DNA from: an uncultured delta proteobacterium
Lineage (GTDB): Bacteria; Desulfobacterota; Desulfomonilia; Desulfomonilales; Desulfomonilaceae
NCBI GenBank assembly: GCA_963789265.1
Contig: CAWBKB010000007.1
Span: 128,001 to 192,000, forward strand
DNA: 64,000 bases
Direction of reading: 5' to 3'
Shown: positions 1 through 64,000 of the stretch, in pieces
Position numbering within the stretch: position 1 is the stretch's first letter
Layout: every line of letters begins with the position of its first letter
The notes under the pieces: generated by a model
What the model saw: only the letters and a program-made list of their open reading frames with translations
What the model was told of the DNA's origin: nothing
Databases searched by the model: none
Made by a program: the position numbers and the translations under genes

Positions 1-83
1 GAGCATGAGAGGAGGGGCTTCTGCGAATCTGGTCGCCAGCCTCTGCCTGCTCGGTGCTAGCTTAGCGCCGCGTTCGGCGGGAC

Positions 84-169
84 TCCCCCCTTTCTTAAAG
101 GGGGGTTAGGGGTGATTTTGCTTTAACCTCTTGAAAATCCCCCTAAATCCCCCTTTAGAAAAGGGGGAC
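84..169. repeat. Palindromic intergenic repeat (CCCCCCTTT..AAAGGGGG / AAATCCCCCTAAATCCCCCTTT family)
   Basis: G/C-run hairpins; near-identical sequence recurs at ~13100-13190 and ~52575-52665, with a partial copy near 34645. Confidence 0.8.
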
Positions 170-299
170 GTTGAGGCCTCTCATCGCTCTAATGAAATTG
201 CCCATAAGTCAACGCTTGTAGGGTTCTTCTGCATTACACCTAACCGCGGGTGCATACACGCTGCAAACCGCCCCAGAAAACACCAAGGAGTCAATTGAT

Positions 300-1517
300 A
301 TGGCCGGAAACGTTTCTGATTTCATGAAGCTCTGGACCCAAAGCGACCAGGCTTCAGAGCGCCTGCTCCAAAAGTTCTTGCTCGTGGGACTGGACAAAGT
401 CGTTCAAGGCCAGAGCGATGTCCTCGCCAAGATCCCCGTGGGTCAGCCCGCAACGGGGCCGGTGGTACGATGGCTGGAAGAATGGGGATATCCATCGCAA
501 GTTACTGCAACCCTTGCCGGAAATATTTTGACATTTTCGGGCTATCTGTTCGGCCGTCCGGTAGATGCAGATTCCATAAAGAAAGTGATCCGAACCGGAA
601 CCATCCTGGAACGCCCGACTGACGGAGTTCAGGCAAAAGTCTCGTCTGTAGACGGTTTAACCGCCACGGTCGCGGCCTACGGCAACACCACTTTGAGCAA
701 CGATTCCGGATCGGTCGGCTGGGACATCATTTCTGAAGTGTGGTCCGACTACCGTGACGCCACTGACCCGCGATCTCTGGACAGGATCTTCCGAGAGGTC
801 GGAACTCAGATCCATGCGGAGACCTTCGAGATTCCCAAGACCCGCAAAAACACCAAGTACGAGATCGTGGCCGATGAGACCCAGCATCAGATAACCGCGC
901 TCTTGGACAAGCTCAGACGACAGCTCGCCTTCGCGGTGCTCCGCTCCAGGCCGTACTATGACGGTTCGGACTACGTGTACGGGAACAAAACGGAAGAGCC
1001 CACCATGTGCGGCCTTTGCACGTGGCCTGTGATCACGCAGAGCGAACTCTCCAATCCGAACGTGTACGTCAACAAGAACTCGGTTGCTCTGACAAAAACG
1101 GATCTGGACAATCTCGCCAGACACCTGTGGCTGGACGAACAGGCCGATTACAACAAAGGGGACTGGCACATAGTTTGCCACCCGCTCACGCACCAGTATA
1201 TCCACGATTTTGACATCTCGTACCGCAGAATGGAAAAGGACGAAAAAGGCGTCGGATTCTACGTGGATCATTTTGACTCCAAAATCGGCAAGAGTTTTCC
1301 GATTCTTCCTGACAGGTACATGCGGCCCGATGTGCTGATGATCGTCAACTTCGGTGCCACGAAATACGGCTATTTTGCCAACGACAGACTCGATCGCAAG
1401 GAGATCCCCACTCAGGGAAGATATCAGCGCTGGCTGATCTCCTTCCAGACTTACGGGGTGGTGGTTCGCGGGCCAAGATCCAACATCGGCATGATCTTCG
1501 GCCTGCCCACGAGTTGA
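300..1517 (+). CDS. Phage major capsid protein, SU10/DUF5309-like, with an insertion domain
   Basis: 405 aa, AGGAG RBS; motifs VVRWLEE, TQIHAETFEI, LDKLRRQLAFAVL and TMCGL resemble HK97-fold SU10-type MCPs; first gene of the structural cluster. Confidence 0.8.
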   Translation: MAGNVSDFMKLWTQSDQASERLLQKFLLVGLDKVVQGQSDVLAKIPVGQPATGPVVRWLEEWGYPSQVTATLAGNILTFSGYLFGRPVDADSIKKVIRTGTILERPTDGVQAKVSSVDGLTATVAAYGNTTLSNDSGSVGWDIISEVWSDYRDATDPRSLDRIFREVGTQIHAETFEIPKTRKNTKYEIVADETQHQITALLDKLRRQLAFAVLRSRPYYDGSDYVYGNKTEEPTMCGLCTWPVITQSELSNPNVYVNKNSVALTKTDLDNLARHLWLDEQADYNKGDWHIVCHPLTHQYIHDFDISYRRMEKDEKGVGFYVDHFDSKIGKSFPILPDRYMRPDVLMIVNFGATKYGYFANDRLDRKEIPTQGRYQRWLISFQTYGVVVRGPRSNIGMIFGLPTS

Positions 1518-1588
1518 TTCATGAATTTCATTTGATTGGCCGTGGAACTTGCTTACAGAGGCGAGCAACCGGCATCCCGCGTCTCGCG

Positions 1589-1770
1589 CATAGGCGTTAA
1601 GTTAAGCAGCAATTTTGTAGGATGTGCTGAGCGAAGCGAAGCGCATCGATTGTGTAAGACGGAGCGCTGACGCGGCCGATGCGCTTCCCCTGCTTTGGCA
1701 GGGTTCAGCACATCCTACATGTTGAACAGCAGTTTTTATTACGCGGCGCACTTAACTTAACGCGAATGCA
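1589..1770. mobile_element. MITE-like element (family A) enclosing a GTAG REP doublet
   Basis: Ends CATAGGCGTTAAGTTAAG...CTTAACTTAACGCGAATGCA, flanked by direct repeat CGTCTCGCG (1580-1588, 1771-1779); inner GTAGGATGTGCTGA...TCAGCACATCCTAC at 1617-1718. Confidence 0.7.
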
Positions 1771-1823
1771 CGTCTCGCGAGACCGGTCCTACTGGGTGCC
1801 AGCGTACGCGGGCATGACGATAT

Positions 1824-1852
1824 GTAGGGACGGGTTTGAAACCCGCCCCTAC
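1824..1852. repeat. GTAG-type REP hairpin
   Basis: GTAGGGACGGGTTTGAAACCCGCCCCTAC palindrome. Confidence 0.65.
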
Positions 1853-2035
1853 CGAACTTGCTCCCAGATGAATCGGTATCAGCCGTTCCAGAGTGACGAC
1901 AAAACCAATTTATTTCCCAATCAGCTCCCGGAGAAAAGCTTTTCTCCAAGGCCCGGCGCTTATTACTGAACTTTAATTGCAAGGGGACCTACCGCGGCTG
2001 GGCCGGGTCCCCACCTTCGAACCGAAAGAGGATAA

Positions 2036-2359
2036 ATGATGAAACCTGTTCCAAGGGATGATAACGGCCATCCGCTCCTGGACCGAGGCACGGAACTCTT
2101 CACGACTCGAATTGTAGGGCAAGACACCACAATGTCGCCGTTGGCATTGCCTACTGATTGCAAGGAGGTGCTCTTGCACGTGGAATCAGGGACCGAGATC
2201 CTGCTCGTGAGCGGCACCATAGAGGGCTCCACTGCCGCCAGGCTTACGGATTCCGGTTTCAGTTGGGCGGTTCCCATCACAGCGGCGAGTGGCAGCACTA
2301 TTGCCTATCTGGCTGCCGCGACGGGCACGTGCAACATAAGCATCTTTGCTTGGAGGTGA
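2036..2359 (+). CDS. Small beta-rich putative virion (decoration/fibre) protein
   Basis: 107 aa, AGAGG RBS, lies between MCP and fibre gene, coupled to next ORF. Confidence 0.6.
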   Translation: MMKPVPRDDNGHPLLDRGTELFTTRIVGQDTTMSPLALPTDCKEVLLHVESGTEILLVSGTIEGSTAARLTDSGFSWAVPITAASGSTIAYLAAATGTCNISIFAWR

Positions 2360-2362
2360 AAT

Positions 2363-3658
2363 GTGGGCAACATGGTTATCGTTGCCGGCCGAGGTGGGCA
2401 AAGCGCCCCTACGGGTATTGAGCGAATTACCGTGCCGTCAGGTCGCTTGACCGTCCCTCCTGCTTACATGCAGACTTCCGGCGATGCTGCTGTTCAGTCG
2501 AGCGTGGCAACCGGCGGTATGGCCTTTTTCGGCTGGACTCAAGAAGCGGATTTTGCTCTCTCTTCGTTCAGCGTTTATCTAAACACCGTGACAACGCCGG
2601 GGATCTTTTCGTGGAACCTCTCTGAGGCAGATTCGAACGGTGATCCAATAGTTGGAGACGACGATCCTTACGGTGAAATTACCAGCGGGTCAAGCGCCGG
2701 AGTTTGGTTACGGACGACATTTGTGCCGGTACAGCTACAGCGTGGGAAAAGATACTGTCTTGTTTTCGGCGTGTCAGGATCATGCAACGTTTCTTATTCT
2801 GCTCGCAGGCAAAATCCGGCCATAGGCTCAGGGCATCCCCCGGGCTGTTGGAGCAAAACGAGCACGGACGGGGGAACGACCTGGTCCGATCTTCAGCAGG
2901 ACTCGCGGCCGGCTCTCTTGAATTTAGTGCTCAATTCCACTGCCCATCACTCCCCACAACTTTACTTCGGTCAATATTCCGGCGAGTCCGTGTACCTGCC
3001 GGGAGCGGGCCTACGAACGATTCCTCCGGTAGGAATCCCTTTTGATTGCGAAAGCTTGACTCCAGATACGCTTTACAATGTGTATTTGTGGGACAATACC
3101 GGCACGTTGACACTGGAAGCAGCGACTACGGGTCGCACAATGAGTGAAGGTATCGAGATCAAATCTGCATCACCGGGAGGGCTTTATCTGGGGCTCATCT
3201 ATCCCATCGAGAGACAGTCCGGCTTTCAGGCCCCAATCAAAGTCCCCGATTGGATGGGAGTGTATAACGCCTACAGCCGGCGCACGACCTTCGTGGGCAA
3301 GCCCAATCCCTACTCAGCAACGACGGAGGGTTCAGGATCAGACACCAATTGGGTCGCTATCAGCGATTTCGCGGCCAAGTTTGTGACAGGGGAGCAGTGC
3401 CGGTTGGCGTCGGACTTCGGCCTCGCGTCAGTGAACTCCACAAGACTTACCATCTTGCTGGACGGAGTCGCCCTGCCCCTTGTTCCCATAGTATGGACCA
3501 CTCGCACATCGGATCTTGTCTCTGTTCACGCCGAATTCGTGCTGTCCGAAGGTTGTCACACGGTGTGCCCTGCCGCGTCCGGATGGCCTGCCTTCGATTA
3601 TTCCCTGTACGATCCTATATACGGAAGCAGTTCATTGACAGGGGAGATCATGGCGTAA
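2363..3658 (+). CDS. Putative head/tail fibre or receptor-binding protein
   Basis: 431 aa, G/S/T-rich beta-type sequence; TLYNVYLWDNTGTLTLE...YLG...VYNAYSR segment resembles phage fibre domains; GGAGG RBS. Confidence 0.65.
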   Translation: MGNMVIVAGRGGQSAPTGIERITVPSGRLTVPPAYMQTSGDAAVQSSVATGGMAFFGWTQEADFALSSFSVYLNTVTTPGIFSWNLSEADSNGDPIVGDDDPYGEITSGSSAGVWLRTTFVPVQLQRGKRYCLVFGVSGSCNVSYSARRQNPAIGSGHPPGCWSKTSTDGGTTWSDLQQDSRPALLNLVLNSTAHHSPQLYFGQYSGESVYLPGAGLRTIPPVGIPFDCESLTPDTLYNVYLWDNTGTLTLEAATTGRTMSEGIEIKSASPGGLYLGLIYPIERQSGFQAPIKVPDWMGVYNAYSRRTTFVGKPNPYSATTEGSGSDTNWVAISDFAAKFVTGEQCRLASDFGLASVNSTRLTILLDGVALPLVPIVWTTRTSDLVSVHAEFVLSEGCHTVCPAASGWPAFDYSLYDPIYGSSSLTGEIMA

Positions 3659-3762
3659 AGCGCATCGGCGGTGCTCGAACAGCAAAAGTTGGGCAAAAGA
3701 CGGCACTTTCCTTGGCCTCTGCGACTTCCACGGTGAATGATTTTCGTCCGAGAGGATTGTAA

Positions 3763-4116
3763 ATGTCCCCCAACATGTCCGATCGCGAATTGCTTGAACA
3801 TCTCAGGCTTGACGTGGCCGTCATCAAAGAGAAGCTCCCTCTTCTCGAAAAAATCAGCAATTGCCTGAGCAACCTGAAGAGCAACTGCCGGACCCGCCAC
3901 GAGGATTTGGAGAAGGCACGCCATCGGCGGCACGAAAGACACGAAGTACGATTCTCCGAGCTGGAAACAGCACAAAGAATGGCCCACACCTTTTACGAAG
4001 CTCACGCCTCGTGGACAAATAGGCATAGAGCACTCTTCTGGTCCTCCGTAGTCGCGGTCGCTACCTCGGCGCAGGTGCTGGCGACAGTTATCTTGCACTT
4101 CTTGTCGGTACATTGA
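3763..4116 (+). CDS. Coiled-coil protein with C-terminal TM helix (holin/XhlA-like)
   Basis: 117 aa, GAGG RBS, hydrophobic C-terminus, precedes lysis genes. Confidence 0.55.
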   Translation: MSPNMSDRELLEHLRLDVAVIKEKLPLLEKISNCLSNLKSNCRTRHEDLEKARHRRHERHEVRFSELETAQRMAHTFYEAHASWTNRHRALFWSSVVAVATSAQVLATVILHFLSVH

Positions 4117-4135
4117 GCCACGGAATCAGAACTAA

Positions 4136-4313
4136 CCGCAGAGAACGCTGAGACCGCAGAGTAAAACAAAACTTGTTCAACGTCATGCGCGTCATCAATG
4201 CGAGTAGCAGGGCCGCATTTGCCTGCATTGTCACAGACCGGAATGGGCCGTGCTCCATCAGTTAGACGGGCACGGGAAAATAGACTTCTCCGCGGTCTCT
4301 GCGATCTTCGCGG
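4136..4313. repeat. Host palindromic repeat (ACCGCAGAG..GCAGAG family)
   Basis: Inverted ends CCGCAGAGAACGCTGAGACCGCAGAG / CTCCGCGGTCTCTGCGATCTTCGCGG; relatives at ~14322, ~28826 and 32981-33177. Confidence 0.7.
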
Positions 4314-4472
4314 CGCATCCTCAATGCCCGGTGAACGTCTGCACTAAGTGAGTCAGAACAGCGCCGGGGAACTTCACCATAATAGACCGAAATCTCCTTT
4401 GGCAACGGGAACTTGATCCAGCAACTTGGCTTGGACTTGACCAGGCTAGAATTCGCTTAGTTGGGAGGCGCC

Positions 4473-4772
4473 ATGTTGAGAGAAATCAAACAGTGGATTA
4501 TCGCATCGACCGCCGGGGTTCTCGGAATCGCCGCATTGCTTTTCGTGAGCCCATGGGTACTCCCGGACGATCCGGCCGCTCTCTTGCGCTACGTCATCAT
4601 CCGGGTGATTGCGGTATTGATTGGCATGATTGCCCTGACAGGAGGAATGCTCTTCGTGGATTTCATAACCCCTGACGATTGGATGGATGGAATTGGGAAA
4701 GACCATACAGCTTCAGCTATTCTCATGTCTGCTGTCGTGCTTGTTATTGGCGCAATTCTTTGCTGGACCTGA
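4473..4772 (+). CDS. 3-TM membrane protein, DUF350-like (holin candidate)
   Basis: 99 aa from ATG after GGAGG; three hydrophobic segments; TPDDWMDGIGKDHTASAILMSAVVL resembles DUF350. Confidence 0.6.
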   Translation: MLREIKQWIIASTAGVLGIAALLFVSPWVLPDDPAALLRYVIIRVIAVLIGMIALTGGMLFVDFITPDDWMDGIGKDHTASAILMSAVVLVIGAILCWT

Positions 4773-5211
4773 CGCCTGGGCTCTCACTCCGGCTTACCGG
4801 AGCTCCCTGAAGCGGCAGTTAACATTCATCGTAGCAAAACATCCGAAATATTCCTGGGGCGGGAGTGACAGCCTCGATCTGGGATTGGACTGCTCAGGCT
4901 ACATTTTCCTAGCTTCCAAATGGGCGGGAATTCCCGGGATCACTCGCACCACTGCATTGCGCATGTCGTTGGGATTGGGTGGGTGGCAGGGCAAGGACAT
5001 CGACCGCTCCCAGGCTGATGAATGTGACCTCTCATTTTGGACGTTCAAAGAAGAGAGGCTAAACGGCCACGTTGGAGCCTTCCTTTGCGGGCCTGACAAT
5101 GCAATGCAGGTCACTCACGCCAGCCTGAGAAGAGGTATCGTGCTCGATCGGCTAGATGGGCTGCTCCTGCAAAAACTAACCAAGGTTCGAAGACTAACCA
5201 TAGGAGACTGA
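4687..5211 (+). CDS. NlpC/P60 cell-wall peptidase with signal peptide (endolysin candidate)
   Basis: YSWGG...GLDCSG, GHVG and THAS give the Cys-His-His catalytic signature; N-terminal hydrophobic signal ending DAWA. Confidence 0.85.
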   Translation: MELGKTIQLQLFSCLLSCLLLAQFFAGPDAWALTPAYRSSLKRQLTFIVAKHPKYSWGGSDSLDLGLDCSGYIFLASKWAGIPGITRTTALRMSLGLGGWQGKDIDRSQADECDLSFWTFKEERLNGHVGAFLCGPDNAMQVTHASLRRGIVLDRLDGLLLQKLTKVRRLTIGD

Positions 5212-5213
5212 AA

Positions 5214-5411
5214 ATGGATTCAACAAAGGTATGGTGGACTTCAAAAACAATATGGACGAATGTCATTGCCTTGATAGGGTCAGTTGTTATCGCTGTAGGC
5301 TTTGATCCCGGACGTTGGGCTGAGATTTCGACTGTTTCACTATCTGTGGTGAACCTGATTCTCAGGCTTTACACAAAGGAGCCCATTTCTCTCGATTCGG
5401 GAGGGAATTGA
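5214..5411 (+). CDS. Small 2-TM holin-like protein
   Basis: 65 aa, KVWWTSKTIWTN...NLILRLYTKEP pattern typical of phage holin-like proteins. Confidence 0.7.
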   Translation: MDSTKVWWTSKTIWTNVIALIGSVVIAVGFDPGRWAEISTVSLSVVNLILRLYTKEPISLDSGGN

Positions 5412-5878
5412 TGGCTCAACACAAAAGGAGACAGAAAGCTTTGCCCCCAGGAAGCGCGGAATCTGTCACTGCTGACACGGTTCATCAGCCTCGTGCGGAC
5501 TGGGGACAGATCAAGAATTTTACACCTCGCGACTTCACGTGCAAATGTGAAGGTCTCTGTGGACATCCGGATGTAATTTCACCGGATCTGGTGGCAAAAC
5601 TCGACAAGGTCCAAGATCTCGTCGGCCTGCCTGTCACTATTCGGTTCGGGACTCGGTGCGAAAAATTCAATCGGAAATCCGGCGGCAGAGAGCGCTCGTC
5701 CCACACGGTCAAGGATGGAGTCAGTCACGCTGCCGATATTCACTGCCCGGATGCGAGCTTTAGGTTTGCGTTCCTCACTGCTGCGCTCCCAATTTTCAAT
5801 AGGATAGGCATAGGTAAAGACTTCGTTCATGTTGATGATGATCCTGAATTGCCGCAAAACGCCGTGTGGATTCGGTGA
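5411..5878 (+). CDS. Peptidase M15A (Zn D-Ala-D-Ala-type) endolysin
   Basis: NFTPRDFTCKC, GTRC..FN, SSH...AADI and FVHVD motifs; TGATG overlap with holin. Confidence 0.85.
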   Translation: MAQHKRRQKALPPGSAESVTADTVHQPRADWGQIKNFTPRDFTCKCEGLCGHPDVISPDLVAKLDKVQDLVGLPVTIRFGTRCEKFNRKSGGRERSSHTVKDGVSHAADIHCPDASFRFAFLTAALPIFNRIGIGKDFVHVDDDPELPQNAVWIR

Positions 5879-5893
5879 GCAAAGGGAGGAATC

Positions 5894-6568
5894 ATGGCTA
5901 CCGCGCAGGATGATACGCAGGCTTCCACTTGTGAGGGTAGAGTTGGGACCATCATTGACACTGCTCGGGATCTTTTCAACGAGGCGGCAGGAGCATTCCT
6001 CACTCAGGCATTCATTTTGCGCTGTATCAATCTATGCCAGCAGGATATTGCCAAGGATGAATACTGGCGCCGCGAATCCTGGGTTCCCAGCCTCTCCGGC
6101 ATAAACGAGATGGATCTTCTCAACGTTATCCCACAATATCAACGTTTGCACCAACTTCGTTTCTGCTCAGGCAGAGACCCGATGATCCCTCTAGGGAGCT
6201 TTCAAGAATACGAGGAGCTGAAAACCGCCTCCAACGCACCCGGGCTTCCGGAATATTACGTGGTGCAAAACAGCACGGTGTTCGTATGGCCGCCGCCTGA
6301 CCAGAACCTACAATCCGGCTTCTGCGTCTACCATTCTTATCTGCCTGATGATTTAACGTGTTCGGCGGTCAATCCGAACCCTCCCGTGCCAAAAGCCCAC
6401 GACATGATGTTCGTGTACTTCGTGTTGAAACACGCCTTCTTGAGGGACCGTCACGCTCCTGGAGCGGATATCAAGTTTCAGGAGTACTCTGCCTTGTACG
6501 AGCGAGAGAAACAAAAGCTGCTCGCCGCAGGGGATGCCCCGGGCATTTCTCTAAGGTCCTACAGGTAG
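5894..6568 (+). CDS. Phage head-tail adaptor protein
   Basis: 224 aa; GLPEYYVV...VFVWPPPD and PVPKAHDMMFVYF motifs typical of podoviral adaptors; directly upstream of nozzle. Confidence 0.75.
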   Translation: MATAQDDTQASTCEGRVGTIIDTARDLFNEAAGAFLTQAFILRCINLCQQDIAKDEYWRRESWVPSLSGINEMDLLNVIPQYQRLHQLRFCSGRDPMIPLGSFQEYEELKTASNAPGLPEYYVVQNSTVFVWPPPDQNLQSGFCVYHSYLPDDLTCSAVNPNPPVPKAHDMMFVYFVLKHAFLRDRHAPGADIKFQEYSALYEREKQKLLAAGDAPGISLRSYR

Positions 6569-6634
6569 CTCTAGGAAGGCTCGCCTGCCGGGCGGAAGCC
6601 CTTTGGAGTATCCATTCGCTTAAGTGCGGCAAGC

Positions 6635-6721
6635 TGTCATTGCGAGGAGCGAAGTGACGAAGCAATCTCTCTTTTAATCCAGTAAATCCAACGAGATTGC
6701 TTCGCTGCGCTCGCAATGACA
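6635..6721. repeat. Host palindromic repeat (TGTCATTGCGAG...CTCGCAATGACA family)
   Basis: Inverted ends with internal GAAGCAATCT/AGATTGCTTC; related copy at ~49365-49510. Confidence 0.8.
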
Positions 6722-6813
6722 AACAAGCCCCCTAGTTCTTCCCCCGCGAGAGTGAATGGTTGCCTTTGGAGCCCCTCGGGGGGACCGGCCTTTCACGGTT
6801 TCAAGAAAGGGAT

Positions 6814-9800
6814 ATGACGTTGACACAGGATTCATACCGCACGACTAATCTCTTCGACTGGACTGGTGGGATAGTTGGCCGAAGACACAACCCACTCCAT
6901 TTTCCAACAAACGCTCTTGCAGCCGGTGAAAATGTAGATCTTACGGACGGCTCTCTTCGCACCCGGCCAGGTTCGTCTCTCATGTCCGATGATTCTCTTC
7001 CCTCCGGCGAAGTCATAGCGCTTACACAGGCGCGGTTTCCGACGCAGGAAGTCAGCTATCTTGTGGCGCAGGTGGGTAAGTACGCTCCCGAATCGACCGG
7101 CTATCAGATTCTTGTCTCCGGGCCGCCTCCAAGAATCGGGCACTCAGCAGTGTGGGATACCCCGAGACATCGTATCCTCGTGTTCGGCGGGTACACGGAC
7201 GTTGATCTGTTGAATGACCTCTGGGCATTCTACTCCGCCACGGAAACATGGGAGCAGCTCAACCCTACGGGAGGTCCGCCGAGTGCCCGTGCGTTTCACA
7301 CTGCTGTTTTCGATGTTGTCACAAACCGTATGGTTGTCTTCGGTGGAACCGCTTCGGATGGCTGTCAAAACGAGGTTCTGGCTTCTCGATTGTGCGACGC
7401 TCACATGGAGTCAACAAACCTGCTCCGGCACAATTCCCGCTGCTCGATACTGGCACCAGGCGATTTATCGAAGCTCAAACCGGTCGATGCTCGTGTCCGG
7501 CGGCATGAATGATGACCTGACCCCCGCGGAACACTATTCTGCCTTTAATTACTATAGCCTGGACCTGACTTCGTTTGTTTGGGCACAGATAACGACTTCC
7601 GGTTATGACGGTCTTGCAGACCCGGCATTACAAAACCGCTATCGCCATTGCATGGCCTGCGACGAGGATACAGGGGCAATCTATCTCCTGGGCGGTGAAG
7701 TCAACTACGGCCAAGGTTTTGTGGTGGATTGCTGGGAGCTTGCCGGGAGCGTCTGGACTGAGAAAGCCGCGCCCCCTGAAGCAGTTCAGGACAGCAAGGC
7801 AATTGTTTATAGCGGGCAGTTGATTGTGAGCCTGGAGGACGGGAATTTTCTCTTTTTCGACGGCAGTCAGTGGACAACCGAGACACCGCCAAATACGAGA
7901 TCGTTCTTCTATCACACATTCACCCTGACGAATGATAATGAGCTTTACGTATGTTCCAGCGACAATGATTCTCTGGTCGATGCTCAATTTTTCGTGTGGT
8001 CGGTTAACGGGATTATCGTAGGCGGAGGTACCGGCACGGGTCCCGGAACCATCGAAAACTATAGCCTCTACGCCTGTCCGGATCATCTCCCGACATCCAC
8101 CGGGGTGTTTACAAAAATCTTTGACTTCGGTGGAGTCTGTGGCGTGTGCAAATTCGCAGTGCTCAATGATCGGATCATAATCACCGAGGGTCTTGCAAAG
8201 CCCCCGCTCGTGTGGGGCGGCTGCATGGCAGACGACGCATCTGATTGGATGCACCCCAAAGCAGTGCTTGTTTCTCAGGATGGGCAGACCTTCTACGATG
8301 TGTCGAACTGGGTATGCAATGCAGATCCGGACACGGTTGCTCAGGTGGGAGGAATCCGGCCGTGGGGGTACATGGCATTTTGTACGGATATGCCTATTGT
8401 TGAGGGTTTCTATTTCGATGTTGAGAGCCCGAACGAGGGCGTGAGCGGAGTAACGTCAAACACTTTCGAGGCCCCCCCGGCCGCGATTACTAGCGCAGAT
8501 GATATTACCCGCCAGGATCTTCGGAACGGAATTATCACGAACTGGGTGCAGTCTTCCGGAGCGTCCGGTCATTTCGCCCAGGTTGTCGCACTCGATGAGG
8601 GCCAACCCACCGTTGATGAGGGAAGCGGGAAAACAGGTCTCCCATGCACCGGACAGCCGTTCTCGACAGGTGACAGCATCGTCATCGCAGGTACCACGAA
8701 TTACAATGGAACCTACACGGTGGATGCTTCGAGCACGGCCGACGTGATCGTCATCGTTCATGCGTACACCCTGGAGACAATCGGATCGGGCGCAACCGCG
8801 ACGAGATCCGCAAACATCAGTTTAGGGACCGGAAATCAGTGTCCGGACGTGATACCCGGAACTCTTGTTGAAGTCGGCGGAAATGAGCTGATGGTTACAG
8901 CCGTTACCGGTGACGGCACAGGGGCCGCTGGGGTGGCCCTTTCGGCGGCCCAGGCATCGGCTGCCGTCACTGCAATTTACGGGATACAGGTCACGGCGAA
9001 CGGCGCCACCATCAATAGTGAGTACCAGAATACCTCGAGTACAATCAATAATTCCGTTTCAGGTTCGACTCCACTGGCCGGGTACTCGATCCGAATGGTC
9101 ATCCCGGGCTCGAGCATAACGCAAGTCGCGGATCATATTCAGATCACGTTGAAGAACGCGGCCAGCATGCCGCCATTGCCGCCGATTGCGCCGGGACACT
9201 CAAGCGTTGGGTGGTGGGCTCAGTGGGCGATCAACTGGAAAGCTGTTTCAATAGTTCCCCGCAGTGGTTCAACTGCCGATGGAACAACCACACCGACACC
9301 GGTAACATTCAATAATGGAAAGCCTGCTTCAAGCCTGGGCTCATCAACTTCAGGTAATATTTACGTTCCGCAATACAGCAAGACATGGCAGAGCGACAAA
9401 ATTCAGTTCAGTGTCACGCCAGGCGAGGATCTTCTTTTAATTCTCGATCTTGGCTGGTCGTACAATCCCGTGTGGGATGGCCGTCAGTTCAGATCGGGTG
9501 AATTGCCAAGCTGCGCGGGCACCTCGTACATCAAGGATTACGGTTGGGGAAATGCGGGCGCCTCGGCCGATCAGCAAACGGTCACTGATTTTACCGAAGT
9601 ACCTTTCGTTTACGGGCTGTCACAATTCCTCGGTACGGACATACTGGCCATTTCCCCGAGGGATAATGTCGCGGTCACGACCAATTTGCTCGAGTATAAC
9701 ACGAACCAGTACGAAGCAATCGACAGTGTAACCGTGCAGGAAACCAAGCCGGGAACATCCACGATATTTCATGCAGTGAGCTTCGACGGCCGGAATACCT

Positions 9801-11978
9801 TCGCAGTGTTTCTGAACGGCGCATGGAAAAGCATAGTCCAGCAGAGCGGGGGCACTTGGCAATATCTTGACGGTTCGAGTGCCTGGCAGAACGCGTCTTC
9901 CAATACCCTCTTGTCCGCACTTCGTCAGGCCCTCGCTATTTCTGCAAATCAGATGACCGGGGCACAGGTCGCCGCGATAACCTCAGTCCAGTGGTCGTCG
10001 GCAGGCGGATTTGTGCCCCATATTACTCAGACCTTGGATTTTGCATTCAGGCTCGAAGCTGACCAGACAACTTTGACAAACTTACCAACCTTGACCAGCT
10101 ACACACTCACGTACGAGACGAGCGGTAGCACTACAGGGATAATGCAGGTTCTGGGAAAACGGGCGGTGGACCGACATAACCGACTGGACGGATGGAACAC
10201 TGGCCAATGGCAACCGACTCGCTCAATCGGGAATCATCGGCGGGCCTGCCGTCACCGCGGATTACTCTGTCTTGAATGGAGTGCCGGGTTTCTGGTACCG
10301 ACTCAAAACCAACGGGACAAGCCCCCTTTGTGCGATAACCGAGATTCGGTACAAGGCGCCGTGTCAACCGCTTTCGAATATCGGAGACGGGCAACCTGAC
10401 ATCGGGCAGGTCATTCTTCACATGATCAGTACCGGCGCAAGTCCGCAAGATATCTCTGTTGCGATGGCAGACAACACCCTTACCTCTTTGGCATCCGCGG
10501 GGATCCCCATGACCGCGACTGACTTTCTGTACGTGGGATACCCGACTCACTTCGATGAAGTGGAGATCACACCGTACGCGGACCCCAGCGATACAACGTT
10601 CACGAATAATCAGGCGACTTCGGAACTTTCCGCGGATTACTGGAATGGCGAAGCCTGGGTTGCTCTGACGATCAATGACAGAACGATCGGCGGATCGAGC
10701 AATACTTTTGCTGAGAAAGGACGTATTTCATGGACACTTCCCTCGGACTGGCAAACAAGTATCCCGTTCGATGCGTTTTTCTCAAGAGGCTACTGGCTTC
10801 GCTTTCATGTATCCGCTGCGCTCGCAAGCACCGCTGCGCTCTCGGAAGTTCGGGTGTACGGAGTCCCGAATTCCTTAAAAAAATACAGATTCGTGAGTAC
10901 TTTCGGCAATCGTATAGCCCTGGGGAATCGTTCTGATGCGCCGGATCAGGTGGACATTTCGCGACAATTCGAGGAGTACGGATACACAGGCCAAGACTCC
11001 GCGAGTTTCCGGCTTGGCGGGGAGGACCAGATTGCATCAATGATGGCAGCCTGGGACGGGTTGCTCATCGGCAAGACTGGGACTTTTCACTTCCTGCAAG
11101 AGGGAGCCGAAAGTTTCCAGAGTGTGGAGGCAGGGCGTCACGTTCCGATCAATACGCAGGTGATGGTGAAAGCCCCGCTCGGGGGATTCGATTACGGTGA
11201 TAGATACGGTCTTTTCTTTATTAATCGGTATGGTGCTTTCTTTTCTACCGGCTTGCACACTGACAGTATATTCAATACTTCTCGCGGCAAAACCATAAGC
11301 GATGTGCTCAATTGGTGGGATTCTTCTATAACGCCAAGATTAGACTTGGATTACCTACACCTGGCCTGCGGCGAGTACTGGCCGGCGAAGAATTGGGTTA
11401 TATGGGCAGTTCCGATGATATTTTCGGGGCAGGGCCCGCAGGCTGCTAATAATGCGCTCATCGTTTATGATTTGACCCTCGGGGCTTGGTTGCCTCCGTT
11501 CGTCTTCCCGTTCGGGATGGCTGCCCTGAGCACCGCCTACCATTACAATGCCGATGATCCTCAGAAGCTCGGGGATATGGGGCTGTACGCAGGGGATTAT
11601 GAAGGGCGCGTAATAAGATTGTTCCCGCCGGGCATTACCTCTGATTTGGGCTCCACAATTTCCGCTTGGGCAGAGACTGGATGGCTCGACTTTGGTTCGC
11701 CGGAATACAGGAAGCTGCTACGAATGCTCTCCCTGTGCGGCAAATCCGAGAATCACATGATAACCGTGAACATGTTCAGCGATGGAGAAACGTGTGTTCC
11801 CGTCGTCGTCGAGTATCAAAACCTGTCAAGTTTGGGAAGTCATAGCTTCGCGTTGGAGCAGGAACCCAACAATCTCCAGGGCCGTTTCTTCAAGTTCCGG
11901 ATTGCGTTCAGTGCTGAGAGTGAGGTTCACGGACTTCAGATAGCCATGTCACTGGTCCGCGAATGGGGGTCGTTGTGA
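6814..11978 (+). CDS. Large tail nozzle / DNA-stabilisation protein (~1,720 aa) with inserted Kelch repeats and fibre-like domains; two frameshifts (~7376, ~10145)
   Basis: N-term DWTGG...ENVDL.DGSLRTRPG and C-term AETGWLDFGSP...GRFFKFRI are nozzle-type; Kelch repeats PPPRIGHSAVWD, PSARAFHTAVFD and PAARYWHQAIY continue across the frame change; ORFs 6760-7512, 7214-10399 and 10272-11978 join. Confidence 0.7.
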
Positions 11979-12045
11979 GTGAGGCCTGATGAATCATGAA
12001 GTGCGGCAAGACCCGCCGGGGTTAACAAAATAGGAGGCAATATAC

Positions 12046-12888
12046 ATGCCATCTCCAAACTATGGAGGAAAATTGTCCGGGAACTTCGGGAGCTACTCGT
12101 CCTCAAGAGACAACCCCTTCCTGGAACCGAGCAGACAAATAGCTGACTTGATCGCGCGGCTGTCCAGTGCGCAGATGCAGGGATCAGCGAGCGGAACACC
12201 GGGAATCAACAGTGGATCATTCTCCTGGCAGAGCCACGCGGCTCGCCCCGCAGATCCCGAGGTGCGGGACTACATGTCCAACGTCCTGGGAGGGCAACGC
12301 AACACTCTCGATGACTACGTGCGCAGGGCCGCAGGCGCGAGCATCAAGCGCGGTGGAAAGACCACTGCCGGCGGGCCGCCCCTGGACTCCGCGTTGTACC
12401 AGCAAGCCATAGAAAGTCTTGCAAAGGGCTATGGAGACCGGTTCCGTGATGCAATGAATTACAACCGATACGTGAAAGGAACCGAGTCGAGCCAGGTCTC
12501 CGATAACATGAGAAACTTGCAGAACCTTCTGAGCCTGCAGCAGCGCTATCTTTCCAGCGCTACAGATTGGAAACAGAAACAGACAAGCTTGCCCGGCGTA
12601 ACCACGAATCCGGACGCCGACCTGGACCGCGCCTTGAAGGCGCTTTCCCTGGAGCACCTGCGCCGCCAAATGGAAATGGAACAATGGCAGAATGCGGCTA
12701 CTAAGGATGATCGCCAGAAAGCTTTGGACGAAAAAATTGCGGCTGAAGAAAGGTGGGCAGGGCTCGCGGTAAAACCCAGTTTGACATGGGGTCCGGGAGA
12801 TGCTGCGTTCAACGATCTGGCTGGAATCAGAATCGGTTACCAGTCGCCGTGGCAGCGAAAAATGTCGCTTAATCGCCGCGGATTGTAA
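12046..12888 (+). CDS. Putative internal virion / DNA ejection protein
   Basis: 280 aa, GGAGG RBS, Q/S/G/A-rich helical sequence, position after nozzle as in podoviruses. Confidence 0.55.
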   Translation: MPSPNYGGKLSGNFGSYSSSRDNPFLEPSRQIADLIARLSSAQMQGSASGTPGINSGSFSWQSHAARPADPEVRDYMSNVLGGQRNTLDDYVRRAAGASIKRGGKTTAGGPPLDSALYQQAIESLAKGYGDRFRDAMNYNRYVKGTESSQVSDNMRNLQNLLSLQQRYLSSATDWKQKQTSLPGVTTNPDADLDRALKALSLEHLRRQMEMEQWQNAATKDDRQKALDEKIAAEERWAGLAVKPSLTWGPGDAAFNDLAGIRIGYQSPWQRKMSLNRRGL

Positions 12889-13036
12889 GCAACGAGTCTT
12901 TAGTTCATCGTTACATATACGTGGTCGCGGATTCAGAACAGGGGCGGCAGGGGGAAACTGTCTCAAACGTGCGGACGAAGTCGATATCGTGCCACGAAAG
13001 TCGCTAGAGTTCTGGTTCCCAATCCCGCGTCTCGCG

Positions 13037-13191
13037 CATTCGCGTTAAGTTAAGGCAATTTCGCTCCCTTTTCAGGAGGTCCATGCAGGCCGAGGGGGAT
13101 CAAAGTCCCCCTTTTCTAAAGGGGGATTTAGGGGGATTTCCAGGGGGTTAGCATAAAATCCCCCCTAGCCCCCCTTTACGAAAGGGGGGAA
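13037..13191. mobile_element. MITE-like element (family A), inverted and one-end-truncated copy of the 52552-52731 element
   Basis: Starts CATTCGCGTTAAGTTAAGGCAATTTCG after CGTCTCGCG; reverse complement matches 52575-52730. Confidence 0.7.
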
Positions 13192-13704
13192 CCCCGCGTC
13201 TCGCTGGACCGCCTGGGAATCCCGCGGGGCGCGGGACTCTGCCCGCAAACTGCCCCCATTTCATTATCATAGTCGAGGTAGAGCTTGGCGCTAGGCATTC
13301 CCAGGCAGAGCCAGGGAACGAGAAAAAAGGCGTCCTCAATTATTTGGCTTTCCTGATTTCGGTTATGACGCGGAATGGCAGCTCCCCTACAGAGCGCTCT
13401 CCAAGCCGCCCCGCAGTGGTTCCCGATTTTTGAGTTGACAAATTAGGTTAATTATGGTCCCATTGCCCCCAACAGAGAACATGTGTTTTCCATTGGGCGC
13501 CCGGCAACCAAGTGGATTGCTGTCAGGCTTCCATTTGGAAAGGCCCATCAATGACCCGACGAGTTAACCTAAGAAGTTCATAATCTGTCGGCCGCCACCT
13601 GATTGGGCCTATCGCCGGGCCTTAACGTCGAAGATCCCTGGAAGAGGGACCAACGAGGGAGGCTTTTCTGCCGACCTCGCAATTCCAAAGGTTGGAGGCG
13701 GATC

Positions 13705-13935
13705 ATGGAGAGAGTCAATCATCGCAAACTTGTGTCTCATTCATTCGACAAGCTCCACGAGCAACTTTCCGTTCTCCGAGTCCATGTGGAGGAAATGGAC
13801 GACCCCGTGGCTCGTCGGCATTTGGAATCCATGGAGTATGGCCTGCTCGCGCCCATGCGCAAGCTCAGAATACATCTGGGCATCCCGTACGACTGGCACG
13901 AACAGAGGCCCACACTCAAGGAGGCGACTCGATGA
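13705..13935 (+). CDS. Hypothetical protein (76 aa)
   Basis: GGAGG RBS; ATGA overlap with next gene. Confidence 0.6.
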   Translation: MERVNHRKLVSHSFDKLHEQLSVLRVHVEEMDDPVARRHLESMEYGLLAPMRKLRIHLGIPYDWHEQRPTLKEATR

Positions 13936-14318
13936 GCCAAGGTGCCCTTACCGTCGAACAGTGGAAAGAGATGAACGCTCATAAGCTGATTGAATGTCGC
14001 TGGGGCTGCAACATTAGTTTTGAAGCGTGCCGCCTGTACCAGGCAAGGACCGGACGTTACGTGCTTCACTTCAACGGCCAACGAGAGCCGTATCCGCGGA
14101 TCAACGCGGATTACCTGAGGTGTTTCTTGCCGGAACCTTGTCCCCACGTGATATCGGACGATGAAATCCGCGGCCTGGAAGCAACGCTCGGCCCCGTTAA
14201 TCACCGCCCCCGTCCGGAACGTCGCGAACGGTCACGGCATGCGAGGGAGTTGGATCGCCTCGTAAATCCCGATCTCATGTTGCGTGAAGCCCGGTGGAAT
14301 CGTTCCCTTGTCCGGTAG
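13932..14318 (+). CDS. Hypothetical Cys-containing protein
   Basis: AGGAGG RBS, translational coupling; CRWGC...C...C....C. Confidence 0.6.
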   Translation: MSQGALTVEQWKEMNAHKLIECRWGCNISFEACRLYQARTGRYVLHFNGQREPYPRINADYLRCFLPEPCPHVISDDEIRGLEATLGPVNHRPRPERRERSRHARELDRLVNPDLMLREARWNRSLVR

Positions 14319-14527
14319 CAGTTCACCGCGGAGGACGCAGAGACCGCAGACGGACTTGGTCCGTTTCGCTTTCGTTGCCGGGCTCCGCCTGGCAATGCAT
14401 GCTCTTAGGGCTCGGCCCGAAATAAGAACAGCGATTGATCCCTCTCAGTTTGCAGAAAACCGGAGGCAAAACCTCCCCATGAGCGTTCCAGGCAAGAGCC
14501 TGGGAACGAGGATTAAAGGATGTCTCG

Positions 14528-14731
14528 ATGAAAAGATCGGAAATGGTTTGCAGCAAGTGCATCAAGTTTGAAAGAACTCAATGCCGCCTCGACCCAGAAG
14601 GTCTCCCGATCGATGAGCCGGACAAGCACTGGTGCGCTCAAGGCCAGTGGCAAGAGTGGTCGGAGCGATACCTGGAAATGGAACCCTTCTACTGGGGCGA
14701 ATGGCAAGAGAATTGCCTGGAGACTGCGTGA
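14528..14731 (+). CDS. Small Cys/Trp-rich phage-type protein
   Basis: AAGGA RBS; CxxC...CR..P...WC motif. Confidence 0.6.
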   Translation: MKRSEMVCSKCIKFERTQCRLDPEGLPIDEPDKHWCAQGQWQEWSERYLEMEPFYWGEWQENCLETA

Positions 14732-14937
14732 TGCTTCTCTGAGGATAGATGACCAAAGCCAAGATGCGGCGAATGAGGCTAACAGCGTCGCCCGCGAGGA
14801 AACCCGGGTGATGCCGGTTTCCTTGTTCGCCGCACCTTGTGCCTGCTCGCATTACCTTTTCGTTTTCTATCCCGCATAATCTTCGAAACTCCGTTCAATC
14901 GTACCCAATTGGTCAAATGCATTTCGGAGGTTGACCC

Positions 14938-15261
14938 ATGCAAATTCCAGAAAAACTGACAATCTTCTCCAGAACCTACGATGTCCATGATGTGGACCCG
15001 ATACATGCTTATGATGGGCTACTGGGGTTGGCGGCTTATCGGGATGGTGTGATCTATCTTGACCGAAATATGGACCCGCCCCTGGCGCTGAACACCCTCT
15101 GGCACGAAGCATTCCACATCGCGCAACAAGAGATTCTTGGAACCGTAGATGAAGCCCAGGCCAGATGGGTATCGCTATTCATTCACACCTTCCTTTTGGA
15201 AAATCCTGCCATCCTGCAAAGCTATCTCGACGCATCGAGTCCTGCCTCCTTTCACGAATGA
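14938..15261 (+). CDS. Phage-type HExxH zincin-like protein
   Basis: GGAGG RBS; MQIPEKLTI...NTLWHEAFH...E...ENP, a pattern common in phage proteins. Confidence 0.75.
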   Translation: MQIPEKLTIFSRTYDVHDVDPIHAYDGLLGLAAYRDGVIYLDRNMDPPLALNTLWHEAFHIAQQEILGTVDEAQARWVSLFIHTFLLENPAILQSYLDASSPASFHE

Positions 15262-15355
15262 GAAACCTGACGAAGTGCGAGTATGGTTCGGTGAATGAAG
15301 CGGACCGCATCGCTTGCAAGAATGCTTTCAATAGAGATTCCTGTATCATCCCCAA

Positions 15356-15766
15356 ATGACCCAAAAAAGAAAACGCTTAATTGAGGTGGCCCGTGATGCC
15401 CCTTCACCAGAGGCCGATGGATCGGCAACGGCCGCCGAGGCTGGATTCGACCCTTCTTTCCTCGCCCAAATCCGGGAGTTGGCCGCGTCGGGGCTGACGT
15501 CTTCCTCCGCGCTATCGCTGATCACGAAGCTTATCGCCGAAACTCCCGGCGCATCCAAAGAGGCAATGGACCGGATCAAAATGATGGACAAACTTCTCAA
15601 TACCGCCCGAGCAATGATGGAGACTCGGCTGAAAAATGAGGAAGCCGCAGCCATCACCGCAAAACTCGATGAAATGGAACTTCTGATCGAAAAGCTGGCG
15701 ATTCAAAGGGCAGGTGAACCTAATCGGTGCGTCGAAGTCAGAGACGGTCGCGGGCAGGATGAGTGA
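15356..15766 (+). CDS. Helical protein, terminase small subunit candidate
   Basis: 136 aa coiled-coil, overlaps start of terminase large subunit. Confidence 0.5.
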   Translation: MTQKRKRLIEVARDAPSPEADGSATAAEAGFDPSFLAQIRELAASGLTSSSALSLITKLIAETPGASKEAMDRIKMMDKLLNTARAMMETRLKNEEAAAITAKLDEMELLIEKLAIQRAGEPNRCVEVRDGRGQDE

Positions 15767-17483
15767 ATCTGTACATCCTGAACAAGCTGGCTTCCGGCGG
15801 TCGAGGATGCGGCTCGAAAGATTGTCGGAACGTTTGCAACAGCTTGCGCCCCGTCCCGGGGAGGAATTGTTCCATATTCAGCGGTTCATCGAGGATCTAA
15901 AGATCATCAATAAAAGGGGCGAACTGGTCTCCCTCATCATGAACCGGTCCCAGGAGACGGTATTCCACAGGCTCATGGAATGTCGTGAAAAGAAAGTCCC
16001 GGCCCGTTTCATCTGCTGCAAGTCCCGACAACTTGGTATCTCCACGCTTATCGAGGCATTCATATTTGCCCTGATCACACACTATCCCAACCGGTTTGCT
16101 CTGGTCGCGGCAAATTCCATTGAGAGCGCCCAGACGATCTTCGCGATGGCTCAGCGTTTCCTCCGTTACCTTGGACCCCGTCACACCCCTCGTCCGGCCA
16201 CTGTCAACGCACGCCGAATTGAATATCTGCCGCCTCATCATTCACGGCTGCAAATCGACACGGCCGCGAACAAGGGCCTGGGACGAGGCGGCACTCTTCA
16301 CTATGTCCATGCCAGCGAAGTGGCCTTCTGGGAGAAGGCTGAAGATCCGATTCTAGCCATCAACCAGTCGGTCCCACAGCACTGGGACACTCTCGTCTTT
16401 TGGGAATCCACGGCAAATGGAATGCACAATCTATTTCACCGAACGTGGATAACCGCGGAACGCGGGGAATCGGACATGCAGCCCATATTTCTTTCTTGGA
16501 AAGGATTTCCGGAGTACAGCCTTCCCGTGGCAGAGCGAGAACAACTCGACCTTACCCCGGACGAGGAAGTCTATGCCCGGAAATACGATTTGAAGACAGA
16601 CCAGATCAAATGGGCTTGTTACACGAGAAAGAATCAGTGCCACAACTCCTGGGAAAAATTCCATCAGGAATACCCTGTGGCCCCACAACTTGCCTTCACC
16701 TTCACAGGAATGCCCTGGTTCAACCAAGATGCGATTCAAGAGTCGCTGGAGAATTTGGCCCGGCCTCCGCTTAAACGCGGGAATCTGGAGTTCTCGGCTG
16801 ATGGTGCCTCAATCCCCACTTTTGTAACAGACCCAACAGGGCCTCTGGAAGTTTGGAGGCAGCCCGAGCCGTCGCACACATATAGCATTGGAATGGATGT
16901 CGGGGAAGGCGTCGCCGCGGATTACACCGTTATTCAGGTTATATGCAACGAAACGGGCGAAGTGGTTGCACGTTACCGCTCGAACCGCGTCCGAGCCGAA
17001 ACCGCGGGAGTAGACGCATATCTTCTCGGAACGTACTACAACTTCGGGCTGCTCGGGATCGAGCGCAACGGTCCCGGTCTCGCCTCGCTCGCGGCATGCG
17101 AACGAGGGCTGTCGGAATATCCGCAAATGACCGGATATCCCAACCTCTACTATCACACTTACACTGACCGCAAGATCCCGGAAGAGACCCGACGTTTGGG
17201 ATGGATCACCAACAAAACCACTAAAGAAGCCATGCTGAGCAGACTGGCACTGACTTTCGAGAGCCGCGGGCTCAAGATATACAGCAGAACCACTCTTCTC
17301 GAAATGCAAGGCTTTGTCTGGGATGCCGAGAAAAGATGCTTCAGGCAGAATTACAAATCTCCAGATTCACGGCTTGCTCACGACGATGAGATCATGGCCC
17401 TGGCGATAGCCAACGAGATGCGATCTCACTCGTGGGAAAACCGCTTTATTCACGGCCGACTGCCTCGCGGAGGGGAGTTTTGA
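15759..17483 (+). CDS. terL: Terminase large subunit
   Basis: Walker A KSRQLGIST, Walker B VHASEVAF, coupling ESTANG, nuclease IGMDVGEG..DYT and HDDEIMALAIA. Confidence 0.92.
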   Translation: MSESVHPEQAGFRRSRMRLERLSERLQQLAPRPGEELFHIQRFIEDLKIINKRGELVSLIMNRSQETVFHRLMECREKKVPARFICCKSRQLGISTLIEAFIFALITHYPNRFALVAANSIESAQTIFAMAQRFLRYLGPRHTPRPATVNARRIEYLPPHHSRLQIDTAANKGLGRGGTLHYVHASEVAFWEKAEDPILAINQSVPQHWDTLVFWESTANGMHNLFHRTWITAERGESDMQPIFLSWKGFPEYSLPVAEREQLDLTPDEEVYARKYDLKTDQIKWACYTRKNQCHNSWEKFHQEYPVAPQLAFTFTGMPWFNQDAIQESLENLARPPLKRGNLEFSADGASIPTFVTDPTGPLEVWRQPEPSHTYSIGMDVGEGVAADYTVIQVICNETGEVVARYRSNRVRAETAGVDAYLLGTYYNFGLLGIERNGPGLASLAACERGLSEYPQMTGYPNLYYHTYTDRKIPEETRRLGWITNKTTKEAMLSRLALTFESRGLKIYSRTTLLEMQGFVWDAEKRCFRQNYKSPDSRLAHDDEIMALAIANEMRSHSWENRFIHGRLPRGGEF

Positions 17484-17485
17484 CA

Positions 17486-18157
17486 GTGCGTGCGGAATAC
17501 CTGGAAGACGGCGCGATAGCGGTAATCGGGACAAAGGGAAAACAAACCTTCAACAAGGTTTGGGCCGGGATCGGCTGGCCGGACAGTGAAGCCGGTTACA
17601 TATCTATTGTGGGCGAGCGCGCAGACCACCGATATCATGCGCTGTGGGAGAAGACCGGCGGCCTGTGGGAACTGGGAGTAGCCGCGGTTGAAGCCAAGAA
17701 TCGTTTGCTAGTCGACAACATCTGGGTCGATTCCCGCGATGCGGTCGCAACCTCGTATCTCAGGACCCTGCCCGGCCTGTGTTTCCATGAGGAGCCGTCC
17801 AAGAGGGCTTTAACGACTGTCGTCGGAACTCATCCTCCGGCCAAAGCGTCGCGTTTCACAGAGCCGGAAACGATGGCAAGCATAATGTCGGTTCCCGAGC
17901 GGGCCACAACAAACTATCGGTCCGCTCTTGAGAATACGAGAGGTGTGATAATGGCTTCTAAACTTCTGATACACGAGCAGAACTGCCCCAAACTGGTCTA
18001 TGCACTGAGACAGCCTCTGGAAGATCTGCTCAGATCGCCTGTCATGAAGGGCTTGGTTTGGGTACTGACGGCTCTTGAGGAAGCCGGGAGAAACGCGGGG
18101 CTGGAGCTTTCCGCATCGGACCCCTGGTACGCCAATACGCCGAGGCGGCGAATATAA
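17486..18157 (+). CDS. Hypothetical protein resembling a stand-alone, degenerate terminase RNase H-like domain
   Basis: WAGIGWP...YISIVGE...YHALWE...IWVDS...LLIHEQNCPKLV follows the layout of TerL C-terminal domains. Confidence 0.5.
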   Translation: MRAEYLEDGAIAVIGTKGKQTFNKVWAGIGWPDSEAGYISIVGERADHRYHALWEKTGGLWELGVAAVEAKNRLLVDNIWVDSRDAVATSYLRTLPGLCFHEEPSKRALTTVVGTHPPAKASRFTEPETMASIMSVPERATTNYRSALENTRGVIMASKLLIHEQNCPKLVYALRQPLEDLLRSPVMKGLVWVLTALEEAGRNAGLELSASDPWYANTPRRRI

Positions 18158-18278
18158 ATGACTTTTTGAAAATCCGCGGCCTGTCAAAATTGGTCCAACG
18201 GCCTCACGAACAGCCCATGACTTCGGGAAAATTTCGTGGTAAAGAAGGGGCGAAAAAATTCTTCCAGGAGCGCAGAGA

Positions 18279-18581
18279 ATGAACAGCACTACCTTATTTG
18301 CTTCAGAGGTTATTTTGCCGGGAAGCATGTCCCCCAATTGCGATCTGCCTATCGAAGCTTTACGATCCTTTTCGGCATTGTATGCCGGCCCCGGCATCCT
18401 ATCTTCTCCTCCTGATGACGGCGAGGACGAAGACTGGGAAGACGACGAGGAAGACGATGACGATGAAGAGGATGAAGACTGGGAGGACGACGAAGACGAT
18501 GACGATGAAGAGGATGAGGACTGGGAGGACGACGAAGAAGAAGACGATGAGGAAGACGAAGACGATGAAGAAGATGAATAA
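18279..18581 (+). CDS. Extremely acidic protein with DEDWEDDE repeats
   Basis: C-terminal ~55 residues almost all D/E; synonymous codon variation among repeats; followed by a terminator. Confidence 0.6.
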   Translation: MNSTTLFASEVILPGSMSPNCDLPIEALRSFSALYAGPGILSSPPDDGEDEDWEDDEEDDDDEEDEDWEDDEDDDDEEDEDWEDDEEEDDEEDEDDEEDE

Positions 18582-18589
18582 TATTGGAG

Positions 18590-18620
18590 AGGCCCTTCTT
18601 AGGCGAAGGGCCTTTTTATT
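18590..18620 (+). terminator. Rho-independent terminator
   Basis: AGGCCCTTC-TTAGGC-GAAGGGCCT stem-loop followed by a T-run. Confidence 0.85.
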
Positions 18621-19460
18621 TCTTCCTGGCCTCCTCTATTGTAATAGTCTATTTAACGCCGCTTTATACACATTAATCCGCACGCGCCCGGATCTCTACC
18701 AAAAAGCGTTTTCAATCTGACGATCAATTCCAAATGCAAGAGCAATCCGTACTTGCTCGACTGCGAATGACTCGCTTCCAAACCATTCCATCCTGATCAC
18801 AGAAGACCATTTGCAAAAAAATATGATCTGGTGCGGCTTGAAATCCCATCTCGTTGACGCACTGCGCGAGCGATCTTAACTGCGCTCAGCCACGGCAGCT
18901 TCACGACAATGAAGGAGATGTTTTGATGGAAACCGAAAGACAACAACGCTGGTGGTTCGCCACCCATCCTGAGTTTAGTTGGAGCCGGATTGGACACAGG
19001 GGCTGAGGCGGCCGATCACCTCGCGGAAGAAGCACATTTGGGAGTAGCGGTTGAACCCTTGCCTGACAGGGTCAGGCCGGCAAAATAGAATGATTTTCTT
19101 GAGCCCCAGATCAAATGTCTGTCCATCCCCGTCTCGACCCTCAACCACAAATGATCAATTCCGCCCGAGACTCAAGAATGGTGCGAACCTAGCTCGCTCT
19201 CGTCCGAGAGAAACGAGAAGGTCCTTTCGTTTCCGCTGGAACTAACCAAGCACCGGACTTCGCCCAAAAGAAGTGAATCCGACGCGTCCTACCTGAAGCG
19301 GGACCACTGGTCTTGCTTCTTAACGGGTCTAGAGGCAAAACAAAGCAGAAACCGTTTAATAACAGAAGAGTGATCATCTTGTGTTTAAGGTGCTACAGTG
19401 GTATTCACACTTACCGAAGGTAAGTCTATATCTTAACAACAGAATTCGACGAGAAACTCA

Positions 19461-19653
19461 CATGCAATGCTCCAAGACGGAAAATGAAACTTACCGATTC
19501 AAAAGCCCTAGGCAGCGACGCATCTACCAGCAGCTCTTGGACCTTTCGAGACGAGGTTCAGCCGCTCTGTATAAGGACGCCTGTGTTCTGATGGAGCCAC
19601 AAATGGTTAGTATCTGTCAAATTCGTCAGAGGAGCATCAATGAAGCCCCTTGA
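19461..19653 (+). pseudogene. Truncated paralogue of the N-terminus of the next gene
   Basis: YRFKSPRQRRIYQQL...AALYKDAC aligns with FKFKTPKQERIFKRL...AAYYRDAC. Confidence 0.55.
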
Positions 19654-20426
19654 ACCTGCAGACAAGAAGTTTAAGTTCAAAACTCCCAAACAGGAACGCA
19701 TCTTTAAAAGGCTTTGTTTGATAGGATTTGCTCCAGCCGCCTACTATCGTGATGCTTGCAGATTGATAATCTCAGATCCGCCTCTGGATTCCATAACTCA
19801 CTTGCTCAGTCATATCTTTCGGGAAATTGAGGGGATGATCATCGACTTCCTGTTGGACGATATTGACAGAAAGGCCTTCACGAATCAGGACGGCGCACGG
19901 AAGCAGAAAATCCGTGCGGTCCTAAAAAAGCTAGGTGTACAGGAAGAACAAGAAATTTCGGAGCTTTGGCTGGAATCTGAATCACTTCACAAATATGCTC
20001 ATAGAAACGGTATAGCAAAGCCGCGCCCGGCGGAAGCTAATTTCCATGAAATGTTACAGCAACGGGAGGAAATCTTGGATTATGTCCTCCATTGCTACGA
20101 GTCACAATATGCTGAATATCATAGACGCCTGGATGAGCTGCTCGGGGCACCGAAGCCGACCAAAAAGATTATGACAGAACTTAGAAATTATGTTCCCAAC
20201 AACATGGTCTCGTTGACCTCCCTCTTTGAGCGACTCTCCGATTCAGACTGGCTGCCATTCCTTAGCGAAAATCAATTTTTTGCGGAATGTCCTAGATAAC
20301 GGTAACAACGTTCTAACGATCTCCTGATCTCTGACATGAAAGATATCATGAATGAACAGTAAGGTCTTGTAATCGCGCGAAATTTGGGCAATAATTCCCC
20401 GATCTATTTCAAAGGGGAAGCTTTCT

Positions 20427-21194
20427 GTGAGCGCTCCAGAGAAATTTGCTCAGTGGATGGACTCTCACGAGCATACGGACAAGCATGGTCACGTTTACCG
20501 CTATCACCCCAGGAGCAACCAGCATTCGTTAGTCCTCTGCGAGTATATCGTTGAAGACTTACTTGAGGATTGCACTATCCTAGAAGAGCAAGCAGCGCAA
20601 GGTCTTGTAGCTTATGGAGTAGACTTGAAGCATGTATGGGAAAATTCTAGCAAGGCTAAGACCATAGATCTTGCCCTGGGAATTCCAAAGGAGCCTATCG
20701 CAGAGGTCCGGGGGAAAATAGCTAAAGTAAAGAATTTGAGAGAAGTATTAGTTTCTTGCGAAGCGAAATCCTGTATGACGGAACACGGAAAATCCCAACC
20801 GAGAATCTATGATGAACTTAGTTCTTCCCATGAAATCGTTCATAAGGGCAACAACGATGCTATTGCCGCTGGTATTGCTGTCGTCAACATAGCGGCTCGA
20901 TTTGCCTCTCCGTTGCGCCAAGGCAGTACGAATGCCATTCATTTCTCAAATCACATTCAGCCGAGGGTGACTGAAAGAATGGTAGAACACTTGAGGGGTC
21001 TACCGCTTCGCCTGCGAAGCGAAGATGTTGGCTTTGATGCTTACTGCACGGTAGTTATCAATTGTGACAATATTCATGGGGCTACCTTATGGGAAGATCC
21101 ACCAGCTCCACAGCCTGGGGACTGGGATCATTATGATAGCTTTTTGCAAAGGATAAGCCAGTTTTACGAGGAGCGTTTTTCTGATCTCAGTTAA
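20427..21194 (+). CDS. Putative type II restriction endonuclease (PD-(D/E)XK)
   Basis: TIDLALG...SCEAKS motif; convergent with and overlapping the MTase gene. Confidence 0.7.
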   Translation: MSAPEKFAQWMDSHEHTDKHGHVYRYHPRSNQHSLVLCEYIVEDLLEDCTILEEQAAQGLVAYGVDLKHVWENSSKAKTIDLALGIPKEPIAEVRGKIAKVKNLREVLVSCEAKSCMTEHGKSQPRIYDELSSSHEIVHKGNNDAIAAGIAVVNIAARFASPLRQGSTNAIHFSNHIQPRVTERMVEHLRGLPLRLRSEDVGFDAYCTVVINCDNIHGATLWEDPPAPQPGDWDHYDSFLQRISQFYEERFSDLS

Positions 21195-22107
21195 TCTCAA
21201 TTTCAGGTACGCGACCGAACAATTTGGCCTGCTTAGATATTTCCATCATTACCCGCTCCGTTCCCTTTTGAAAGTACTCGGGATCTAATTCGTTTGAAAT
21301 GCTATTTCGATACGCCTGAGCAGCGGCCAGAACGGTTGAGAATGTTCCGGCGAAGGGGTCTAGCACGGTGTCTTTCACAAACGAAAACATGCGAATCAAG
21401 CGATAGGCTAACTCGACCGGAAAAGGAGCCGGGTGATTTTTAGTAGAGGCTCCCTGTAAATCGGTCCAAAACGCCCTGAACCATTGACTGTGTTCTTTCT
21501 TACTTAGCATAGAAAGTCGTCGTTGTTCTTGTGTAGGCTTTCGATACCCTCCCGGTTTTCGTAACATCAAAATGTACTCGATATCATTCTTGATTATTGC
21601 ATTCGGTTCGTATGGTTTCCCTAAAAATGAAGATCCATTCTCTATTTCATAGCTTGCATTAGCGATTTTGTGCCACAGGATAGGAGTGAGGTAATCAAAG
21701 CCAATCTTACGAGATCGTACGGAAATATCGGCGTGAAGCGGGACTACTTGATGTCGCCCTTTGTTTCTCCGGCGCGCTAAACATACATCCCCCACTACAC
21801 AAACAACGCGCCCTCCCTCCACTAGTACCCTATAGCAATGCTCCCACACCTTATTAAGTTCATTCATGAATTCTTCGTAATCAATGACACCGCCTAATTG
21901 CCCTTCATAATCGTTGTATTTCTTGAGAGTCCAATAAGGCGGGGACGTCACTACAAGATGAACAGAATTGTCAGGTATCCATTGGAGCTCTCTTGCATCG
22001 CCCTTGTGAAGTTGGTGGACAGTGAGAATATTTTCGAGTTCCCTCATCTCCGGTCTTTCGGACGAAAGAGGGGCTATCTCTTGCATAGTGCTCGTACTAA
22101 TTTTCAT
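21187..22107 (-). CDS. DNA methyltransferase, beta class (N4-cytosine type)
   Basis: Motif IV TSPPY precedes HPAPFP and motif I LDPFAGT. Confidence 0.92.
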   Translation of the reverse strand: MKISTSTMQEIAPLSSERPEMRELENILTVHQLHKGDARELQWIPDNSVHLVVTSPPYWTLKKYNDYEGQLGGVIDYEEFMNELNKVWEHCYRVLVEGGRVVCVVGDVCLARRRNKGRHQVVPLHADISVRSRKIGFDYLTPILWHKIANASYEIENGSSFLGKPYEPNAIIKNDIEYILMLRKPGGYRKPTQEQRRLSMLSKKEHSQWFRAFWTDLQGASTKNHPAPFPVELAYRLIRMFSFVKDTVLDPFAGTFSTVLAAAQAYRNSISNELDPEYFQKGTERVMMEISKQAKLFGRVPEIEIN

Positions 22108-22133
22108 CGTCAGGTTCTCCCCACGAACTTATC

Positions 22134-23036
22134 CTACTCAGCTTGTTCATCCTCTTGCAAGAAAGGCATTTCTTCTTGCTGAGGCTCGTTCCTAAATGCC
22201 CGCCGAAATAATCGCTCAAAGACAGGCCAGTTAGGAGCTGCACGCATTAAAGTAGTGACAGAAGCGATTTGTCTCTCTAAGTGAGGATTACCAATATCCT
22301 CTGTGAGAAATTGAAAAAATTTGTGTTTCCGCCGCCCCTTGTGGTCTTTTGGATTCTTGTGCCGTAGTTCGTCTAGCACCCCCGGCGGCAACTGCTGGTA
22401 AACAAGTTCGTTCGTCAACTTACCTACGTACTTAGGGCGCTTCACAGACAGAGGGCTATAGTTCCATCCACGCAGTCGAAAGAGCTGTCGATAAAATTCA
22501 TCAGGGAAGCGCTTTGCCCATGGCAATAATTCCTCTGAGATGTATAAGGCTAGAATTTTGTAGAGTTCGTTGCGATCACGTTCATATTGGTAGCCTGTTG
22601 CTTCGTCTACCAACGCGATGATTCCGACTCTAGCGAATCCTCTAACAAGAATTTCACAGTGTTCTGCGATGACCTCTTGCTTATCTGTTAGGCCACCAGA
22701 TTTGCGAGCGGCCAAGACAGCATCACAAATATCAGCTAGAATCGTAGCTTCGTACCCGACAGCAAGCTTCCCCCCTCGTCCGGGACGAACAAAACGAATC
22801 GGATTTGACAATGCCATGGCTAACGTATCGTTAATAAACGGAATTAATGTTTTTTGGGCTAAGAATTCCTTTAAAAGACCCCCATGGCGTTGACCTAATG
22901 CTAAAGCGCCTTGCATTCCGCGGCCAGACAAGACCCGCATGCCATTTTCCAGGACATAACAAGGAAGCTCAAGGTTGCCGATTCTGAGTGGTCTATCAGG
23001 AGATCCGTGTGTTGCTCTAAGAGGTTTGGCATTCAT
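22134..23036 (-). CDS. P63C-domain protein
   Basis: LPCYVLENG.RVLS, GIIALVDEATGYQ and PWAKRFPDEFY...GKLTN motifs. Confidence 0.85.
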   Translation of the reverse strand: MNAKPLRATHGSPDRPLRIGNLELPCYVLENGMRVLSGRGMQGALALGQRHGGLLKEFLAQKTLIPFINDTLAMALSNPIRFVRPGRGGKLAVGYEATILADICDAVLAARKSGGLTDKQEVIAEHCEILVRGFARVGIIALVDEATGYQYERDRNELYKILALYISEELLPWAKRFPDEFYRQLFRLRGWNYSPLSVKRPKYVGKLTNELVYQQLPPGVLDELRHKNPKDHKGRRKHKFFQFLTEDIGNPHLERQIASVTTLMRAAPNWPVFERLFRRAFRNEPQQEEMPFLQEDEQAE

Positions 23037-23902
23037 ATTGTCGCTCCCACAGCCCTACTCAGCGTCAATCCGAACACATCCTCATCGTTCCTGTGGTTGA
23101 AACGATAGCAGAATTCATCGACATACTTAGGAAGATAACGGGCGCTGACCTTGTGATACTGACCAACGATTCCTCTCTTCAGAATTGCCCAAAAACTCTC
23201 CATGTTGTTCGTGTGGATGTTTCCGCAGACATAGGCTACCTGATGATTAACCGTTTCATGCTTTACAAAGTATTTGAGTCTGCAATACCCAGAGAATTCG
23301 TCGGTCATGACCGTTGCACCTTCGATCTGCACTTTCTCTCTGATGAAACGGGCAAGAGACTTAGATTTGAGGTCCTTCGCTACTTTTGCTTTGACTCTGC
23401 CACTACGTTCTATCACGCCCACCACAGGAATTTTGGCCGTGCCGCGACCGCGTTTACTTCCTGAAGGTCCCCTATCGTTGCCCTTTCTCGGCTTTCCACC
23501 TACGTATGTTTCATCGGCTTCTACGATGCCCTTCAGAAGTTCCCCATGCTCAATCATAGCTTTACGGATTCTCATGCCCATGTACCAAGCCGTGTTCTTG
23601 TTCACTTCGATGTCACGGGCGAGTTGTCGGCTGCTAATACCTTTCTTTGCGTTCAAGACTAAAGAGATCGCCAGGAACCACTTTTGAAGGTCTAGTTTCG
23701 TGTCATGGAAAATGGTGTTGACTGTGACGCTGTATGAGGTATTGCAGTTATAGCAATGGTAACGGTGTTCTTTTGGAAGCGCGCTCGCTTTGTCAGATCC
23801 ACAATAAGGGCAACGCGGTCCCCCCGGCCAACGGACCCCTTCAAGATGGGTTATACAGTCATCATGTGTCGGATATTGCTTGTAAATTTCGAAGATGTTC
23901 AT
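23033..23902 (-). CDS. tnp: IS1595-family (ISXO2-like) transposase
   Basis: Zn ribbon CPYC..CYNC; EADETYVGG, TDEFSGY, HTNNMESFW, YVDEFCYRFN. Confidence 0.95.
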   Translation of the reverse strand: MNIFEIYKQYPTHDDCITHLEGVRWPGGPRCPYCGSDKASALPKEHRYHCYNCNTSYSVTVNTIFHDTKLDLQKWFLAISLVLNAKKGISSRQLARDIEVNKNTAWYMGMRIRKAMIEHGELLKGIVEADETYVGGKPRKGNDRGPSGSKRGRGTAKIPVVGVIERSGRVKAKVAKDLKSKSLARFIREKVQIEGATVMTDEFSGYCRLKYFVKHETVNHQVAYVCGNIHTNNMESFWAILKRGIVGQYHKVSARYLPKYVDEFCYRFNHRNDEDVFGLTLSRAVGATI

Positions 23903-26900
23903 GGCAGCCTCCGAAACTTGTTACCTTTATCTAGGTACAAAGTATCAGAGACCGAACACTATGTCAAGAGAACAGAGTTACCGTTAGCTAATACATTCCG
24001 ATTTTTTGAAGGACCTTCGGAACCTGAGCCCGAGCCGGATACGGGTGATCGCATCTTTCCCCGCTGGCCCGCCGGACGCTATTTAATTAGAATGGCAGAA
24101 GTGAAACCCCGCGAAGTCATGGACATCATTTTGGTGGTCAATGACAAACACAATCCCTATGTTCAATGGGCTTTGATAGAAGCCGCAACCAAAATGCCTC
24201 CCGAGGAAGCGGCCAGGTTAGTGCCAAAAGTCAAAGGGTGGCTGGAAATTCGCCGGAATAGGCTTCTGATGCCGGAATGTGCAGACTTGGTAGAGCACCT
24301 TGCGCGTGGCGGATGCACTGACGAATCATCAGACCTCGTACGAGAATTACTTTCTGTCTCGCCTTTTGACGACGAGTCCTTTTCATCGTCGCTCTCGGTG
24401 TGGGATTACAATAACGTCATCACGAAAATTGCTCCCACACTTATCGACGTTTCTGGATTACAGGCACTGCGATTGTTTTGCGACCTGCTGGACCAAGCAC
24501 TGAACCTTGCATGCGGAAATTCGGATGAAGAGAGCGGACACGATAACTCTTATAGCTGGCGAGATCGGATCGAGCAGAATCCCGATGGAGGATTTTACGA
24601 GTTGCAGAATGCTTTTGTTACCGGAGTTCGCGATTGTGCGGCCAGATTAATCCGAAATGATCCACGCCTGACGTCATCCGTTATCGATGAATTGGAAGTC
24701 CGAAGTTGGTTAGTTTTTCACCGACTGGCTCTCCACACGCTCTGTGAATCCGTTCAAGGGTCTCTGGAACTCGTCGTCAAACGGTTGAAAGAATTCAGCC
24801 GATATGACAACCCCCACTTCCGCAATGAATACTATCGACTGGCCCGCACCGCCTTCCCGCTGCTCGACCCATCGGACCGCTGCGAACTGTTGACCGCGAT
24901 TCAAGCCGGTCCCGACATTGGGGAAGTTCGGAGGTGGTTAGAAGAGAGCGGCCAACAAATTACCGATGAGGCGGTGCAACTGGAAGTCAGAAGACAGGTA
25001 AGAAACCGTCTTGGAGACCTGAGAACAGTACCTGAATGAATCGGAGACATCCTTCTTGGATGAACTGGAAAGGGAATTCGGTCCCGCCGTGCCGCTGGTA
25101 ATCCCCCTTAGGGACTATTTTACCTGGGGTTCATCTGAGCCCGAAGAGGCGCGCGAATTGGAATCGATGGCCGTGGAGGACATCGTGTCCTTGTTGGCAG
25201 GTTGGGGTCCCTCGGATGGTGACCCGCGTAGATCGCCAGACAGATTCGGGAGAAGGCTGACCCAAGCGATAGCAAACGACCCGGAGAAGTTTGCGAGAGA
25301 CGCTCAACGGTTTCAACAGGTCGATCCTACCTACATTAGGCATGCATTTCAGGGGTTCAGGCAGGCACTGGCGCTCAAAGAACCTCGACTCTTTACCTGG
25401 GACAACGTGATTTCCCTGTGCGATTGGGTCGTGAGTCAAGGCAGAGAAATCGTCGGGCGGGCGGTCAAGACCTTTTACTGGGACGAGAATTGGGCCAACA
25501 GCAGAAGGGAAATCCTCGATCTTGTTGATGCAGGATTGAGGAACCCCCAGGGAGGAATACCTTTCCATCTCAGGGACCGGTTATGGTGTGTTTTAAAGCC
25601 ACTGACAACGGACCCGGAGCCGACTACTGAAGACGAGATTGACATGCTCAGGGAGCGGCAAGATCCCGCACCGCTAGTGGGGGAAGGCTTCACCGGCTTT
25701 GGTCATCATCCCGGTGACATGGCCATTAATGGTGTTCGCTGCCTCGCCATCACAACAGTGGTCTCGTACGGCATGTGGGTCAGGCGAAACATGTGCCAGA
25801 CCGAAATCCCGGATCAGGGGCCAAAGCCGGGGTTCGAAGAAATGCCAGAGGTCAGGGAAGTTCTCGACTACCACCTTGAGCCCCAAAATGACAGCTCCAT
25901 CGGTGTAGCATACGTGTACGGTAGGGAATTTCGCTCTCTCTATGTCCTAGACAGCGATTGGGCGCAAGAAAACAAGGCTCGAATATTTTCCAGAGCAGAA
26001 GGGCTCCGGGAGCGCGGCGCAGCCGCTTGGGAAGGCTTCTTACTGAATGGACCTACCTACTCAGATGCCTTCACCGTGTTGGAGGAGCAATACGCGCAAG
26101 CTGTTGAAGAGTTAGGAAGACCGGCCAGCGAAACAGGACATTTTGTCAATCTCGATCTCCGTCTCGGCCAGCGCCTCTGCGAACTTTATCTCTCGGCCAA
26201 GATTCCTCTGGGTACTCCGGGGTCTATTTGGGAACGATTCTTCGAGAAGGCTGGCGACGAAGTTGTTGGAAAACTCATTTTGTCCATTGGATGGACGCTT
26301 TTCGAGAAGGAAGCGTCTTCCGGGCAGTGGCTCGACAAGTTACGAATACTTTGGGAATGCAGGTTGCGTCAGATCGCCTTAGATGGCGATGCGACGAAGC
26401 ACAGGAATGAACTGAGGGCCTTCGGTCCTTGGTTTGGTAGCGGCAAGTTTGATAGCGAATGGGCTTTGACAAGACTACGTGAAGTGCTCGTGGTAAATAG
26501 TGAGGTCGAGGCCGCTGACCGTGTTGTCAATCGGCTCGCGCTTCTAGTAACCAAATTTCCGGTAAGGGCTGTGGAATGCACTATCCTTCTTGTCAGAGAG
26601 GCTACGAAACACTGGATGCTGGATTCCTGGCGAGAAGATTTGCAAAGAATTGTTTCGGCCGCAAGGAATACGGAGGATCAGCAGGTGCTGCAGAAGTGTA
26701 AGGAGCTAAAAAACATTCTGGTATCCAAAGGGCTCACCGAATTCGCTTGATCCGTTAGATGAACCTGGGAAATGCATCCGTGTGCCCTTCAGTCCTTGAC
26801 CTGGTCCATGCAGCGAATACAAGCCCACATTTCGCGACGCGGCAGTAGTGAAGCTGCATCCGGCGAGATCGGCACATCTGCTCACAACGAGACCAGAGAG

Positions 26901-27341
26901 GAACTTGTAGATAGCGTAAATGGTGATATCGTACGAGTTCCTTTCTTCTGCCCTGGAGCCTGATGAGCGACTGGCTCCTAGGAAGGTTCCGGATTTGTCC
27001 TATTTTGAAAAATCCATACAAATATTGTAGCCTTTCGAAGCGTTTCTCTCTGAGTTTCAGAATGAAATCGATCTCCACGGGTACGATCGCCAGCGAGCCA
27101 TTCCCAAATTCGACAAGCCGGCCATCATAAGAGGCTTTCATTACCTGGACGAGGGCATGGCCCGTTCAATCGGAGGGATAGATTATTGCCTCAAAGCGCC
27201 GGCCTGGAAGGTTGAAAGATTTTGCGAAGGTGTCTTGATTCGTCTGGTTCCCGGTCTTTTTGACCCCACGAATCCGGAGCATCTCAAAATCCAGCGGCAA
27301 GCCATGAAGTACTTAAAATTGCTGTGAGAATATTGATTGGC

Positions 27342-28253
27342 TTAACTATCGGCCGGGACCAGCCTCTGATCGCTCATAACCATGTCGGCAAACGCGCTTT
27401 TATAGGGAGGAAATCTCCTGTTCTTTCTTGCCACAAGCGCTACGTGATCCGGTTCGAAATAATGAGACAGAGGAATAAATTCCAATTTCCTGTGCCTCAG
27501 TATCGGCAAATCTCCTACCACTGTCGCGAAAGCCACACCCAATCCCATTTCAACGTACAAAGAACTCAGATCGACATTGGAAGATTCCATGATGACGTGA
27601 TAGTCAAGGCCGAGGCTCTGAAGCCGCTCTTCCAACATCAAGCGGCCGGCATATTCCGGGTTCTTGGGCGGCAATATAAGCGGATGTTTGACGATCTCAC
27701 CCAATGTGACTCGTCGGTTGCCGCTCAGGGGATGCCCCATCGGGGTCATCAGAACCGTATCAACCTTGACCCATCTCCCGAAAAGCAACTCGCGGGGTGT
27801 TGACGATTCGAGAGCAAATCCAAAGTCAATGTCACCACTCTTTACAAGCTCGATCACCTTCTGCTGCGGACGATCGAGTATGGTCAACTGCACGTGAGGG
27901 AATCGTCCCAAATAAGCTTTCAGCTTCTCCGGAAACAAGTGGTAAAGCGTGGTGAAGGGCGCTGCTATCTTCAGGGCTCCCTTTTGAATTCCTTTGAGCG
28001 CATTCAATGATTGCTTGAGCCACTCATGGTTTTCCAAAATCTCTTCCGCGAATTTTAGAAATTCCTCTCCTGCGGGCGTCAACTGAAGTTTTCTCTTGCC
28101 TATTCTTTCAAAGAGCTGGCAATCCAACTCTTCTTCCAGGGCCTTGATTTGCTGGCTTAATGCCGACTGGGTCCTGAATGTGGCTTCAGCGGCTCTGGTG
28201 AAATTACTCAGCCTGGCCGCGTGATAGAATCCGATTATTTGCTGCCATTCCAT
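27342..28253 (-). CDS. LysR-family transcriptional regulator
   Basis: NFTRAAE...TQSALSQQIKALEEEL..QLFER HTH. Confidence 0.95.
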   Translation of the reverse strand: MEWQQIIGFYHAARLSNFTRAAEATFRTQSALSQQIKALEEELDCQLFERIGKRKLQLTPAGEEFLKFAEEILENHEWLKQSLNALKGIQKGALKIAAPFTTLYHLFPEKLKAYLGRFPHVQLTILDRPQQKVIELVKSGDIDFGFALESSTPRELLFGRWVKVDTVLMTPMGHPLSGNRRVTLGEIVKHPLILPPKNPEYAGRLMLEERLQSLGLDYHVIMESSNVDLSSLYVEMGLGVAFATVVGDLPILRHRKLEFIPLSHYFEPDHVALVARKNRRFPPYKSAFADMVMSDQRLVPADS

Positions 28254-28366
28254 GTCTAATAAGCTCTCCTGATGATGATAATTAGATATATTAATTTTAC
28301 TTATTTAAGTAACACGCATACAAATTAACTTCAAGCAGGAACATCACCAGTAACGGAGCCAATGAC

Positions 28367-28792
28367 ATGAAGGACACATTGAAACCCGGTTTGACCTTTC
28401 AGTTCAGGTACAAAGTCCCGGCAGACAAAACCGTGCCTTGCCTGTTACCGGAATCTTCGGAATTCCAGTTGATGCCGCAAGTTCTGGCCACCGGATATAT
28501 GGTCGGGCTGATCGAATGGGCTTGCATTCAGGCCGTAAATCCTCACTTGGATTGGCCGCGCGAACAAACAGTGGGCATTGGTGTCAATGTGACTCACTCG
28601 GCTGCCACCCCGCCAGGGCTGACTGTGACCGTGAATGTAAAACTGGAGAAGGTTGAAGGCCGGAAACTGACTTTTTCTCTATCGGCCGATGATGGTCAGG
28701 ACACGATTTCAGAGGGAACCCACGAGCGATTTGTGATCGACGTCGCCAAATTTAACGCCAAAATGTCCCGGAAGCTCGGGCACGGTAAGTGA
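28367..28792 (+). CDS. Thioesterase, FlK-like hotdog fold
   Basis: VLATGYMVGLIEWAC, TVG...HSAATPPG, GTHERFV. Confidence 0.9.
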   Translation: MKDTLKPGLTFQFRYKVPADKTVPCLLPESSEFQLMPQVLATGYMVGLIEWACIQAVNPHLDWPREQTVGIGVNVTHSAATPPGLTVTVNVKLEKVEGRKLTFSLSADDGQDTISEGTHERFVIDVAKFNAKMSRKLGHGK

Positions 28793-29057
28793 TACTTTGT
28801 GCATACTAATCTTGAACGGCAATGGTTCACCGCGGAGCACGCAGAGACCGCAAAGAATTCTGTTTATCTACACGTCCACGCGAATGGGCGCGACTAATTC
28901 CAGCCTGTAAAGTGATTGCAGTTCCGGCTTGGCTGCACACGCCGATGAATCACGCGGCGCCGAATAAACTATCTTCTTCTCTTCGTTCTCGGCGCATCCC
29001 GCTTCTCGCGGGACGGTGACCCCGCGTGGGCCGCGGGATTGATTGCCCGCCGAACGA

Positions 29058-29909
29058 TTATCCGCCCAGCAACGAATCCACCATGTCCTTAACCTGGCCT
29101 ACCATTTTGGGATCGACGCCTGTTCGGAATCCTTTCGACTCTATATTTTCCACTGCCCGCTCAGTAGAGATATTACCCGCGGCCCCGGGGATAAAAGGGC
29201 AGCCGCCCAATCCGCCCACTGACGTGTCGAATCGTCGCACCCCCATTTCCAGCCCCGCATAAAGATTCGCTATGCCCAAGCCTCTGGTATCGTGAAGATG
29301 GAGCGCCAGTCGATCAAGTCCTACCCAAGCTCCAACAGACTCAACCATCCGCTTGATGTCGTCCGGGTGAGCCATTCCCACGGTATCCGCGAGCCCGATT
29401 TCATCCGGAGAGCTTGCCTCGAGTGCTGCGATAATCTCCGCCACGCGCTTAATCGGTACAATCCCTTCGTAGAAACATCCGAACGCACACATAACGCCCG
29501 CTGTAACCCCTATCCCATGCTTCGCCGCGGACTGAGTGATCGCGTCTGCGGATTTCAATGCTTTCGCCACGGTAACACCGGAATTCTTGAGGCTGTGCGT
29601 TTCCGACGCGGACACGGAAACTTCGACATGGGGGACCCTTAAAGCTATGGCCTGTTCAACCCCGCGGTGATTCAGCACCAGAACACTGTACCTCACATCT
29701 TGCTTTGTTCTGACGAGCTTCCACACCTTGTCGGTCTCCGCCATCTGGGGGACTCGACGAGGGTTGACAAAAGAGCCGATCTGGATGCGAGGCAAGCCGG
29801 CATCGACGAGGCGCTCGATCACGCCGGCTCTGCTCTCGGGAGTCAGGATCGCCGCTTCGTTCTGCAAACCGTCTCTGGGGCCGACTTCTTGGATATAAAC
29901 GCTGCTCAC
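29058..29909 (-). CDS. hmgL: Hydroxymethylglutaryl-CoA lyase
   Basis: EVGPRDGLQNE, HLHDTRG, GGLGGCPF..GA.GN. Confidence 0.9.
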   Translation of the reverse strand: MSSVYIQEVGPRDGLQNEAAILTPESRAGVIERLVDAGLPRIQIGSFVNPRRVPQMAETDKVWKLVRTKQDVRYSVLVLNHRGVEQAIALRVPHVEVSVSASETHSLKNSGVTVAKALKSADAITQSAAKHGIGVTAGVMCAFGCFYEGIVPIKRVAEIIAALEASSPDEIGLADTVGMAHPDDIKRMVESVGAWVGLDRLALHLHDTRGLGIANLYAGLEMGVRRFDTSVGGLGGCPFIPGAAGNISTERAVENIESKGFRTGVDPKMVGQVKDMVDSLLGG

Positions 29910-30247
29910 GCTTTCGACTTCCTCCGAGAGTTATTCTCCGTCCGCCTGTCCCGTTGTCCTCCCGCAAAACCGGACCAACGAAATCTCGGCCACTGGCGGG
30001 CGCATCGAACGTGCGGGAACCTGGACCAACCGAATGTGTCTCAACAGTTTACTCTATGACGACCACTCCGGGAAGCGCAGGAGGCTGTCAAGTCCACAGC
30101 GATTTGCCGGCGGTGGAAACGGGGCACAGTAAGCCACTTAATCCGAGGCACTTGACACCTGTCAGAGGAAGCGATAAAGGGAACCTCAGCACGGACGTTC
30201 TCGACGGAGAATTTCCGTTTTATTTTTTTATAACCATGGAGGAAGCT

Positions 30248-31334
30248 ATGGAATTCATGGACTTGGTCGCAGACATACCCAGTCCCGAAGAATGCGCCTC
30301 AAGAATATACGATTGCAGTGGGAATAAGTTCGAGCCGGAACTCGCCAGTGAACTATGGCTGAAGATCCTGCAACACAAGTGGTTCTTGTCTGAAACGCTG
30401 GGCCGGGATGTGGGTCTGAAGGTCGCGTGCCTCGACTTGATTGAGAACACGGACTCGATTCGCGATGAACTGGAAAGCGCTCAGAAGAGTCAGTTGCTGA
30501 AGGCGTTGGGCGCTCAGATGGTGGACCGTTCGCTTTGGGACACCATTTCCGAGTCTCAACCCCCTAAACAGATCGTGAACAAGAGAATAGTCCTTCCCCT
30601 GACTGAGCCGGAGTTGGCCCGAAAACACGGGGTCACGCCGCCGCGGACGCTCATCTTCTTCGGACCTCCCGGCACGGGTAAGACACATTTCGCGCGCGAT
30701 CGCGGGCGTTCTTCAGTGGTGGTACGTCGAAGTCAGTCCGAGCAGCCTTATGGCCGATGGGGCAGACCGTGTGGGTGCCAACCTGAAGACCTTTATGGAA
30801 GAGGCTCGGGACCTTGACGAAGTCGTCATGTTCATAGATGAATTCGAGGAGATAGCCGGGAGCCGCGAACAGGCCTCGAGGATCGACAAATCAATCACCA
30901 ACGAATTCCTCAAACAAGTGCCCTTGCTGAAGAGGCAAAGAGGGAAAATCCTCCTGGCATGCGCCACCAATTATATACGCCAGTTGGATGCAGCTCTCCT
31001 CCGGCCGGGCCGATTTGATTGTATCATTCCTGTGGGGGGACTTGATGCTCAAAGCCGAAGAACCATACTTAAACACTTCCTGGCCAAGACCAATCGAGGA
31101 GAAGTGGATGTAGACAAAATAGTGCGGGAGATTCCCTTATTTACGCCGGCTGACATCGAGTATCTCTTCCAGAGAGTTACGCAGGACGCATTCGAGCGAG
31201 AATATGTTAAGGGCGGAGACCATCGTGTTACAACGCAGATGTTCCTCGAGATGATCCCGAAGATGCGCCCAACATTAACACCGGAAATAATCGAAGGTTT
31301 TCGACAGGAATGCCTTGACTACACGCGCTATTAG
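30248..31334 (+). CDS. AAA+ ATPase with DUF4032-like N-terminal domain; frameshift ~30695
   Basis: ILQHKWFLSE; GPPGTGKT, FIDEFE, ATN and LRPGRFD; frames join in a GCGCGC run. Confidence 0.85.
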
Positions 31335-31379
31335 ACCGATTCGCTTTCAAACAACTGAGAATGGGCCCATAGCAAACGG

Positions 31380-31415
31380 CACTGACCTGGCGCCATGATG
31401 GTGCTCAGGTCAGTG
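31380..31415. terminator. Hairpin between convergent genes
   Basis: CACTGACCTG...CAGGTCAGTG stem. Confidence 0.45.
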
Positions 31416-31577
31416 GCACCCAACATCCAGTCAAGATCGGATCCTGGGTGCCATCCCGCGTCCCGCGGGAGGCTTTGTCAGATCCGTGCTGTATTTTCTT
31501 GATTATTCGCCGTTTGATCGCGCACTGGTATTAGACCGGCACCAACAAAAGCGTACTTGGTATAGTAGAAGGAAAGG

Positions 31578-32549
31578 TCATTTACCTTCAATGGCGGATT
31601 GATCGGCCGTGGGGGACGCCATCTTGATTGTATTGCCGCCGGCCCTTTTTGCCGCGTATAAGGCCTCGTCCGCAGCCCTTACAAGGTCGTCGGCACTGGT
31701 CGCGTGGTCGGGAATACACGCAACCCCGATAGAGACATTCAGGGAGCCTGAAGGCATGACGTGCTCACATTCGAAAGTGGCTCCGCGAACTTCGTTGATA
31801 ATACGTGAGGAAAGCTCGAGAGCGTTTTCCTTGCCCGCGCCCGGAAAGACAATGACGAACTCTTCGCCTCCATATCTGGCAACAATGTCGTATCCTCGGC
31901 AGGCGCACTTGAGGAGCTGAGCTATTTGAGCCAGCGCCTCATCGCCTTTCTGGTGGCCGTTGCGGTCGTTGTAGATCTTGAAATCATCGATATCAATCAT
32001 GATCAGCACCAATGGTAGGGAGTGGCGCGACGCTTTCAGGGTTTCCGCGTGAAGGGCCTCGTCAAAATAGCGGCGGTTGTGAATGCAGGTCAAAGGGTCT
32101 ATGTACGAAAGTTCCCTGTAGAATTCCCGTTCTTGCGCTCTCCGCTTCAGCTCCCGGTGCTCGAGAGCTTTCTGGACCGCCATTTGGATCTGATCCACAC
32201 TCAAGGGCTTGATCAAATACTCAAGCGCGCCGGCCTTCATGCACTGGACGGCATTGTCTATGGATGCGTAGCCTGTAACCACAATTACGTCAGTCCCACT
32301 CGTGCCGGACTTTAAGCTTTTGATGAGCGAAAGTCCGTCCAGGCCCGGTAGTCGCATATCCGTCACGATCAGATCATAAGCTTTCGCCTCATTTTTCTGA
32401 AGAGCTTCCACACCGTCGCCGCAAACGTCCACTTCAAATCCGGCCTCTCCGATAGCGTCCGCAACTAGGTCTCGGACCACGGGATCGTCATCCACCACAA
32501 GGATTCCTGGATTTTCGGGGTTTTCGTCGATAGGTGACAGAGCTATCAT
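31578..32549 (-). CDS. Response regulator diguanylate cyclase (REC-GGDEF)
   Basis: VVDDD, TDMRLPG.DG, RGYD I-site, RYGGEEF. Confidence 0.95.
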   Translation of the reverse strand: MIALSPIDENPENPGILVVDDDPVVRDLVADAIGEAGFEVDVCGDGVEALQKNEAKAYDLIVTDMRLPGLDGLSLIKSLKSGTSGTDVIVVTGYASIDNAVQCMKAGALEYLIKPLSVDQIQMAVQKALEHRELKRRAQEREFYRELSYIDPLTCIHNRRYFDEALHAETLKASRHSLPLVLIMIDIDDFKIYNDRNGHQKGDEALAQIAQLLKCACRGYDIVARYGGEEFVIVFPGAGKENALELSSRIINEVRGATFECEHVMPSGSLNVSIGVACIPDHATSADDLVRAADEALYAAKRAGGNTIKMASPTADQSAIEGK

Positions 32550-32973
32550 CTGGGTTGTCCGGGCTTGTCATCTTTGCTTCTCCCGACCAAGTTGCCGGCA
32601 AAATGACCAGCCGCCATTCATTGCAGTCTCTATACTCTCGCGCTTCGGTCAGGGCAACCCTTTTGTGACTCTCGGGAAGAACGAACTATAAAAAGTGTAA
32701 CAACACGGCCCCTTCCCGTTGACTATCTTCCGTGAAAGGGTATGGACAGGAATCAAGCGCTTTAGCCGAATTACAGACCCACCTGTTAATTATAATGCTT
32801 TGTAAATGTCCCTCACAATAGCGGCTCTTTGACTTCCCGATGCCTGCCGCAGACGCGATCCGGGGACCGCCTGAACGGCTTGAAAACACAATCGGAATTC
32901 ATTTTCAAGACCGGCTACGGTTTCCTCCCACTCGGGCCGTAGTCCGGCCACATGGGATCGATCACACAATTTG

Positions 32974-33201
32974 GTAATCGTTCACCGCGGAGAGCGCAGA
33001 GACCGCGGAGAATTCTATTTTCTCCGAACGCTTATGCGAATTGTGTACAGCAGGTTCCGGTATGTGATCCCGCGATGCGGGGGAGGACAATGCCGACCTG
33101 ACTGTACGCGCGGTGATTGACGTGGAATTGAATAAACTATCCTTTATCTCTGCGTTCTCTGCGGACTCTGCGGTGAATCTTGAGGCCCGCTGAACGGTTA
33201 C
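32974..33201. mobile_element. MITE-like element (family B) enclosing an ACCGCGGAG-type palindromic repeat
   Basis: IRs GTAATCGTTCA / TGAACGGTTAC; 8-bp direct repeat ACAATTTG at 32966-32973 and 33202-33209. Confidence 0.7.
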
Positions 33202-33219
33202 ACAATTTGAATGCGGCGA

Positions 33220-34490
<1,271 letters not shown>

Positions 34491-34786
34491 TCATCCCCTG
34501 ACGCCATACGACGTGCGTTGAAGGCGCTTCATACGAGGTTATTCTGGTAAAATGAACGTCACGGTCTTGCGTTACGGTTACCGATTTGACCGACATTGTT
34601 GTAGTGGCACATGCGTTAACATAGCTCCGCGGGACGTGGGATTCCTCCCTTTTGTAAAGGGGGGTTAGGGCATCGGTGTTAAAATAGGCTCCAAGGCCTC
34701 CTCGTCCCGGAGGGTCGGCACGATAGTAGCCCGGCGATTTATCGCCCGGAATGAATGGCCAAGAGATCCTTCTTCGCCTCCGAGGG

Positions 34787-35956
34787 TCACAACCCGGCCA
34801 TTGCCCTGATTTCCTCCGCTCTGCGTGTGCTTTCCCACGTGAAATCGGGGTCTTCTCTTCCAAAGTGACCGTTCGCGGACGTTTTGTGGTATATGGGTCT
34901 TAGTAGATCCAGATATTCTATAATTCCCGCTGGCTTAAAACTGAATAGTTTTGAAACGATCTCGATGATTTTGTCATTCGGAACTTTTCCTGTGCCGTAT
35001 GTGTTCACCATTAAGGATACCGGCTCGGGGAAGCCGATGGCGTAGGCCACTTGAAGAAGACACTTCTCGGCCAAGCCTGCTGCGACTATATTCTTCGCAA
35101 CATGCCGGGCCATGTACGAGGCCGATCGGTCCACTTTGCTCGGGTCCTTGCCTGAAAAGGCACCACCGCCGTGAGCTCCGTAGCCGCCGTAAGTATCTAC
35201 GATAATCTTACGGCCGGTTAACCCGCAATCTCCCAGCGGTCCGCCCACCACGAATCTCCCTGTAGCATTAATGAGGTAACGCGTGTTCGCGTCCAGGAAT
35301 TTTGACGGAATAACTTTCTTAATGACTTCTTCTATAATGCCTTCTTTGATCTGATCATACGTGACGTCAGGGCAATGCTGAGCTGCCACGACGATGGTGT
35401 CCACCTTCTGTGGTTTTCCGTTTTCATATCGGACCGTGACTTGAGACTTCCCATCGGGTCGGAGGAAGGGAAGAATGCCTTCTTTGCGCACCTCAGTCAG
35501 CCTTTGGGTTAGCGAGTGCGCATAACTTATGGCCATGGGCATAAGTTCAGGCGTTTCGTCGCTGGCATACCCGAACATCAGTCCCTGGTCACCTGCCCCC
35601 TGCTCTCTGAACATTCCCTCACCCTCGGTAACTCCAATGGAAATGTCCGGGGACTGCTTGTCAAGAGTCACAATGACCGCGCAGGTCTCGCAGTCAAATC
35701 CCATGGACGCGTCTGTGTACCCTATTGTCCGGACAGCCTCGCGAGCCAGGTGGGGAATGTCTACGGAGGCATTTGTGGTGATCTCTCCGGCGATCATGAC
35801 GAGACCGGTAGTGACCAAGGTTTCGCAGGCAACCCTGGATTTGGGGTCCTGAGCCAGCATCGCATCGAGAACGGTATCGGATATCCTGTCGGCTATTTTA
35901 TCGGGATGGCCTTCAGTGACGGACTCGGATGAAAACAGATAACTTCTCATCCCCAT
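34787..35956 (-). CDS. metK: S-adenosylmethionine synthetase
   Basis: [33 protein letters not shown]. Confidence 0.98.
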
Positions 35957-36040
35957 CAGTGAATCTCCTTTCGGCCTGGTTTTTCAAACAGAAATCTGCA
36001 CAGATAAACTGGTAGTATTAACCACATTCGCCCCCCCGCG

Positions 36041-37498
36041 TCAAGAACGAAATCGCTCTACCATGCGTATGGTTTTCCAGTACCCGGAGCGGAAACGAAG
36101 CCAGAAGATTACGCCCAACGCCACAACATAGACGAGGACCCAGCTCCAGGCGGCAAAAAGACCCGCATGAAAGTAATCGATGATCAAATAGACAGGCGGA
36201 ATGAAAAATATCCAAGCCATGAGGATTTGGGCCCACATGGCGAATCGAGTGTCTCCCGCGCCTTTCAAGGCCCCTGAGAAAACAATGAATATCGTGTCAA
36301 ACATTGAGTAAATTGCGATGAGGCGCACCAGAACGATTCCCTTGGCCAGTATTGTATCAAATCCCCGGCTGATGTGGGCGGCCGGCCTGAACATTTCCAA
36401 CAGCGAGCCGGGGACAAAGAGGTATAGTACGGCTGGTATCGCCGTATATGCCAGTGCCAGCTTCAACGCGGAATAGGTGCTCTTCTGCGCTATTTCCGGC
36501 CGGTCCCGCCCGATGTACTCGCCCACGAGGGTCGAGGCGGCAATGGACATTCCAACCATGGGGAGAAAGGCCAGCATTTCTATGCTTAGGGCAATATTTG
36601 CCGCAGCCAGATCCGCTTCTCCCAGTCGTCCCACGAGGAGAATAAACATAGTGAAGGATGCGACATCCAGGAAGAATTGCACGCCTGAGGGGGCGCCATA
36701 GCGAAGAAGCATAGAGAAAAGCCTCGGATCCCATCTGAACTCTTTTCGCGTTCTATATTGGGCCTGATATCGAGGAGACAGAAACAACACGGCCCAGTAC
36801 AAGGCAGGGATGGCCCCAGTAATTGCAGTTGCGAGACCGGCGCCCCGTATGCCCATCTCCGGAAAACCCAACTTTCCAAAAATGAGCGCGTAAGCCAACA
36901 CCAGGTTCGCTCCGTTGCCGGCGAGGTTGCCCCACATCACTACAGCGGTGCGCCCGCGGCCGGAGAAGAAGGACGACAGGGCCGCATTGAACGGGAGCAC
37001 CACCCCACCCACCATAAGAATCGAGAAATACTCTTTTTCCAGCGTGCTAACTGCGACGCCGTGGCCGCTCCATGTGAAAATAATTTTGCCTATTGGTATG
37101 CAGGCCAGGATCAGGGGAGCTGCCGCAACGGAAAAGAAGACACCTTGCCACACCGCTCGTGCGCACGCGGGTTTGTCCCCCGAGCCGTGATGCTGAGCCA
37201 CAATGGCGTTGACGTACTGGGCAGTTCCAAGGAAGATCGAACAGATCGTGAAGTAAGTGATTCCTCCCGGCGTAGCGGCTGCAACCGAGTCCTCGCCGTA
37301 CCACGAGAGGAACATCCTGTCCACGAACAGCATCATGGTCATGGATGCTGTGGACAGGATCAGGGGAAGCGCAACGCGAATGACCTCTCGGTAGCCGCCG
37401 GCTTCTATCGTAGGTCCGGAGAGTACGGCGCCTGCAATCGATTCTCGTCGGCCGTCGCCACTTTTTGAAACGAGGCGGTCGGGCTCGGAATTTCCCAT
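36041..37498 (-). CDS. MATE-family efflux transporter
   Basis: Multiple TM helices; FVDRMFL, PEMGIRGAGLAT, GALKGAGDT. Confidence 0.93.
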   Translation of the reverse strand: MGNSEPDRLVSKSGDGRRESIAGAVLSGPTIEAGGYREVIRVALPLILSTASMTMMLFVDRMFLSWYGEDSVAAATPGGITYFTICSIFLGTAQYVNAIVAQHHGSGDKPACARAVWQGVFFSVAAAPLILACIPIGKIIFTWSGHGVAVSTLEKEYFSILMVGGVVLPFNAALSSFFSGRGRTAVVMWGNLAGNGANLVLAYALIFGKLGFPEMGIRGAGLATAITGAIPALYWAVLFLSPRYQAQYRTRKEFRWDPRLFSMLLRYGAPSGVQFFLDVASFTMFILLVGRLGEADLAAANIALSIEMLAFLPMVGMSIAASTLVGEYIGRDRPEIAQKSTYSALKLALAYTAIPAVLYLFVPGSLLEMFRPAAHISRGFDTILAKGIVLVRLIAIYSMFDTIFIVFSGALKGAGDTRFAMWAQILMAWIFFIPPVYLIIDYFHAGLFAAWSWVLVYVVALGVIFWLRFRSGYWKTIRMVERFRS

Positions 37499-37502
37499 TG
37501 CC

Positions 37503-38111
37503 TCATTTCTTTTTCAGCTTGGAGATAAAAGATCGGATGTCTCCCAAAGCAGACGGCTTGGGTGGTCCGGAGGCTTTGCCTTTAGCCTCCTCTTCCCTGG
37601 CGGCCGCGTTCTTATGGGGACTTTTCGCCGGAGATAATTTCTTGGTTTTTTGTGAGCGCTTTCTATTCTCAGCCCTCGAATGGGCCGTCTCTTCAATCAC
37701 CTCGACCTCTATCTCTTCATCGTCCATCCCGAGATCTGTCCGACCCACAGAGTTCGACGCTGAATCTACCGATTCCTCCTGGAATGAGGGGTTGGTGGCG
37801 TCCGCGCCGCAGGCAGGACATTTCTTAAAGGGATGCGGGCTTGGATGGCTGCAGTGTCCGCAGATGAAAAGGCCCGAAAGGAATTTGGATTCCCTGGCCA
37901 AGTCTCTCTGAACCGCCACTTCCCGACGCCTGGCCAGATCGTCCGCGGTGATAAGATTTTGAGCAAGCAGCGCCTTAATTAGGCTCACGAAACCGCGTGC
38001 AGTTAGCCCGTATTTCTGCCTCAACTCATGATCTGTCAGGGTGGAGCGGAAGTCAGCAAGGAAATTGTTGAGAGGGACTTTGCCGATGCGGTCTTGAGTT
38101 CGATCAGGCAT
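37503..38111 (-). CDS. Hypothetical protein with helical N-domain and Zn ribbon
   Basis: ADFRSTLTDHELRQKYGLT motif (recalled as expanded in Desulfomonile); CGHC...CPAC. Confidence 0.7.
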   Translation of the reverse strand: MPDRTQDRIGKVPLNNFLADFRSTLTDHELRQKYGLTARGFVSLIKALLAQNLITADDLARRREVAVQRDLARESKFLSGLFICGHCSHPSPHPFKKCPACGADATNPSFQEESVDSASNSVGRTDLGMDDEEIEVEVIEETAHSRAENRKRSQKTKKLSPAKSPHKNAAAREEEAKGKASGPPKPSALGDIRSFISKLKKK

Positions 38112-38293
38112 GAACTTTGGCTCGGGTTAACAGTCAGAAGACAGATTTGTCAACGTAGGACACGGGGACCACGTTCCACGCCCTGTCGTCCAGGGATTTT
38201 GAACTAGGAACACTGACTGTCTTGACGGACGGGGTTGTAGCGAGGCCACGGGGCCACTACTTGAAGCAATAGAGACGTGCGCCCCGAAAAATT

Positions 38294-38587
38294 CTACCTG
38301 GACAAGGAAGTGTTCACGGCTTTCTTCAGGACAGGTGAATACTTCCATGTCACAACTCTGCGTGCATCAAGGATCAGCTCTTCCCCGGTCTGCGGATTTC
38401 TTCCCCGCCGGGAATGCTTCGACTTCACGGTCCACTTTCCAAAGCCGGAGATCATGACGTCCTCACCGGCTATGAGCCTAGCTTTAATTATATCCAATAG
38501 CTTTTCAACTATTTCGGTTGCCTCCCCTTTCATAAATCCACAATCGTCAGCTATTTTCTTCGCGATATCAGCCTTTGTAAGAGTCAT
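38294..38587 (-). CDS. ihfA: Integration host factor alpha / HU-family protein
   Basis: LTKADI, ISGFGK, RRGRNPQTGE, RRVVT. Confidence 0.88.
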   Translation of the reverse strand: MTLTKADIAKKIADDCGFMKGEATEIVEKLLDIIKARLIAGEDVMISGFGKWTVKSKHSRRGRNPQTGEELILDARRVVTWKYSPVLKKAVNTSLSR

Positions 38588-38735
38588 CGAAGCCCTCCCA
38601 AAAAACAAAAAACGGAATGAAATGTTTGATTATTTATAACAACCGGTGCGGCGAAAGGCAAGACATTTCTCAAACTTCCGAGAGAAAAGCCTTCGCGGGA
38701 CGATAAGAGACACCGCGGCCGGTGCTCGCCGTCTC

Positions 38736-40279
38736 TCAGCTCGCGGTCCCTTTAAGAAGTCGACCATCGTAGCCCTGACTCCTCAAAGACGCCTGCACCA
38801 TGGCAGTCATGTCCCGCGGTCTGTACATGAAGCGGATGCCCGTACTTAGCCCGAAGCTGTTCATAAGGCGAAAATAGCGCCAGTACGGACCTGGAAATCC
38901 GAGGCACTTGAAAGCGAAAACGGCCGCCCGGGAGAAAACCAGAACCCGCTCGTCAAATCCCAGATAGACCTCGGGGCAGAGTGAAGCAGCGTGGGTCATT
39001 TGATCCACCGCACGGTCGAGATCCAGGTCTTCCGACAGGTACCACAGGCTCTTCAGGGGATCGACCATGTTCGATACGAAACCATCCTTCAATGCTATAT
39101 CCCATAGAGCAGTCCCAGGGTAAACTCGGACGCCGAAGAAATAATTAGCAACGTGGGTTACAGGACGCCCCTGCTTCTGAAGGTACTTCAGGCCGAAATC
39201 AAGAGACTCCTGCAAGGTCTCGTTGGTTTCCCCGGGCCGCCGATCATGAAGAACCACCACGTTGAGAATGAAGTGCGGTTTATGGCCTCGGCCGCGCGGA
39301 TCACTTCCGCCATGGTGAAGCCCTTTTTGTAGTTTCTGAGCATCGTGTCCGAAGCGGACTCGGGGGTTATCATGAACGATTGGAACCCTGCCCGCCACAT
39401 CAGAGCCAGGTACTCGGAATCGAGCCTTCTCGGATGCATGCCCATAGCCGTGAAGTTGGCCTTCCACGGCCTTCGCGCAATCTCTTCCAGAATGGCTATT
39501 GAGTGTTCTATGGGGTCATTGAATACAGAGTCAACGAATTCAAAGCTCTTGGGATGGTACTTGAACAGAGCTTCCTCGATCTCGTCCACTACCTCAATCG
39601 GCGACCGCAGACGCAGACTGTTGCCTTCCAGGGATTGATTGTACGTACAGTAGATGCAGTGCTGTCTGCACCCGCGTTTGGTTTGGATATTGTAGCTGCT
39701 GCCGATTTTCTGGTAGGGTTTAGTGTCTATCCACCTTCCGAGATCAGGACTTCGGCTGTCGAACTTGGTCAGTTTTGGCTCGGTAAGGTGAAACTTGCCG
39801 GCAACCATACGTCCCACCCCCGGGATCTCGTCAGGAGAGCCCCCCGTCTCGATAGCCTTTATCAGCTCGACAAAAGCTTCTTCGCCGTCGGCAACTACTA
39901 TGTAGTCGGCTCCCAGAAGCTCAATCACGTTTGCAGGCATCAGGCTTGCGCCTGATCCTCCCACCACCAGCGGCACAGAGGTAATCTCTCTGATGTACTT
40001 GGTAATCTTAACAATTTCAGGCAAGTAAGTAACAGGACACAGCATGTTCACATTGTCAATATTGCGAATTGACAGTCCTATTATTTGCGGTCTGAAAGAA
40101 CCCATGTTTCTCGATAACAACTTCCTCAAATTCTTCGGGGCAAAGCATAAGTCCAATACTCTGACGTCATGACCCGCAGCTTCCGTCGCGCCGGCTACGT
40201 AGCACAAACCTAGCGGCGGAGCGGCCAACAGGTCGCCTTTCCGATTGGTATTAATTAGCAATATACGCAAGTCAACCAC
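38736..40279 (-). CDS. B12-binding radical SAM protein (lipid-biosynthesis type); frameshift ~39232
   Basis: PPLGLCYV, GLSIRNIDN, QTKRGCRQHCIYC; GGPG-ET split by a missing G. Confidence 0.9.
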
Positions 40280-40324
40280 CCTTCTAATTATTATGTCGGG
40301 CAGGCACGGACGGGCCGGACACGG

Positions 40325-41044
40325 TCAACAAGCCTGATCTCCGGCAACTAAAGCCACAGAAACCCACGCGCCGTTATGCCGAAAAATCCTTACATAAACA
40401 GGATCTTCGGCCGACACACGCGACCATCCCAGGGTTCCTTCAGTGAGATAAGCTTTCAGCGCGGTCCTATCGTGATGCTCGGGACATGATTCCACCCGCA
40501 CGTGTAGCGGATCGATGAGATGAAATCCACAACCCAGCGCTTTCACGACAGCTTCTTTAGCCGACCAGATCATAGCCGCTGTGTCTTCCCTCTTGCCTCC
40601 GGCTTCGAGTTCGCCCTCCTGAAACACCCTTTGAAATGGGTAGTCGCCTCGAAATGAAGCAGAATGCGCTGCATCAATTCCAATGCTGAACCCTGACCGG
40701 CAAACTGCCACCCATAAGGTGTCTCCCTCGTACGCGAAGCTAACGGCTGGGAGTTCTGAGCCATCAATGAGAAGATGCGGCTTGCCCAATTTGTCGGACG
40801 TTATTTCTATTCCGGGCAGGTCTGGATTCTTTAGGTACGGGACCTCGTCCAGCATTCCCGCAATAGAGACCCAAAGAGAAGACACTGCTGCCTGCTTGGC
40901 CCAACTGCGCCGCTTCCTGTCCCGGCCGGTGAAATGCAATCTGAAACCGGCGCACAATATCTCCGGATCGCAGTACGAGAACTCCAGAGTTAGAGCCGCT
41001 AGGCGCTCGGCCGCCCCTTGACTTGATAAGTGTTCAGCCGTCAT
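40325..41044 (-). CDS. 4'-phosphopantetheinyl transferase (start may extend to 41212)
   Basis: GKP, SIGIDAA, WSAKEAVVKALG. Confidence 0.88.
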   Translation of the reverse strand: MTAEHLSSQGAAERLAALTLEFSYCDPEILCAGFRLHFTGRDRKRRSWAKQAAVSSLWVSIAGMLDEVPYLKNPDLPGIEITSDKLGKPHLLIDGSELPAVSFAYEGDTLWVAVCRSGFSIGIDAAHSASFRGDYPFQRVFQEGELEAGGKREDTAAMIWSAKEAVVKALGCGFHLIDPLHVRVESCPEHHDRTALKAYLTEGTLGWSRVSAEDPVYVRIFRHNGAWVSVALVAGDQAC

Positions 41045-41196
41045 CTGGTAGCCGGCAGCAACGCCGGTACTACTGTGAGACCGGTAGGATCGGCCTCTGT
41101 GCCGGTCATCGTAGGGTCGGCGTCCTTTCGAGCCGCTTTCCGGGCAAACGGTGGTCGCGTCGGAGATCTGCTTGGTCGCCAGTGCTGGGACGACGA

Positions 41197-44100
41197 TCAT
41201 TTGGAAAACCATCGCATCATAATGTTCTTCGCTTGCATCACAACTGTTCCGTGCTCATCGAGGGCTCGCGCGTTCCAGCTTATTCCTTCGGCGTTTTGAT
41301 TCTGCATTAGCGCCTCGATGGTGATTCTTTCACCGTCTGAGCATTTTCTCAAGAACTGCATCTCGCCAATCCTATATGGAATCATGGATCGCTTCTCCGA
41401 CGGGTTCCTCATTACAATGTAGAAATTCACCACCTGCATGAGGGCCTCCAGGAGATAAGGTGAGTATTGGTACCGCGTCTGCAACGGATCTGCGAAGTCA
41501 CGGACTTTTCGATAGATCATCCGCCCGCGAATAGTTCGAGAGGAAGTGCCGTTCAAATCTTCGATCACCCGGTACCTGCCACGCAAATCAGTGCGGTCCT
41601 GATACCACTGTATCACCTCGTTACAATCCATAGGCCGGCTGTCCAGCTCATCCAGTCTCACAGGAAAACCGGGAAGTTTCTCCACTTGAAAGGGGCTTGT
41701 TCCCCGAAGCAGCACGAGAGCTTTATAATTTGCGTGAATTCGCTCCATGACCCGCCCTGACGGCGAAATTTCCCTGCTGGCAAGACTGACTTCGCAGACC
41801 ACCTCACCCGGAGAAGCATGTACGCGGCGGCAAGAAATTTCCGAAGATCTTGTGACGCCCGGTGGGCAATCAATGATCTCCAAGAACTGAGCGTCCCGAA
41901 TCCCTCGAACTTCGAGGTAAGGATACAGCACGCGAGCAGCCTCCATGAAGGTCTCCAGAGCCATAATCGCGGATACTAACGGGTGTCTTAGAAACTTGAA
42001 GGGCTTGTGGTCCTGAATCCACAAGTCCTTTTTCAGCGTAAATGACCGAGAGGCTTGAAGATCCCCCTTCAGCATGTCGACCCGCGAGATCGTTTCGATC
42101 ATCGGCAGATCTTCAGGCATAAACGCGACAGTGCCGGCTTCGATCTTGCCGGGCCCGGGCGTGACCTCTTCGGCATCGAGCAGGTACCTGTACTAAGATC
42201 GGGCAATGAGCGCATAAACAGAACCCAAACGTCCTGGGGCGGCGCCACGAAGACTTCACGGCAAAAGAGTCCTGCAAGCTCATGAGCGTGGATGTAACCG
42301 GCCTTCATGCGTTTCATGAGTGCTTTGATATCCGGATCTTCCGCCATGCCGGCCCCCTTGATGGGAGGCAACATCAGAGCTTTGAATCGTATTGACTGAT
42401 CCCGGTGGCGAAGCTGCGCCATTAATGCTGACATCAGCCTGTTTCCGGCGGAATAATTCGCCTGGCCCGGATTTCCCTGAATCGCGGCCGCCGACGAAAG
42501 GCAGGCAAAGAACTTCAAGCACTGCTTCTCTACCGCCGCGTAGAGATTCCAGGCACCCAGGAATTTGACGTCCACGGCTGCGGAGAAGTCGTCGGGGCTC
42601 ATCTGTTTTGCAAAATTGTCCCTGAGAATTCCTGCGCCATGAACGATTCCGTCGATTTTCCCGTAGCGTTCGATGATTTCTCGTACAACGGTTCCGACCT
42701 CCTCAGGATCGGTCACGTCGCACTTGAAGTACGTCGCTTCTATGCCCGACGATTGCAAATCTTCGAGGGTACGGACTATCTCCGTCGCCTTGGAAATCTT
42801 CGAAGTCTCTCGTCCTCGTTCCACATCCGACAGGCCGGGGCCGCGGGCTGCAACCGAATTGCCGATCGCTTCTTCCAACCGAGTTTTCTCGGACATGACT
42901 TGGTGGGAATCGGCATCGAGCGCAGTCCTCCCCAAAAAGATCATCTTGCACCCAAAGGGGACTAGGCTGCGAGCCAGAAAGGAAGTTACGCCGTATCCAC
43001 CGCCGGAAAAAACCACAACGTCTTCCGGTCCAAGTTCCAATGCGTCGGAATCCTGAAAAACCGATTGCGCACACACACCCCTGCGAGAAAAGGATTCTCC
43101 ATCTCGATAAATAGTCTCAATAACCTTCTGACCTCGATCCAGCGATCCGCGAATCGCATCTCTCAATTCGCTTTTCTCATAGAGTCGCACTGAGCGGAAC
43201 TGAACAGACCCAAACTCATGTGCCATGCTGAGAAACATCCCAAGCAATCCTTCGGCCAGCAGCCCCCCGGCGCCTTCGGTTCGATCGGTCTTGTGAAGAA
43301 GCAAAACGAACTTCTTTGCAGGGGATTCCAGGAAGGTCTTTAATGAGCAGAAAAATCCCTTGAGCAGGCGAGAAACATCCTGCACGCTCAGTTGCTTGGT
43401 AGCGGGCGCGTCATCCACTATGAAGACCATTCCCGCCAGGGCTTCAATCTGGCCGATCCGTCTAGCGGCCTTCGACGCTCCATCATCGGCGCGAATATCG
43501 AATTCCTTCCCGTCTTGGCCCATTCCACCTTCCACAAAGGTCAACGGAACAATATTTACCCCATAGTCCCGGCGAAAGACGTCTCCTGTGATTTTGCGAA
43601 GCTCGGTCCCGCTGGTGGGGGAAAAGATGGCCACTGATTCGAGCGGACTTAGCTCGATCAACTGAATAGGGCCGGCTTCCACAGGGATTTCTCTGAAAAC
43701 CAGCCTACGTATGCTCTGAGTCTCTTCGGACATCTCCGGTGCTGTCTGTTCCTCCGACTGAGCAGAAGGCGCGCCGGTCTTTGCAACCGGCCGCGCCTGC
43801 TCCGACCGGGTCACTACCTCGGCTATTCGATCGGAAATGTCCTTGACAGTCCGCACATCCATGAAATCTTCAAGCTCGATCTTGATCCCAAAGTGGCTCT
43901 CTACTGCATCCATGATGACGGGCAGACGGCTGGAACGTATCGAGAGGTCTTCTCTCAGGTCCATGTCCGGCTCGATCTCATCCCTTTCGTAGCCAGTGGC
44001 CTCCATAATTATTCGGATAACGGTCTCGGTGCCATCAACACTTTCCGGTTCAACCATAGGTACATTGCCCGCGGCCCGGACTGTCGACGAGAGTTGTCCC

Positions 44101-47100
44101 GGTACCGCGGGAACCAGGGGCGTGGCCTCCGTTGCAGGGCTTGCAGGAAGAACCACGTGTGTACCCATGCCTGGAAACATTTGCCCAAGTACTCCATCCA
44201 GGCTCTCCTCAGAGAATTGAGGATCATGATCCCGGCGAATTGCCGCCAAAAGGTTTGGCTTAAGAAACCTTCCGAAACTTTCCATAATGAAAGCGTTGAT
44301 CTCTCGCTGGACGATATAGGACAGAGATCCGGAACCGTCGGAAAACTCGCGCCTTGCGGCTCTCTCGGGGACCAACTGAGCCGGCTGTACCGCCCCATCG
44401 GGCTTGCCGAGCGACACGAACTTGACAGGCCCACGTACCGGGAGGTTGCCCATCGCATATAGTTGAGCGAGCGCGGTCCTGTACACCGTCGGCTCAGCCG
44501 AAGGTAGGCAAGTTTGAATGCATTCCGCCTCTTCGATGCAGTCAGCTATCAAATTACTCAAAATTGCCCGGGGCCCCACTTCCACGAAGAGTCGCACGCC
44601 ATAATCGTCCCAGAGCGTTTGAACGTTTTGCATCCAGTGCACCGGTGACTCTAGATGGGCCATGACAATGGCCTTTATCTCACTACTACCCTCGGGATAC
44701 GGTTGCATTGTGGTGTTGGAAATCACCGGAATTTGAGGGGGATGAAATTCAATGCCGGCGATAAACTCTTCTAATTCGTCATGAATGCACCTCATGATAG
44801 GGGAGTGGAACGCCATGCTGACTCTCAGCAAGGTATTGCGATAGCCCAACTCCTTTAGCTCCGTCCCCATTGATTTCACTGCTTCGGTGTCCCCTCCGAC
44901 TACAAGTTGATGCGGCGAATTGATGTTGGTTATGTACACGTGCTCCCGCCGGCTCATCAGCTCTTCAAGGACATCCATAGGCGCGTCCACGGCCATCATC
45001 ACGCCTGGATCCACATTTATTTCGCAGGCTTTGTCCATGCATATCGCCCGCATATTGACGATACGAAAACCGTCCTCAAAGGAATAGACGCCCGCAAGAC
45101 ACAGGGCCGTCAGTTCGCCCAAGCTGTGCCCGGCCAGGGCTTGAGGGCTGATTCCCAGAGAGACGAGATGCTGCACCATGGCGTATTCCATGGTGAAGAG
45201 CGCAGGTTGTTGCCAACGGGTCTTCTGCAGATCTTCCTCCCGGTCGTGGAACAACAACTGCAAAAGGTCGAAGTCCGCCACTTCTGCGGCCCGATCCATC
45301 CATTCACGGATGACGGGGAAGGTCTGATAGAGTTCATGCCCCATCCCCGCATAGTGAGAGCCCTGCCCCGGAAAAACAAAAGCAAGGGGCGGGGTTGGCA
45401 GATCCTCGACGCCAAGATGAATTCCCTCCCGCGCCAGCGCCTTGAGACGCTTCGACGGAATTGGGCCGCCGTTTATGAGGGACTCGGCGCGCTGGATGCG
45501 AGCAATAGCCTCAGATTCGGAATCCGCGGCTGTGGATATTCGATAAGGCGTTTCACCAATTACAGTTCTGAAGAAGTGGATCCCCTGGGGAGTGAAATCG
45601 CTGCCATTCGGCTTTGGGGCTCCCTGCTCGAGAGGCAATGTCAGAATGCTATCCTGTTGATCCATAGCTTGCTCCACCTGCACCACGTAATTAGACCCCC
45701 CGAAGCCGAAAGCATTTACCTGGAGACGTCGCGGATCGCCATTTCTCAGCTTCCAATCGGCCGGCTCCGAATGAATCGCCAGCCGTGAGCCCTCTATTCC
45801 CATTTCCGGATCGGGATTCTTGTAATTGAGTGTTGGCGGGAAAATGCCGGCCTTCATTGCCATGATGCCTCTTATGAGAGAGTTGATGCCGGAAGCACCC
45901 AGAGTATGCCCGATTTGAGATTTGAATGAGGTTATCACTGTGCCCCGGCCTGAATCGAAGAAGCTCCGGAGCGCCCGCACCTCTTCCACGTCCCCTTGAC
46001 GAGTGCTGGTGGCATGGCATTCAATCAGGTCCACTCCATCAGGGCCGTAAGTGGTGTCCTTGAAGGAAGATTGTATGGCGATTTCCTGAGTTATTCTCGA
46101 TGACTCAACCATGCCGAGATTATTGTTGCTGGCCCCCATCGACGTGATGTACGCATGGGCTTTGGCCCCTCTCTTGCGGGCCACAGACTCTCTTTCAATC
46201 ACTATCATCCCACCGCCCTCGCCCAAAACCATCCCGTCCCGGTCCGAGTCGAAGGGGCGGCTGGTCTCGCAAGCGGGCCGGTCAACCCCCGAAAGACCGG
46301 CAAGAGCGCCAAGAGCTGAGAATTCCAGAAAATGCATTGGAGTGAGGTATTCCTCGGCCCCTCCAACGATTGCAGCATCGATGATCCCGTTCTTGATCAT
46401 CTGAACCGCACTGTAAAGCGCCACAAGAGCGGTTGCGCACGCGGCGGAGACCGAAAAACTCGGCCCCATGAAGCCGTACCGGTTGCAAATGAAACCGCCG
46501 GCCGAGCAATTTAGCCTACCCAGAAGAGTTGTGTCGTCTATGGCTATGCGGCCCGCTTTGACCTCCTCTTCGATGGCCTTTTCCGTCTCCGGCGTAAGCT
46601 GTAGGACTCTCTTCACCGCGGACACAATCTTGCCCAATGACCCACGGATTATCACGTCCTGTAAGGTCACGGCCGCTTCCCCGGAGTTTTGAGAAATCAG
46701 CACCGCGATGCGTTCCTGCGGTATACCGGATTCAAGAATCCCGGATTCCTCGATTGCTTTGCCTGCGAGCCACATCGTGATCTTCGTGGAATCGGTCATG
46801 GTCCTGAAATCTTGCGGAGGAATCCCGATCTCCTTACGCGAAACCTCGATGTTTTGAAATGCCCCGACCTTGCAATAGGTCTTTTCCGAGACTCGAGGAC
46901 GCGGATGAAAAAAGAGTGCATGATCCCACCTGGATTTCGGCACCGGGACTATCCCACTCTTCATGGAAAGTGATGCGGCCCAGACCTCTTCGGGGCTGTT
47001 CCCGAGAGAATTGACCACACTCATCCCGGTGATGGCTATTCGTTCTTCATTGGGCTCATGATAAACCGGTGCAGGCGTACGCGGGCGCTTCCATTCCGGT

Positions 47101-49209
47101 GCTTCTCTGCCAATCTCCTCCTTGCTCGGACGGAGCGGAGAGACTTGGCGAATCGGACTCACTACAGGTAAACCAAGGGCCAGTGGCGCTTCCGCCAGTT
47201 CTCGGTGCAGTTCCTCAATGGTGCAAATGTTCGTCAACGTACCCGGCACACGCGCCGCTCATAAACTGGCCTTGATCCAGGCAAGAAGACTCATCCAGGG
47301 TCGTGCCGCCGGGCCTATCCAACCCACGGGCCGCGGTGAACAGGCTTCCCGCGCTCAAGGCTTCAATTTTGTTACGAAATGATGACTCATTCTCAGATCC
47401 TGCGGCAAATTCTCGTTCCAGTGAACAAATCGCCTCGATCTTCGCGGTCTTCAAAGAACGAACTCGCAGGCCGGTCCCTTCACCCGTCACTATAGTTCCT
47501 TCCGGCGCGGACTCCAGGATCATGCGCTGATACAGCTTTGTCAGCGCCCCGGTTTCAACCATTTCGGCGGTGGTCAGGTATGAGGTACCCATCTGAACGG
47601 CATCTGCTCCGAGCATCGCAGCAATGAAAGCGGTTTCCCGGTTGCAGATCCCGCCTGCCAGTATGATCCTACGCCCTTCGAACAAGGATGGGTTCCGTTC
47701 TTTCAGATCGACAACGGTCTGGGCCAGAGTCAGTGTGCTGTGCTGTCCTACGTGGCCGCCCGCTTCATGCCCTTCGCAAATGACGTACCGGATGCCCGCG
47801 TCAAGGGCCAGGCTCACCAGTTCTTCGGAAGGAGCTATGTAAATCGTTTCGACGCCCTCTTCCTTCAGCGCCGCGGCGTGGGACGGTTCACCAGCCGCAA
47901 TGACGGCAAATTTCGGTTTTATCTTTTTGATCCAGGCCAGTTGAATATCACGGCAAGGGTTTTCCGAGAGTGTAATGACGTTGACCGCATAGGGTCGGTC
48001 GCCCATTATCTCGGACATGCGCCCGAACTTCTTGTCGAGCGTTTCTCCGTCCATCAGGCCCAGTGCGATGGTGGGGAGGCCGCCGGCTTCGGAGACCTTG
48101 AGGGCAAATTCCGGGACATCGGTGATCCAGGACATCGCCCCCTGCACGAACGGATATCGCGTGCCGATTTCCTTCGCCAAAGGGCTGTTAACAAATGCCT
48201 TTTCCTTGTCCACCGCCGCGGCACAGCAGGCGTCGATGTTGCGGATAAAGCTATCCAGAGCCTCGCCCGTGTCGGAACCGAAGCGTCTGACAAAGGATGC
48301 AGCAAAGGAGGCTTCGACGCCCAGCGGTAACAGTTCTTCCCGACCAAACGAGCTTTCCAGCGGATTACTAGCCTCATCCATGATCTTCCGGGCAAAGAAA
48401 CGCCGTTGTTCGTCACGGATCTCGGAGCCACAGAGAGATCCGGCAAAGGATTTCAAATCCCGCACAGCCCGCGAATTGCCCTTGTTAAAGAGACGACAGG
48501 GCACCCCGAGGTTCAATCCCGTCAGATCGGTATGGTCCGGTCGGAGATTAGATATGCGCCGGCGAACGTCATCGTGGGCTGACATCAGATCTGTCAGCCA
48601 GTGAAGGCTCTCGAATACGATCCCCCGGGCACCCGCGGACAAGAAAGCCGCCGCGGCCTCGGGCGTTGCGATGCCTCCCCAGACGACCGAACCGGGTTGC
48701 TCGCTCCTGTCCCGTATTAAGGCCCGCACTGCGCCATACAAGGTGAGCGTCGTTTCAGTACTTGTAAATCCGGAAGCTTCGTTCCCTTTGAGCGCGATAT
48801 TTCTTATGCCGGGGTGCTTGTCGAGGACGCTTGATATCAGATTGACGGACCCCATCACAGGGACAACGTCGAAATGGCCCGTCAGATCTTCCATGCGCTT
48901 CAGGACATGCTCGGGATTCTCCTCCAGGAGGATGGGATGGAGTTCGACCCAGACTCTCTCGATACCCATCTCGTCCAGGAATTCTTCCAGCCCGCGATCC
49001 ATAAGAAAAGTCGGGGAAATCTTGAGGTCAACCGCATCACGAGCGGCATCGGACTGCAAAAGCGCGGTGCCGGCCGATTCCGGTTGGATCGTCGATAGGT
49101 CGAATATCGCTTGAGTCTTTGTGCTGCGGGCGGTTTCGACAACTGAGGAGGTGATCTCTTTTGGGGGCCATACAAAAGCAATTATGGGACTCGTATGGTC
49201 GGCAGTCAT
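41197..49209 (-). CDS. Type I PKS/FAS (~2,670 aa): PfaD/FabK-like ER, KS, AT, ACP, KR, DH; frameshifts ~47240 and ~42188
   Basis: QGAMSW and EGHEAGGH (ER); AACAT, ECHATST, GHTLGA (KS); GQGS, GHSLG, AFHS (AT); GQANYSAGN (KR); QDHKPF and LLEALMQ (DH). Confidence 0.9.
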
Positions 49210-49329
49210 CTATTACCTCTCAATTATGATCGTTACAGAAACTAATAATATAACATATTTTATCGTTACGGGAAGCCAAAAACAACTCGGCTGCCGCCGG
49301 CGTGCTTGAAAGCCGGTGCAGGTCAGCTT

Positions 49330-49539
49330 GGAACCATTCACTTACGGTGGGACTTTTCTGTCCCTTGTCATTGCAAGGAGTGCATGGTGGGACAGGCTTC
49401 CAGCCTGTCTATTGGGGATGACGGGCAAGATGCCCGTCCCGCCGGCAATCTAAGCGGCGTTCAAAGGAAAAGATTGCTTCGTCCCGCGGGAGGCGGGACT
49501 CGCAATGACAATCTCTTGCCGCGCCAAGTGAATGGTTAC
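49330..49539. mobile_element. MITE-like element (family B) enclosing nested palindromic repeats
   Basis: IRs GGAACCATTCACTT / AAGTGAATGGTTAC; flanks GTCAGCTT / GTCGGCTT; core TGTCATTGC...GCAATGACA. Confidence 0.6.
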
Positions 49540-49883
49540 GTCGGCTTGGATCATGCCGTATTCATTCCGGGCAGTATTATGGCTACAGCCGTTGCCATAT
49601 CGAGTGTCACATCTGCAATATCTTGGTGCGTCGCGCTTTGTCAGAGCCGAAATTGAAACGATCGGGCCTCCAACGGGAACAAAGATTGCCTCTCTGCACT
49701 CGTAATAACATACGGCGGGTTCCGATATTCTAGCGAAACCCGCTGTATAATTGATTAAGGGCGCTTTTCCCTTGCAGGAAATGTCCTGGTGTTTTAAAGT
49801 TAGGAATTGGTTATGAAACCGGGGGGCAGAATTTCATCCGGATTCAGACCGAGAATCACAAATTAGTACGTTGGAGGATTATC

Positions 49884-50972
49884 ATGGGGCCTATGAAAGT
49901 ACTACTCACCGGGGCCACCGGCTTCCTGGGGGAGTATCTTCTGGCAGAATTGCTGGAGCGAGGGCATAGCGTCTGGGCGCTCTATCGGAGCGAATCGCGC
50001 AAGCTGGATACCATCCATTATTTGAGCCGAATGGGCCTTCCTCGGAGTTCAGGCAGTCTGCGCTGGTTCAAAGGGGAAGTCCTTGACGCGGACAGTCAAT
50101 GGGATAACTGGTGCCGAGATTGTGAGGGGCTTGAGCAAGTGGATACACTGCTCCACAGTGCAGCCGCAACAAGGCTTCACATGGATGCAACCGGTGAGCC
50201 TCTCAGGACCAATCTGGGCGGAGCCAAGGCGTTTCGTAGACTGGTGGACCGCAAACCCATGAACGTCCACTTGATAAGCACAGCTTATGTATGTGGTTAT
50301 ATTCACGGTCGAATGATGAAGGAAGTCAACCACCCCAGAGGGGATTTTGTAAACGTTTACGAAGAGAGCAAATGGGAGGCCGAACAGATCTGGATGGGGG
50401 ATGCGACCATACTGCGGCCATCGATCATTGTCGGTGACTCGGAGACCGGAAGGTGCAATTCTTTCGGCGGCTGGTACATTCTCTTCCAGGCAGTACATCT
50501 CCTTGACAGGCTTATGCGCGATGCAGATGCCTCCAATCGCCTGGGTTTGCAGCTCAATGTTCCGGCCGATGCAAACGGGACCACAAACATCATTACTGTG
50601 GATTCTCTGGCCAAAGAGGCCATCCGCATCATAGAAAATCCCGCCAATCACAAGAAGATCTTTCACCTCAGCCATCCTGACCCGCCCACGCATCAGTGGA
50701 CTCTGGACTTCATCTGCAACAGATTCAATGTTGGAGGTTTCAACTTTGCCGGAGCAAACGCGCCGTTTACTCAACCCCGCAACAGGATTGAGCGAATGGT
50801 TTGGCGGCAGATGCAGACCATTCTCCTTCACTTTTCCAACAACCCTTCCTTTGACCGAACCAACACCGACGCTGCTGTCCCCGATCTAAAGCCTGTGCCG
50901 ATCACCGAGGAGTTGGCCGGCAAGCTGCTTGATTACGCGATAGCCTGCGACTGGGGTCAGGGGTGCCAGTAG
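49884..50972 (+). CDS. Thioester reductase / fatty acyl reductase-like SDR
   Basis: LLTGATGFLG, ISTAYVCG, YEESK, LRPSII; divergent from the PKS. Confidence 0.85.
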   Translation: MGPMKVLLTGATGFLGEYLLAELLERGHSVWALYRSESRKLDTIHYLSRMGLPRSSGSLRWFKGEVLDADSQWDNWCRDCEGLEQVDTLLHSAAATRLHMDATGEPLRTNLGGAKAFRRLVDRKPMNVHLISTAYVCGYIHGRMMKEVNHPRGDFVNVYEESKWEAEQIWMGDATILRPSIIVGDSETGRCNSFGGWYILFQAVHLLDRLMRDADASNRLGLQLNVPADANGTTNIITVDSLAKEAIRIIENPANHKKIFHLSHPDPPTHQWTLDFICNRFNVGGFNFAGANAPFTQPRNRIERMVWRQMQTILLHFSNNPSFDRTNTDAAVPDLKPVPITEELAGKLLDYAIACDWGQGCQ

Positions 50973-50987
50973 GTTCGGAGAATTACC

Positions 50988-51803
50988 ATGAACGACTCGT
51001 ACGTGCACGGTTATGACCCGCGGGAGAGCGTGCGCTTGCAGGACCAGGCCGGAACGCTGGTGGATCTCCTCCATTCGGACACGTCCTACCCTGAGGGCAG
51101 CATTGTCCTGGAGGCCGGGTGTGGTGTCGGCGCTCAAACGCTCACGCTCGCCCGACACAGTCCGGGTGCACGAATCATTTCGGTTGACGTGTCAGCGGCC
51201 TCCATCGCGGAAGCCAAGTCCAGAGCGGACGCGGCCGGCCTTACCAATGTGGAGTTCCGGCAAGGGGACATCTTCGCTTTACCCTTTGACCCGGAATCGT
51301 TCGACCACCTCTTCGTCTGTTTCGTCCTGGAGCACCTCTCGCGGCCGGTGGAGGCTTTGTCCACACTCAAGAAGCTGCTCAAGCCGGGCGGTACGATCAC
51401 GGCCATCGAGGGGGACCATGGGTCGGCCTATTTCCATCCGGACAGCGATGCAGCCCGCAGAGCAATCCGATGCCAGGTCGAGTTGCAGGCCGCGGCCGGC
51501 GGCAACGCATTGATCGGGCGGCAGCTTTATCCTCTGCTGGTCGAGGCGGGTTTCGACCAAGTCCGCGTTTCCCCACGCATGGTGTACGTGGATTGGAGCA
51601 GGCCGAATCTAGTTGACGGCTTCACGAAGAAAACGTTCACTGCGATGATCGAGGGCGTTCGTGAATCCGCGATCCAGGCCGGCATGTTAGAGCCCGAGGT
51701 TTTCGATGCCGGCATCCACGACCTTTACAGAACGGCTGAAGCAGATGGTGTATTCTGCTACACGTTTTTCAAGGCTGTGGGCGAAAAGGCTACTCTCGGC
51801 TGA
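50988..51803 (+). CDS. Class I SAM-dependent methyltransferase
   Basis: VLEAGCGVG, FVLEHL, LLKPGG. Confidence 0.9.
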   Translation: MNDSYVHGYDPRESVRLQDQAGTLVDLLHSDTSYPEGSIVLEAGCGVGAQTLTLARHSPGARIISVDVSAASIAEAKSRADAAGLTNVEFRQGDIFALPFDPESFDHLFVCFVLEHLSRPVEALSTLKKLLKPGGTITAIEGDHGSAYFHPDSDAARRAIRCQVELQAAAGGNALIGRQLYPLLVEAGFDQVRVSPRMVYVDWSRPNLVDGFTKKTFTAMIEGVRESAIQAGMLEPEVFDAGIHDLYRTAEADGVFCYTFFKAVGEKATLG

Positions 51804-51888
51804 CAGCGGAATCAAGTTTGCGGTAGGTCGGGCCGTGCCCCATGCAAACTGGTGCAAATCGTGACGCGGACCACCCGAGGCGACCCCG

Positions 51889-52479
51889 ATGAGCGATGAA
51901 CGGATATCGGAATTACTGGCTTTTGCCAGATGGCTGGGAATCGGCGACGCAAAACTGCTGGGGGTTGACCGGATAAAGGTGGAAGATCGCTTCCGCAGCC
52001 AGTGCGCAGAGCCGCGCTGCCCTAATTACAATACTTCGATCAATTGCCCGCCGCACTCGATGACGCCCGGTTGGTTTCGAGAACACATCAAGGGGTTCAA
52101 TCTCGTCTTGGCCTTCAAGTTCGACATGCCTATGGAAGCCGTGAATGGAATAGAGCGGCGGGAGGCTTCATTGCTTTTGCACGAGACAACCGCGGCCATC
52201 GAGCACAAAGCCCGGTCGCTGGGATTCGAGCGCGCCCGCGGCTACTCATCGGGAGCCTGCAAGAAAACACTCTGTTACGAACACGCAGATTGTGCGGCGC
52301 TTCAGGACGGCGGCGAGTGCCGTCATTCGGACAAGGCACGGCCTTCACTTTCCGGCATGGGCGTAAATTGGTACGAATTATCAATATTCCTTGGTTGGTC
52401 GATGCAGAAGAACGAAGACGGGGATCTAAACCCCAGATCCGAAACCGTTATGATGGCCGGCCTGGTGTTCCTTGAGTGA
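51889..52479 (+). CDS. DUF2284 Cys-rich metal-binding protein
   Basis: C..P.CPNY....CPP, GAC...C...C...CRH...ARPS..GMG. Confidence 0.85.
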   Translation: MSDERISELLAFARWLGIGDAKLLGVDRIKVEDRFRSQCAEPRCPNYNTSINCPPHSMTPGWFREHIKGFNLVLAFKFDMPMEAVNGIERREASLLLHETTAAIEHKARSLGFERARGYSSGACKKTLCYEHADCAALQDGGECRHSDKARPSLSGMGVNWYELSIFLGWSMQKNEDGDLNPRSETVMMAGLVFLE

Positions 52480-52551
52480 TGCAGTTCCGATGCCACCGTA
52501 CTGAATCGAGCTTGCGGTAGGTCGGGCCGTGCCCGAAGTCCCGCGTTCGCG

Positions 52552-52731
52552 CATGGGCGTTAAGATAACGATTTATTCCCCCCTTTCGTAAAGGGGGGCC
52601 AGGGGGGATTTTGGGATAACTCATTGAAAATCCCCCTAAATCCCCCTTTAGAAAAGGGGGACTTTGATCGCTCTCGGCCTGCATTCACCTCTTGAAAGGG
52701 AACGAAATTGCCTTAACTTAACGCGAATGCA
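52552..52731. mobile_element. MITE-like element (family A) inserted in a REPIN
   Basis: Ends CATGGGCGTTAAG...CTTAACTTAACGCGAATGCA; direct repeat CGTTCGCG at 52544-52551 and 52732-52739. Confidence 0.7.
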
Positions 52732-53057
52732 CGTTCGCGGGAGCGGCCACGGGCCGCCCTACGGGCCCCCAAAAATCCCCATCTGAGAACCCTCTCAAAA
52801 GGGGAGCTGTTTTGTCCTGGTTACCAGGCTCTGCCTGATAATCCATAGTGCCGGGCTACGTCCAGTAGCCCCGGATCTCGCCAAAGACCGTGAGACTCGT
52901 ACGGCCGAATTCCAGAGTGCACAGATAGAGCCCCCAGAGAAGCATTCCCAGGCAGAGCCTGAGAACGAGACGCAGGCAACCGGAGTACGGGATGTAGTTC
53001 TTCCAGAAGAACGGCCGGGGTGATCATTGCCCAAGATTATGGCTATCTTCTGATCGG

Positions 53058-54032
53058 TCACTTCTTGAGCTTGTATTTAGCAGCTTTTAGAGCTTGCCAT
53101 TTTAAGTTCGGATGTTGGCTGATCCGTTGTACCATTTCTTCGTCCTGTGTCAAAAGCAACGGCTCTATTTCTCCGTAATCCAAAAGACGGTCCAAAAACT
53201 CATTCTCAGCATCCGTAAAAGGTAGTAGTCGAGCGACAGACTCACGGGTTTCAAGAACAAGCTGCCGAGCCCATTCCACAGCATTGCCTACCATCTTTAA
53301 ATTGTCACGACGTAGGACGGGAAGGAGTTCATCGTGCAAGTCCTTGTGCGTGAAATCGATATCTGTTGCTTGGACCCGTCGCCAATCTTTCTCTTTGGCC
53401 ATAGCGCCATATAAAACAAAAGATAATCGTAGCTTTTCTTGCTCCAGACTGCCTTTCGTGAACAGAAAATGAGCATCAAACAAGTCCCTACTGGCCTTTC
53501 GAGATAGAAGCGCTTTGAGTTTTCCTCCTGCAAGCTCGTGAATGTCCAAAACCGGGAACTCGATCTGCGGCTGAGTTCCAATAGGAACAGATTTTCTCTT
53601 GCCAAAACCCCAAAGCGGAAGTCGATACATGAAAATTAAATCAATCTTCAGGTTACCTCCCAAACCAAGCGCGCTCATATAACGTACGTGAAAGGTACAG
53701 CCTGCATGGCTCTCTTGCACATGACTTACTGTCAATCCCTCCCTTTTACAGACAGCCGCCATGGCCTTCATCATATCAGGACGTTCTGCATTCGTTTTCT
53801 TGAGGTCTATAGCTCCTACATAATTCAGATCAATATCTACGGATAGCCGAGGTTGATTGAAAATGAAGAGATTCAGGGCGGTTCCTCCTTTGAGTACGAC
53901 CCTTTCTTTTAGAAAGGGATGCTTACTGATTCCAGTCAACAAAGCTAACAGGTAGAATACCTTTTCCAGCATTTCCGGTCGGAATCCGGAAGAAGCGGCT
54001 TCAGCCAATAGGGTTTCTTTAGAGATTATCAC
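53058..54032 (-). CDS. abiEii: AbiEii/AbiGii nucleotidyltransferase toxin (type IV TA)
   Basis: LKGGTALN, RLSVDIDL, K..ALLSR..SRDLFD; GTGA overlap with antitoxin. Confidence 0.93.
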   Translation of the reverse strand: MIISKETLLAEAASSGFRPEMLEKVFYLLALLTGISKHPFLKERVVLKGGTALNLFIFNQPRLSVDIDLNYVGAIDLKKTNAERPDMMKAMAAVCKREGLTVSHVQESHAGCTFHVRYMSALGLGGNLKIDLIFMYRLPLWGFGKRKSVPIGTQPQIEFPVLDIHELAGGKLKALLSRKASRDLFDAHFLFTKGSLEQEKLRLSFVLYGAMAKEKDWRRVQATDIDFTHKDLHDELLPVLRRDNLKMVGNAVEWARQLVLETRESVARLLPFTDAENEFLDRLLDYGEIEPLLLTQDEEMVQRISQHPNLKWQALKAAKYKLKK

Positions 54033-54853
54033 GAAAACTCCTCCCAGGCTTGCCTCAGAATGTCTTCGGGTACCACCAGATTCCATTTTCTGATCAACTG
54101 TTTCTTGGAGCGTTTCCTCTCCTCGCTATTCCGAACCATATACGTGCGTTGTTTGGGGCGGTGCTTACGCAGCCGTCGTAGGTGCTTCTCTTCGACCATC
54201 AACTCTTGACGGTGAGTTTCCAGATAAAAACCCACCTTAGCTATCGTAGTTGAGTTCTCCAACAATAACGCATAGTCCACTACCTCATCTATGTCGAAGA
54301 ATTCGACGGATTCCAAAGACCTCCAGATCTCTTCCCAACCGCCACCAAGGGACGGGCGATCTAAAACGTCTACCAGCGTGCGTTCTAGGGAGGTACTTCG
54401 TATCCACATGCCGGATCTTTCCACCTGATCGACTCCAAATAACTCTTGACCTTTGTCCCTAAGAATTCTTGGAAAGAGTACCCCTCGGAATTCATTTCCA
54501 CGGAAATTCAGAGGGTGAGTCTTTGCCCGATTCCCGGTTAAGTAAACGAAGCGCTCATGTATGGAGTGAGCCTTGCCATGCAAATCGAGGGCTGTGTGAT
54601 AGGCCAAGACCGCATCTTCAGCCATTTTTGACGCCAGGATGTAGCCGTCCACAGGGGCATAGTCCGGTTCAATACCGGGAGGAACTGACGAATAGAGTCC
54701 TCTGCGGATTCTGAGTATGTGGCCGGAATTGACATGATAGTCGATCAGGGCTTTTCGGGTCTTGACATTTGTGGACCCTCGGGAGTTCAGGAATTCAGTT
54801 AGCTCACTGTAAGTGAAGACTGGGTGTTTCGCAAAAAAAGACCGTGTGTCCAT
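54029..54853 (-). CDS. abiEi: AbiEi antitoxin / transcriptional regulator
   Basis: RIRRGLY, AYHTALDLHG, TSLERTLVDVLDRP. Confidence 0.92.
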   Translation of the reverse strand: MDTRSFFAKHPVFTYSELTEFLNSRGSTNVKTRKALIDYHVNSGHILRIRRGLYSSVPPGIEPDYAPVDGYILASKMAEDAVLAYHTALDLHGKAHSIHERFVYLTGNRAKTHPLNFRGNEFRGVLFPRILRDKGQELFGVDQVERSGMWIRSTSLERTLVDVLDRPSLGGGWEEIWRSLESVEFFDIDEVVDYALLLENSTTIAKVGFYLETHRQELMVEEKHLRRLRKHRPKQRTYMVRNSEERKRSKKQLIRKWNLVVPEDILRQAWEEFS

Positions 54854-54864
54854 GATCTACTACC

Positions 54865-55124
54865 AAAGTGACATTATACAGCGTTAGACCTAATAAGATT
54901 AGGACTTCCAGTGCAACATGTCAACGTCAGCGCGTGGTATATATACTATGCCCTCGTATCCCTAAAGTAACATCATACAGCGTTAGACCTAATAAGATTA
55001 GGACTTCCAGTGCAAAAAAGTAAGCTAATGATATAGTATATATACTATATCATTTGTCAGTCTTTTTTCCTTCTTGACTTGCCCGGTAACCTTGTCGTAT
55101 ATATACGACAAGGTTACCGGGCAA
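54865..55124. promoter_or_regulatory. Divergent promoter/operator region: two 52-bp direct repeats (54865-54916, 54964-55015) and palindromes centred on GTATATATAC
   Basis: Repeats differ at 2 positions; perfect palindromes 55027-55054 (28 bp) and 55079-55124 (46 bp); TTGACT 55074-55079 and TATATA 55098-55103 could be -35/-10. Confidence 0.75.
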
Positions 55125-55126
55125 CG

Positions 55127-56005
55127 ATGAAACAACGAAATACCCTGCAAAGGGCCAAACCCGAGATAGCAGCTTTTTTTGAATCCCGCCATGTAAAGAT
55201 TTTTTCACGCTCTGAACTCCGTCAGATTTTGAATCTCTACAGGGAGGAATGGGGCCTTCGAGCTTATGTGACTTTCCCCAAATTTAGCGCCTTTCTGATC
55301 GAAGAAATCGCTTTACAAATCGAAACCTGCTCTTTTTCTTCGCGACCTTACACAAGATTTACAGTTGGAGAAGTCCCTCTGTACAAACTTCTCCTGTCGC
55401 TGATCCCTGATTCTTATCTCTCGCATTTCACGGCTCTGGCTCTACATCAATTTACTGAGAAAATCCCCGATAAAATCTACTTGAATTTTCCACAGGAAAG
55501 GAAACTTCGAAAAAACCCTTCGCTAGATCAGAATTTGATAGATCGGGCCTTTCGGAGACCGGTAAGGGTTGCCAAGAATTCCGCCGCATTTCGTGGACAC
55601 GAGGTTCTGCTTCTGAACAGTATGGGGCACGGAGACCTGGGAATCATCGAGTCCAAGGGACCAGACGATTCGAAGATACGAATTACAGACAGAGAGAGGA
55701 CCCTCATAGATATCACGGTGAGACCGGTTTATTCGGGTGGAATTTCAAACGTGTTGGCGGCTTACAGGAAAGCCAAGGGGAAGGTATCGATTCGTAAACT
55801 GGCAGAAACGCTGAAGGCGTTAGATTTTGCTTATCCTTATAACCAGTCAATTGGATTCTGCCTTGAAAAATCGGGTTACATCGATTCCGAAATAGCCCTT
55901 CTCCGTGAATTCCCCATCCGATACGATTTCTATTTAGATTATCAGATGGCCGAAACCGACTATTCGAAAGACTGGCGACTGTACTTTCCAAAGGGTTTGG
56001 AATAG
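55127..56005 (+). CDS. AbiEi-like antitoxin-domain protein with no adjacent toxin
   Basis: YLSHFTALALH, ITDRERTLIDITVRP.YSGG, WRLYFP. Confidence 0.8.
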   Translation: MKQRNTLQRAKPEIAAFFESRHVKIFSRSELRQILNLYREEWGLRAYVTFPKFSAFLIEEIALQIETCSFSSRPYTRFTVGEVPLYKLLLSLIPDSYLSHFTALALHQFTEKIPDKIYLNFPQERKLRKNPSLDQNLIDRAFRRPVRVAKNSAAFRGHEVLLLNSMGHGDLGIIESKGPDDSKIRITDRERTLIDITVRPVYSGGISNVLAAYRKAKGKVSIRKLAETLKALDFAYPYNQSIGFCLEKSGYIDSEIALLREFPIRYDFYLDYQMAETDYSKDWRLYFPKGLE

Positions 56006-56068
56006 GCCTTGTCTTTATTGAGTAGCACTCCGAGAACAAAAGGAGGCACGACGCGAAGTCGCGAAAGC

Positions 56069-56481
56069 ATGGCCAAGCGCAGGAAGGTCTGGATGTATTG
56101 CCCGCCCAAACCGCGTAAGCCCAAGGTGCCTGATGGGGTGAAGCTTGAACTCTCGTCAAAAGCCCTCCAGCTTATCGATGACTATCTTAGGCCGCTGCAC
56201 ATCAAGCCTCCGCCTAAGAATCCCGAGTTCAACTATGCCACCGAACTCTTCACTCGTTGGTACCAAAGCTACTTCTACTTCTGTACCACGCGCGATCGCC
56301 GGGGCCAAATGCCATGTCCCCCACATTCGAGCATCGCTTCGCGAGGATGGGGTACGAAGGAGAAGGTAAGTTCAACCTCTCATATATTCGTTACACAGGC
56401 CAATGGTGGGTAATCCATTCAGGTCTCACCATGGATGAATGCCTCACGGCTATAAGAGATGAGCCGCACTTCATTCCATAG
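56069..56481 (+). CDS. Conserved hypothetical protein (DUF3024-like); frameshift ~56290
   Basis: RWYQSYFYFC joins PGPNA..PTFE.RFARM.Y...LSY.RYTGQW. Confidence 0.6.
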
Positions 56482-56870
56482 CGGCGGTAGGTCGGGCCGT
56501 GCCCGACGAAAACCGGCGGCAAGATCCCGGGGGTTCGTGCTGTAGGTGAGTTCCGGATTTGTTCGGTTATGTGACCAATGCAACTTGTCTCGCGAACGCC
56601 GGACTTGGACCCTTTTCTCCAGCAATGCGGTTGGCTTCACGCAGGAAGTCCTACTCGCTCAGACGCTTTCCAAGGTAATAGAATCAGGTAGGCTGGAGAC
56701 TGTCAATTTCTTCCTCGTTGCTCAATCAGGACATATTTGACCCCAACGATTCGTTATTGCCGGTTTTTGCGTGACCGAAGCTAAGAAACGTTAGATATGT
56801 GCTATTATGGTTTATCAAGTAGACTGAAAAGCCTTGAAATATCCGAGCCGGCAATTGAAGGGACGGATGC

Positions 56871-57578
56871 ATGAAATCTAAGCTCATGTCCATGGTTGAC
56901 GTTGATAAGGCAAAGCAATTCTTAGGGGACGTTGCTGTTCTAGCAAACTTGCCTGACGGGGCACTGAGAGGATTGGAAGAGGTGGTGCCCAAAGTTGCCG
57001 AAACCCACTCAGACCGGGATACACTTCAATTGCAGGAACAGACCGCCCAGCGCTTGGCCTTAGAACTGCCTAAGCTGAAGAGCGCTCTTGATGCCTCGCA
57101 ATTCTTCTTTTACCGGTTTAGTACGGAAGAGGAAGGCACTGAAGATTCTGTCTCGGACATTGTCCAAGATCTAGTGGAACTCAAAATCGTGCTTCCGAAT
57201 CGAATGGATTCGTTAACCAAGTATTTGACATCCCTAAGAAAATACGCCATCGATTTCGGTAGAATAAGAGTCAAAGCCCGAAGCACAACGATCAAGTGTC
57301 TTCCGGTCCTGAGCGGCATTGAGGTGGCCATAGATTATAGACCCGTCATGAAGCATCAATTTCAGCCAAGTGACAAAATTGACGATTATGAGCCAGAGTG
57401 CCTCGGCTTAGTCGCCGTGCCCGTGGTCAAACTAGAGTTGAAATGGGGACAAACTGACAACCATTTCATGTTTCAGACGGACAAAGCGACAATCCAAACA
57501 GTGATTGATTTCTTGAAGGGCGCTCAAAAAGATATGGAAGCAGCGGAACGGTTTCTTAACTTGGATGTTCTTGGATAG
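56871..57578 (+). CDS. COMMD-like protein (helical N-domain + COMM-like C-domain)
   Basis: LPVLSGIEVAIDYR...VPVVKLELKWGQTDNHFMFQTDKATIQTVIDFLKGAQKDM resembles the COMM domain three-strand + helix pattern. Confidence 0.6.
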   Translation: MKSKLMSMVDVDKAKQFLGDVAVLANLPDGALRGLEEVVPKVAETHSDRDTLQLQEQTAQRLALELPKLKSALDASQFFFYRFSTEEEGTEDSVSDIVQDLVELKIVLPNRMDSLTKYLTSLRKYAIDFGRIRVKARSTTIKCLPVLSGIEVAIDYRPVMKHQFQPSDKIDDYEPECLGLVAVPVVKLELKWGQTDNHFMFQTDKATIQTVIDFLKGAQKDMEAAERFLNLDVLG

Positions 57579-57593
57579 CGGCAGGGCACAGAT

Positions 57594-58052
57594 ATGGCTA
57601 AGATTATCCCTCTACGAGACCAACAAGAAAACACAAGGAGCTTCGGACCATTCTTGAGCGCGCCAAGAACCATGGAAGAGGGTGCAACGAAGGAGCGGGG
57701 CATTGATTGGCTTGACTTGCGAGATTTCGTGCCCGGCGAAAGTGAGCGAGCAGAAGTCGCCACCAAATATGGGCATCTCGACTGGACCGGCTATGTGCGT
57801 CCAATGGAGCCAGCGGACCTATTTGTTCCTGGTTACAGGTCTAAGGGAGCGAGATCAAGGAAGACAATCCGGCTGGTCTCTTTAGCTTTGAGTTCATCTA
57901 TTTCTAGCCTGATGTTTGCTGGCGGCCTGTTGTCTTATAGCATTGGGAATCTGCCCTCCCCTCTTTTCTTTTTTTCAATCGGCTTTCCGGCGCTGGGGGT
58001 GGCCATCGGGTCTTTCATTGCGTTGATGGAACAGGGATACCATGACGAATAA
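57594..58052 (+). CDS. Membrane protein with two C-terminal TM helices
   Basis: 152 aa, 15 nt after the COMMD-like gene; hydrophobic C-terminal hairpin. Confidence 0.65.
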   Translation: MAKIIPLRDQQENTRSFGPFLSAPRTMEEGATKERGIDWLDLRDFVPGESERAEVATKYGHLDWTGYVRPMEPADLFVPGYRSKGARSRKTIRLVSLALSSSISSLMFAGGLLSYSIGNLPSPLFFFSIGFPALGVAIGSFIALMEQGYHDE

Positions 58053-58278
58053 AGGCCAGACAACCTCGACCCGGTGGTTCAAGGATCTCTTACAGCACCT
58101 TCCACTGAAAAAAATAACGAGGGCACAAGCCGGCAACTACGTAATGGATGGCATAGGTGCCCTGTGCTTTATTGCCTTCATGTTCACGAAGCCCCCACCA
58201 ACCCATGCCCTCATTGCTCTCGTCTCTATCCTGTTGACTTTTGTCTGGTGTCATAACGTATCGCGCCCGAGACGTTAG
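58042..58278 (+). CDS. Small 2-TM membrane protein
   Basis: 78 aa, overlaps previous stop; two hydrophobic segments. Confidence 0.6.
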   Translation: MTNKGQTTSTRWFKDLLQHLPLKKITRAQAGNYVMDGIGALCFIAFMFTKPPPTHALIALVSILLTFVWCHNVSRPRR

Positions 58279-58443
58279 TAAGAGCTTGGAGGGGTGAGAG
58301 AATGAGGCTAGAATTGTTAGGATCAACGGAGACGGGGTAGTCTAAAGCCTCTTTTCCGACGATGCAGTTCGTTTCGCTGACCACATCCGCTACGCGCCCC
58401 GAGAAAAGAGTGATCTGCAGTTTGGGAGAAAGAGTAAAGACAA

Positions 58444-59556
58444 GTGCCTGATAATAAAAACCAGCACTATGTGCCTCGATTTTATTTGAAAAATTTTTCA
58501 GATCACGGCGGGCGCACCATTAACCTATTTAATATTAAGAGAAGGCTCTCTGTGAGAAATGCACCTTTGCGACAACAATGTTGTGAACCATATTTTTATG
58601 GCAAGACTCCTGAAATAGAAAAAATATTTCAAGAACTTGAAAACATGGTGTCCCGAACAATCAATAACATATTGTCGACCTCCACAATTCCTCCTCGACA
58701 TTCAAGGGAATATGCTGAACTTCTCATCTATTTGATTGTGCAACGCCAGAGGACGAAGACTGCTGCCGAGGAATGTGACGAAGTATCTGACCAAATGTGT
58801 AAGATTATGCTTCGAAAAGATCCCGAATTGGATGCAGAGACCCTGGCTCACCTCAATGACGTGAGAATAGTTACTACGAATCCAACGGCAATGCCCATGC
58901 TCATTGCCGTAAGAGAATTCCCTTTAGCGCTCGATTTGGAGGCAAAAGTCATCTCTAACCGATCAAATGAGCCGTTTATCACTAGTGACAATCCCGTCGT
59001 GTTTTACAACCAATATATGGAAAACTTCCAAGGAGCTAGTTGTACGGGGTTGGCGTCGCTGGGTCTCCAGATGTTCCTGCCTTTATCCGGTAGAATTATG
59101 CTGCACTTTTACGATCCTAGCGTATATAGAATCAGGACGAACGACTCGAACGTCTGTGAAATTAGCAGTGATGCGGAGTCGCTTAAATTCAATCAGTTGC
59201 AATGGTTGAACGCTCGTGAAAACGTCTACTACTCTGATCAGTCAACACCAATTTCTATATCTTCTCAGGCGCAACTATTCCTGAGGAATCACTCACACAG
59301 CATTCCGATAGTCAGGGAATATCCTATAGGCGGGAACGAAACGCGGTTCATGATTCATAAGTCGGATCAACGAACAAGGCTTCGGCCTAGTTTCGCCAGC
59401 ATCAGAAAGTCAAAGAAGAAATTGCGCCATTCGCTGCAATGGCCCGCCGTTCGTAATAAGAATGTTGTGGAAGCACTTCAGCATTTCGGGAAAACGAATG
59501 AAGGCCGGGCTTGGAGCGGAAATGATTTCTTGAACTTTTTGCATCGGGGGAGATAG
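58444..59556 (+). CDS. DUF4238-domain protein
   Basis: NQHYVPRFYLKNF, IEKIFQELE, FITSDNPV, FLPLS. Confidence 0.88.
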   Translation: MPDNKNQHYVPRFYLKNFSDHGGRTINLFNIKRRLSVRNAPLRQQCCEPYFYGKTPEIEKIFQELENMVSRTINNILSTSTIPPRHSREYAELLIYLIVQRQRTKTAAEECDEVSDQMCKIMLRKDPELDAETLAHLNDVRIVTTNPTAMPMLIAVREFPLALDLEAKVISNRSNEPFITSDNPVVFYNQYMENFQGASCTGLASLGLQMFLPLSGRIMLHFYDPSVYRIRTNDSNVCEISSDAESLKFNQLQWLNARENVYYSDQSTPISISSQAQLFLRNHSHSIPIVREYPIGGNETRFMIHKSDQRTRLRPSFASIRKSKKKLRHSLQWPAVRNKNVVEALQHFGKTNEGRAWSGNDFLNFLHRGR

Positions 59557-59649
59557 TAAGTCAAGCCCGCACCTGACGCTCCCGGCGGTCACAGGCTGCC
59601 CTACGCGCCTGCGATCTTGACAGGAGGCACATTAAAGACCTCATAATTC

Positions 59650-59875
59650 ATGGCCTTTCACATCGTCCCTTGGACGGACCCGAACGTTCTTTTCGATCCC
59701 CGCCGACCTCTTCGCCGTGGCAACCTCAAGCTCACATCTACTATTGTAGATTCATCCAATCTTGAGGCGTGGTTCCGAAGTACCTGGCCAAACGGAGGGC
59801 TGTGTCTGCTGTGATACTGCTTTTCTCCGTGATAATGCGGTTGATCCTGCCGGCGTTCGGGGAAACCATACTTAT
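59650..59875 (-). pseudogene. higA: 5'-truncated higA antitoxin relic
   Basis: RINRIITEKSSITADTALRLARYFGTTPQDWMNLQ then stops; homologous to 62552-62887. Confidence 0.75.
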
Positions 59876-59928
59876 TTCGGTCCTGCTTTCCACGCCCTGC
59901 CTGGCAATCCATAGCGCCGGGCTCAACC

Positions 59929-60564
59929 TTAGCTTAATAACCCCACAAGCACCGCGGTCACAACAATTTGTAGCGCAACCACGGCCGTAATCCAATGCGG
60001 CCTGTGTGCCAAGAATCTTTCCGGGCCGGGCACTGCTTTCAAAAAGAAAGAGGCATTAGCCAGATTAAAGAGTAGGATTGTCCAAAAGAGTGCCCTGCCG
60101 CCTCCGTATATCCAGCAGCAGAAAATCCCGTAGATTGTCTCGAATACGAAGGCAACAGCGGGCTTCTCATAGAGCCCCAGACCGATCTTTCTTTTGTCCA
60201 GAAATGGCGCGATGGCAATGTCACGGGCATGACTGATCAGGTCAAGCACAAGGTGAGAACATATCCCCAGCGAGACGGCTGTTGCTATATTGATTTCCTT
60301 GAAGCCCAAAGCAATAATTATCCATGCGCCGGCTGCCAAAACAACAGTGGAGGCAATAGAGTGAGAAAAAGGCATAAACTCAAGATGTACGTCGCTGACC
60401 GAGGTCACGTTGTTTTCAGTTGTTGTCTTTTCCACACCCAAAAAGTTTAACGCGACCCAGAGGATTTCTATAAGTTGAACTGACACCAATATTACGGCCA
60501 TCGGTACATCGGGATATATCTTTTTGATAATCAGACCGGTGGCTGCGTGATTTATAGCGAACAT
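59929..60564 (-). CDS. Membrane protein, metal-dependent hydrolase-like
   Basis: NH...PFSHS...SHLVLDLISH; several TM segments. Confidence 0.8.
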   Translation of the reverse strand: MFAINHAATGLIIKKIYPDVPMAVILVSVQLIEILWVALNFLGVEKTTTENNVTSVSDVHLEFMPFSHSIASTVVLAAGAWIIIALGFKEINIATAVSLGICSHLVLDLISHARDIAIAPFLDKRKIGLGLYEKPAVAFVFETIYGIFCCWIYGGGRALFWTILLFNLANASFFLKAVPGPERFLAHRPHWITAVVALQIVVTAVLVGLLS

Positions 60565-60877
60565 CAGCTCGCCCTCTGCATAGGCTTCATTGCGACAAAT
60601 TCCCTTGACTCAATGAGCACGTACGTTTCCTAATTTAAGGATGCGGTCGTGGCGATCTTGGTTCAGCTTCTTATTATATGACTCGAAAGGGAGGGCTAGA
60701 TCCGCGAAGTTGCTAAGGTAGTTGAAAGGGATTGAGGTTGGACTAGGTCCATATCGGTAGGTCGGGCCTTGCCCGACGCAAACCGGCGGCCACGGGCCAC
60801 CTTACAGGTCAGCAGAGAATTAGCGATGGTGTCCCCGGAATTTGACATTAATTCTTCGAACTACCCATAAACACAGC

Positions 60878-61216
60878 TCAGTCCCCGGCTGTAGCCGTCT
60901 CGCTTTCGTCGATAGACGAGAAATTCGTAATCTTCACTTTACCATCAGGGAAACAAGCCACGATGTCGAGAGTTCCTCCCATACCCTCAATCGCCGCTCG
61001 CAGCGTTGAGATATACATGTCGGTACGTTTTTCCAGCTTGGCTACGTTGGGTTGTTTGATGTTCAACGCCTCAGCAAGCTTTACTTGAGATATTCCCCGC
61101 GCACGTCTCAATTCGTGCAGTGCCATTTCAGCAACCATCTTTTGATAGAGCCCATGAGCCCGAGCCCTTGATTCGTCAGACATCTTTGCTCTTAGTTCAG
61201 CAAACTTACGAGCCAT
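60878..61216 (-). CDS. XRE/HTH antitoxin without toxin
   Basis: LHELRRARGISQ..LA..L.IKQ.NVAKLEKRTDMYISTLR..IE.MGG.L. Confidence 0.88.
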   Translation of the reverse strand: MARKFAELRAKMSDESRARAHGLYQKMVAEMALHELRRARGISQVKLAEALNIKQPNVAKLEKRTDMYISTLRAAIEGMGGTLDIVACFPDGKVKITNFSSIDESETATAGD

Positions 61217-61290
61217 TTTCCTAGCCCTTCCATCTGGATCTTGATCGCTTCGATGGGATGCGATTACATTCGCACACTACATCCTCCCCA

Positions 61291-61854
61291 CTAGTCCACC
61301 AACCCTGTTCTGTCGAAAACAGAAAGAATTATAGTAAGAATGCCTGCCGGATCGTATTTTGCCCCCAGTTTGGGCACCCAGTATCTTCCGTGTGCCAGCC
61401 AATGTCGATAATTCAGAGTTCCTTTGAAAAGTCCGACGTATGGCTTCGACTCTGGCACCTTTTCTGCCCATATATCAAGTATGTCATCTTCGAGAATTAT
61501 ATTGAGTCTGCTATTGTTGCGCCGTTTATATATACTTTGAAACTCTCGGCTCACATCGTCCTTTTTCTTATGGTATACGCGTTGCAAAAAATCTACGCGG
61601 AAAGCCGCTTCAGCGGACGCAATCAAAAATAAGCATGCTTGCTGATCTGTCTCCTCAAAATTTTGTTTAAAGAATTCATCAATTTCTCGAAGGTCCATCG
61701 CGAAAAATTTCGGGTCGCTACCGGTTAGACCGAGTAACCGATTGTGCTTCGTCTGTTCATACATTTGGACCATGCTATCTCGCATATTTTCGTAATATTG
61801 CCAAACGTCGGCCACCGTGTGCTGGTCGGGATTGATCGAAGCCTTCTTCGTCAC
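61291..61854 (-). CDS. Putative HEPN-domain RNase
   Basis: SAEAAFR helix and YRHWLAHG (RxxxxH). Confidence 0.65.
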   Translation of the reverse strand: MTKKASINPDQHTVADVWQYYENMRDSMVQMYEQTKHNRLLGLTGSDPKFFAMDLREIDEFFKQNFEETDQQACLFLIASAEAAFRVDFLQRVYHKKKDDVSREFQSIYKRRNNSRLNIILEDDILDIWAEKVPESKPYVGLFKGTLNYRHWLAHGRYWVPKLGAKYDPAGILTIILSVFDRTGLVD

Positions 61855-62303
61855 TCCATTACCTCGCTCAGGATGTCTTGGAAAGACTGCTCATCAAAAG
61901 GCAACGTCTTGATTTTAGGCGTTCTTTCGACAACAAACCATTGATCGTTGTTGAATATGATCGATCTTGCGGCTCTATGACCCTTTAGATCTATTCGTCC
62001 TTGGGCGCCAATGATTAAGGTCCCCTTAGGGTAGAAAATAACTTCTTGATTTCCGATGTAGATTTTCAAGATGTCGGCCTCATAGGAACCAATCGGTTCT
62101 TCTTCTAACCTGGCGCTTTTTCTTTCGAACCGTACCACTTTCTCTTTGACCAGGGGCTCCAGCCAGGCAACAACTTGGTTATAAAGTTGGTCAATATTTT
62201 TCAGCCATGTGTTTTTCTTGAGTTCCCAGTCTACCTCTGCCTCAGGCTTGCTCTCCTTGGCTTTGGCCCTGAGAAATACTTGCAAGTCGTTGGTACCGTT
62301 CAT
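61851..62303 (-). CDS. Hypothetical protein coupled to the HEPN gene
   Basis: AAGGAG RBS; GTGA overlap; PKGTLIIGAQGRIDL motif. Confidence 0.75.
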   Translation of the reverse strand: MNGTNDLQVFLRAKAKESKPEAEVDWELKKNTWLKNIDQLYNQVVAWLEPLVKEKVVRFERKSARLEEEPIGSYEADILKIYIGNQEVIFYPKGTLIIGAQGRIDLKGHRAARSIIFNNDQWFVVERTPKIKTLPFDEQSFQDILSEVME

Positions 62304-62551
62304 CACAAACTCTCCTTTGTCCGAATGGTGCCGCGATCGATTCAAGCCCGAGAACATTTAATTCTGCGGACACCAACGTCAATTTGCTCCATTCCTTTAT
62401 GTCGGTCCAGGTTTTTCTTGGAATTTTCGAATCTAGCCGTTTCTCAAGCGGGCGCAGTCTTGGCTAGTCGCCATGCTGCCTCCTATACTCCAACCATGGT
62501 TCGCCCAGAATACGGCAATTCATGCAAAATTCAGATCTTTCCGGTCGAATG

Positions 62552-62887
62552 TTAATACTGCTGCAATCCAAGAGCTTTCACCTCATCTCTTGGACGGATC
62601 TGAACGTTCTTTTCGATCTCAGCCGAATTTTTCGCCTTGTCAACCTCAAGCTCATATCTGGATTGTAGATTCATCTAAACTTGAGGCGTGGTTCCGAAAT
62701 AGAGTGCCGAACGAAGAGCAGTATCCGCGGTAATATTGCTTTTCTCGGTCACAATGCGGTTGATCCTCCCGGGATCGACATCGAGTGCTTCGGCGAGCTT
62801 ATTCTGACTCAAACCCAAAGGTTCCATGAAAAGCTCCAGGAGAACTCGTCCCGGATGGATAGGCGGTCTTACGATTTCATCAGACAC
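62552..62887 (-). pseudogene. higA: higA antitoxin with an internal amber stop (62675-62677)
   Basis: PIHPGRVL.E.F.EPLGLSQ..LA; TAG where the other copy has TGG (W); reading continues MNLQSRYELEV. Confidence 0.8.
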
Positions 62888-63406
62888 GACGATTTCTCCT
62901 CAGTGGCAATCTACAAGCCCTGGTCGGACAAGGGGAAAGTGAAAAAGGTTCGGGTTGGCTCGATACGAGACTCTGATTCGCGCGTTCCTCGATCACGGCA
63001 GCATGTCTACGGCTCTGTGCTCCGCTCACCTTCCCCGAGATCTCATCTCTCCGAATTCCAAGTCACCCTGCCTCGGCATGCCCGGCGTCTCGCCTCTTTC
63101 TTTCGGTCGACAAAAGCCCCGGGCTTACGATGCAGGCGCAGAAGCGGCACCAGAGGATTTCGCGGTCTCAAAATGTGGCGGGTCGGCTTCAATTGCTTGT
63201 CTCCTGTACTTCCGTATACTAAAGTTGACATCATGATTCAACATAGGTTCAGTCTTGAGGTTGATAATCGTAGACCTCGATTTGAGTCGATGTCCGTAAA
63301 CTTTTTTGATTGCCAAACTACTTACTGAGTGAGGAAAGATGAGACTGTTCACTGTGTGGTTGCCCACCGTCCTTATATCCGAGCCAATGAGAAAAGTGAG
63401 ACCTCG

Positions 63407-64000
63407 ATGATGAATAGGAAAGTTCTGCTGGCGGCCGGTCTTGCCGCTTTGATAGCGGCTATGCTGGTCGGATACCGCATGAAAGCCGAAGGAGAGCGGA
63501 GTTCATCTCCGAACCAAAATCCGCAAAAGGTGAAAACCGTTCCGGCGGAAACTGTTCCGATCAAGACAGAGGTCACGGTTTCTGGAACGGTGATTGGCAG
63601 GCAGACCGCGGTAATTTCAGCCAAGATATCCGGGTACGTGGATGACTTGAGAGTGAACCCGGGAAATCATGTCAAAATGGGTCAGGTGTTGCTTCAAATC
63701 GGTGCGCGAGCATTGGCCGAAAAGAAAGCTCAGGCGAAAGCCGCTCTTGACGCGGCAAAAGCGACTTTGGCCGATGCCAAGAAGAATCTTGACCGCTACA
63801 CACCGCTATTTAAGGCCCAAGCCATCTCCAAGCAACAGTACGAGGACATTCGGACTCGTTACGATGTGGCCCAGGCTGCGGAGCAACAGGCGCAGGCTGC
63901 GCTGGACGAATCAATACAGCAACTTTCTTACGGCAAGGTGAGATCTCCTTTTGACGGTATAGTGAGCGAAAGGTCTGTCAATTTGGGCGATTTGGTCATG
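63407..64000 (+). CDS. RND efflux periplasmic adaptor subunit (3'-partial)
   Basis: N-terminal TM, ISAKISGYV..L.V.PG..VK.GQVL, helical hairpin, VRSPFDGIV; runs off the window. Confidence 0.92.
   Translation, partial: MMNRKVLLAAGLAALIAAMLVGYRMKAEGERSSSPNQNPQKVKTVPAETVPIKTEVTVSGTVIGRQTAVISAKISGYVDDLRVNPGNHVKMGQVLLQIGARALAEKKAQAKAALDAAKATLADAKKNLDRYTPLFKAQAISKQQYEDIRTRYDVAQAAEQQAQAALDESIQQLSYGKVRSPFDGIVSERSVNLGDLVM

Follow-up and report, generated by a model that had tools for sequence, protein, structure and literature searches.

Gene transfer agents (GTAs) are listed as five genetically distinct types in PMC11409702 (2024), and according to PMC11841831 new ones cannot be found by homology. 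RcGTA, BaGTA, VSH-1, Dd1 of Desulfovibrio desulfuricans and VTA share several traits: only packaging, structural and lysis genes are recognised, replication genes are missing, inheritance is mostly vertical, the genes are split over several loci, and the small terminase (TerS) lacks a detected DNA-binding family (PMC11841831, PMC9662315). That capsids might deliver polymorphic toxins was suggested in 2012 and again in 2017, and is still a hypothesis in those papers (PMC3482391, PMC5576092). There, MuF toxins, with a conserved N-terminal domain, a variable toxin domain and a downstream immunity ORF beside head genes, were proposed to ride in the phage head (Zhang et al. 2012, PMC3482391; Jamet et al. 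2017, PMC5576092). The 2012 paper suggested that prophage remnants encode a capsid-like delivery system (PMC3482391), and Jamet et al. describe MuF toxins only from temperate phages and prophages, mostly siphoviruses (PMC5576092).

The window analyzed here is a stretch of 64,000 nucleotides from an uncultured delta proteobacterium of the Desulfomonilaceae (assembly GCA_963789265.1, contig CAWBKB010000007.1, positions 128,001 to 192,000). A podovirus virion module of 21 kb, SU10/P22-like, lies mostly inside it, with the portal just outside, upstream. The source genome is referred to as G000 and its contig coordinates as C7; the genome was rated 6% contaminated. The GTA traits listed above recur in the module apart from that of TerS, for which there is a candidate by position. 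The module differs from GTAs in its SU10/P22-like podovirus ancestry (it is set beside Dd1 by description), in having no close capsid relatives outside the family in our phylum sample, and in its link to toxin-immunity genes that have a capsid paralogue of their own. Tailocins, type VI secretion systems (T6SS) and extracellular contractile injection systems are also phage-derived and host-kept, and several deliver polymorphic effectors. These are headless and come from contractile or long tails, whereas the module retains head genes along with portal and terminase; no sheath gene was matched in G000. The features of the module are listed below, in window positions unless marked C7.

C7:124783-126912, upstream of the window: portal (SU10_portal), followed by a 94-aa ORF and then a scaffold-like ORF
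53..182, no strand: host dispersed palindromic repeat between the upstream scaffold-like gene and the capsid gene, with as many as 58 further copies in the genome
300..1517, + strand: MCP-A, the SU10-like major capsid protein (MCP) of the module (Pfam SU10_MCP PF17236, E 6.6e-31; dN/dS 0.02-0.05)
1574-1739 and 1771-1858, no strand: two intergenic host repeat blocks, 19 and 70 copies elsewhere
2036..2359, + strand: 107-aa conserved protein behind the capsid gene, kept in relatives, no family match; by position probably a head or fibre-attachment protein
2363..3658, + strand: 431-aa variable protein, 38-63% identity in most relatives, missing or replaced in some; probable fibre by position and variability
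3763..4116, + strand: 117-aa protein with hydrophobic C-terminus that opens the lysis cluster (dN/dS 0.06-0.12)
4135..4313, no strand: intergenic host repeat block, 19 copies elsewhere
4461..4772, + strand: small membrane protein, putatively holin-like, kept across genera (DUF350 match weak, below cut-off)
4687..5211, + strand: NlpC/P60 peptidoglycan peptidase (PF00877)
5408..5878, + strand: M15 peptidase endolysin (PF08291, phrog_894)
5894..6568, + strand: head-tail adaptor (PF24175 SU10_adaptor, E 4.7e-17)
6607..6726, no strand: intergenic host repeat block, 43 copies elsewhere
6760..11978, + strand: podovirus nozzle/tail-hub gene, read as three ORFs through single-base assembly errors
12046..12888, + strand: 280-aa protein conserved in alignment, no family match; candidate ejection/internal protein by position
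12954..13329, no strand: host repeat cluster, directly before a small gene that adjoins a RecT/exonuclease arm in phage relatives
13705..14318, + strand: pair of short ORFs, of 76 aa and 128 aa, both conserved in relatives
14938..15261, + strand: small HExxH metallopeptidase-like protein (phrog_1233, E 1.5e-8; DUF6782 weak)
15356..15766, + strand: candidate TerS, by position
15714..17483, + strand: large terminase TerL (phrog_2; T4 gp17 alignment)
17432..18157, + strand: stand-alone protein with a terminase-nuclease-like fold and a glycine at the expected first catalytic aspartate

The original prediction, a domesticated podovirus-like virion module and possible GTA, was partly supported. The genes it named all lie on the + strand at the coordinates it gave, and its capsid, adaptor, lysis peptidases and terminase have the family matches SU10_MCP, SU10_adaptor, NlpC/P60, M15 and phrog_2. 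The portal, guessed to lie upstream, was found there. Genes exist at 2363-3658 and 12046-12888, but the labels given to them, "fibre" and "ejection-like", go by position, with no informative family match in Pfam or PHROG profile searches. No large ejection proteins were identified, and the M15 endolysin was not found in the module loci of G033, G016, G036, G027 and G007. The predicted nozzle is borne out by its C-terminal part, which has fold matches to podovirus tail hubs, the best being the SU10 tail (E 8e-12) and the P22 tail complex, with TM-scores of only ~0.3. Its N-terminal and middle region contains Kelch repeats and is fast-changing; nozzle dS was 1.0-2.3, versus ~0.3-0.5 for most other module genes (G000-G001). 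TerL ATPase and nuclease motifs were intact across 30 genomes. The TerS candidate has a conserved core and an unconserved N-terminus and matched no DNA-binding or other family in Pfam and PHROG, but its counterpart in phage L160 is equally short. The chromosome carries genes for a tailed particle and a packaging motor, as expected of a GTA.

SU10-family capsid, portal and adaptor, together with the nozzle fold, are shared with Escherichia phage SU10 and P22-like podoviruses. Two uncultured phage contigs, L160 and L161, match the module at 57-65% (capsid), 36-42% (portal) and 36-38% (TerL). Both carry RecT beside the same head genes, and L160 also an exonuclease and an HTH gene, whereas G000 has no RecT or exonuclease match. 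Toxin leader (see below) and nozzle were not found in these contigs, which are only 12-43% complete. Homologues of the 76-aa ORF occur in L161 and adjoin TerL in G031, and the protein at 17432..18157 also adjoins TerL in phage-like relatives.

As predicted, host repeats lie only between genes: the six blocks, with maxima of 19-70 copies elsewhere in the genome, had zero overlap with genes. The repeat at 14322, a member of a four-copy family in the window, fell under the copy cut-off of this count. The repeat scan of the window returned dispersed host repeats only. Both frame breaks in the nozzle gene are assembly errors, the cause first proposed for them: near-identical short-read contigs have one base fewer, at 7376 in one run and at 10149 in both runs. 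The reading frame continues open through each site, and relatives have one single ORF. The rpoB gene of the G000 assembly is likewise broken, in three pieces. For a frame break in the upstream scaffold-like gene, the reads did not settle the cause.

Inspection of the upstream DNA agreed with the predicted absence of integrase and replication genes. The sole tyrosine integrase on the contig lies at C7:357896, >200 kb past the module end; no integrase or resolvase was found within 200 kb of the module and no resolvase anywhere on the contig. Pfam and PHROG searches recognised no replication gene among the module ORFs, and the window has no tRNA. Downstream AAA/GGDEF genes are common to seven genomes of three genera and downstream ahcY-metK-MatE to five genomes; the upstream EamA and LptD genes are each common to five genomes. 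An inducible prophage or integrated satellite would have an integrase and a variable insertion site; neither fits the integrase search on this contig or the common flanks, the divergent element of G031 being an exception. In that genome an integrase lies 1.6 kb from the TerL of the divergent module, which shows that independent captures of related temperate phages occurred.

TerL was found in 43 of 70 Desulfomonilaceae genomes, in 38 of them at an identity of at least 56%; at this identity it covers 21 of 26 genera and is essentially single-copy. Among 36 sampled family genomes, 28 had MCP, 29 TerL and 29 portal. None of the three was found in 24 sister-family genomes, nor was MCP in 393 other genomes of the phylum. 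Patchy distribution, named beforehand as evidence against domestication, was partly borne out, in g11 (4/14), g22 (3/8), g20 (0/3) and g9 (0/2). Several module genes were broken in G076/G079.

Gene order was the same in genomes of several genera, and module dN/dS was mostly 0.02-0.3, as the proposed synteny and dN/dS check required. Synonymous divergence of MCP/TerL/portal was similar to that of rpoB: 0.27/0.38/0.42 against 0.39 (G000-G001), 0.92/0.95/1.01 against 0.94 (G000-G006) and 0.41/0.48/0.43 against 0.36 (G033-G010). Module gene trees had 6-8 splits in common with rpoB, versus a random mean of 0.2-0.3, and Mantel rho was 0.58-0.71, the relatives compared being non-independent samples. 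The expected agreement with the species tree failed for G031, G024 and G022, with deep nodes weak. In g11, the capsid gene was relocated to a stand-alone site among housekeeping genes. Wide distribution, single copy, common flanks, low dN/dS, rpoB-like dS and this relocation make it well supported that the module is domesticated, mostly vertically inherited and under purifying selection, with losses and with G031 and G024 as exceptions. We call the element GTA-like because of this history and the intact TerL motifs.

A second capsid gene, MCP-B, lies outside the window at C7:228357-229571 and is 70% identical to MCP-A. MCP-B formed one clade in two trees, nested within the host-resident clade in one tree and not in the other, and its dN/dS was ~0.1. 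It accompanies cassettes of a polymorphic nuclease toxin and an immunity gene, which were found in 18 of 37 family genomes searched (17/36 plus G000). The toxin leader was found in none of 24 genomes outside the family. The G000 cassettes are:

18923..18985, + strand: toxN leader remnant just downstream of the module, a position occupied by toxin cassettes in relatives
C7:229699-231062, outside the window: fuller cassette behind MCP-B
C7:112216-113625, outside the window: fuller cassette with a stop codon after the leader

The N-terminal leader of ~75 aa matches no Pfam or PHROG family and had only 156 matches among 1.84 billion proteins. By hand count, 55 of the 106 longer matches bear toxin-type C-terminal Pfam domains, of 11 kinds. 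A closely coupled ORF follows 37 of 41 full-length toxin ORFs (raw count), none of which has a signal-like hydrophobic stretch. Immunity matches downstream were CdiI and Imm11, with three CdiI-like ORFs in tandem in L147. Orphan cassettes consist of a 3' capsid fragment and then a leader. A conserved N-terminal domain with interchangeable toxin domains, a downstream immunity gene and orphan cassettes are the hallmarks of polymorphic toxins. Leader loci lay within 15 kb of MCP, TerL or portal in 47 of 59 cases (~0.9 expected); for the other 12, no capsid, portal or terminase match was that close, and nine had none on the contig. The leader stood directly behind the capsid gene in 13/17 near-complete MCP-B copies versus 1/25 module MCP copies. 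It was not found in many module carriers, among them the complete genome G033 and G007, G012, G016, G020, G027 and G036, so toxins cannot be the only reason for the module to exist. New here are toxin-immunity cassettes whose leader matches no Pfam/PHROG family and which are tied to a second capsid clade. MCP-B and the cassettes suggest that the particle serves as a weapon, either in addition to gene transfer or in place of it.

Two known toxin classes were considered. T6SS effectors with a new N-terminal marker were rejected, as the sheath gene VipB was found in 0/26 genomes (17 leader holders included, positive control run, many of them incomplete drafts); sheath and VgrG/GpD families had no match in G000. 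MuF toxins share the linkage to head genes, but no MuF match was found in leader-bearing proteins (Pfam) or the leader region (PHROGs), and the toxins of this family belong to a host-resident podovirus module without integrase and accompany a second capsid gene in dispersed, stand-alone cassettes. In an unrelated virus contig, a QRRWWFA motif opens a small ORF that lies between the portal gene and the minor head genes.

We give an even chance to the explanation that Desulfomonilaceae keep a podovirus-derived module that builds short-tailed, GTA-like particles packaging host DNA, predicted to carry toxins where cassettes exist. Gene content, distribution, flanks, selection, TerL motifs and the linkage of cassettes to module and MCP-B were obtained directly. 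Some cells would express the module and lyse via the holin-like protein and the peptidases. Portal and terminase would fill heads with chromosomal DNA, which we infer because no gene to excise or amplify the locus was found. MCP-B, from a separate cassette with its toxin, would co-assemble into the head, and the conserved leader would load the toxin. The variable nozzle and fibre would select the target cell, and DNA and toxin would be ejected into its cytoplasm. Cells with a matching immunity gene would survive and may recombine the DNA; others would be poisoned. Orphan cassettes behind capsid 3' fragments would permit toxin swaps by recombination. More tentatively, we picture a head-based toxin machine, in which second capsid and undescribed leader load swappable nuclease toxins plus random host DNA. 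Gene transfer would be coupled to kin discrimination, since immune kin take up DNA and non-kin are killed, and the cassettes could spread as a drive.

A plain GTA is a less likely account. The toxin-immunity pairs would then be cargo or selfish addiction modules, inserted at capsid genes by homology and moving as DNA, the toxin protein staying unloaded. It fits the persistence of leaderless modules, and cassettes do stand in differing host contexts between genomes, several adjoining insertion sequences. However, the toxins travel with a dedicated, full-length capsid paralogue that is under purifying selection, and a conserved leader before 11 kinds of C-terminal domain, one of them a Tlde1-like cell-wall domain, is the architecture of delivered toxins. 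We consider it rather unlikely that the particle serves only as a weapon, like a tailocin built on a head. DNA would then serve ejection pressure or be a by-product without useful transfer, and lineages lacking toxins would rely on different effectors or kill in some other way. The nozzle region does outpace the other module genes in its rate of change, as in arms races over host range, and no T6SS was found, but portal, TerL and the TerS candidate are under strong selection where no leader was found (G033-G010, G016-G036).

The remaining explanations are improbable. A helper-dependent satellite or defective prophage would still package its own DNA, with excision and replication provided by a related phage; the family does include related temperate phages that have a repressor or an integrase (G083, G031), and module copies are among the IMG/VR contigs L158 and L159. 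These records are linear fragments, however, and the flanks common across genera, the missing nearby integrase in G000, rpoB-like dS and the moved g11 capsid gene argue against it. Slightly more doubtful is a capsid turned into an intracellular encapsulin-like compartment, the other genes having a non-infectious role. MCP is the most conserved of the genes tested and stands alone in g11, but portal, terminase, adaptor, nozzle and lysis genes are all kept under selection, g11 included. Least probable, and already largely refuted, is a recently integrated or decaying prophage without host function: losses, broken genes in some genera and frame breaks would fit, but both breaks in the nozzle gene stem from the assembly, dN/dS values are well under 1 and the module spans most genera.

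The GTA-like module offers a family-wide podovirus-type GTA candidate with defined genes, a new and testable lineage. Host-resident particle, dedicated capsid paralogue and short candidate loading tag make capsid-borne toxin delivery directly testable, and a tag of 75 residues for loading proteins into capsids would be of practical use. For the hosts, costly lytic GTA-like elements may be worth keeping as they may double as weapons and kin filters.

The particle locus is real: it is podovirus-like, domesticated and present across the family. As originally noted, the module genes between positions 300 and 18157 of the window (G000:C7:128001-192000, G000 being the genome under study) all lie on the plus strand, and the portal gene, suspected to lie upstream, was found there. 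With this upstream portal side included, the module spans ~21.4 kb.

Features of the particle module (C7, contig; L001, stretch of C7 around the upstream side of the module; other positions are those of the window).
C7:124783-126912, directly upstream of the window: portal (SU10_portal)
C7:126912-127196 (L001:18912-19196): 94-aa ORF between portal and scaffold-like ORF
L001:19150-20000, upstream of the window: scaffold-like ORF, with a frame change in the assembly
in 300-18157, +: capsid (MCP; Pfam SU10_MCP)
in 300-18157, +: 107-aa protein
in 300-18157, +: probable fibre, variable, 431 aa
in 300-18157, +: lysis cluster (117-aa membrane-anchored protein, holin-like protein, NlpC/P60, M15 peptidase)
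in 300-18157, +: SU10 adaptor
in 300-18157, +: nozzle, three ORFs as assembled
in 300-18157, +: 280-aa protein, then small ORFs
in 300-18157, +: TerS candidate, TerL and 241-aa protein
18923-18985, just downstream of the module: remnant of a toxin leader

The 94-aa ORF had a dN near 0 inside the genus and 83–95% identity in several genera; it was not found in the modules searched in genus g11 and had no family match. The frame change in the scaffold-like gene is probably an assembly error. Except where truncated rows had gaps, the ATPase and nuclease motifs of TerL were kept in the 30 aligned genomes. At every motif, the alignment showed TerL to be like its phage relatives. The 241-aa protein had no match to the TerL profile and is linked to terminases by fold alone (terminase-nuclease-like, best E 4.7e-4 in a fold search), with a glycine at the expected position of the first catalytic aspartate. 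It also adjoins TerL in phage-like relatives, and its reading as a product of domestication was dropped. A 103-aa ORF at 14568-14879 is probably no gene (dN/dS 0.7–1.6). Promoter and terminator scanning gave a signal at chance level.

For the nozzle, a PDB sequence search gave no match. The C-terminal 524 residues were modelled (mean pLDDT 69), and a fold search placed the model closest to the tail complexes of SU10, P22 and other podoviruses, with E values down to 8e-12 and TM-scores of only ~0.3. Its three ORFs represent one gene, because contigs assembled from short reads were one base shorter at 7376 and 10149, relatives have the nozzle in one frame (841 and 1715 codons), and rpoB of the same assembly is likewise split into three pieces. 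One of the short-read runs may be the source sample itself. The suspected assembly indels were thus confirmed for this gene, and the host repeats, noted as falling only between genes, formed six multi-copy blocks, all intergenic. In genus g11 (G016), a 644-aa cysteine-rich ORF without PHROG match lies between the nozzle and the 280-aa gene (L154:11920-13854).

The surroundings of the module offered further observations. Directly after it, a 100-aa ORF (18279-18581) consists almost entirely of Asp/Glu repeats, and similar acidic ORFs occupy the same place in three relatives (G001, G002, G006); it is possibly a DNA mimic or chaperone. A low-GC insert (19400-27000) separates the module from the conserved host flank and carries an N6/N4 methyltransferase with a probable partner nuclease, a P63C protein, an IS1595 transposase and a large split ORF. 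This site looks like an insertion hotspot, since in relatives it is occupied by toxin cassettes or by other inserts. A MazF-like toxin-antitoxin pair lies ~1.3 kb upstream of the portal (L001:14915-15517), and also occurs in G003 and G005.

Among 36 other family genomes, MCP was detected in 28, and TerL and portal in 29 each; none of the three was detected in 24 sister-family genomes, and MCP had no match in 393 other genomes of the phylum. Portal and TerL were essentially single copy, and close capsid homologues came from sources named Desulfomonile or Desulfomonilaceae. Across the whole family, TerL matches were found in 43 of 70 genomes, five of them divergent (38–43% identity). A patchy strain distribution would speak against long residence, and presence was indeed patchy in four genera (g11 4/14, g22 3/8, g20 0/3, g9 0/2, near-complete genomes among them). 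TerL at ≥56% identity occurred in 38 of the 70 genomes, representing 21 of 26 genera.

Gene order was the same across genera, as were parts of the host flanks. Downstream genes common to three genera included an AAA ATPase and a GGDEF response regulator (7 genomes), an HMG-CoA-lyase-like gene (6 genomes), and ahcY, metK and MatE (5 genomes); upstream, EamA and LptD genes were each common to 5 genomes, with G023 having both contexts. Genus g11 has the capsid gene relocated to a place of its own among housekeeping genes, with the remaining module beside lptD. The proposed purifying selection was evident in five genome pairs, with dN/dS of 0.02–0.3 for most genes, and MCP, TerL and portal kept pace with rpoB in synonymous divergence. 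Agreement with the rpoB tree was partial: 6–8 of 18–21 splits were common (random mean 0.2–0.3), but G031, G024 and G022 conflicted and deep nodes were weak. The reported lack of an integrase was also borne out: the contig has no resolvase, and its closest tyrosine integrase is >200 kb away. Two uncultured phage contigs (L160 and L161) carry matching head genes together with RecT, L160 having an exonuclease and an HTH gene as well. No match to this RecT or exonuclease was found in G000. We consider it very probable that the module is domesticated. It probably descends from a temperate phage through more than one capture, as indicated by the patchy genera, by the integrase near TerL in the divergent, IS-interrupted module of G031 (portal 34–36%, TerL 43%), and by the CI-like repressor in the remnant of G083. 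These observations, and several breaks seen in the modules of G076 and G079, count against domestication.

Among the module genes, only the capsid occurred twice in G000 (second copy, MCP-B, C7:228357-229571, 70% identical), directly followed by a 307-aa protein with a CDI EC869-like nuclease end and a CdiI immunity gene. MCP-B accounted for 30 of the 120 capsid homologues listed, and formed one clade with a support of 0.997 in FastTree and 98.9 in a fast IQ-TREE run that left out 7 partial or broken copies. The two trees disagreed on the position of the clade, and the claim that MCP-B originated after domestication was dropped. MCP-B had a dN/dS near 0.1 and diagnostic residues at positions 11, 172, 227, 326 and 344. 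Upstream of MCP-B in three genomes (L028:16107-16356, L139, L146), we noticed by eye a common motif, TTAGAGG...ACTT behind a TATA-like stretch, which may be a promoter or regulator site.

A conserved toxin leader directly followed 13 of 17 near-complete MCP-B genes, vs 1 of 25 module capsid copies. The leader comprises the first ~75 residues of the 307-aa protein, with the core QRRWWFATHPE and a second conserved block after it. It also heads a pair of AHH nuclease and Imm11 that lies upstream of the portal at a distance of 11 kb, where a stop codon interrupts it. Its profile matched G000 and 17 of 36 other family genomes, and none of 24 genomes outside the family. Only 156 matches, nearly all N-terminal, were found in 1.84 billion proteins; ESM Atlas gave no usable match and PHROGs none. 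Scanning 185,579 species genomes yielded 54 loci, with titles naming Desulfomonilaceae, Desulfomonile, Syntrophaceae, deltaproteobacteria or Thermodesulfobacteriota, apart from one 'bacterium'. Of the 150 leader matches listed, the 106 of at least ~180 aa were scanned for C-terminal domains, and 55 of these, by hand count, had toxin-type families: AHH (23), Tox-REase-5 (9), Tox-GHH (7), LHH (5), NucA (3), DUF2380 (3), and one each of Ntox17, CDI EC869, WHH, Tlde1 and colicin/pyocin DNase. Unlike the nuclease majority, the leader protein P0205 has a Tlde1/L,D-transpeptidase-like end, which suggests the cell wall as its target. A 1034-aa repeat protein (P0221) was a spurious profile match.

Closely coupled ORFs followed 37 of 41 full-length leader ORFs, and none of the 41 had a signal-like hydrophobic stretch. 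From 64 profile rows, 59 leader loci were obtained by merging four split pairs and leaving out one weak row. Twenty-one followed a capsid gene, or the 3' fragment of one, at a distance of ≤500 nt (one such fragment came from a separate comparison of relatives' loci), and 40 and 47 lay within 5 kb and 15 kb, respectively, of a capsid, portal or TerL gene (chance expectation for 15 kb ~0.9). Cassettes occupied different host sites from genome to genome, with extra immunity-like genes present. In G031 (loci L145, L176, L178, L150, L152 and L153, which take in its divergent module as well), four closely related MCP-B and toxin cassettes on three contigs suggest recent movement. On this genomic evidence, the cassettes constitute a previously unrecognised capsid-linked polymorphic toxin system. 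The profile found no leader in many module carriers, including one complete genome; probably, then, the toxin arm was added on or is frequently lost. In an unrelated virus contig, QRRWWFA starts a small ORF that has the portal on one side and minor head genes on the other, a single case and no more than a hint. Another virus contig has the same motif towards the C-terminal end of a protein (L204:8001-8054), and the motif may thus be a general virion-associated element.

The module shows the genomic marks of gene transfer agents (GTAs) as described in PMC11841831 and PMC9662315; PMC11409702 names Dd1 as the deltaproteobacterial GTA. GTA-defining marks are functional and those read here are genomic, and the module is therefore a GTA candidate rather than a member. 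The toxin arm would act as proposed for MuF toxins in PMC5576092, PMC3482391 and PMC12226406. However, no MuF domain was detected in the leader toxins and their carrier is no temperate prophage, which sets them outside that group. No description of the element came up in the literature searched (main texts, mostly open-access, judged by title and abstract opening), and no paper there joined 'gene transfer agent' with 'Desulfomonile'.

Two observations underlie a working model. Genes for head, portal, terminase, adaptor, nozzle and lysis reside in the host and are under selection, and the toxin-immunity family occurs in these hosts alone and is linked to capsid genes. Since no gene to excise or copy the locus was found, an active terminase would package chromosomal DNA, GTA-style, and we lean towards such packaging with gene transfer. 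To act, the nuclease toxins must enter another cell's cytoplasm, but they lack a signal peptide, and a search for other injection systems found none: the T6SS protein VipB was not detected in 26 genomes (17 of them leader holders), nor sheath and VgrG/GpD families in G000. The adjoining particle would thus be the simplest carrier, with MCP-B and the leader loading the toxin, a prediction that we likewise lean towards for cassette-bearing lineages. The combined picture, a domesticated particle that both packages DNA and carries toxins, is in our view evenly balanced. In such a system, the fast-changing nozzle region would set the target range, and kin with the immunity would not be killed and could acquire the DNA.

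What the first reader, a model, noticed from the sequence alone, without database searches (positions are those of the whole stretch)
56871..58278. Bacterial COMMD-like gene in an operon with two small membrane proteins inside a defence island
Seen: a 235-aa ORF followed, 15 nt later and then by overlap, by two 2-TM ORFs, lying between an AbiE system and DUF4238. Known: eukaryotic COMMD proteins have a helical N-domain and a C-terminal COMM domain (LP.L....W.VD, then two more strands and a long helix) that domain-swaps into rings. By eye, VPVVKLELKWGQTDNHFMFQTDKATIQTVIDFLKGAQKDM parallels the COMMD1 C-terminus as recalled (VAIIELELGKYGQESEFLCLEFDEVKVNQILKTL), and the N-half is helical. Inference: a ring-forming COMMD-like scaffold or sensor coupled to TM effectors could be an undescribed anti-phage or membrane-remodelling system. 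I recall prokaryotic COMMD-like proteins being reported, but not with this operon or a defined function.
Basis: partly seen in the sequence, partly recalled or inferred. Interest (0 to 1): 0.88.

Follow-up and report, generated by a model that had tools for sequence, protein, structure and literature searches.

The report
COMMD-like gene heading a swappable three-gene cassette
A bacterial relative of the ring-forming COMMD proteins of eukaryotic cells sits first in a tight three-gene cassette whose other two genes (here two small membrane proteins) are exchanged for other gene pairs in relatives, giving a first testable clue to what these bacterial proteins do.

Summary
The three ORFs lie at 56871-58278 (235, 152 and 78 aa; 15-nt gap, 11-nt overlap), between an AbiE system and a DUF4238 gene.

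The 235-aa protein is a COMMD-like protein:
- It has 312 homologues, and their profile hits solved COMM-domain proteins.
- AlphaFold2 with the alignment gives pLDDT 94.9.
- Both the HN and the COMM domain match solved COMMD structures.

Prokaryotic COMMD-like proteins were described in 2026, with function unknown.

What I did not find in print is the operon:
- In 14 of 14 loci the COMMD-like gene is followed at once by a co-directional frame.
- The following genes differ between loci: a two-TM-hairpin pair (window, L018), a helical protein plus DUF7689, DUF5678 plus a retropepsin-like protease, and an unknown pair.
- Gene-2 proteins of two partner types share a cross-validated N-terminal motif. 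The window keeps only a degenerate copy.
- The DUF7689 pair also occurs without a COMMD-like gene.

My reading is a TAC-like, effector-swapping conflict cassette with the ring as hub. This is inferred, not shown.

The parts
56871..57578 (+). Gene 1: COMMD-like protein, 235 aa. It has no Pfam, NCBIfam, PADLOC or PHROG hit of its own.
   Evidence: ORF. 312 homologues. Family profile against solved structures. AF2 pLDDT 94.9. Foldseek and VIA matches to COMMD and COMMD-like structures.
56913..57293 (+). HN-like helical N-terminal domain (residues about 15-141).
57306..57554 (+). COMM domain (residues about 146-228): three beta-strands (146-160, 177-192, 195-202) and a long helix (205-228).
57594..58052 (+). 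Gene 2: 152-aa protein with a soluble N-terminal part of about 90 residues and a C-terminal 2-TM hairpin. Proposed adaptor.
   Evidence: ORF. Homologous to L018 gene 2 (BLASTP 3e-11). 5 other homologues of 151-179 aa. Hydropathy.
57702..57743 (+). Degenerate copy of the gene-2 N-terminal motif (residues 37-50, core F45-x-P47-x-x-S50).
   Evidence: In the six-sequence alignment P47 and S50 are invariant against the '..Y.PASS..' of type-C relatives. The motif HMMs did not detect it.
57882..57932 (+). Gene 2, hydrophobic segment 1 (residues 97-113).
   Evidence: 17-residue Kyte-Doolittle mean 1.59. The region is conserved in homologues.
57978..58028 (+). Gene 2, hydrophobic segment 2 (residues 129-145). 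Includes the conserved 'G.PA.GVA' stretch.
   Evidence: 17-residue Kyte-Doolittle mean 2.04. Invariant columns.
58042..58278 (+). Gene 3: 78-aa 2-TM hairpin protein (conserved 'T.AQA' before TM1 and 'PP' in the loop). Proposed membrane effector.
   Evidence: ORF. L018 gene 3 BLASTP 6e-16. 6 other homologues of 78-80 aa. 21 invariant columns in 7 sequences. Hydrophobic peaks at residues 33-49 (1.71) and 54-70 (2.07).

Best explanation
Shown. Gene 1 encodes a diverged member of the prokaryotic COMMD-like family (HN domain plus COMM domain). It heads a tightly packed three-gene cassette. In relatives, positions 2 and 3 hold different gene pairs. Gene-2 proteins of two partner types have unrelated C-terminal halves but share an N-terminal motif of about 30 residues. 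At least one partner pair (helical protein plus DUF7689) also exists on its own without a COMMD-like gene. The cassette is rare and patchy.

Inferred. Solved relatives form 8- or 10-subunit rings, so I take the COMMD-like protein to do the same and to act as a hub. The hub would bind the N-terminal motif of the gene-2 protein. The C-terminal half of gene 2 pairs with, and probably restrains, the gene-3 product. In this window gene 2 would tether the cytosolic ring to the inner membrane through its 2-TM hairpin, and the 78-aa gene-3 hairpin would be the output, a small membrane-damaging effector.

[quoted passage not shown] There an oligomeric chaperone recognises a short extension on the antitoxin, the TA pairs are interchangeable, and a trigger such as a phage protein that occupies the hub frees the toxin. 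I therefore read the operon as a TA-like or abortive-infection-like conflict cassette. I do not read it as a housekeeping trafficking device.
For: COMMD-like identity:
- The profile of 137 homologues hits 9za1_A 'COMM domain-containing protein' at E 1.3e-6, human COMMD2 at 5.8e-4, 9za2_A at 2e-3 and COMMD8 at 0.011.
- 9 of 137 members hit PF07258 and 2 of 137 hit COMM_HN.
- AF2 gives pLDDT 94.9 and pTM 0.83.
- Foldseek gives 18 hits at E<=1e-3, and the ten printed are all COMMD or COMMD-like chains, led by the octameric bacterial 9q6a.

Cassette:
- In 14 of 14 independent loci a co-directional frame abuts or overlaps the end of the COMMD-like gene. Gaps run from -32 to +15 nt in the 11 loci where a start could be assigned.
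- Partner types found: TM pair (window, L018); 'HWFWAL' protein plus DUF7689 (L005, L010, L016, L023; gene 2 only in L013; DUF7689 Pfam E 1e-37 to 4e-30); DUF5678 (2.8e-8) plus gag-asp_proteas (2.3e-6) in L011; an unknown 225-238 aa plus 136-142 aa pair (L004, L006, L014).

Shared motif:
- An HMM built from type A finds type-C proteins at E 4.4e-6 and 1.5e-3, ahead of all 1910 decoy frames (best decoy 4.4).
- An HMM built from type C finds type-A proteins at 3.9e-4, 0.023 and 0.046 (best decoy 0.84).

Autonomous partner module: 8 of 12 DUF7689 loci have the 'HWFWAL' partner upstream, and only 2 of those 8 have a COMMD-like gene.

Patchiness: 0 of 400 other genomes of the window's phylum; 3 of 401 and 3 of 401 in Planctomycetota samples.

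Context: the window lies in a low-G+C island with AbiE and HTH genes. L016 lies next to MazE and an AAA_21 ATPase, and L021 next to a DNA methylase.

TAC precedent: abstracts of PMC5105189, PMC6377645, 10.1101/2024.02.24.581848 and PMC11618068.
Against: - No binding, ring formation, toxicity or phage phenotype was tested, and the complex predictor was unavailable.
- The motif HMMs do not detect the window's own gene 2, nor any type-B or type-D gene 2. The window's copy rests on one MAFFT alignment.
- None of the three window proteins, and no partner protein, has a significant PADLOC or PHROG hit. The best is a weak PDC-M32B match at E 1.6e-3 for a type-A gene 3.
- No viral look-alike was found (0 BFVD hits at E<=1e-3; no relative in viral contigs).
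- 4 of 8 relatives with readable flanks lie among housekeeping genes only.
- The tree of 15 COMMD-like sequences is poorly resolved (7 of 12 inner branches open). A single origin for each partner type is not excluded, so 'swapping' rests on identities and not on a supported tree.
- All context loci were found with a query from one subgroup and are biased to Planctomycetota-like sequences. The contexts of most of the 312 homologues are unseen.
- The profile search also gave one non-COMMD hit of similar E-value (9l08_A cytochrome c555 trimer, 2.3e-4, no stretch passing alone).
Confidence: 0.5

Rival explanations
1. Housekeeping membrane scaffold. The COMMD-like ring is anchored to the inner membrane by the two TM proteins and organises or sorts membrane proteins or lipids. 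This would be a bacterial forerunner of the membrane-trafficking role of Commander.
For: Eukaryotic COMMD proteins act at endosomal membranes (PMC13392464 introduction; PMC6089597 abstract in the listing). In the window both partners are membrane hairpins, and the soluble N-terminus of gene 2 could reach a cytosolic ring.
Against: The gene was not found in 400 other genomes of the same phylum and is present in under 1% of the Planctomycetota sampled. In most relatives the partners are soluble proteins, including a retropepsin-like protease and DUF7689. In the window it lies in a low-G+C island with Abi and TA-type genes.
Confidence: 0.15
2. Genes 2 and 3 are a self-sufficient two-gene (TA-like) module. 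The COMMD-like gene is only a frequent neighbour or a regulator that does not bind them, so the cassette is not one machine.
For: The DUF7689 pair stands without a COMMD-like gene in 6 of 8 loci. No interaction could be predicted or measured here. Liu et al. report no predicted complexes between COMMD-like proteins and their neighbours in Myxococcota, Chlamydia and Haloarcula (sections 10 and 11).
Against: Packing is tight in 14 of 14 loci even though the COMMD-like sequences have diverged to 16-30% identity. Gene-2 proteins with unrelated C-terminal halves share an N-terminal motif and always lie next to a COMMD-like gene. In L011 the DUF5678 domain sits at residues 132-179 of a 193-aa protein, whereas the Pfam model is 49 positions long, so there is a long added N-terminal part.
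Confidence: 0.2
3. Accessory of a secretion or injection machine, as suggested for Myxococcota COMMD-like genes that cluster with T6SS-like components.
For: Section 10 of PMC13392464 reports DUF2169, VgrG, PAAR and OB-fold genes within +/-10 kb of 47-63% of 55 Myxococcota COMMD-like genes.
Against: No such gene appears in the flanks of the 8 loci examined or in the window around the operon. L005 has secretin and T2SSE genes several kb away, among housekeeping genes, and not adjacent to the cassette.
Confidence: 0.04

Closest known systems
Prokaryotic COMMD-like proteins (Liu et al., Nat Commun 2026, PMC13392464; solved examples PDB 9q6a/9q6c, octameric protein from a Flavobacteriaceae bacterium)
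   Different: Only 14-18% identical to the solved bacterial protein, and the window protein itself passes no Pfam model. The paper leaves function open, reports no predicted partner, and its main text has no 'operon', 'toxin', 'defence' or 'defense'. Here there is a conserved three-gene cassette with variable partners. I could not tell whether this subfamily is among their 250 bacterial entries. The table I could read holds only accessions and taxon ids, and two supplementary files were too large to read.
Eukaryotic COMMD1-10 in the Commander/CCC complex (PDB 8f2r, 8p0w, 8esd)
   Different: The eukaryotic ring is a heterodecamer of ten paralogues inside a 16-subunit trafficking complex. Here there is one gene, no CCDC22/93-like partner, and partners that vary between loci. 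The docking parallel is an inference that was not tested.
Tripartite toxin-antitoxin-chaperone (TAC) systems with a SecB-like chaperone, including CmdTAC (abstracts of PMC5105189, PMC6377645, 10.1101/2024.02.24.581848, PMC11618068)
   Same: Works-like comparison only. Both are three small genes: an oligomeric hub protein, a middle protein carrying a short recognition element, and an output toxin. The TA pairs are interchangeable. TACs give anti-phage defence.
   Different: No sequence or fold relation, since the hub here is COMMD-like and not SecB-like. The recognition element is N-terminal here, whereas the ChAD element of TACs is C-terminal. Gene order differs. Toxicity and antitoxin roles are unproven here.
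Small 2-TM membrane effectors of abortive-infection-type defence systems (general class, recalled; no specific family matched)
   Same: Gene 3 is a 78-aa 2-TM hairpin in an island with AbiE, and it occupies the position where relatives carry enzymes.
   Different: No PADLOC, Pfam or PHROG family matches gene 2 or gene 3. Membrane damage is an assumption.

Membership tests
Prokaryotic COMMD-like / COMMD family | N-terminal alpha-helical HN domain with COMMD topology | tested here: met
Prokaryotic COMMD-like / COMMD family | C-terminal COMM domain: three-stranded antiparallel sheet plus an extended helix | tested here: met
Prokaryotic COMMD-like / COMMD family | The protein's own sequence passes Pfam PF07258 COMM_domain | tested here: not met
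   0 families for the window protein at E<=0.1. Only 9 of 137 family members hit PF07258, best E 4.8e-6. Liu et al. state that such proteins are under 20% identical to eukaryotic COMMDs and are missed by sequence methods (section 6), so this is not a defining feature of 'COMMD-like'.
Prokaryotic COMMD-like / COMMD family | COMM-domain dimers that assemble into an 8- or 10-subunit ring | not testable with these tools
Only a monomer model was made.
Known anti-phage defence systems (PADLOC-DB v2) | Match to a model of a known or candidate defence protein | tested here: not met
   0 families for the three window proteins. Among partner proteins only weak hits: PDC-M32B at 1.6e-3, SngA at 0.023, PDC-M08B at 0.011.
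Anti-phage defence system (general) | Recurrent placement next to known defence genes | tested here: inconclusive
   Window: AbiE, a second AbiEi-like gene and HTH antitoxin-like genes. Of 8 relatives with flanks, 2 have conflict-type neighbours (L016, L021), 4 have housekeeping genes only (L004, L005, L006, L020), and 2 say little (L022, L014). The sample is small and biased.
Anti-phage defence system (general) | Protects cells against phage | not testable with these tools
   This needs an experiment.
TAC-like tripartite toxin-antitoxin-hub module (works-like, not a homology claim) | The middle protein carries a short conserved element absent from free-standing versions, next to an oligomeric hub gene | tested here: inconclusive
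   The motif is shared by type-A and type-C gene-2 proteins. It was not detected in types B and D or in the window's own gene 2. DUF5678 sits at 132-179 of a 193-aa protein in L011. Free-standing 'HWFWAL' partners have reading frames with 34-105 residues ahead of the domain, so their N-terminal extensions could not be shown to be missing.
TAC-like tripartite toxin-antitoxin-hub module (works-like, not a homology claim) | Gene 3 is toxic and gene 2 neutralises it | not testable with these tools
   This needs an experiment.

The most novel reading that the evidence does not exclude
COMMD-like rings are the hubs of an undescribed class of tripartite conflict systems (abortive-infection or TA-like) with swappable effectors. 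A short N-terminal docking motif on the middle protein ties interchangeable outputs to the ring: membrane hairpins, DUF7689, a retropepsin-like protease. If so, holding the linear motifs of partner proteins would be the ancestral job of the COMMD ring, which eukaryotes later reused when CCDC22 and CCDC93 wrapped around the Commander ring.
Probability: 0.3. Interest if true: 0.9.

Novelty: new variant of a known kind. Interest (0 to 1): 0.72.

Why it matters
The 2026 paper that described prokaryotic COMMD-like proteins and solved their rings states that their function is unclear, and it found no predicted partner among neighbouring genes. This subfamily gives a concrete handle on that question. 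It offers a compact operon, a candidate docking motif, and a set of interchangeable outputs, two of which have recognisable biochemistry (an aspartyl protease and a membrane hairpin). That turns 'what do bacterial COMMD rings do?' into simple experiments: co-purification, toxicity and rescue tests, and phage panels. If the ring proves to be a hub that holds linear motifs of adaptors, this would also bear on how the Commander complex arose. If the cassette is a defence or TA system, it would add a new hub type alongside SecB-like chaperones.

Tried and rejected
- Word-indexed protein search with gene 1 found only the protein itself.
- Single-sequence AF2 was useless (pLDDT 34.1).
- Single-sequence PDB search gave only noise (Gtr2 at E 0.19).
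A five-sequence alignment, A4, was accepted. As a result all loci from those scans come from one subgroup.
- tblastn against plasmids: no match.
- Viral contigs: 212 pattern matches, none a relative.
- BFVD fold search: 0 hits at E<=1e-3.
- PHROGs: 0 families for 12 proteins.
- RNA evidence: no RNA holder was listed, and read laying was not used.
- PDB sequence searches and an Atlas search for the type-A and type-B third genes gave nothing usable.
- Gene-3 profile (A9) over 401 Planctomycetota genomes: 0 matches. The positive control on the window's own genome scored 4e-36. So a free-standing TM pair was not found in those genomes.
- Motif HMMs did not detect the window's gene 2 or the type B and D partners.
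- The tree could not resolve whether partner types arose once or several times.
- Earlier-findings look-up by sequence found nothing.
- Literature: no paper in the held library combined COMMD or COMM-domain terms with phage-defence or TA terms in a relevant way. DUF7689 is in no paper, and DUF5678 appears in one unrelated paper.
- I considered the 20-mer repeat upstream of the operon as a possible cassette boundary (attC-like). I rejected that because it is dispersed genome-wide (32 copies).
Full report
**Observation**

The three + strand ORFs are present as described: 56871-57578 (235 aa), 57594-58052 (152 aa) and 58042-58278 (78 aa). They are separated by a 15-nt gap and an 11-nt overlap. 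Genes 2 and 3 each have two hydrophobic peaks, consistent with 2-TM hairpins.

The neighbours are also as described:
- Upstream lies a complete AbiEi/AbiEii pair at 53058-54853(-) (PADLOC E 1.9e-108 and 3.9e-99).
- A second AbiEi-like gene lies at 55079-56005(+).
- Downstream lies a DUF4238 gene at 58444-59556 (Pfam 8e-43).
- G+C drops to 0.44-0.50 across about 53-63 kb, against 0.55-0.60 before it.

**What gene 1 is**

The protein has no hit of its own in Pfam, NCBIfam, PADLOC or PHROGs. The word-indexed search found only the protein itself.

The exhaustive HMMER scan found 312 homologues at E<=1e-3 and 97 at E<=1e-10. Almost all are 225-255 aa, match over the full length, and are 20-33% identical. 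I aligned 137 of the 150 listed (A1). I left out 13 length outliers. The other 162 were not listed by the tool.

The evidence that this family is COMMD-like:
It also gives one unrelated hit of similar E-value, a cytochrome c555 trimer, with no stretch passing on its own.
- 9 of 137 members match Pfam COMM_domain on their own, and 2 match COMM_HN.
- With A1 as its alignment, AlphaFold2 gives pLDDT 94.9 and pTM 0.83. The model has helices over residues 15-141, then strands 146-160, 177-192 and 195-202, then a helix at 205-228. Without the alignment the model was useless.
- Foldseek against the PDB gives 18 hits at E<=1e-3. The ten printed are all COMMD or COMMD-like chains, led by the octameric bacterial COMMD-like protein 9q6a.

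**What is already known**

Liu et al. [quoted passage not shown] I read the abstract and sections 6, 10, 11 and 12, and ran term searches on the main text and on four supplementary files. Two supplementary files were too large to read.

The paper states that function is unclear. Myxococcota genes cluster with T6SS-like genes, and no complex with neighbours was predicted in the three clades the authors examined. The main text contains no 'operon', 'toxin', 'defence' or 'defense'.

I could not determine whether this subfamily is in their list.

**The operon in relatives**

The gene is rare:
- It was found in 0 of 400 other genomes sampled from the window's own phylum.
- It was found in 3 of 401 genomes in each of two Planctomycetota samples.

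I obtained DNA for 13 further independent loci:
- L004-L006 from genomes;
- L010, L011 and L019 from genome scans;
- L012-L016 and L018 from metagenomes;
- L023, found through its DUF7689 gene.

L017 duplicates L005 and was dropped.

In 14 of 14 loci, the window included, a co-directional frame abuts or overlaps the end of the COMMD-like gene. Gaps run from -32 to +15 nt in the 11 loci where a start could be assigned. The downstream genes differ:

| Type | Loci | Gene 2 | Gene 3 |
|---|---|---|---|
| C | window, L018 | about 152 aa with a C-terminal 2-TM hairpin | 78-aa 2-TM hairpin |
| B | L005, L010, L016, L023; gene 2 only in L013, where the contig ends | about 175 aa with a conserved 'HWFWAL' helical domain | DUF7689 (Pfam E 1e-37 to 4e-30) |
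| D | L011 | carries DUF5678 (2.8e-8) | retropepsin-like aspartyl protease (gag-asp_proteas 2.3e-6) |
| A | L004, L006, L014; start of gene 2 only in L015 | 225-238 aa, no family | 136-142 aa, no family |

Two loci do not fit the table cleanly. L019 looks similar to type D by eye but has no family hit. L012 is cut off and shows only the N-terminal motif of gene 2.

The window's type is conserved. Window and L018 gene 2 give BLASTP 3e-11, and gene 3 gives 6e-16, at 32-34% identity. Their COMMD-like proteins are only 22% identical.

The large protein database holds 5 more gene-2 and 6 more gene-3 homologues. Their sources and longest-contig lengths pair up in 5 of 5 cases: 2913, 2180, 17685, 976 and 1870. 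The COMMD-like homologue P0011 also comes from a single 2180-bp contig of the same source. That makes a third full triad likely, but I did not see the DNA.

**A shared element in gene 2**

Type-A and type-C gene-2 proteins have unrelated C-terminal halves. They share an N-terminal stretch of roughly 'Y..(hydrophobic)(hydrophobic)TDD..Y.P.S..D/E'. I cross-validated it:
- An HMM built from five type-A segments finds type-C proteins at E 4.4e-6 and 1.5e-3 (two more at about 0.4). All are ahead of 1910 decoy frames from the window and loci (best decoy 4.4).
- An HMM built from five type-C segments finds type-A proteins at 3.9e-4, 0.023 and 0.046 (best decoy 0.84).

Against this, the HMMs do not detect the window's own gene 2, nor the type-B and type-D proteins. 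In a six-sequence alignment the window's 'DFVPGES' lines up with 'GYVPASS', and P47 and S50 are invariant. The window therefore has at best a degenerate copy.

**Partner pairs as modules**

A scan for DUF7689 in 351 Planctomycetota genomes found 12 loci in 9 genomes. Of those, 8 have the 'HWFWAL' partner directly upstream, and only 2 of the 8 have a COMMD-like gene before it. In the others the preceding gene is something else. One carries an Xre/MbcA/ParS antitoxin domain.

So genes 2-3 can be a self-contained pair that is sometimes coupled to a COMMD-like gene. I could not show this for the TM pair. Its profile matched 0 of 401 Planctomycetota genomes, and the positive control worked.

The identity matrix suggests that partner types are not tied to the COMMD-like phylogeny. 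L016 and L013 (type B) are 41-43% identical to type-A proteins, but only 21-30% identical to the other type-B proteins. The tree, however, is poorly resolved, with 7 of 12 inner branches open, and it does not exclude one origin per type.

**Context**

The window's cassette is in an island with Abi and TA-type genes. Among 8 relatives with readable flanks:
- L016 lies next to MazE and an AAA_21 ATPase.
- L021 lies near a TatD-like gene and a DNA methylase.
- L004, L005, L006 and L020 are solitary insertions among housekeeping genes (MacB/FtsX, IleRS, QueG, RibBA, hexokinase, glycosyltransferases).
- L022 and L014 say little.

Defence-island association is therefore not established. A small, rare cassette dropped between housekeeping genes is what TA-like modules also look like.

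I found no phage link: no relatives in viral contigs, no BFVD fold match and no PHROG hit.

**Mechanism (inferred)**

The ring-forming COMMD-like protein acts as a hub that binds the N-terminal element of the gene-2 protein. The C-terminal half of gene 2 pairs with the gene-3 output.

In the window, gene 2 would anchor the ring at the membrane, and the 78-aa hairpin would be a membrane-damaging effector released or activated by a trigger.

The nearest working analogy is the toxin-antitoxin-chaperone module. There a SecB-like oligomer recognises a short addiction element on the antitoxin, TA pairs are interchangeable, and phage proteins can trigger the system. I saw only the abstracts of PMC5105189, PMC6377645, 10.1101/2024.02.24.581848 and PMC11618068. 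There is no homology to TAC components.

Nothing about binding, toxicity or phage resistance was tested. The complex predictor was unavailable and no RNA data were listed.

**Novelty and verdict**

The protein is a new, diverged member of a family described in 2026. I did not find the three-gene cassette with interchangeable partners, or the shared gene-2 motif, in the papers I could search. That library is limited to open PubMed Central papers and bioRxiv.

I did not follow it up.

I rate this as a new variant of a known kind, with interest 0.72.

Noticed in passing
window 51822-51841, 52516-52535, 56486-56505, 60756-60775: A G+C-rich 20-36 nt repeat (core GGTAGGTCGGGCCGTGCCCG) occurs four times, all on the + strand, within 9 kb around the island. 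One copy lies just after the DUF3024 remnant, about 365 nt upstream of the operon. Genome-wide there are 32 copies at up to 2 mismatches on several contigs, and none for the reversed control pattern, so it is a dispersed REP-like element. A related inverted form (D5) lies at 52743, 59585 and 60786.
   Followed up: partly
window 59645-59853 and 62565-62772: Two direct repeats of about 210 nt, 82% identical and 2.9 kb apart. Each covers the 3' part of a short HTH (HigA-like, HTH_3) ORF on the - strand (59741-59995 and 62675-62887). These look like duplicated antitoxin-like genes or remnants bracketing a block of unknown genes.
   Followed up: no
window 56009-56481: DUF3024 (Pfam 1.4e-9) matches only the 74-aa ORF at 56257-56481, from profile position 44 onward. 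An overlapping 134-aa ORF in another frame (56009-56413) starts right after the second AbiEi-like gene. This looks like a frameshifted DUF3024 gene at the place where an AbiEii partner would be expected.
   Followed up: no
window 54865-55124: Between the two divergent AbiEi genes there is a 52-nt direct repeat (54865 and 54964, 96% identical) and a perfect 46-nt palindrome (55079-55124) at the start of the second AbiEi-like ORF. These are possible operator sites.
   Followed up: no
window 61291-62357 (-): Two overlapping genes with no family hit (187 and 168 aa). By eye, the 168-aa protein resembles the 207-aa frame that precedes the DUF7689 pair in L032 (204-824). I did not test this.
   Followed up: no
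L023-L034 (Planctomycetota genomes): DUF7689 (PF24738, uncharacterised) forms a recurrent two-gene module with an upstream domain of about 92 residues carrying a 'HWFWAL..ITG' motif (8 of 12 loci). One genome (G547) has four copies. In L025 the gene before the pair carries an Xre/MbcA/ParS antitoxin C-terminal domain.
   Followed up: partly
L020 (G552:C73) 2239-5227: The type-D cassette (COMMD-like, DUF5678 protein, retropepsin-like protease) lies between a 266-aa glycosyltransferase-2 ORF and a short 109-aa glycosyltransferase-2 ORF on the same strand. It may have been inserted into or beside a GT2 gene.
   Followed up: no
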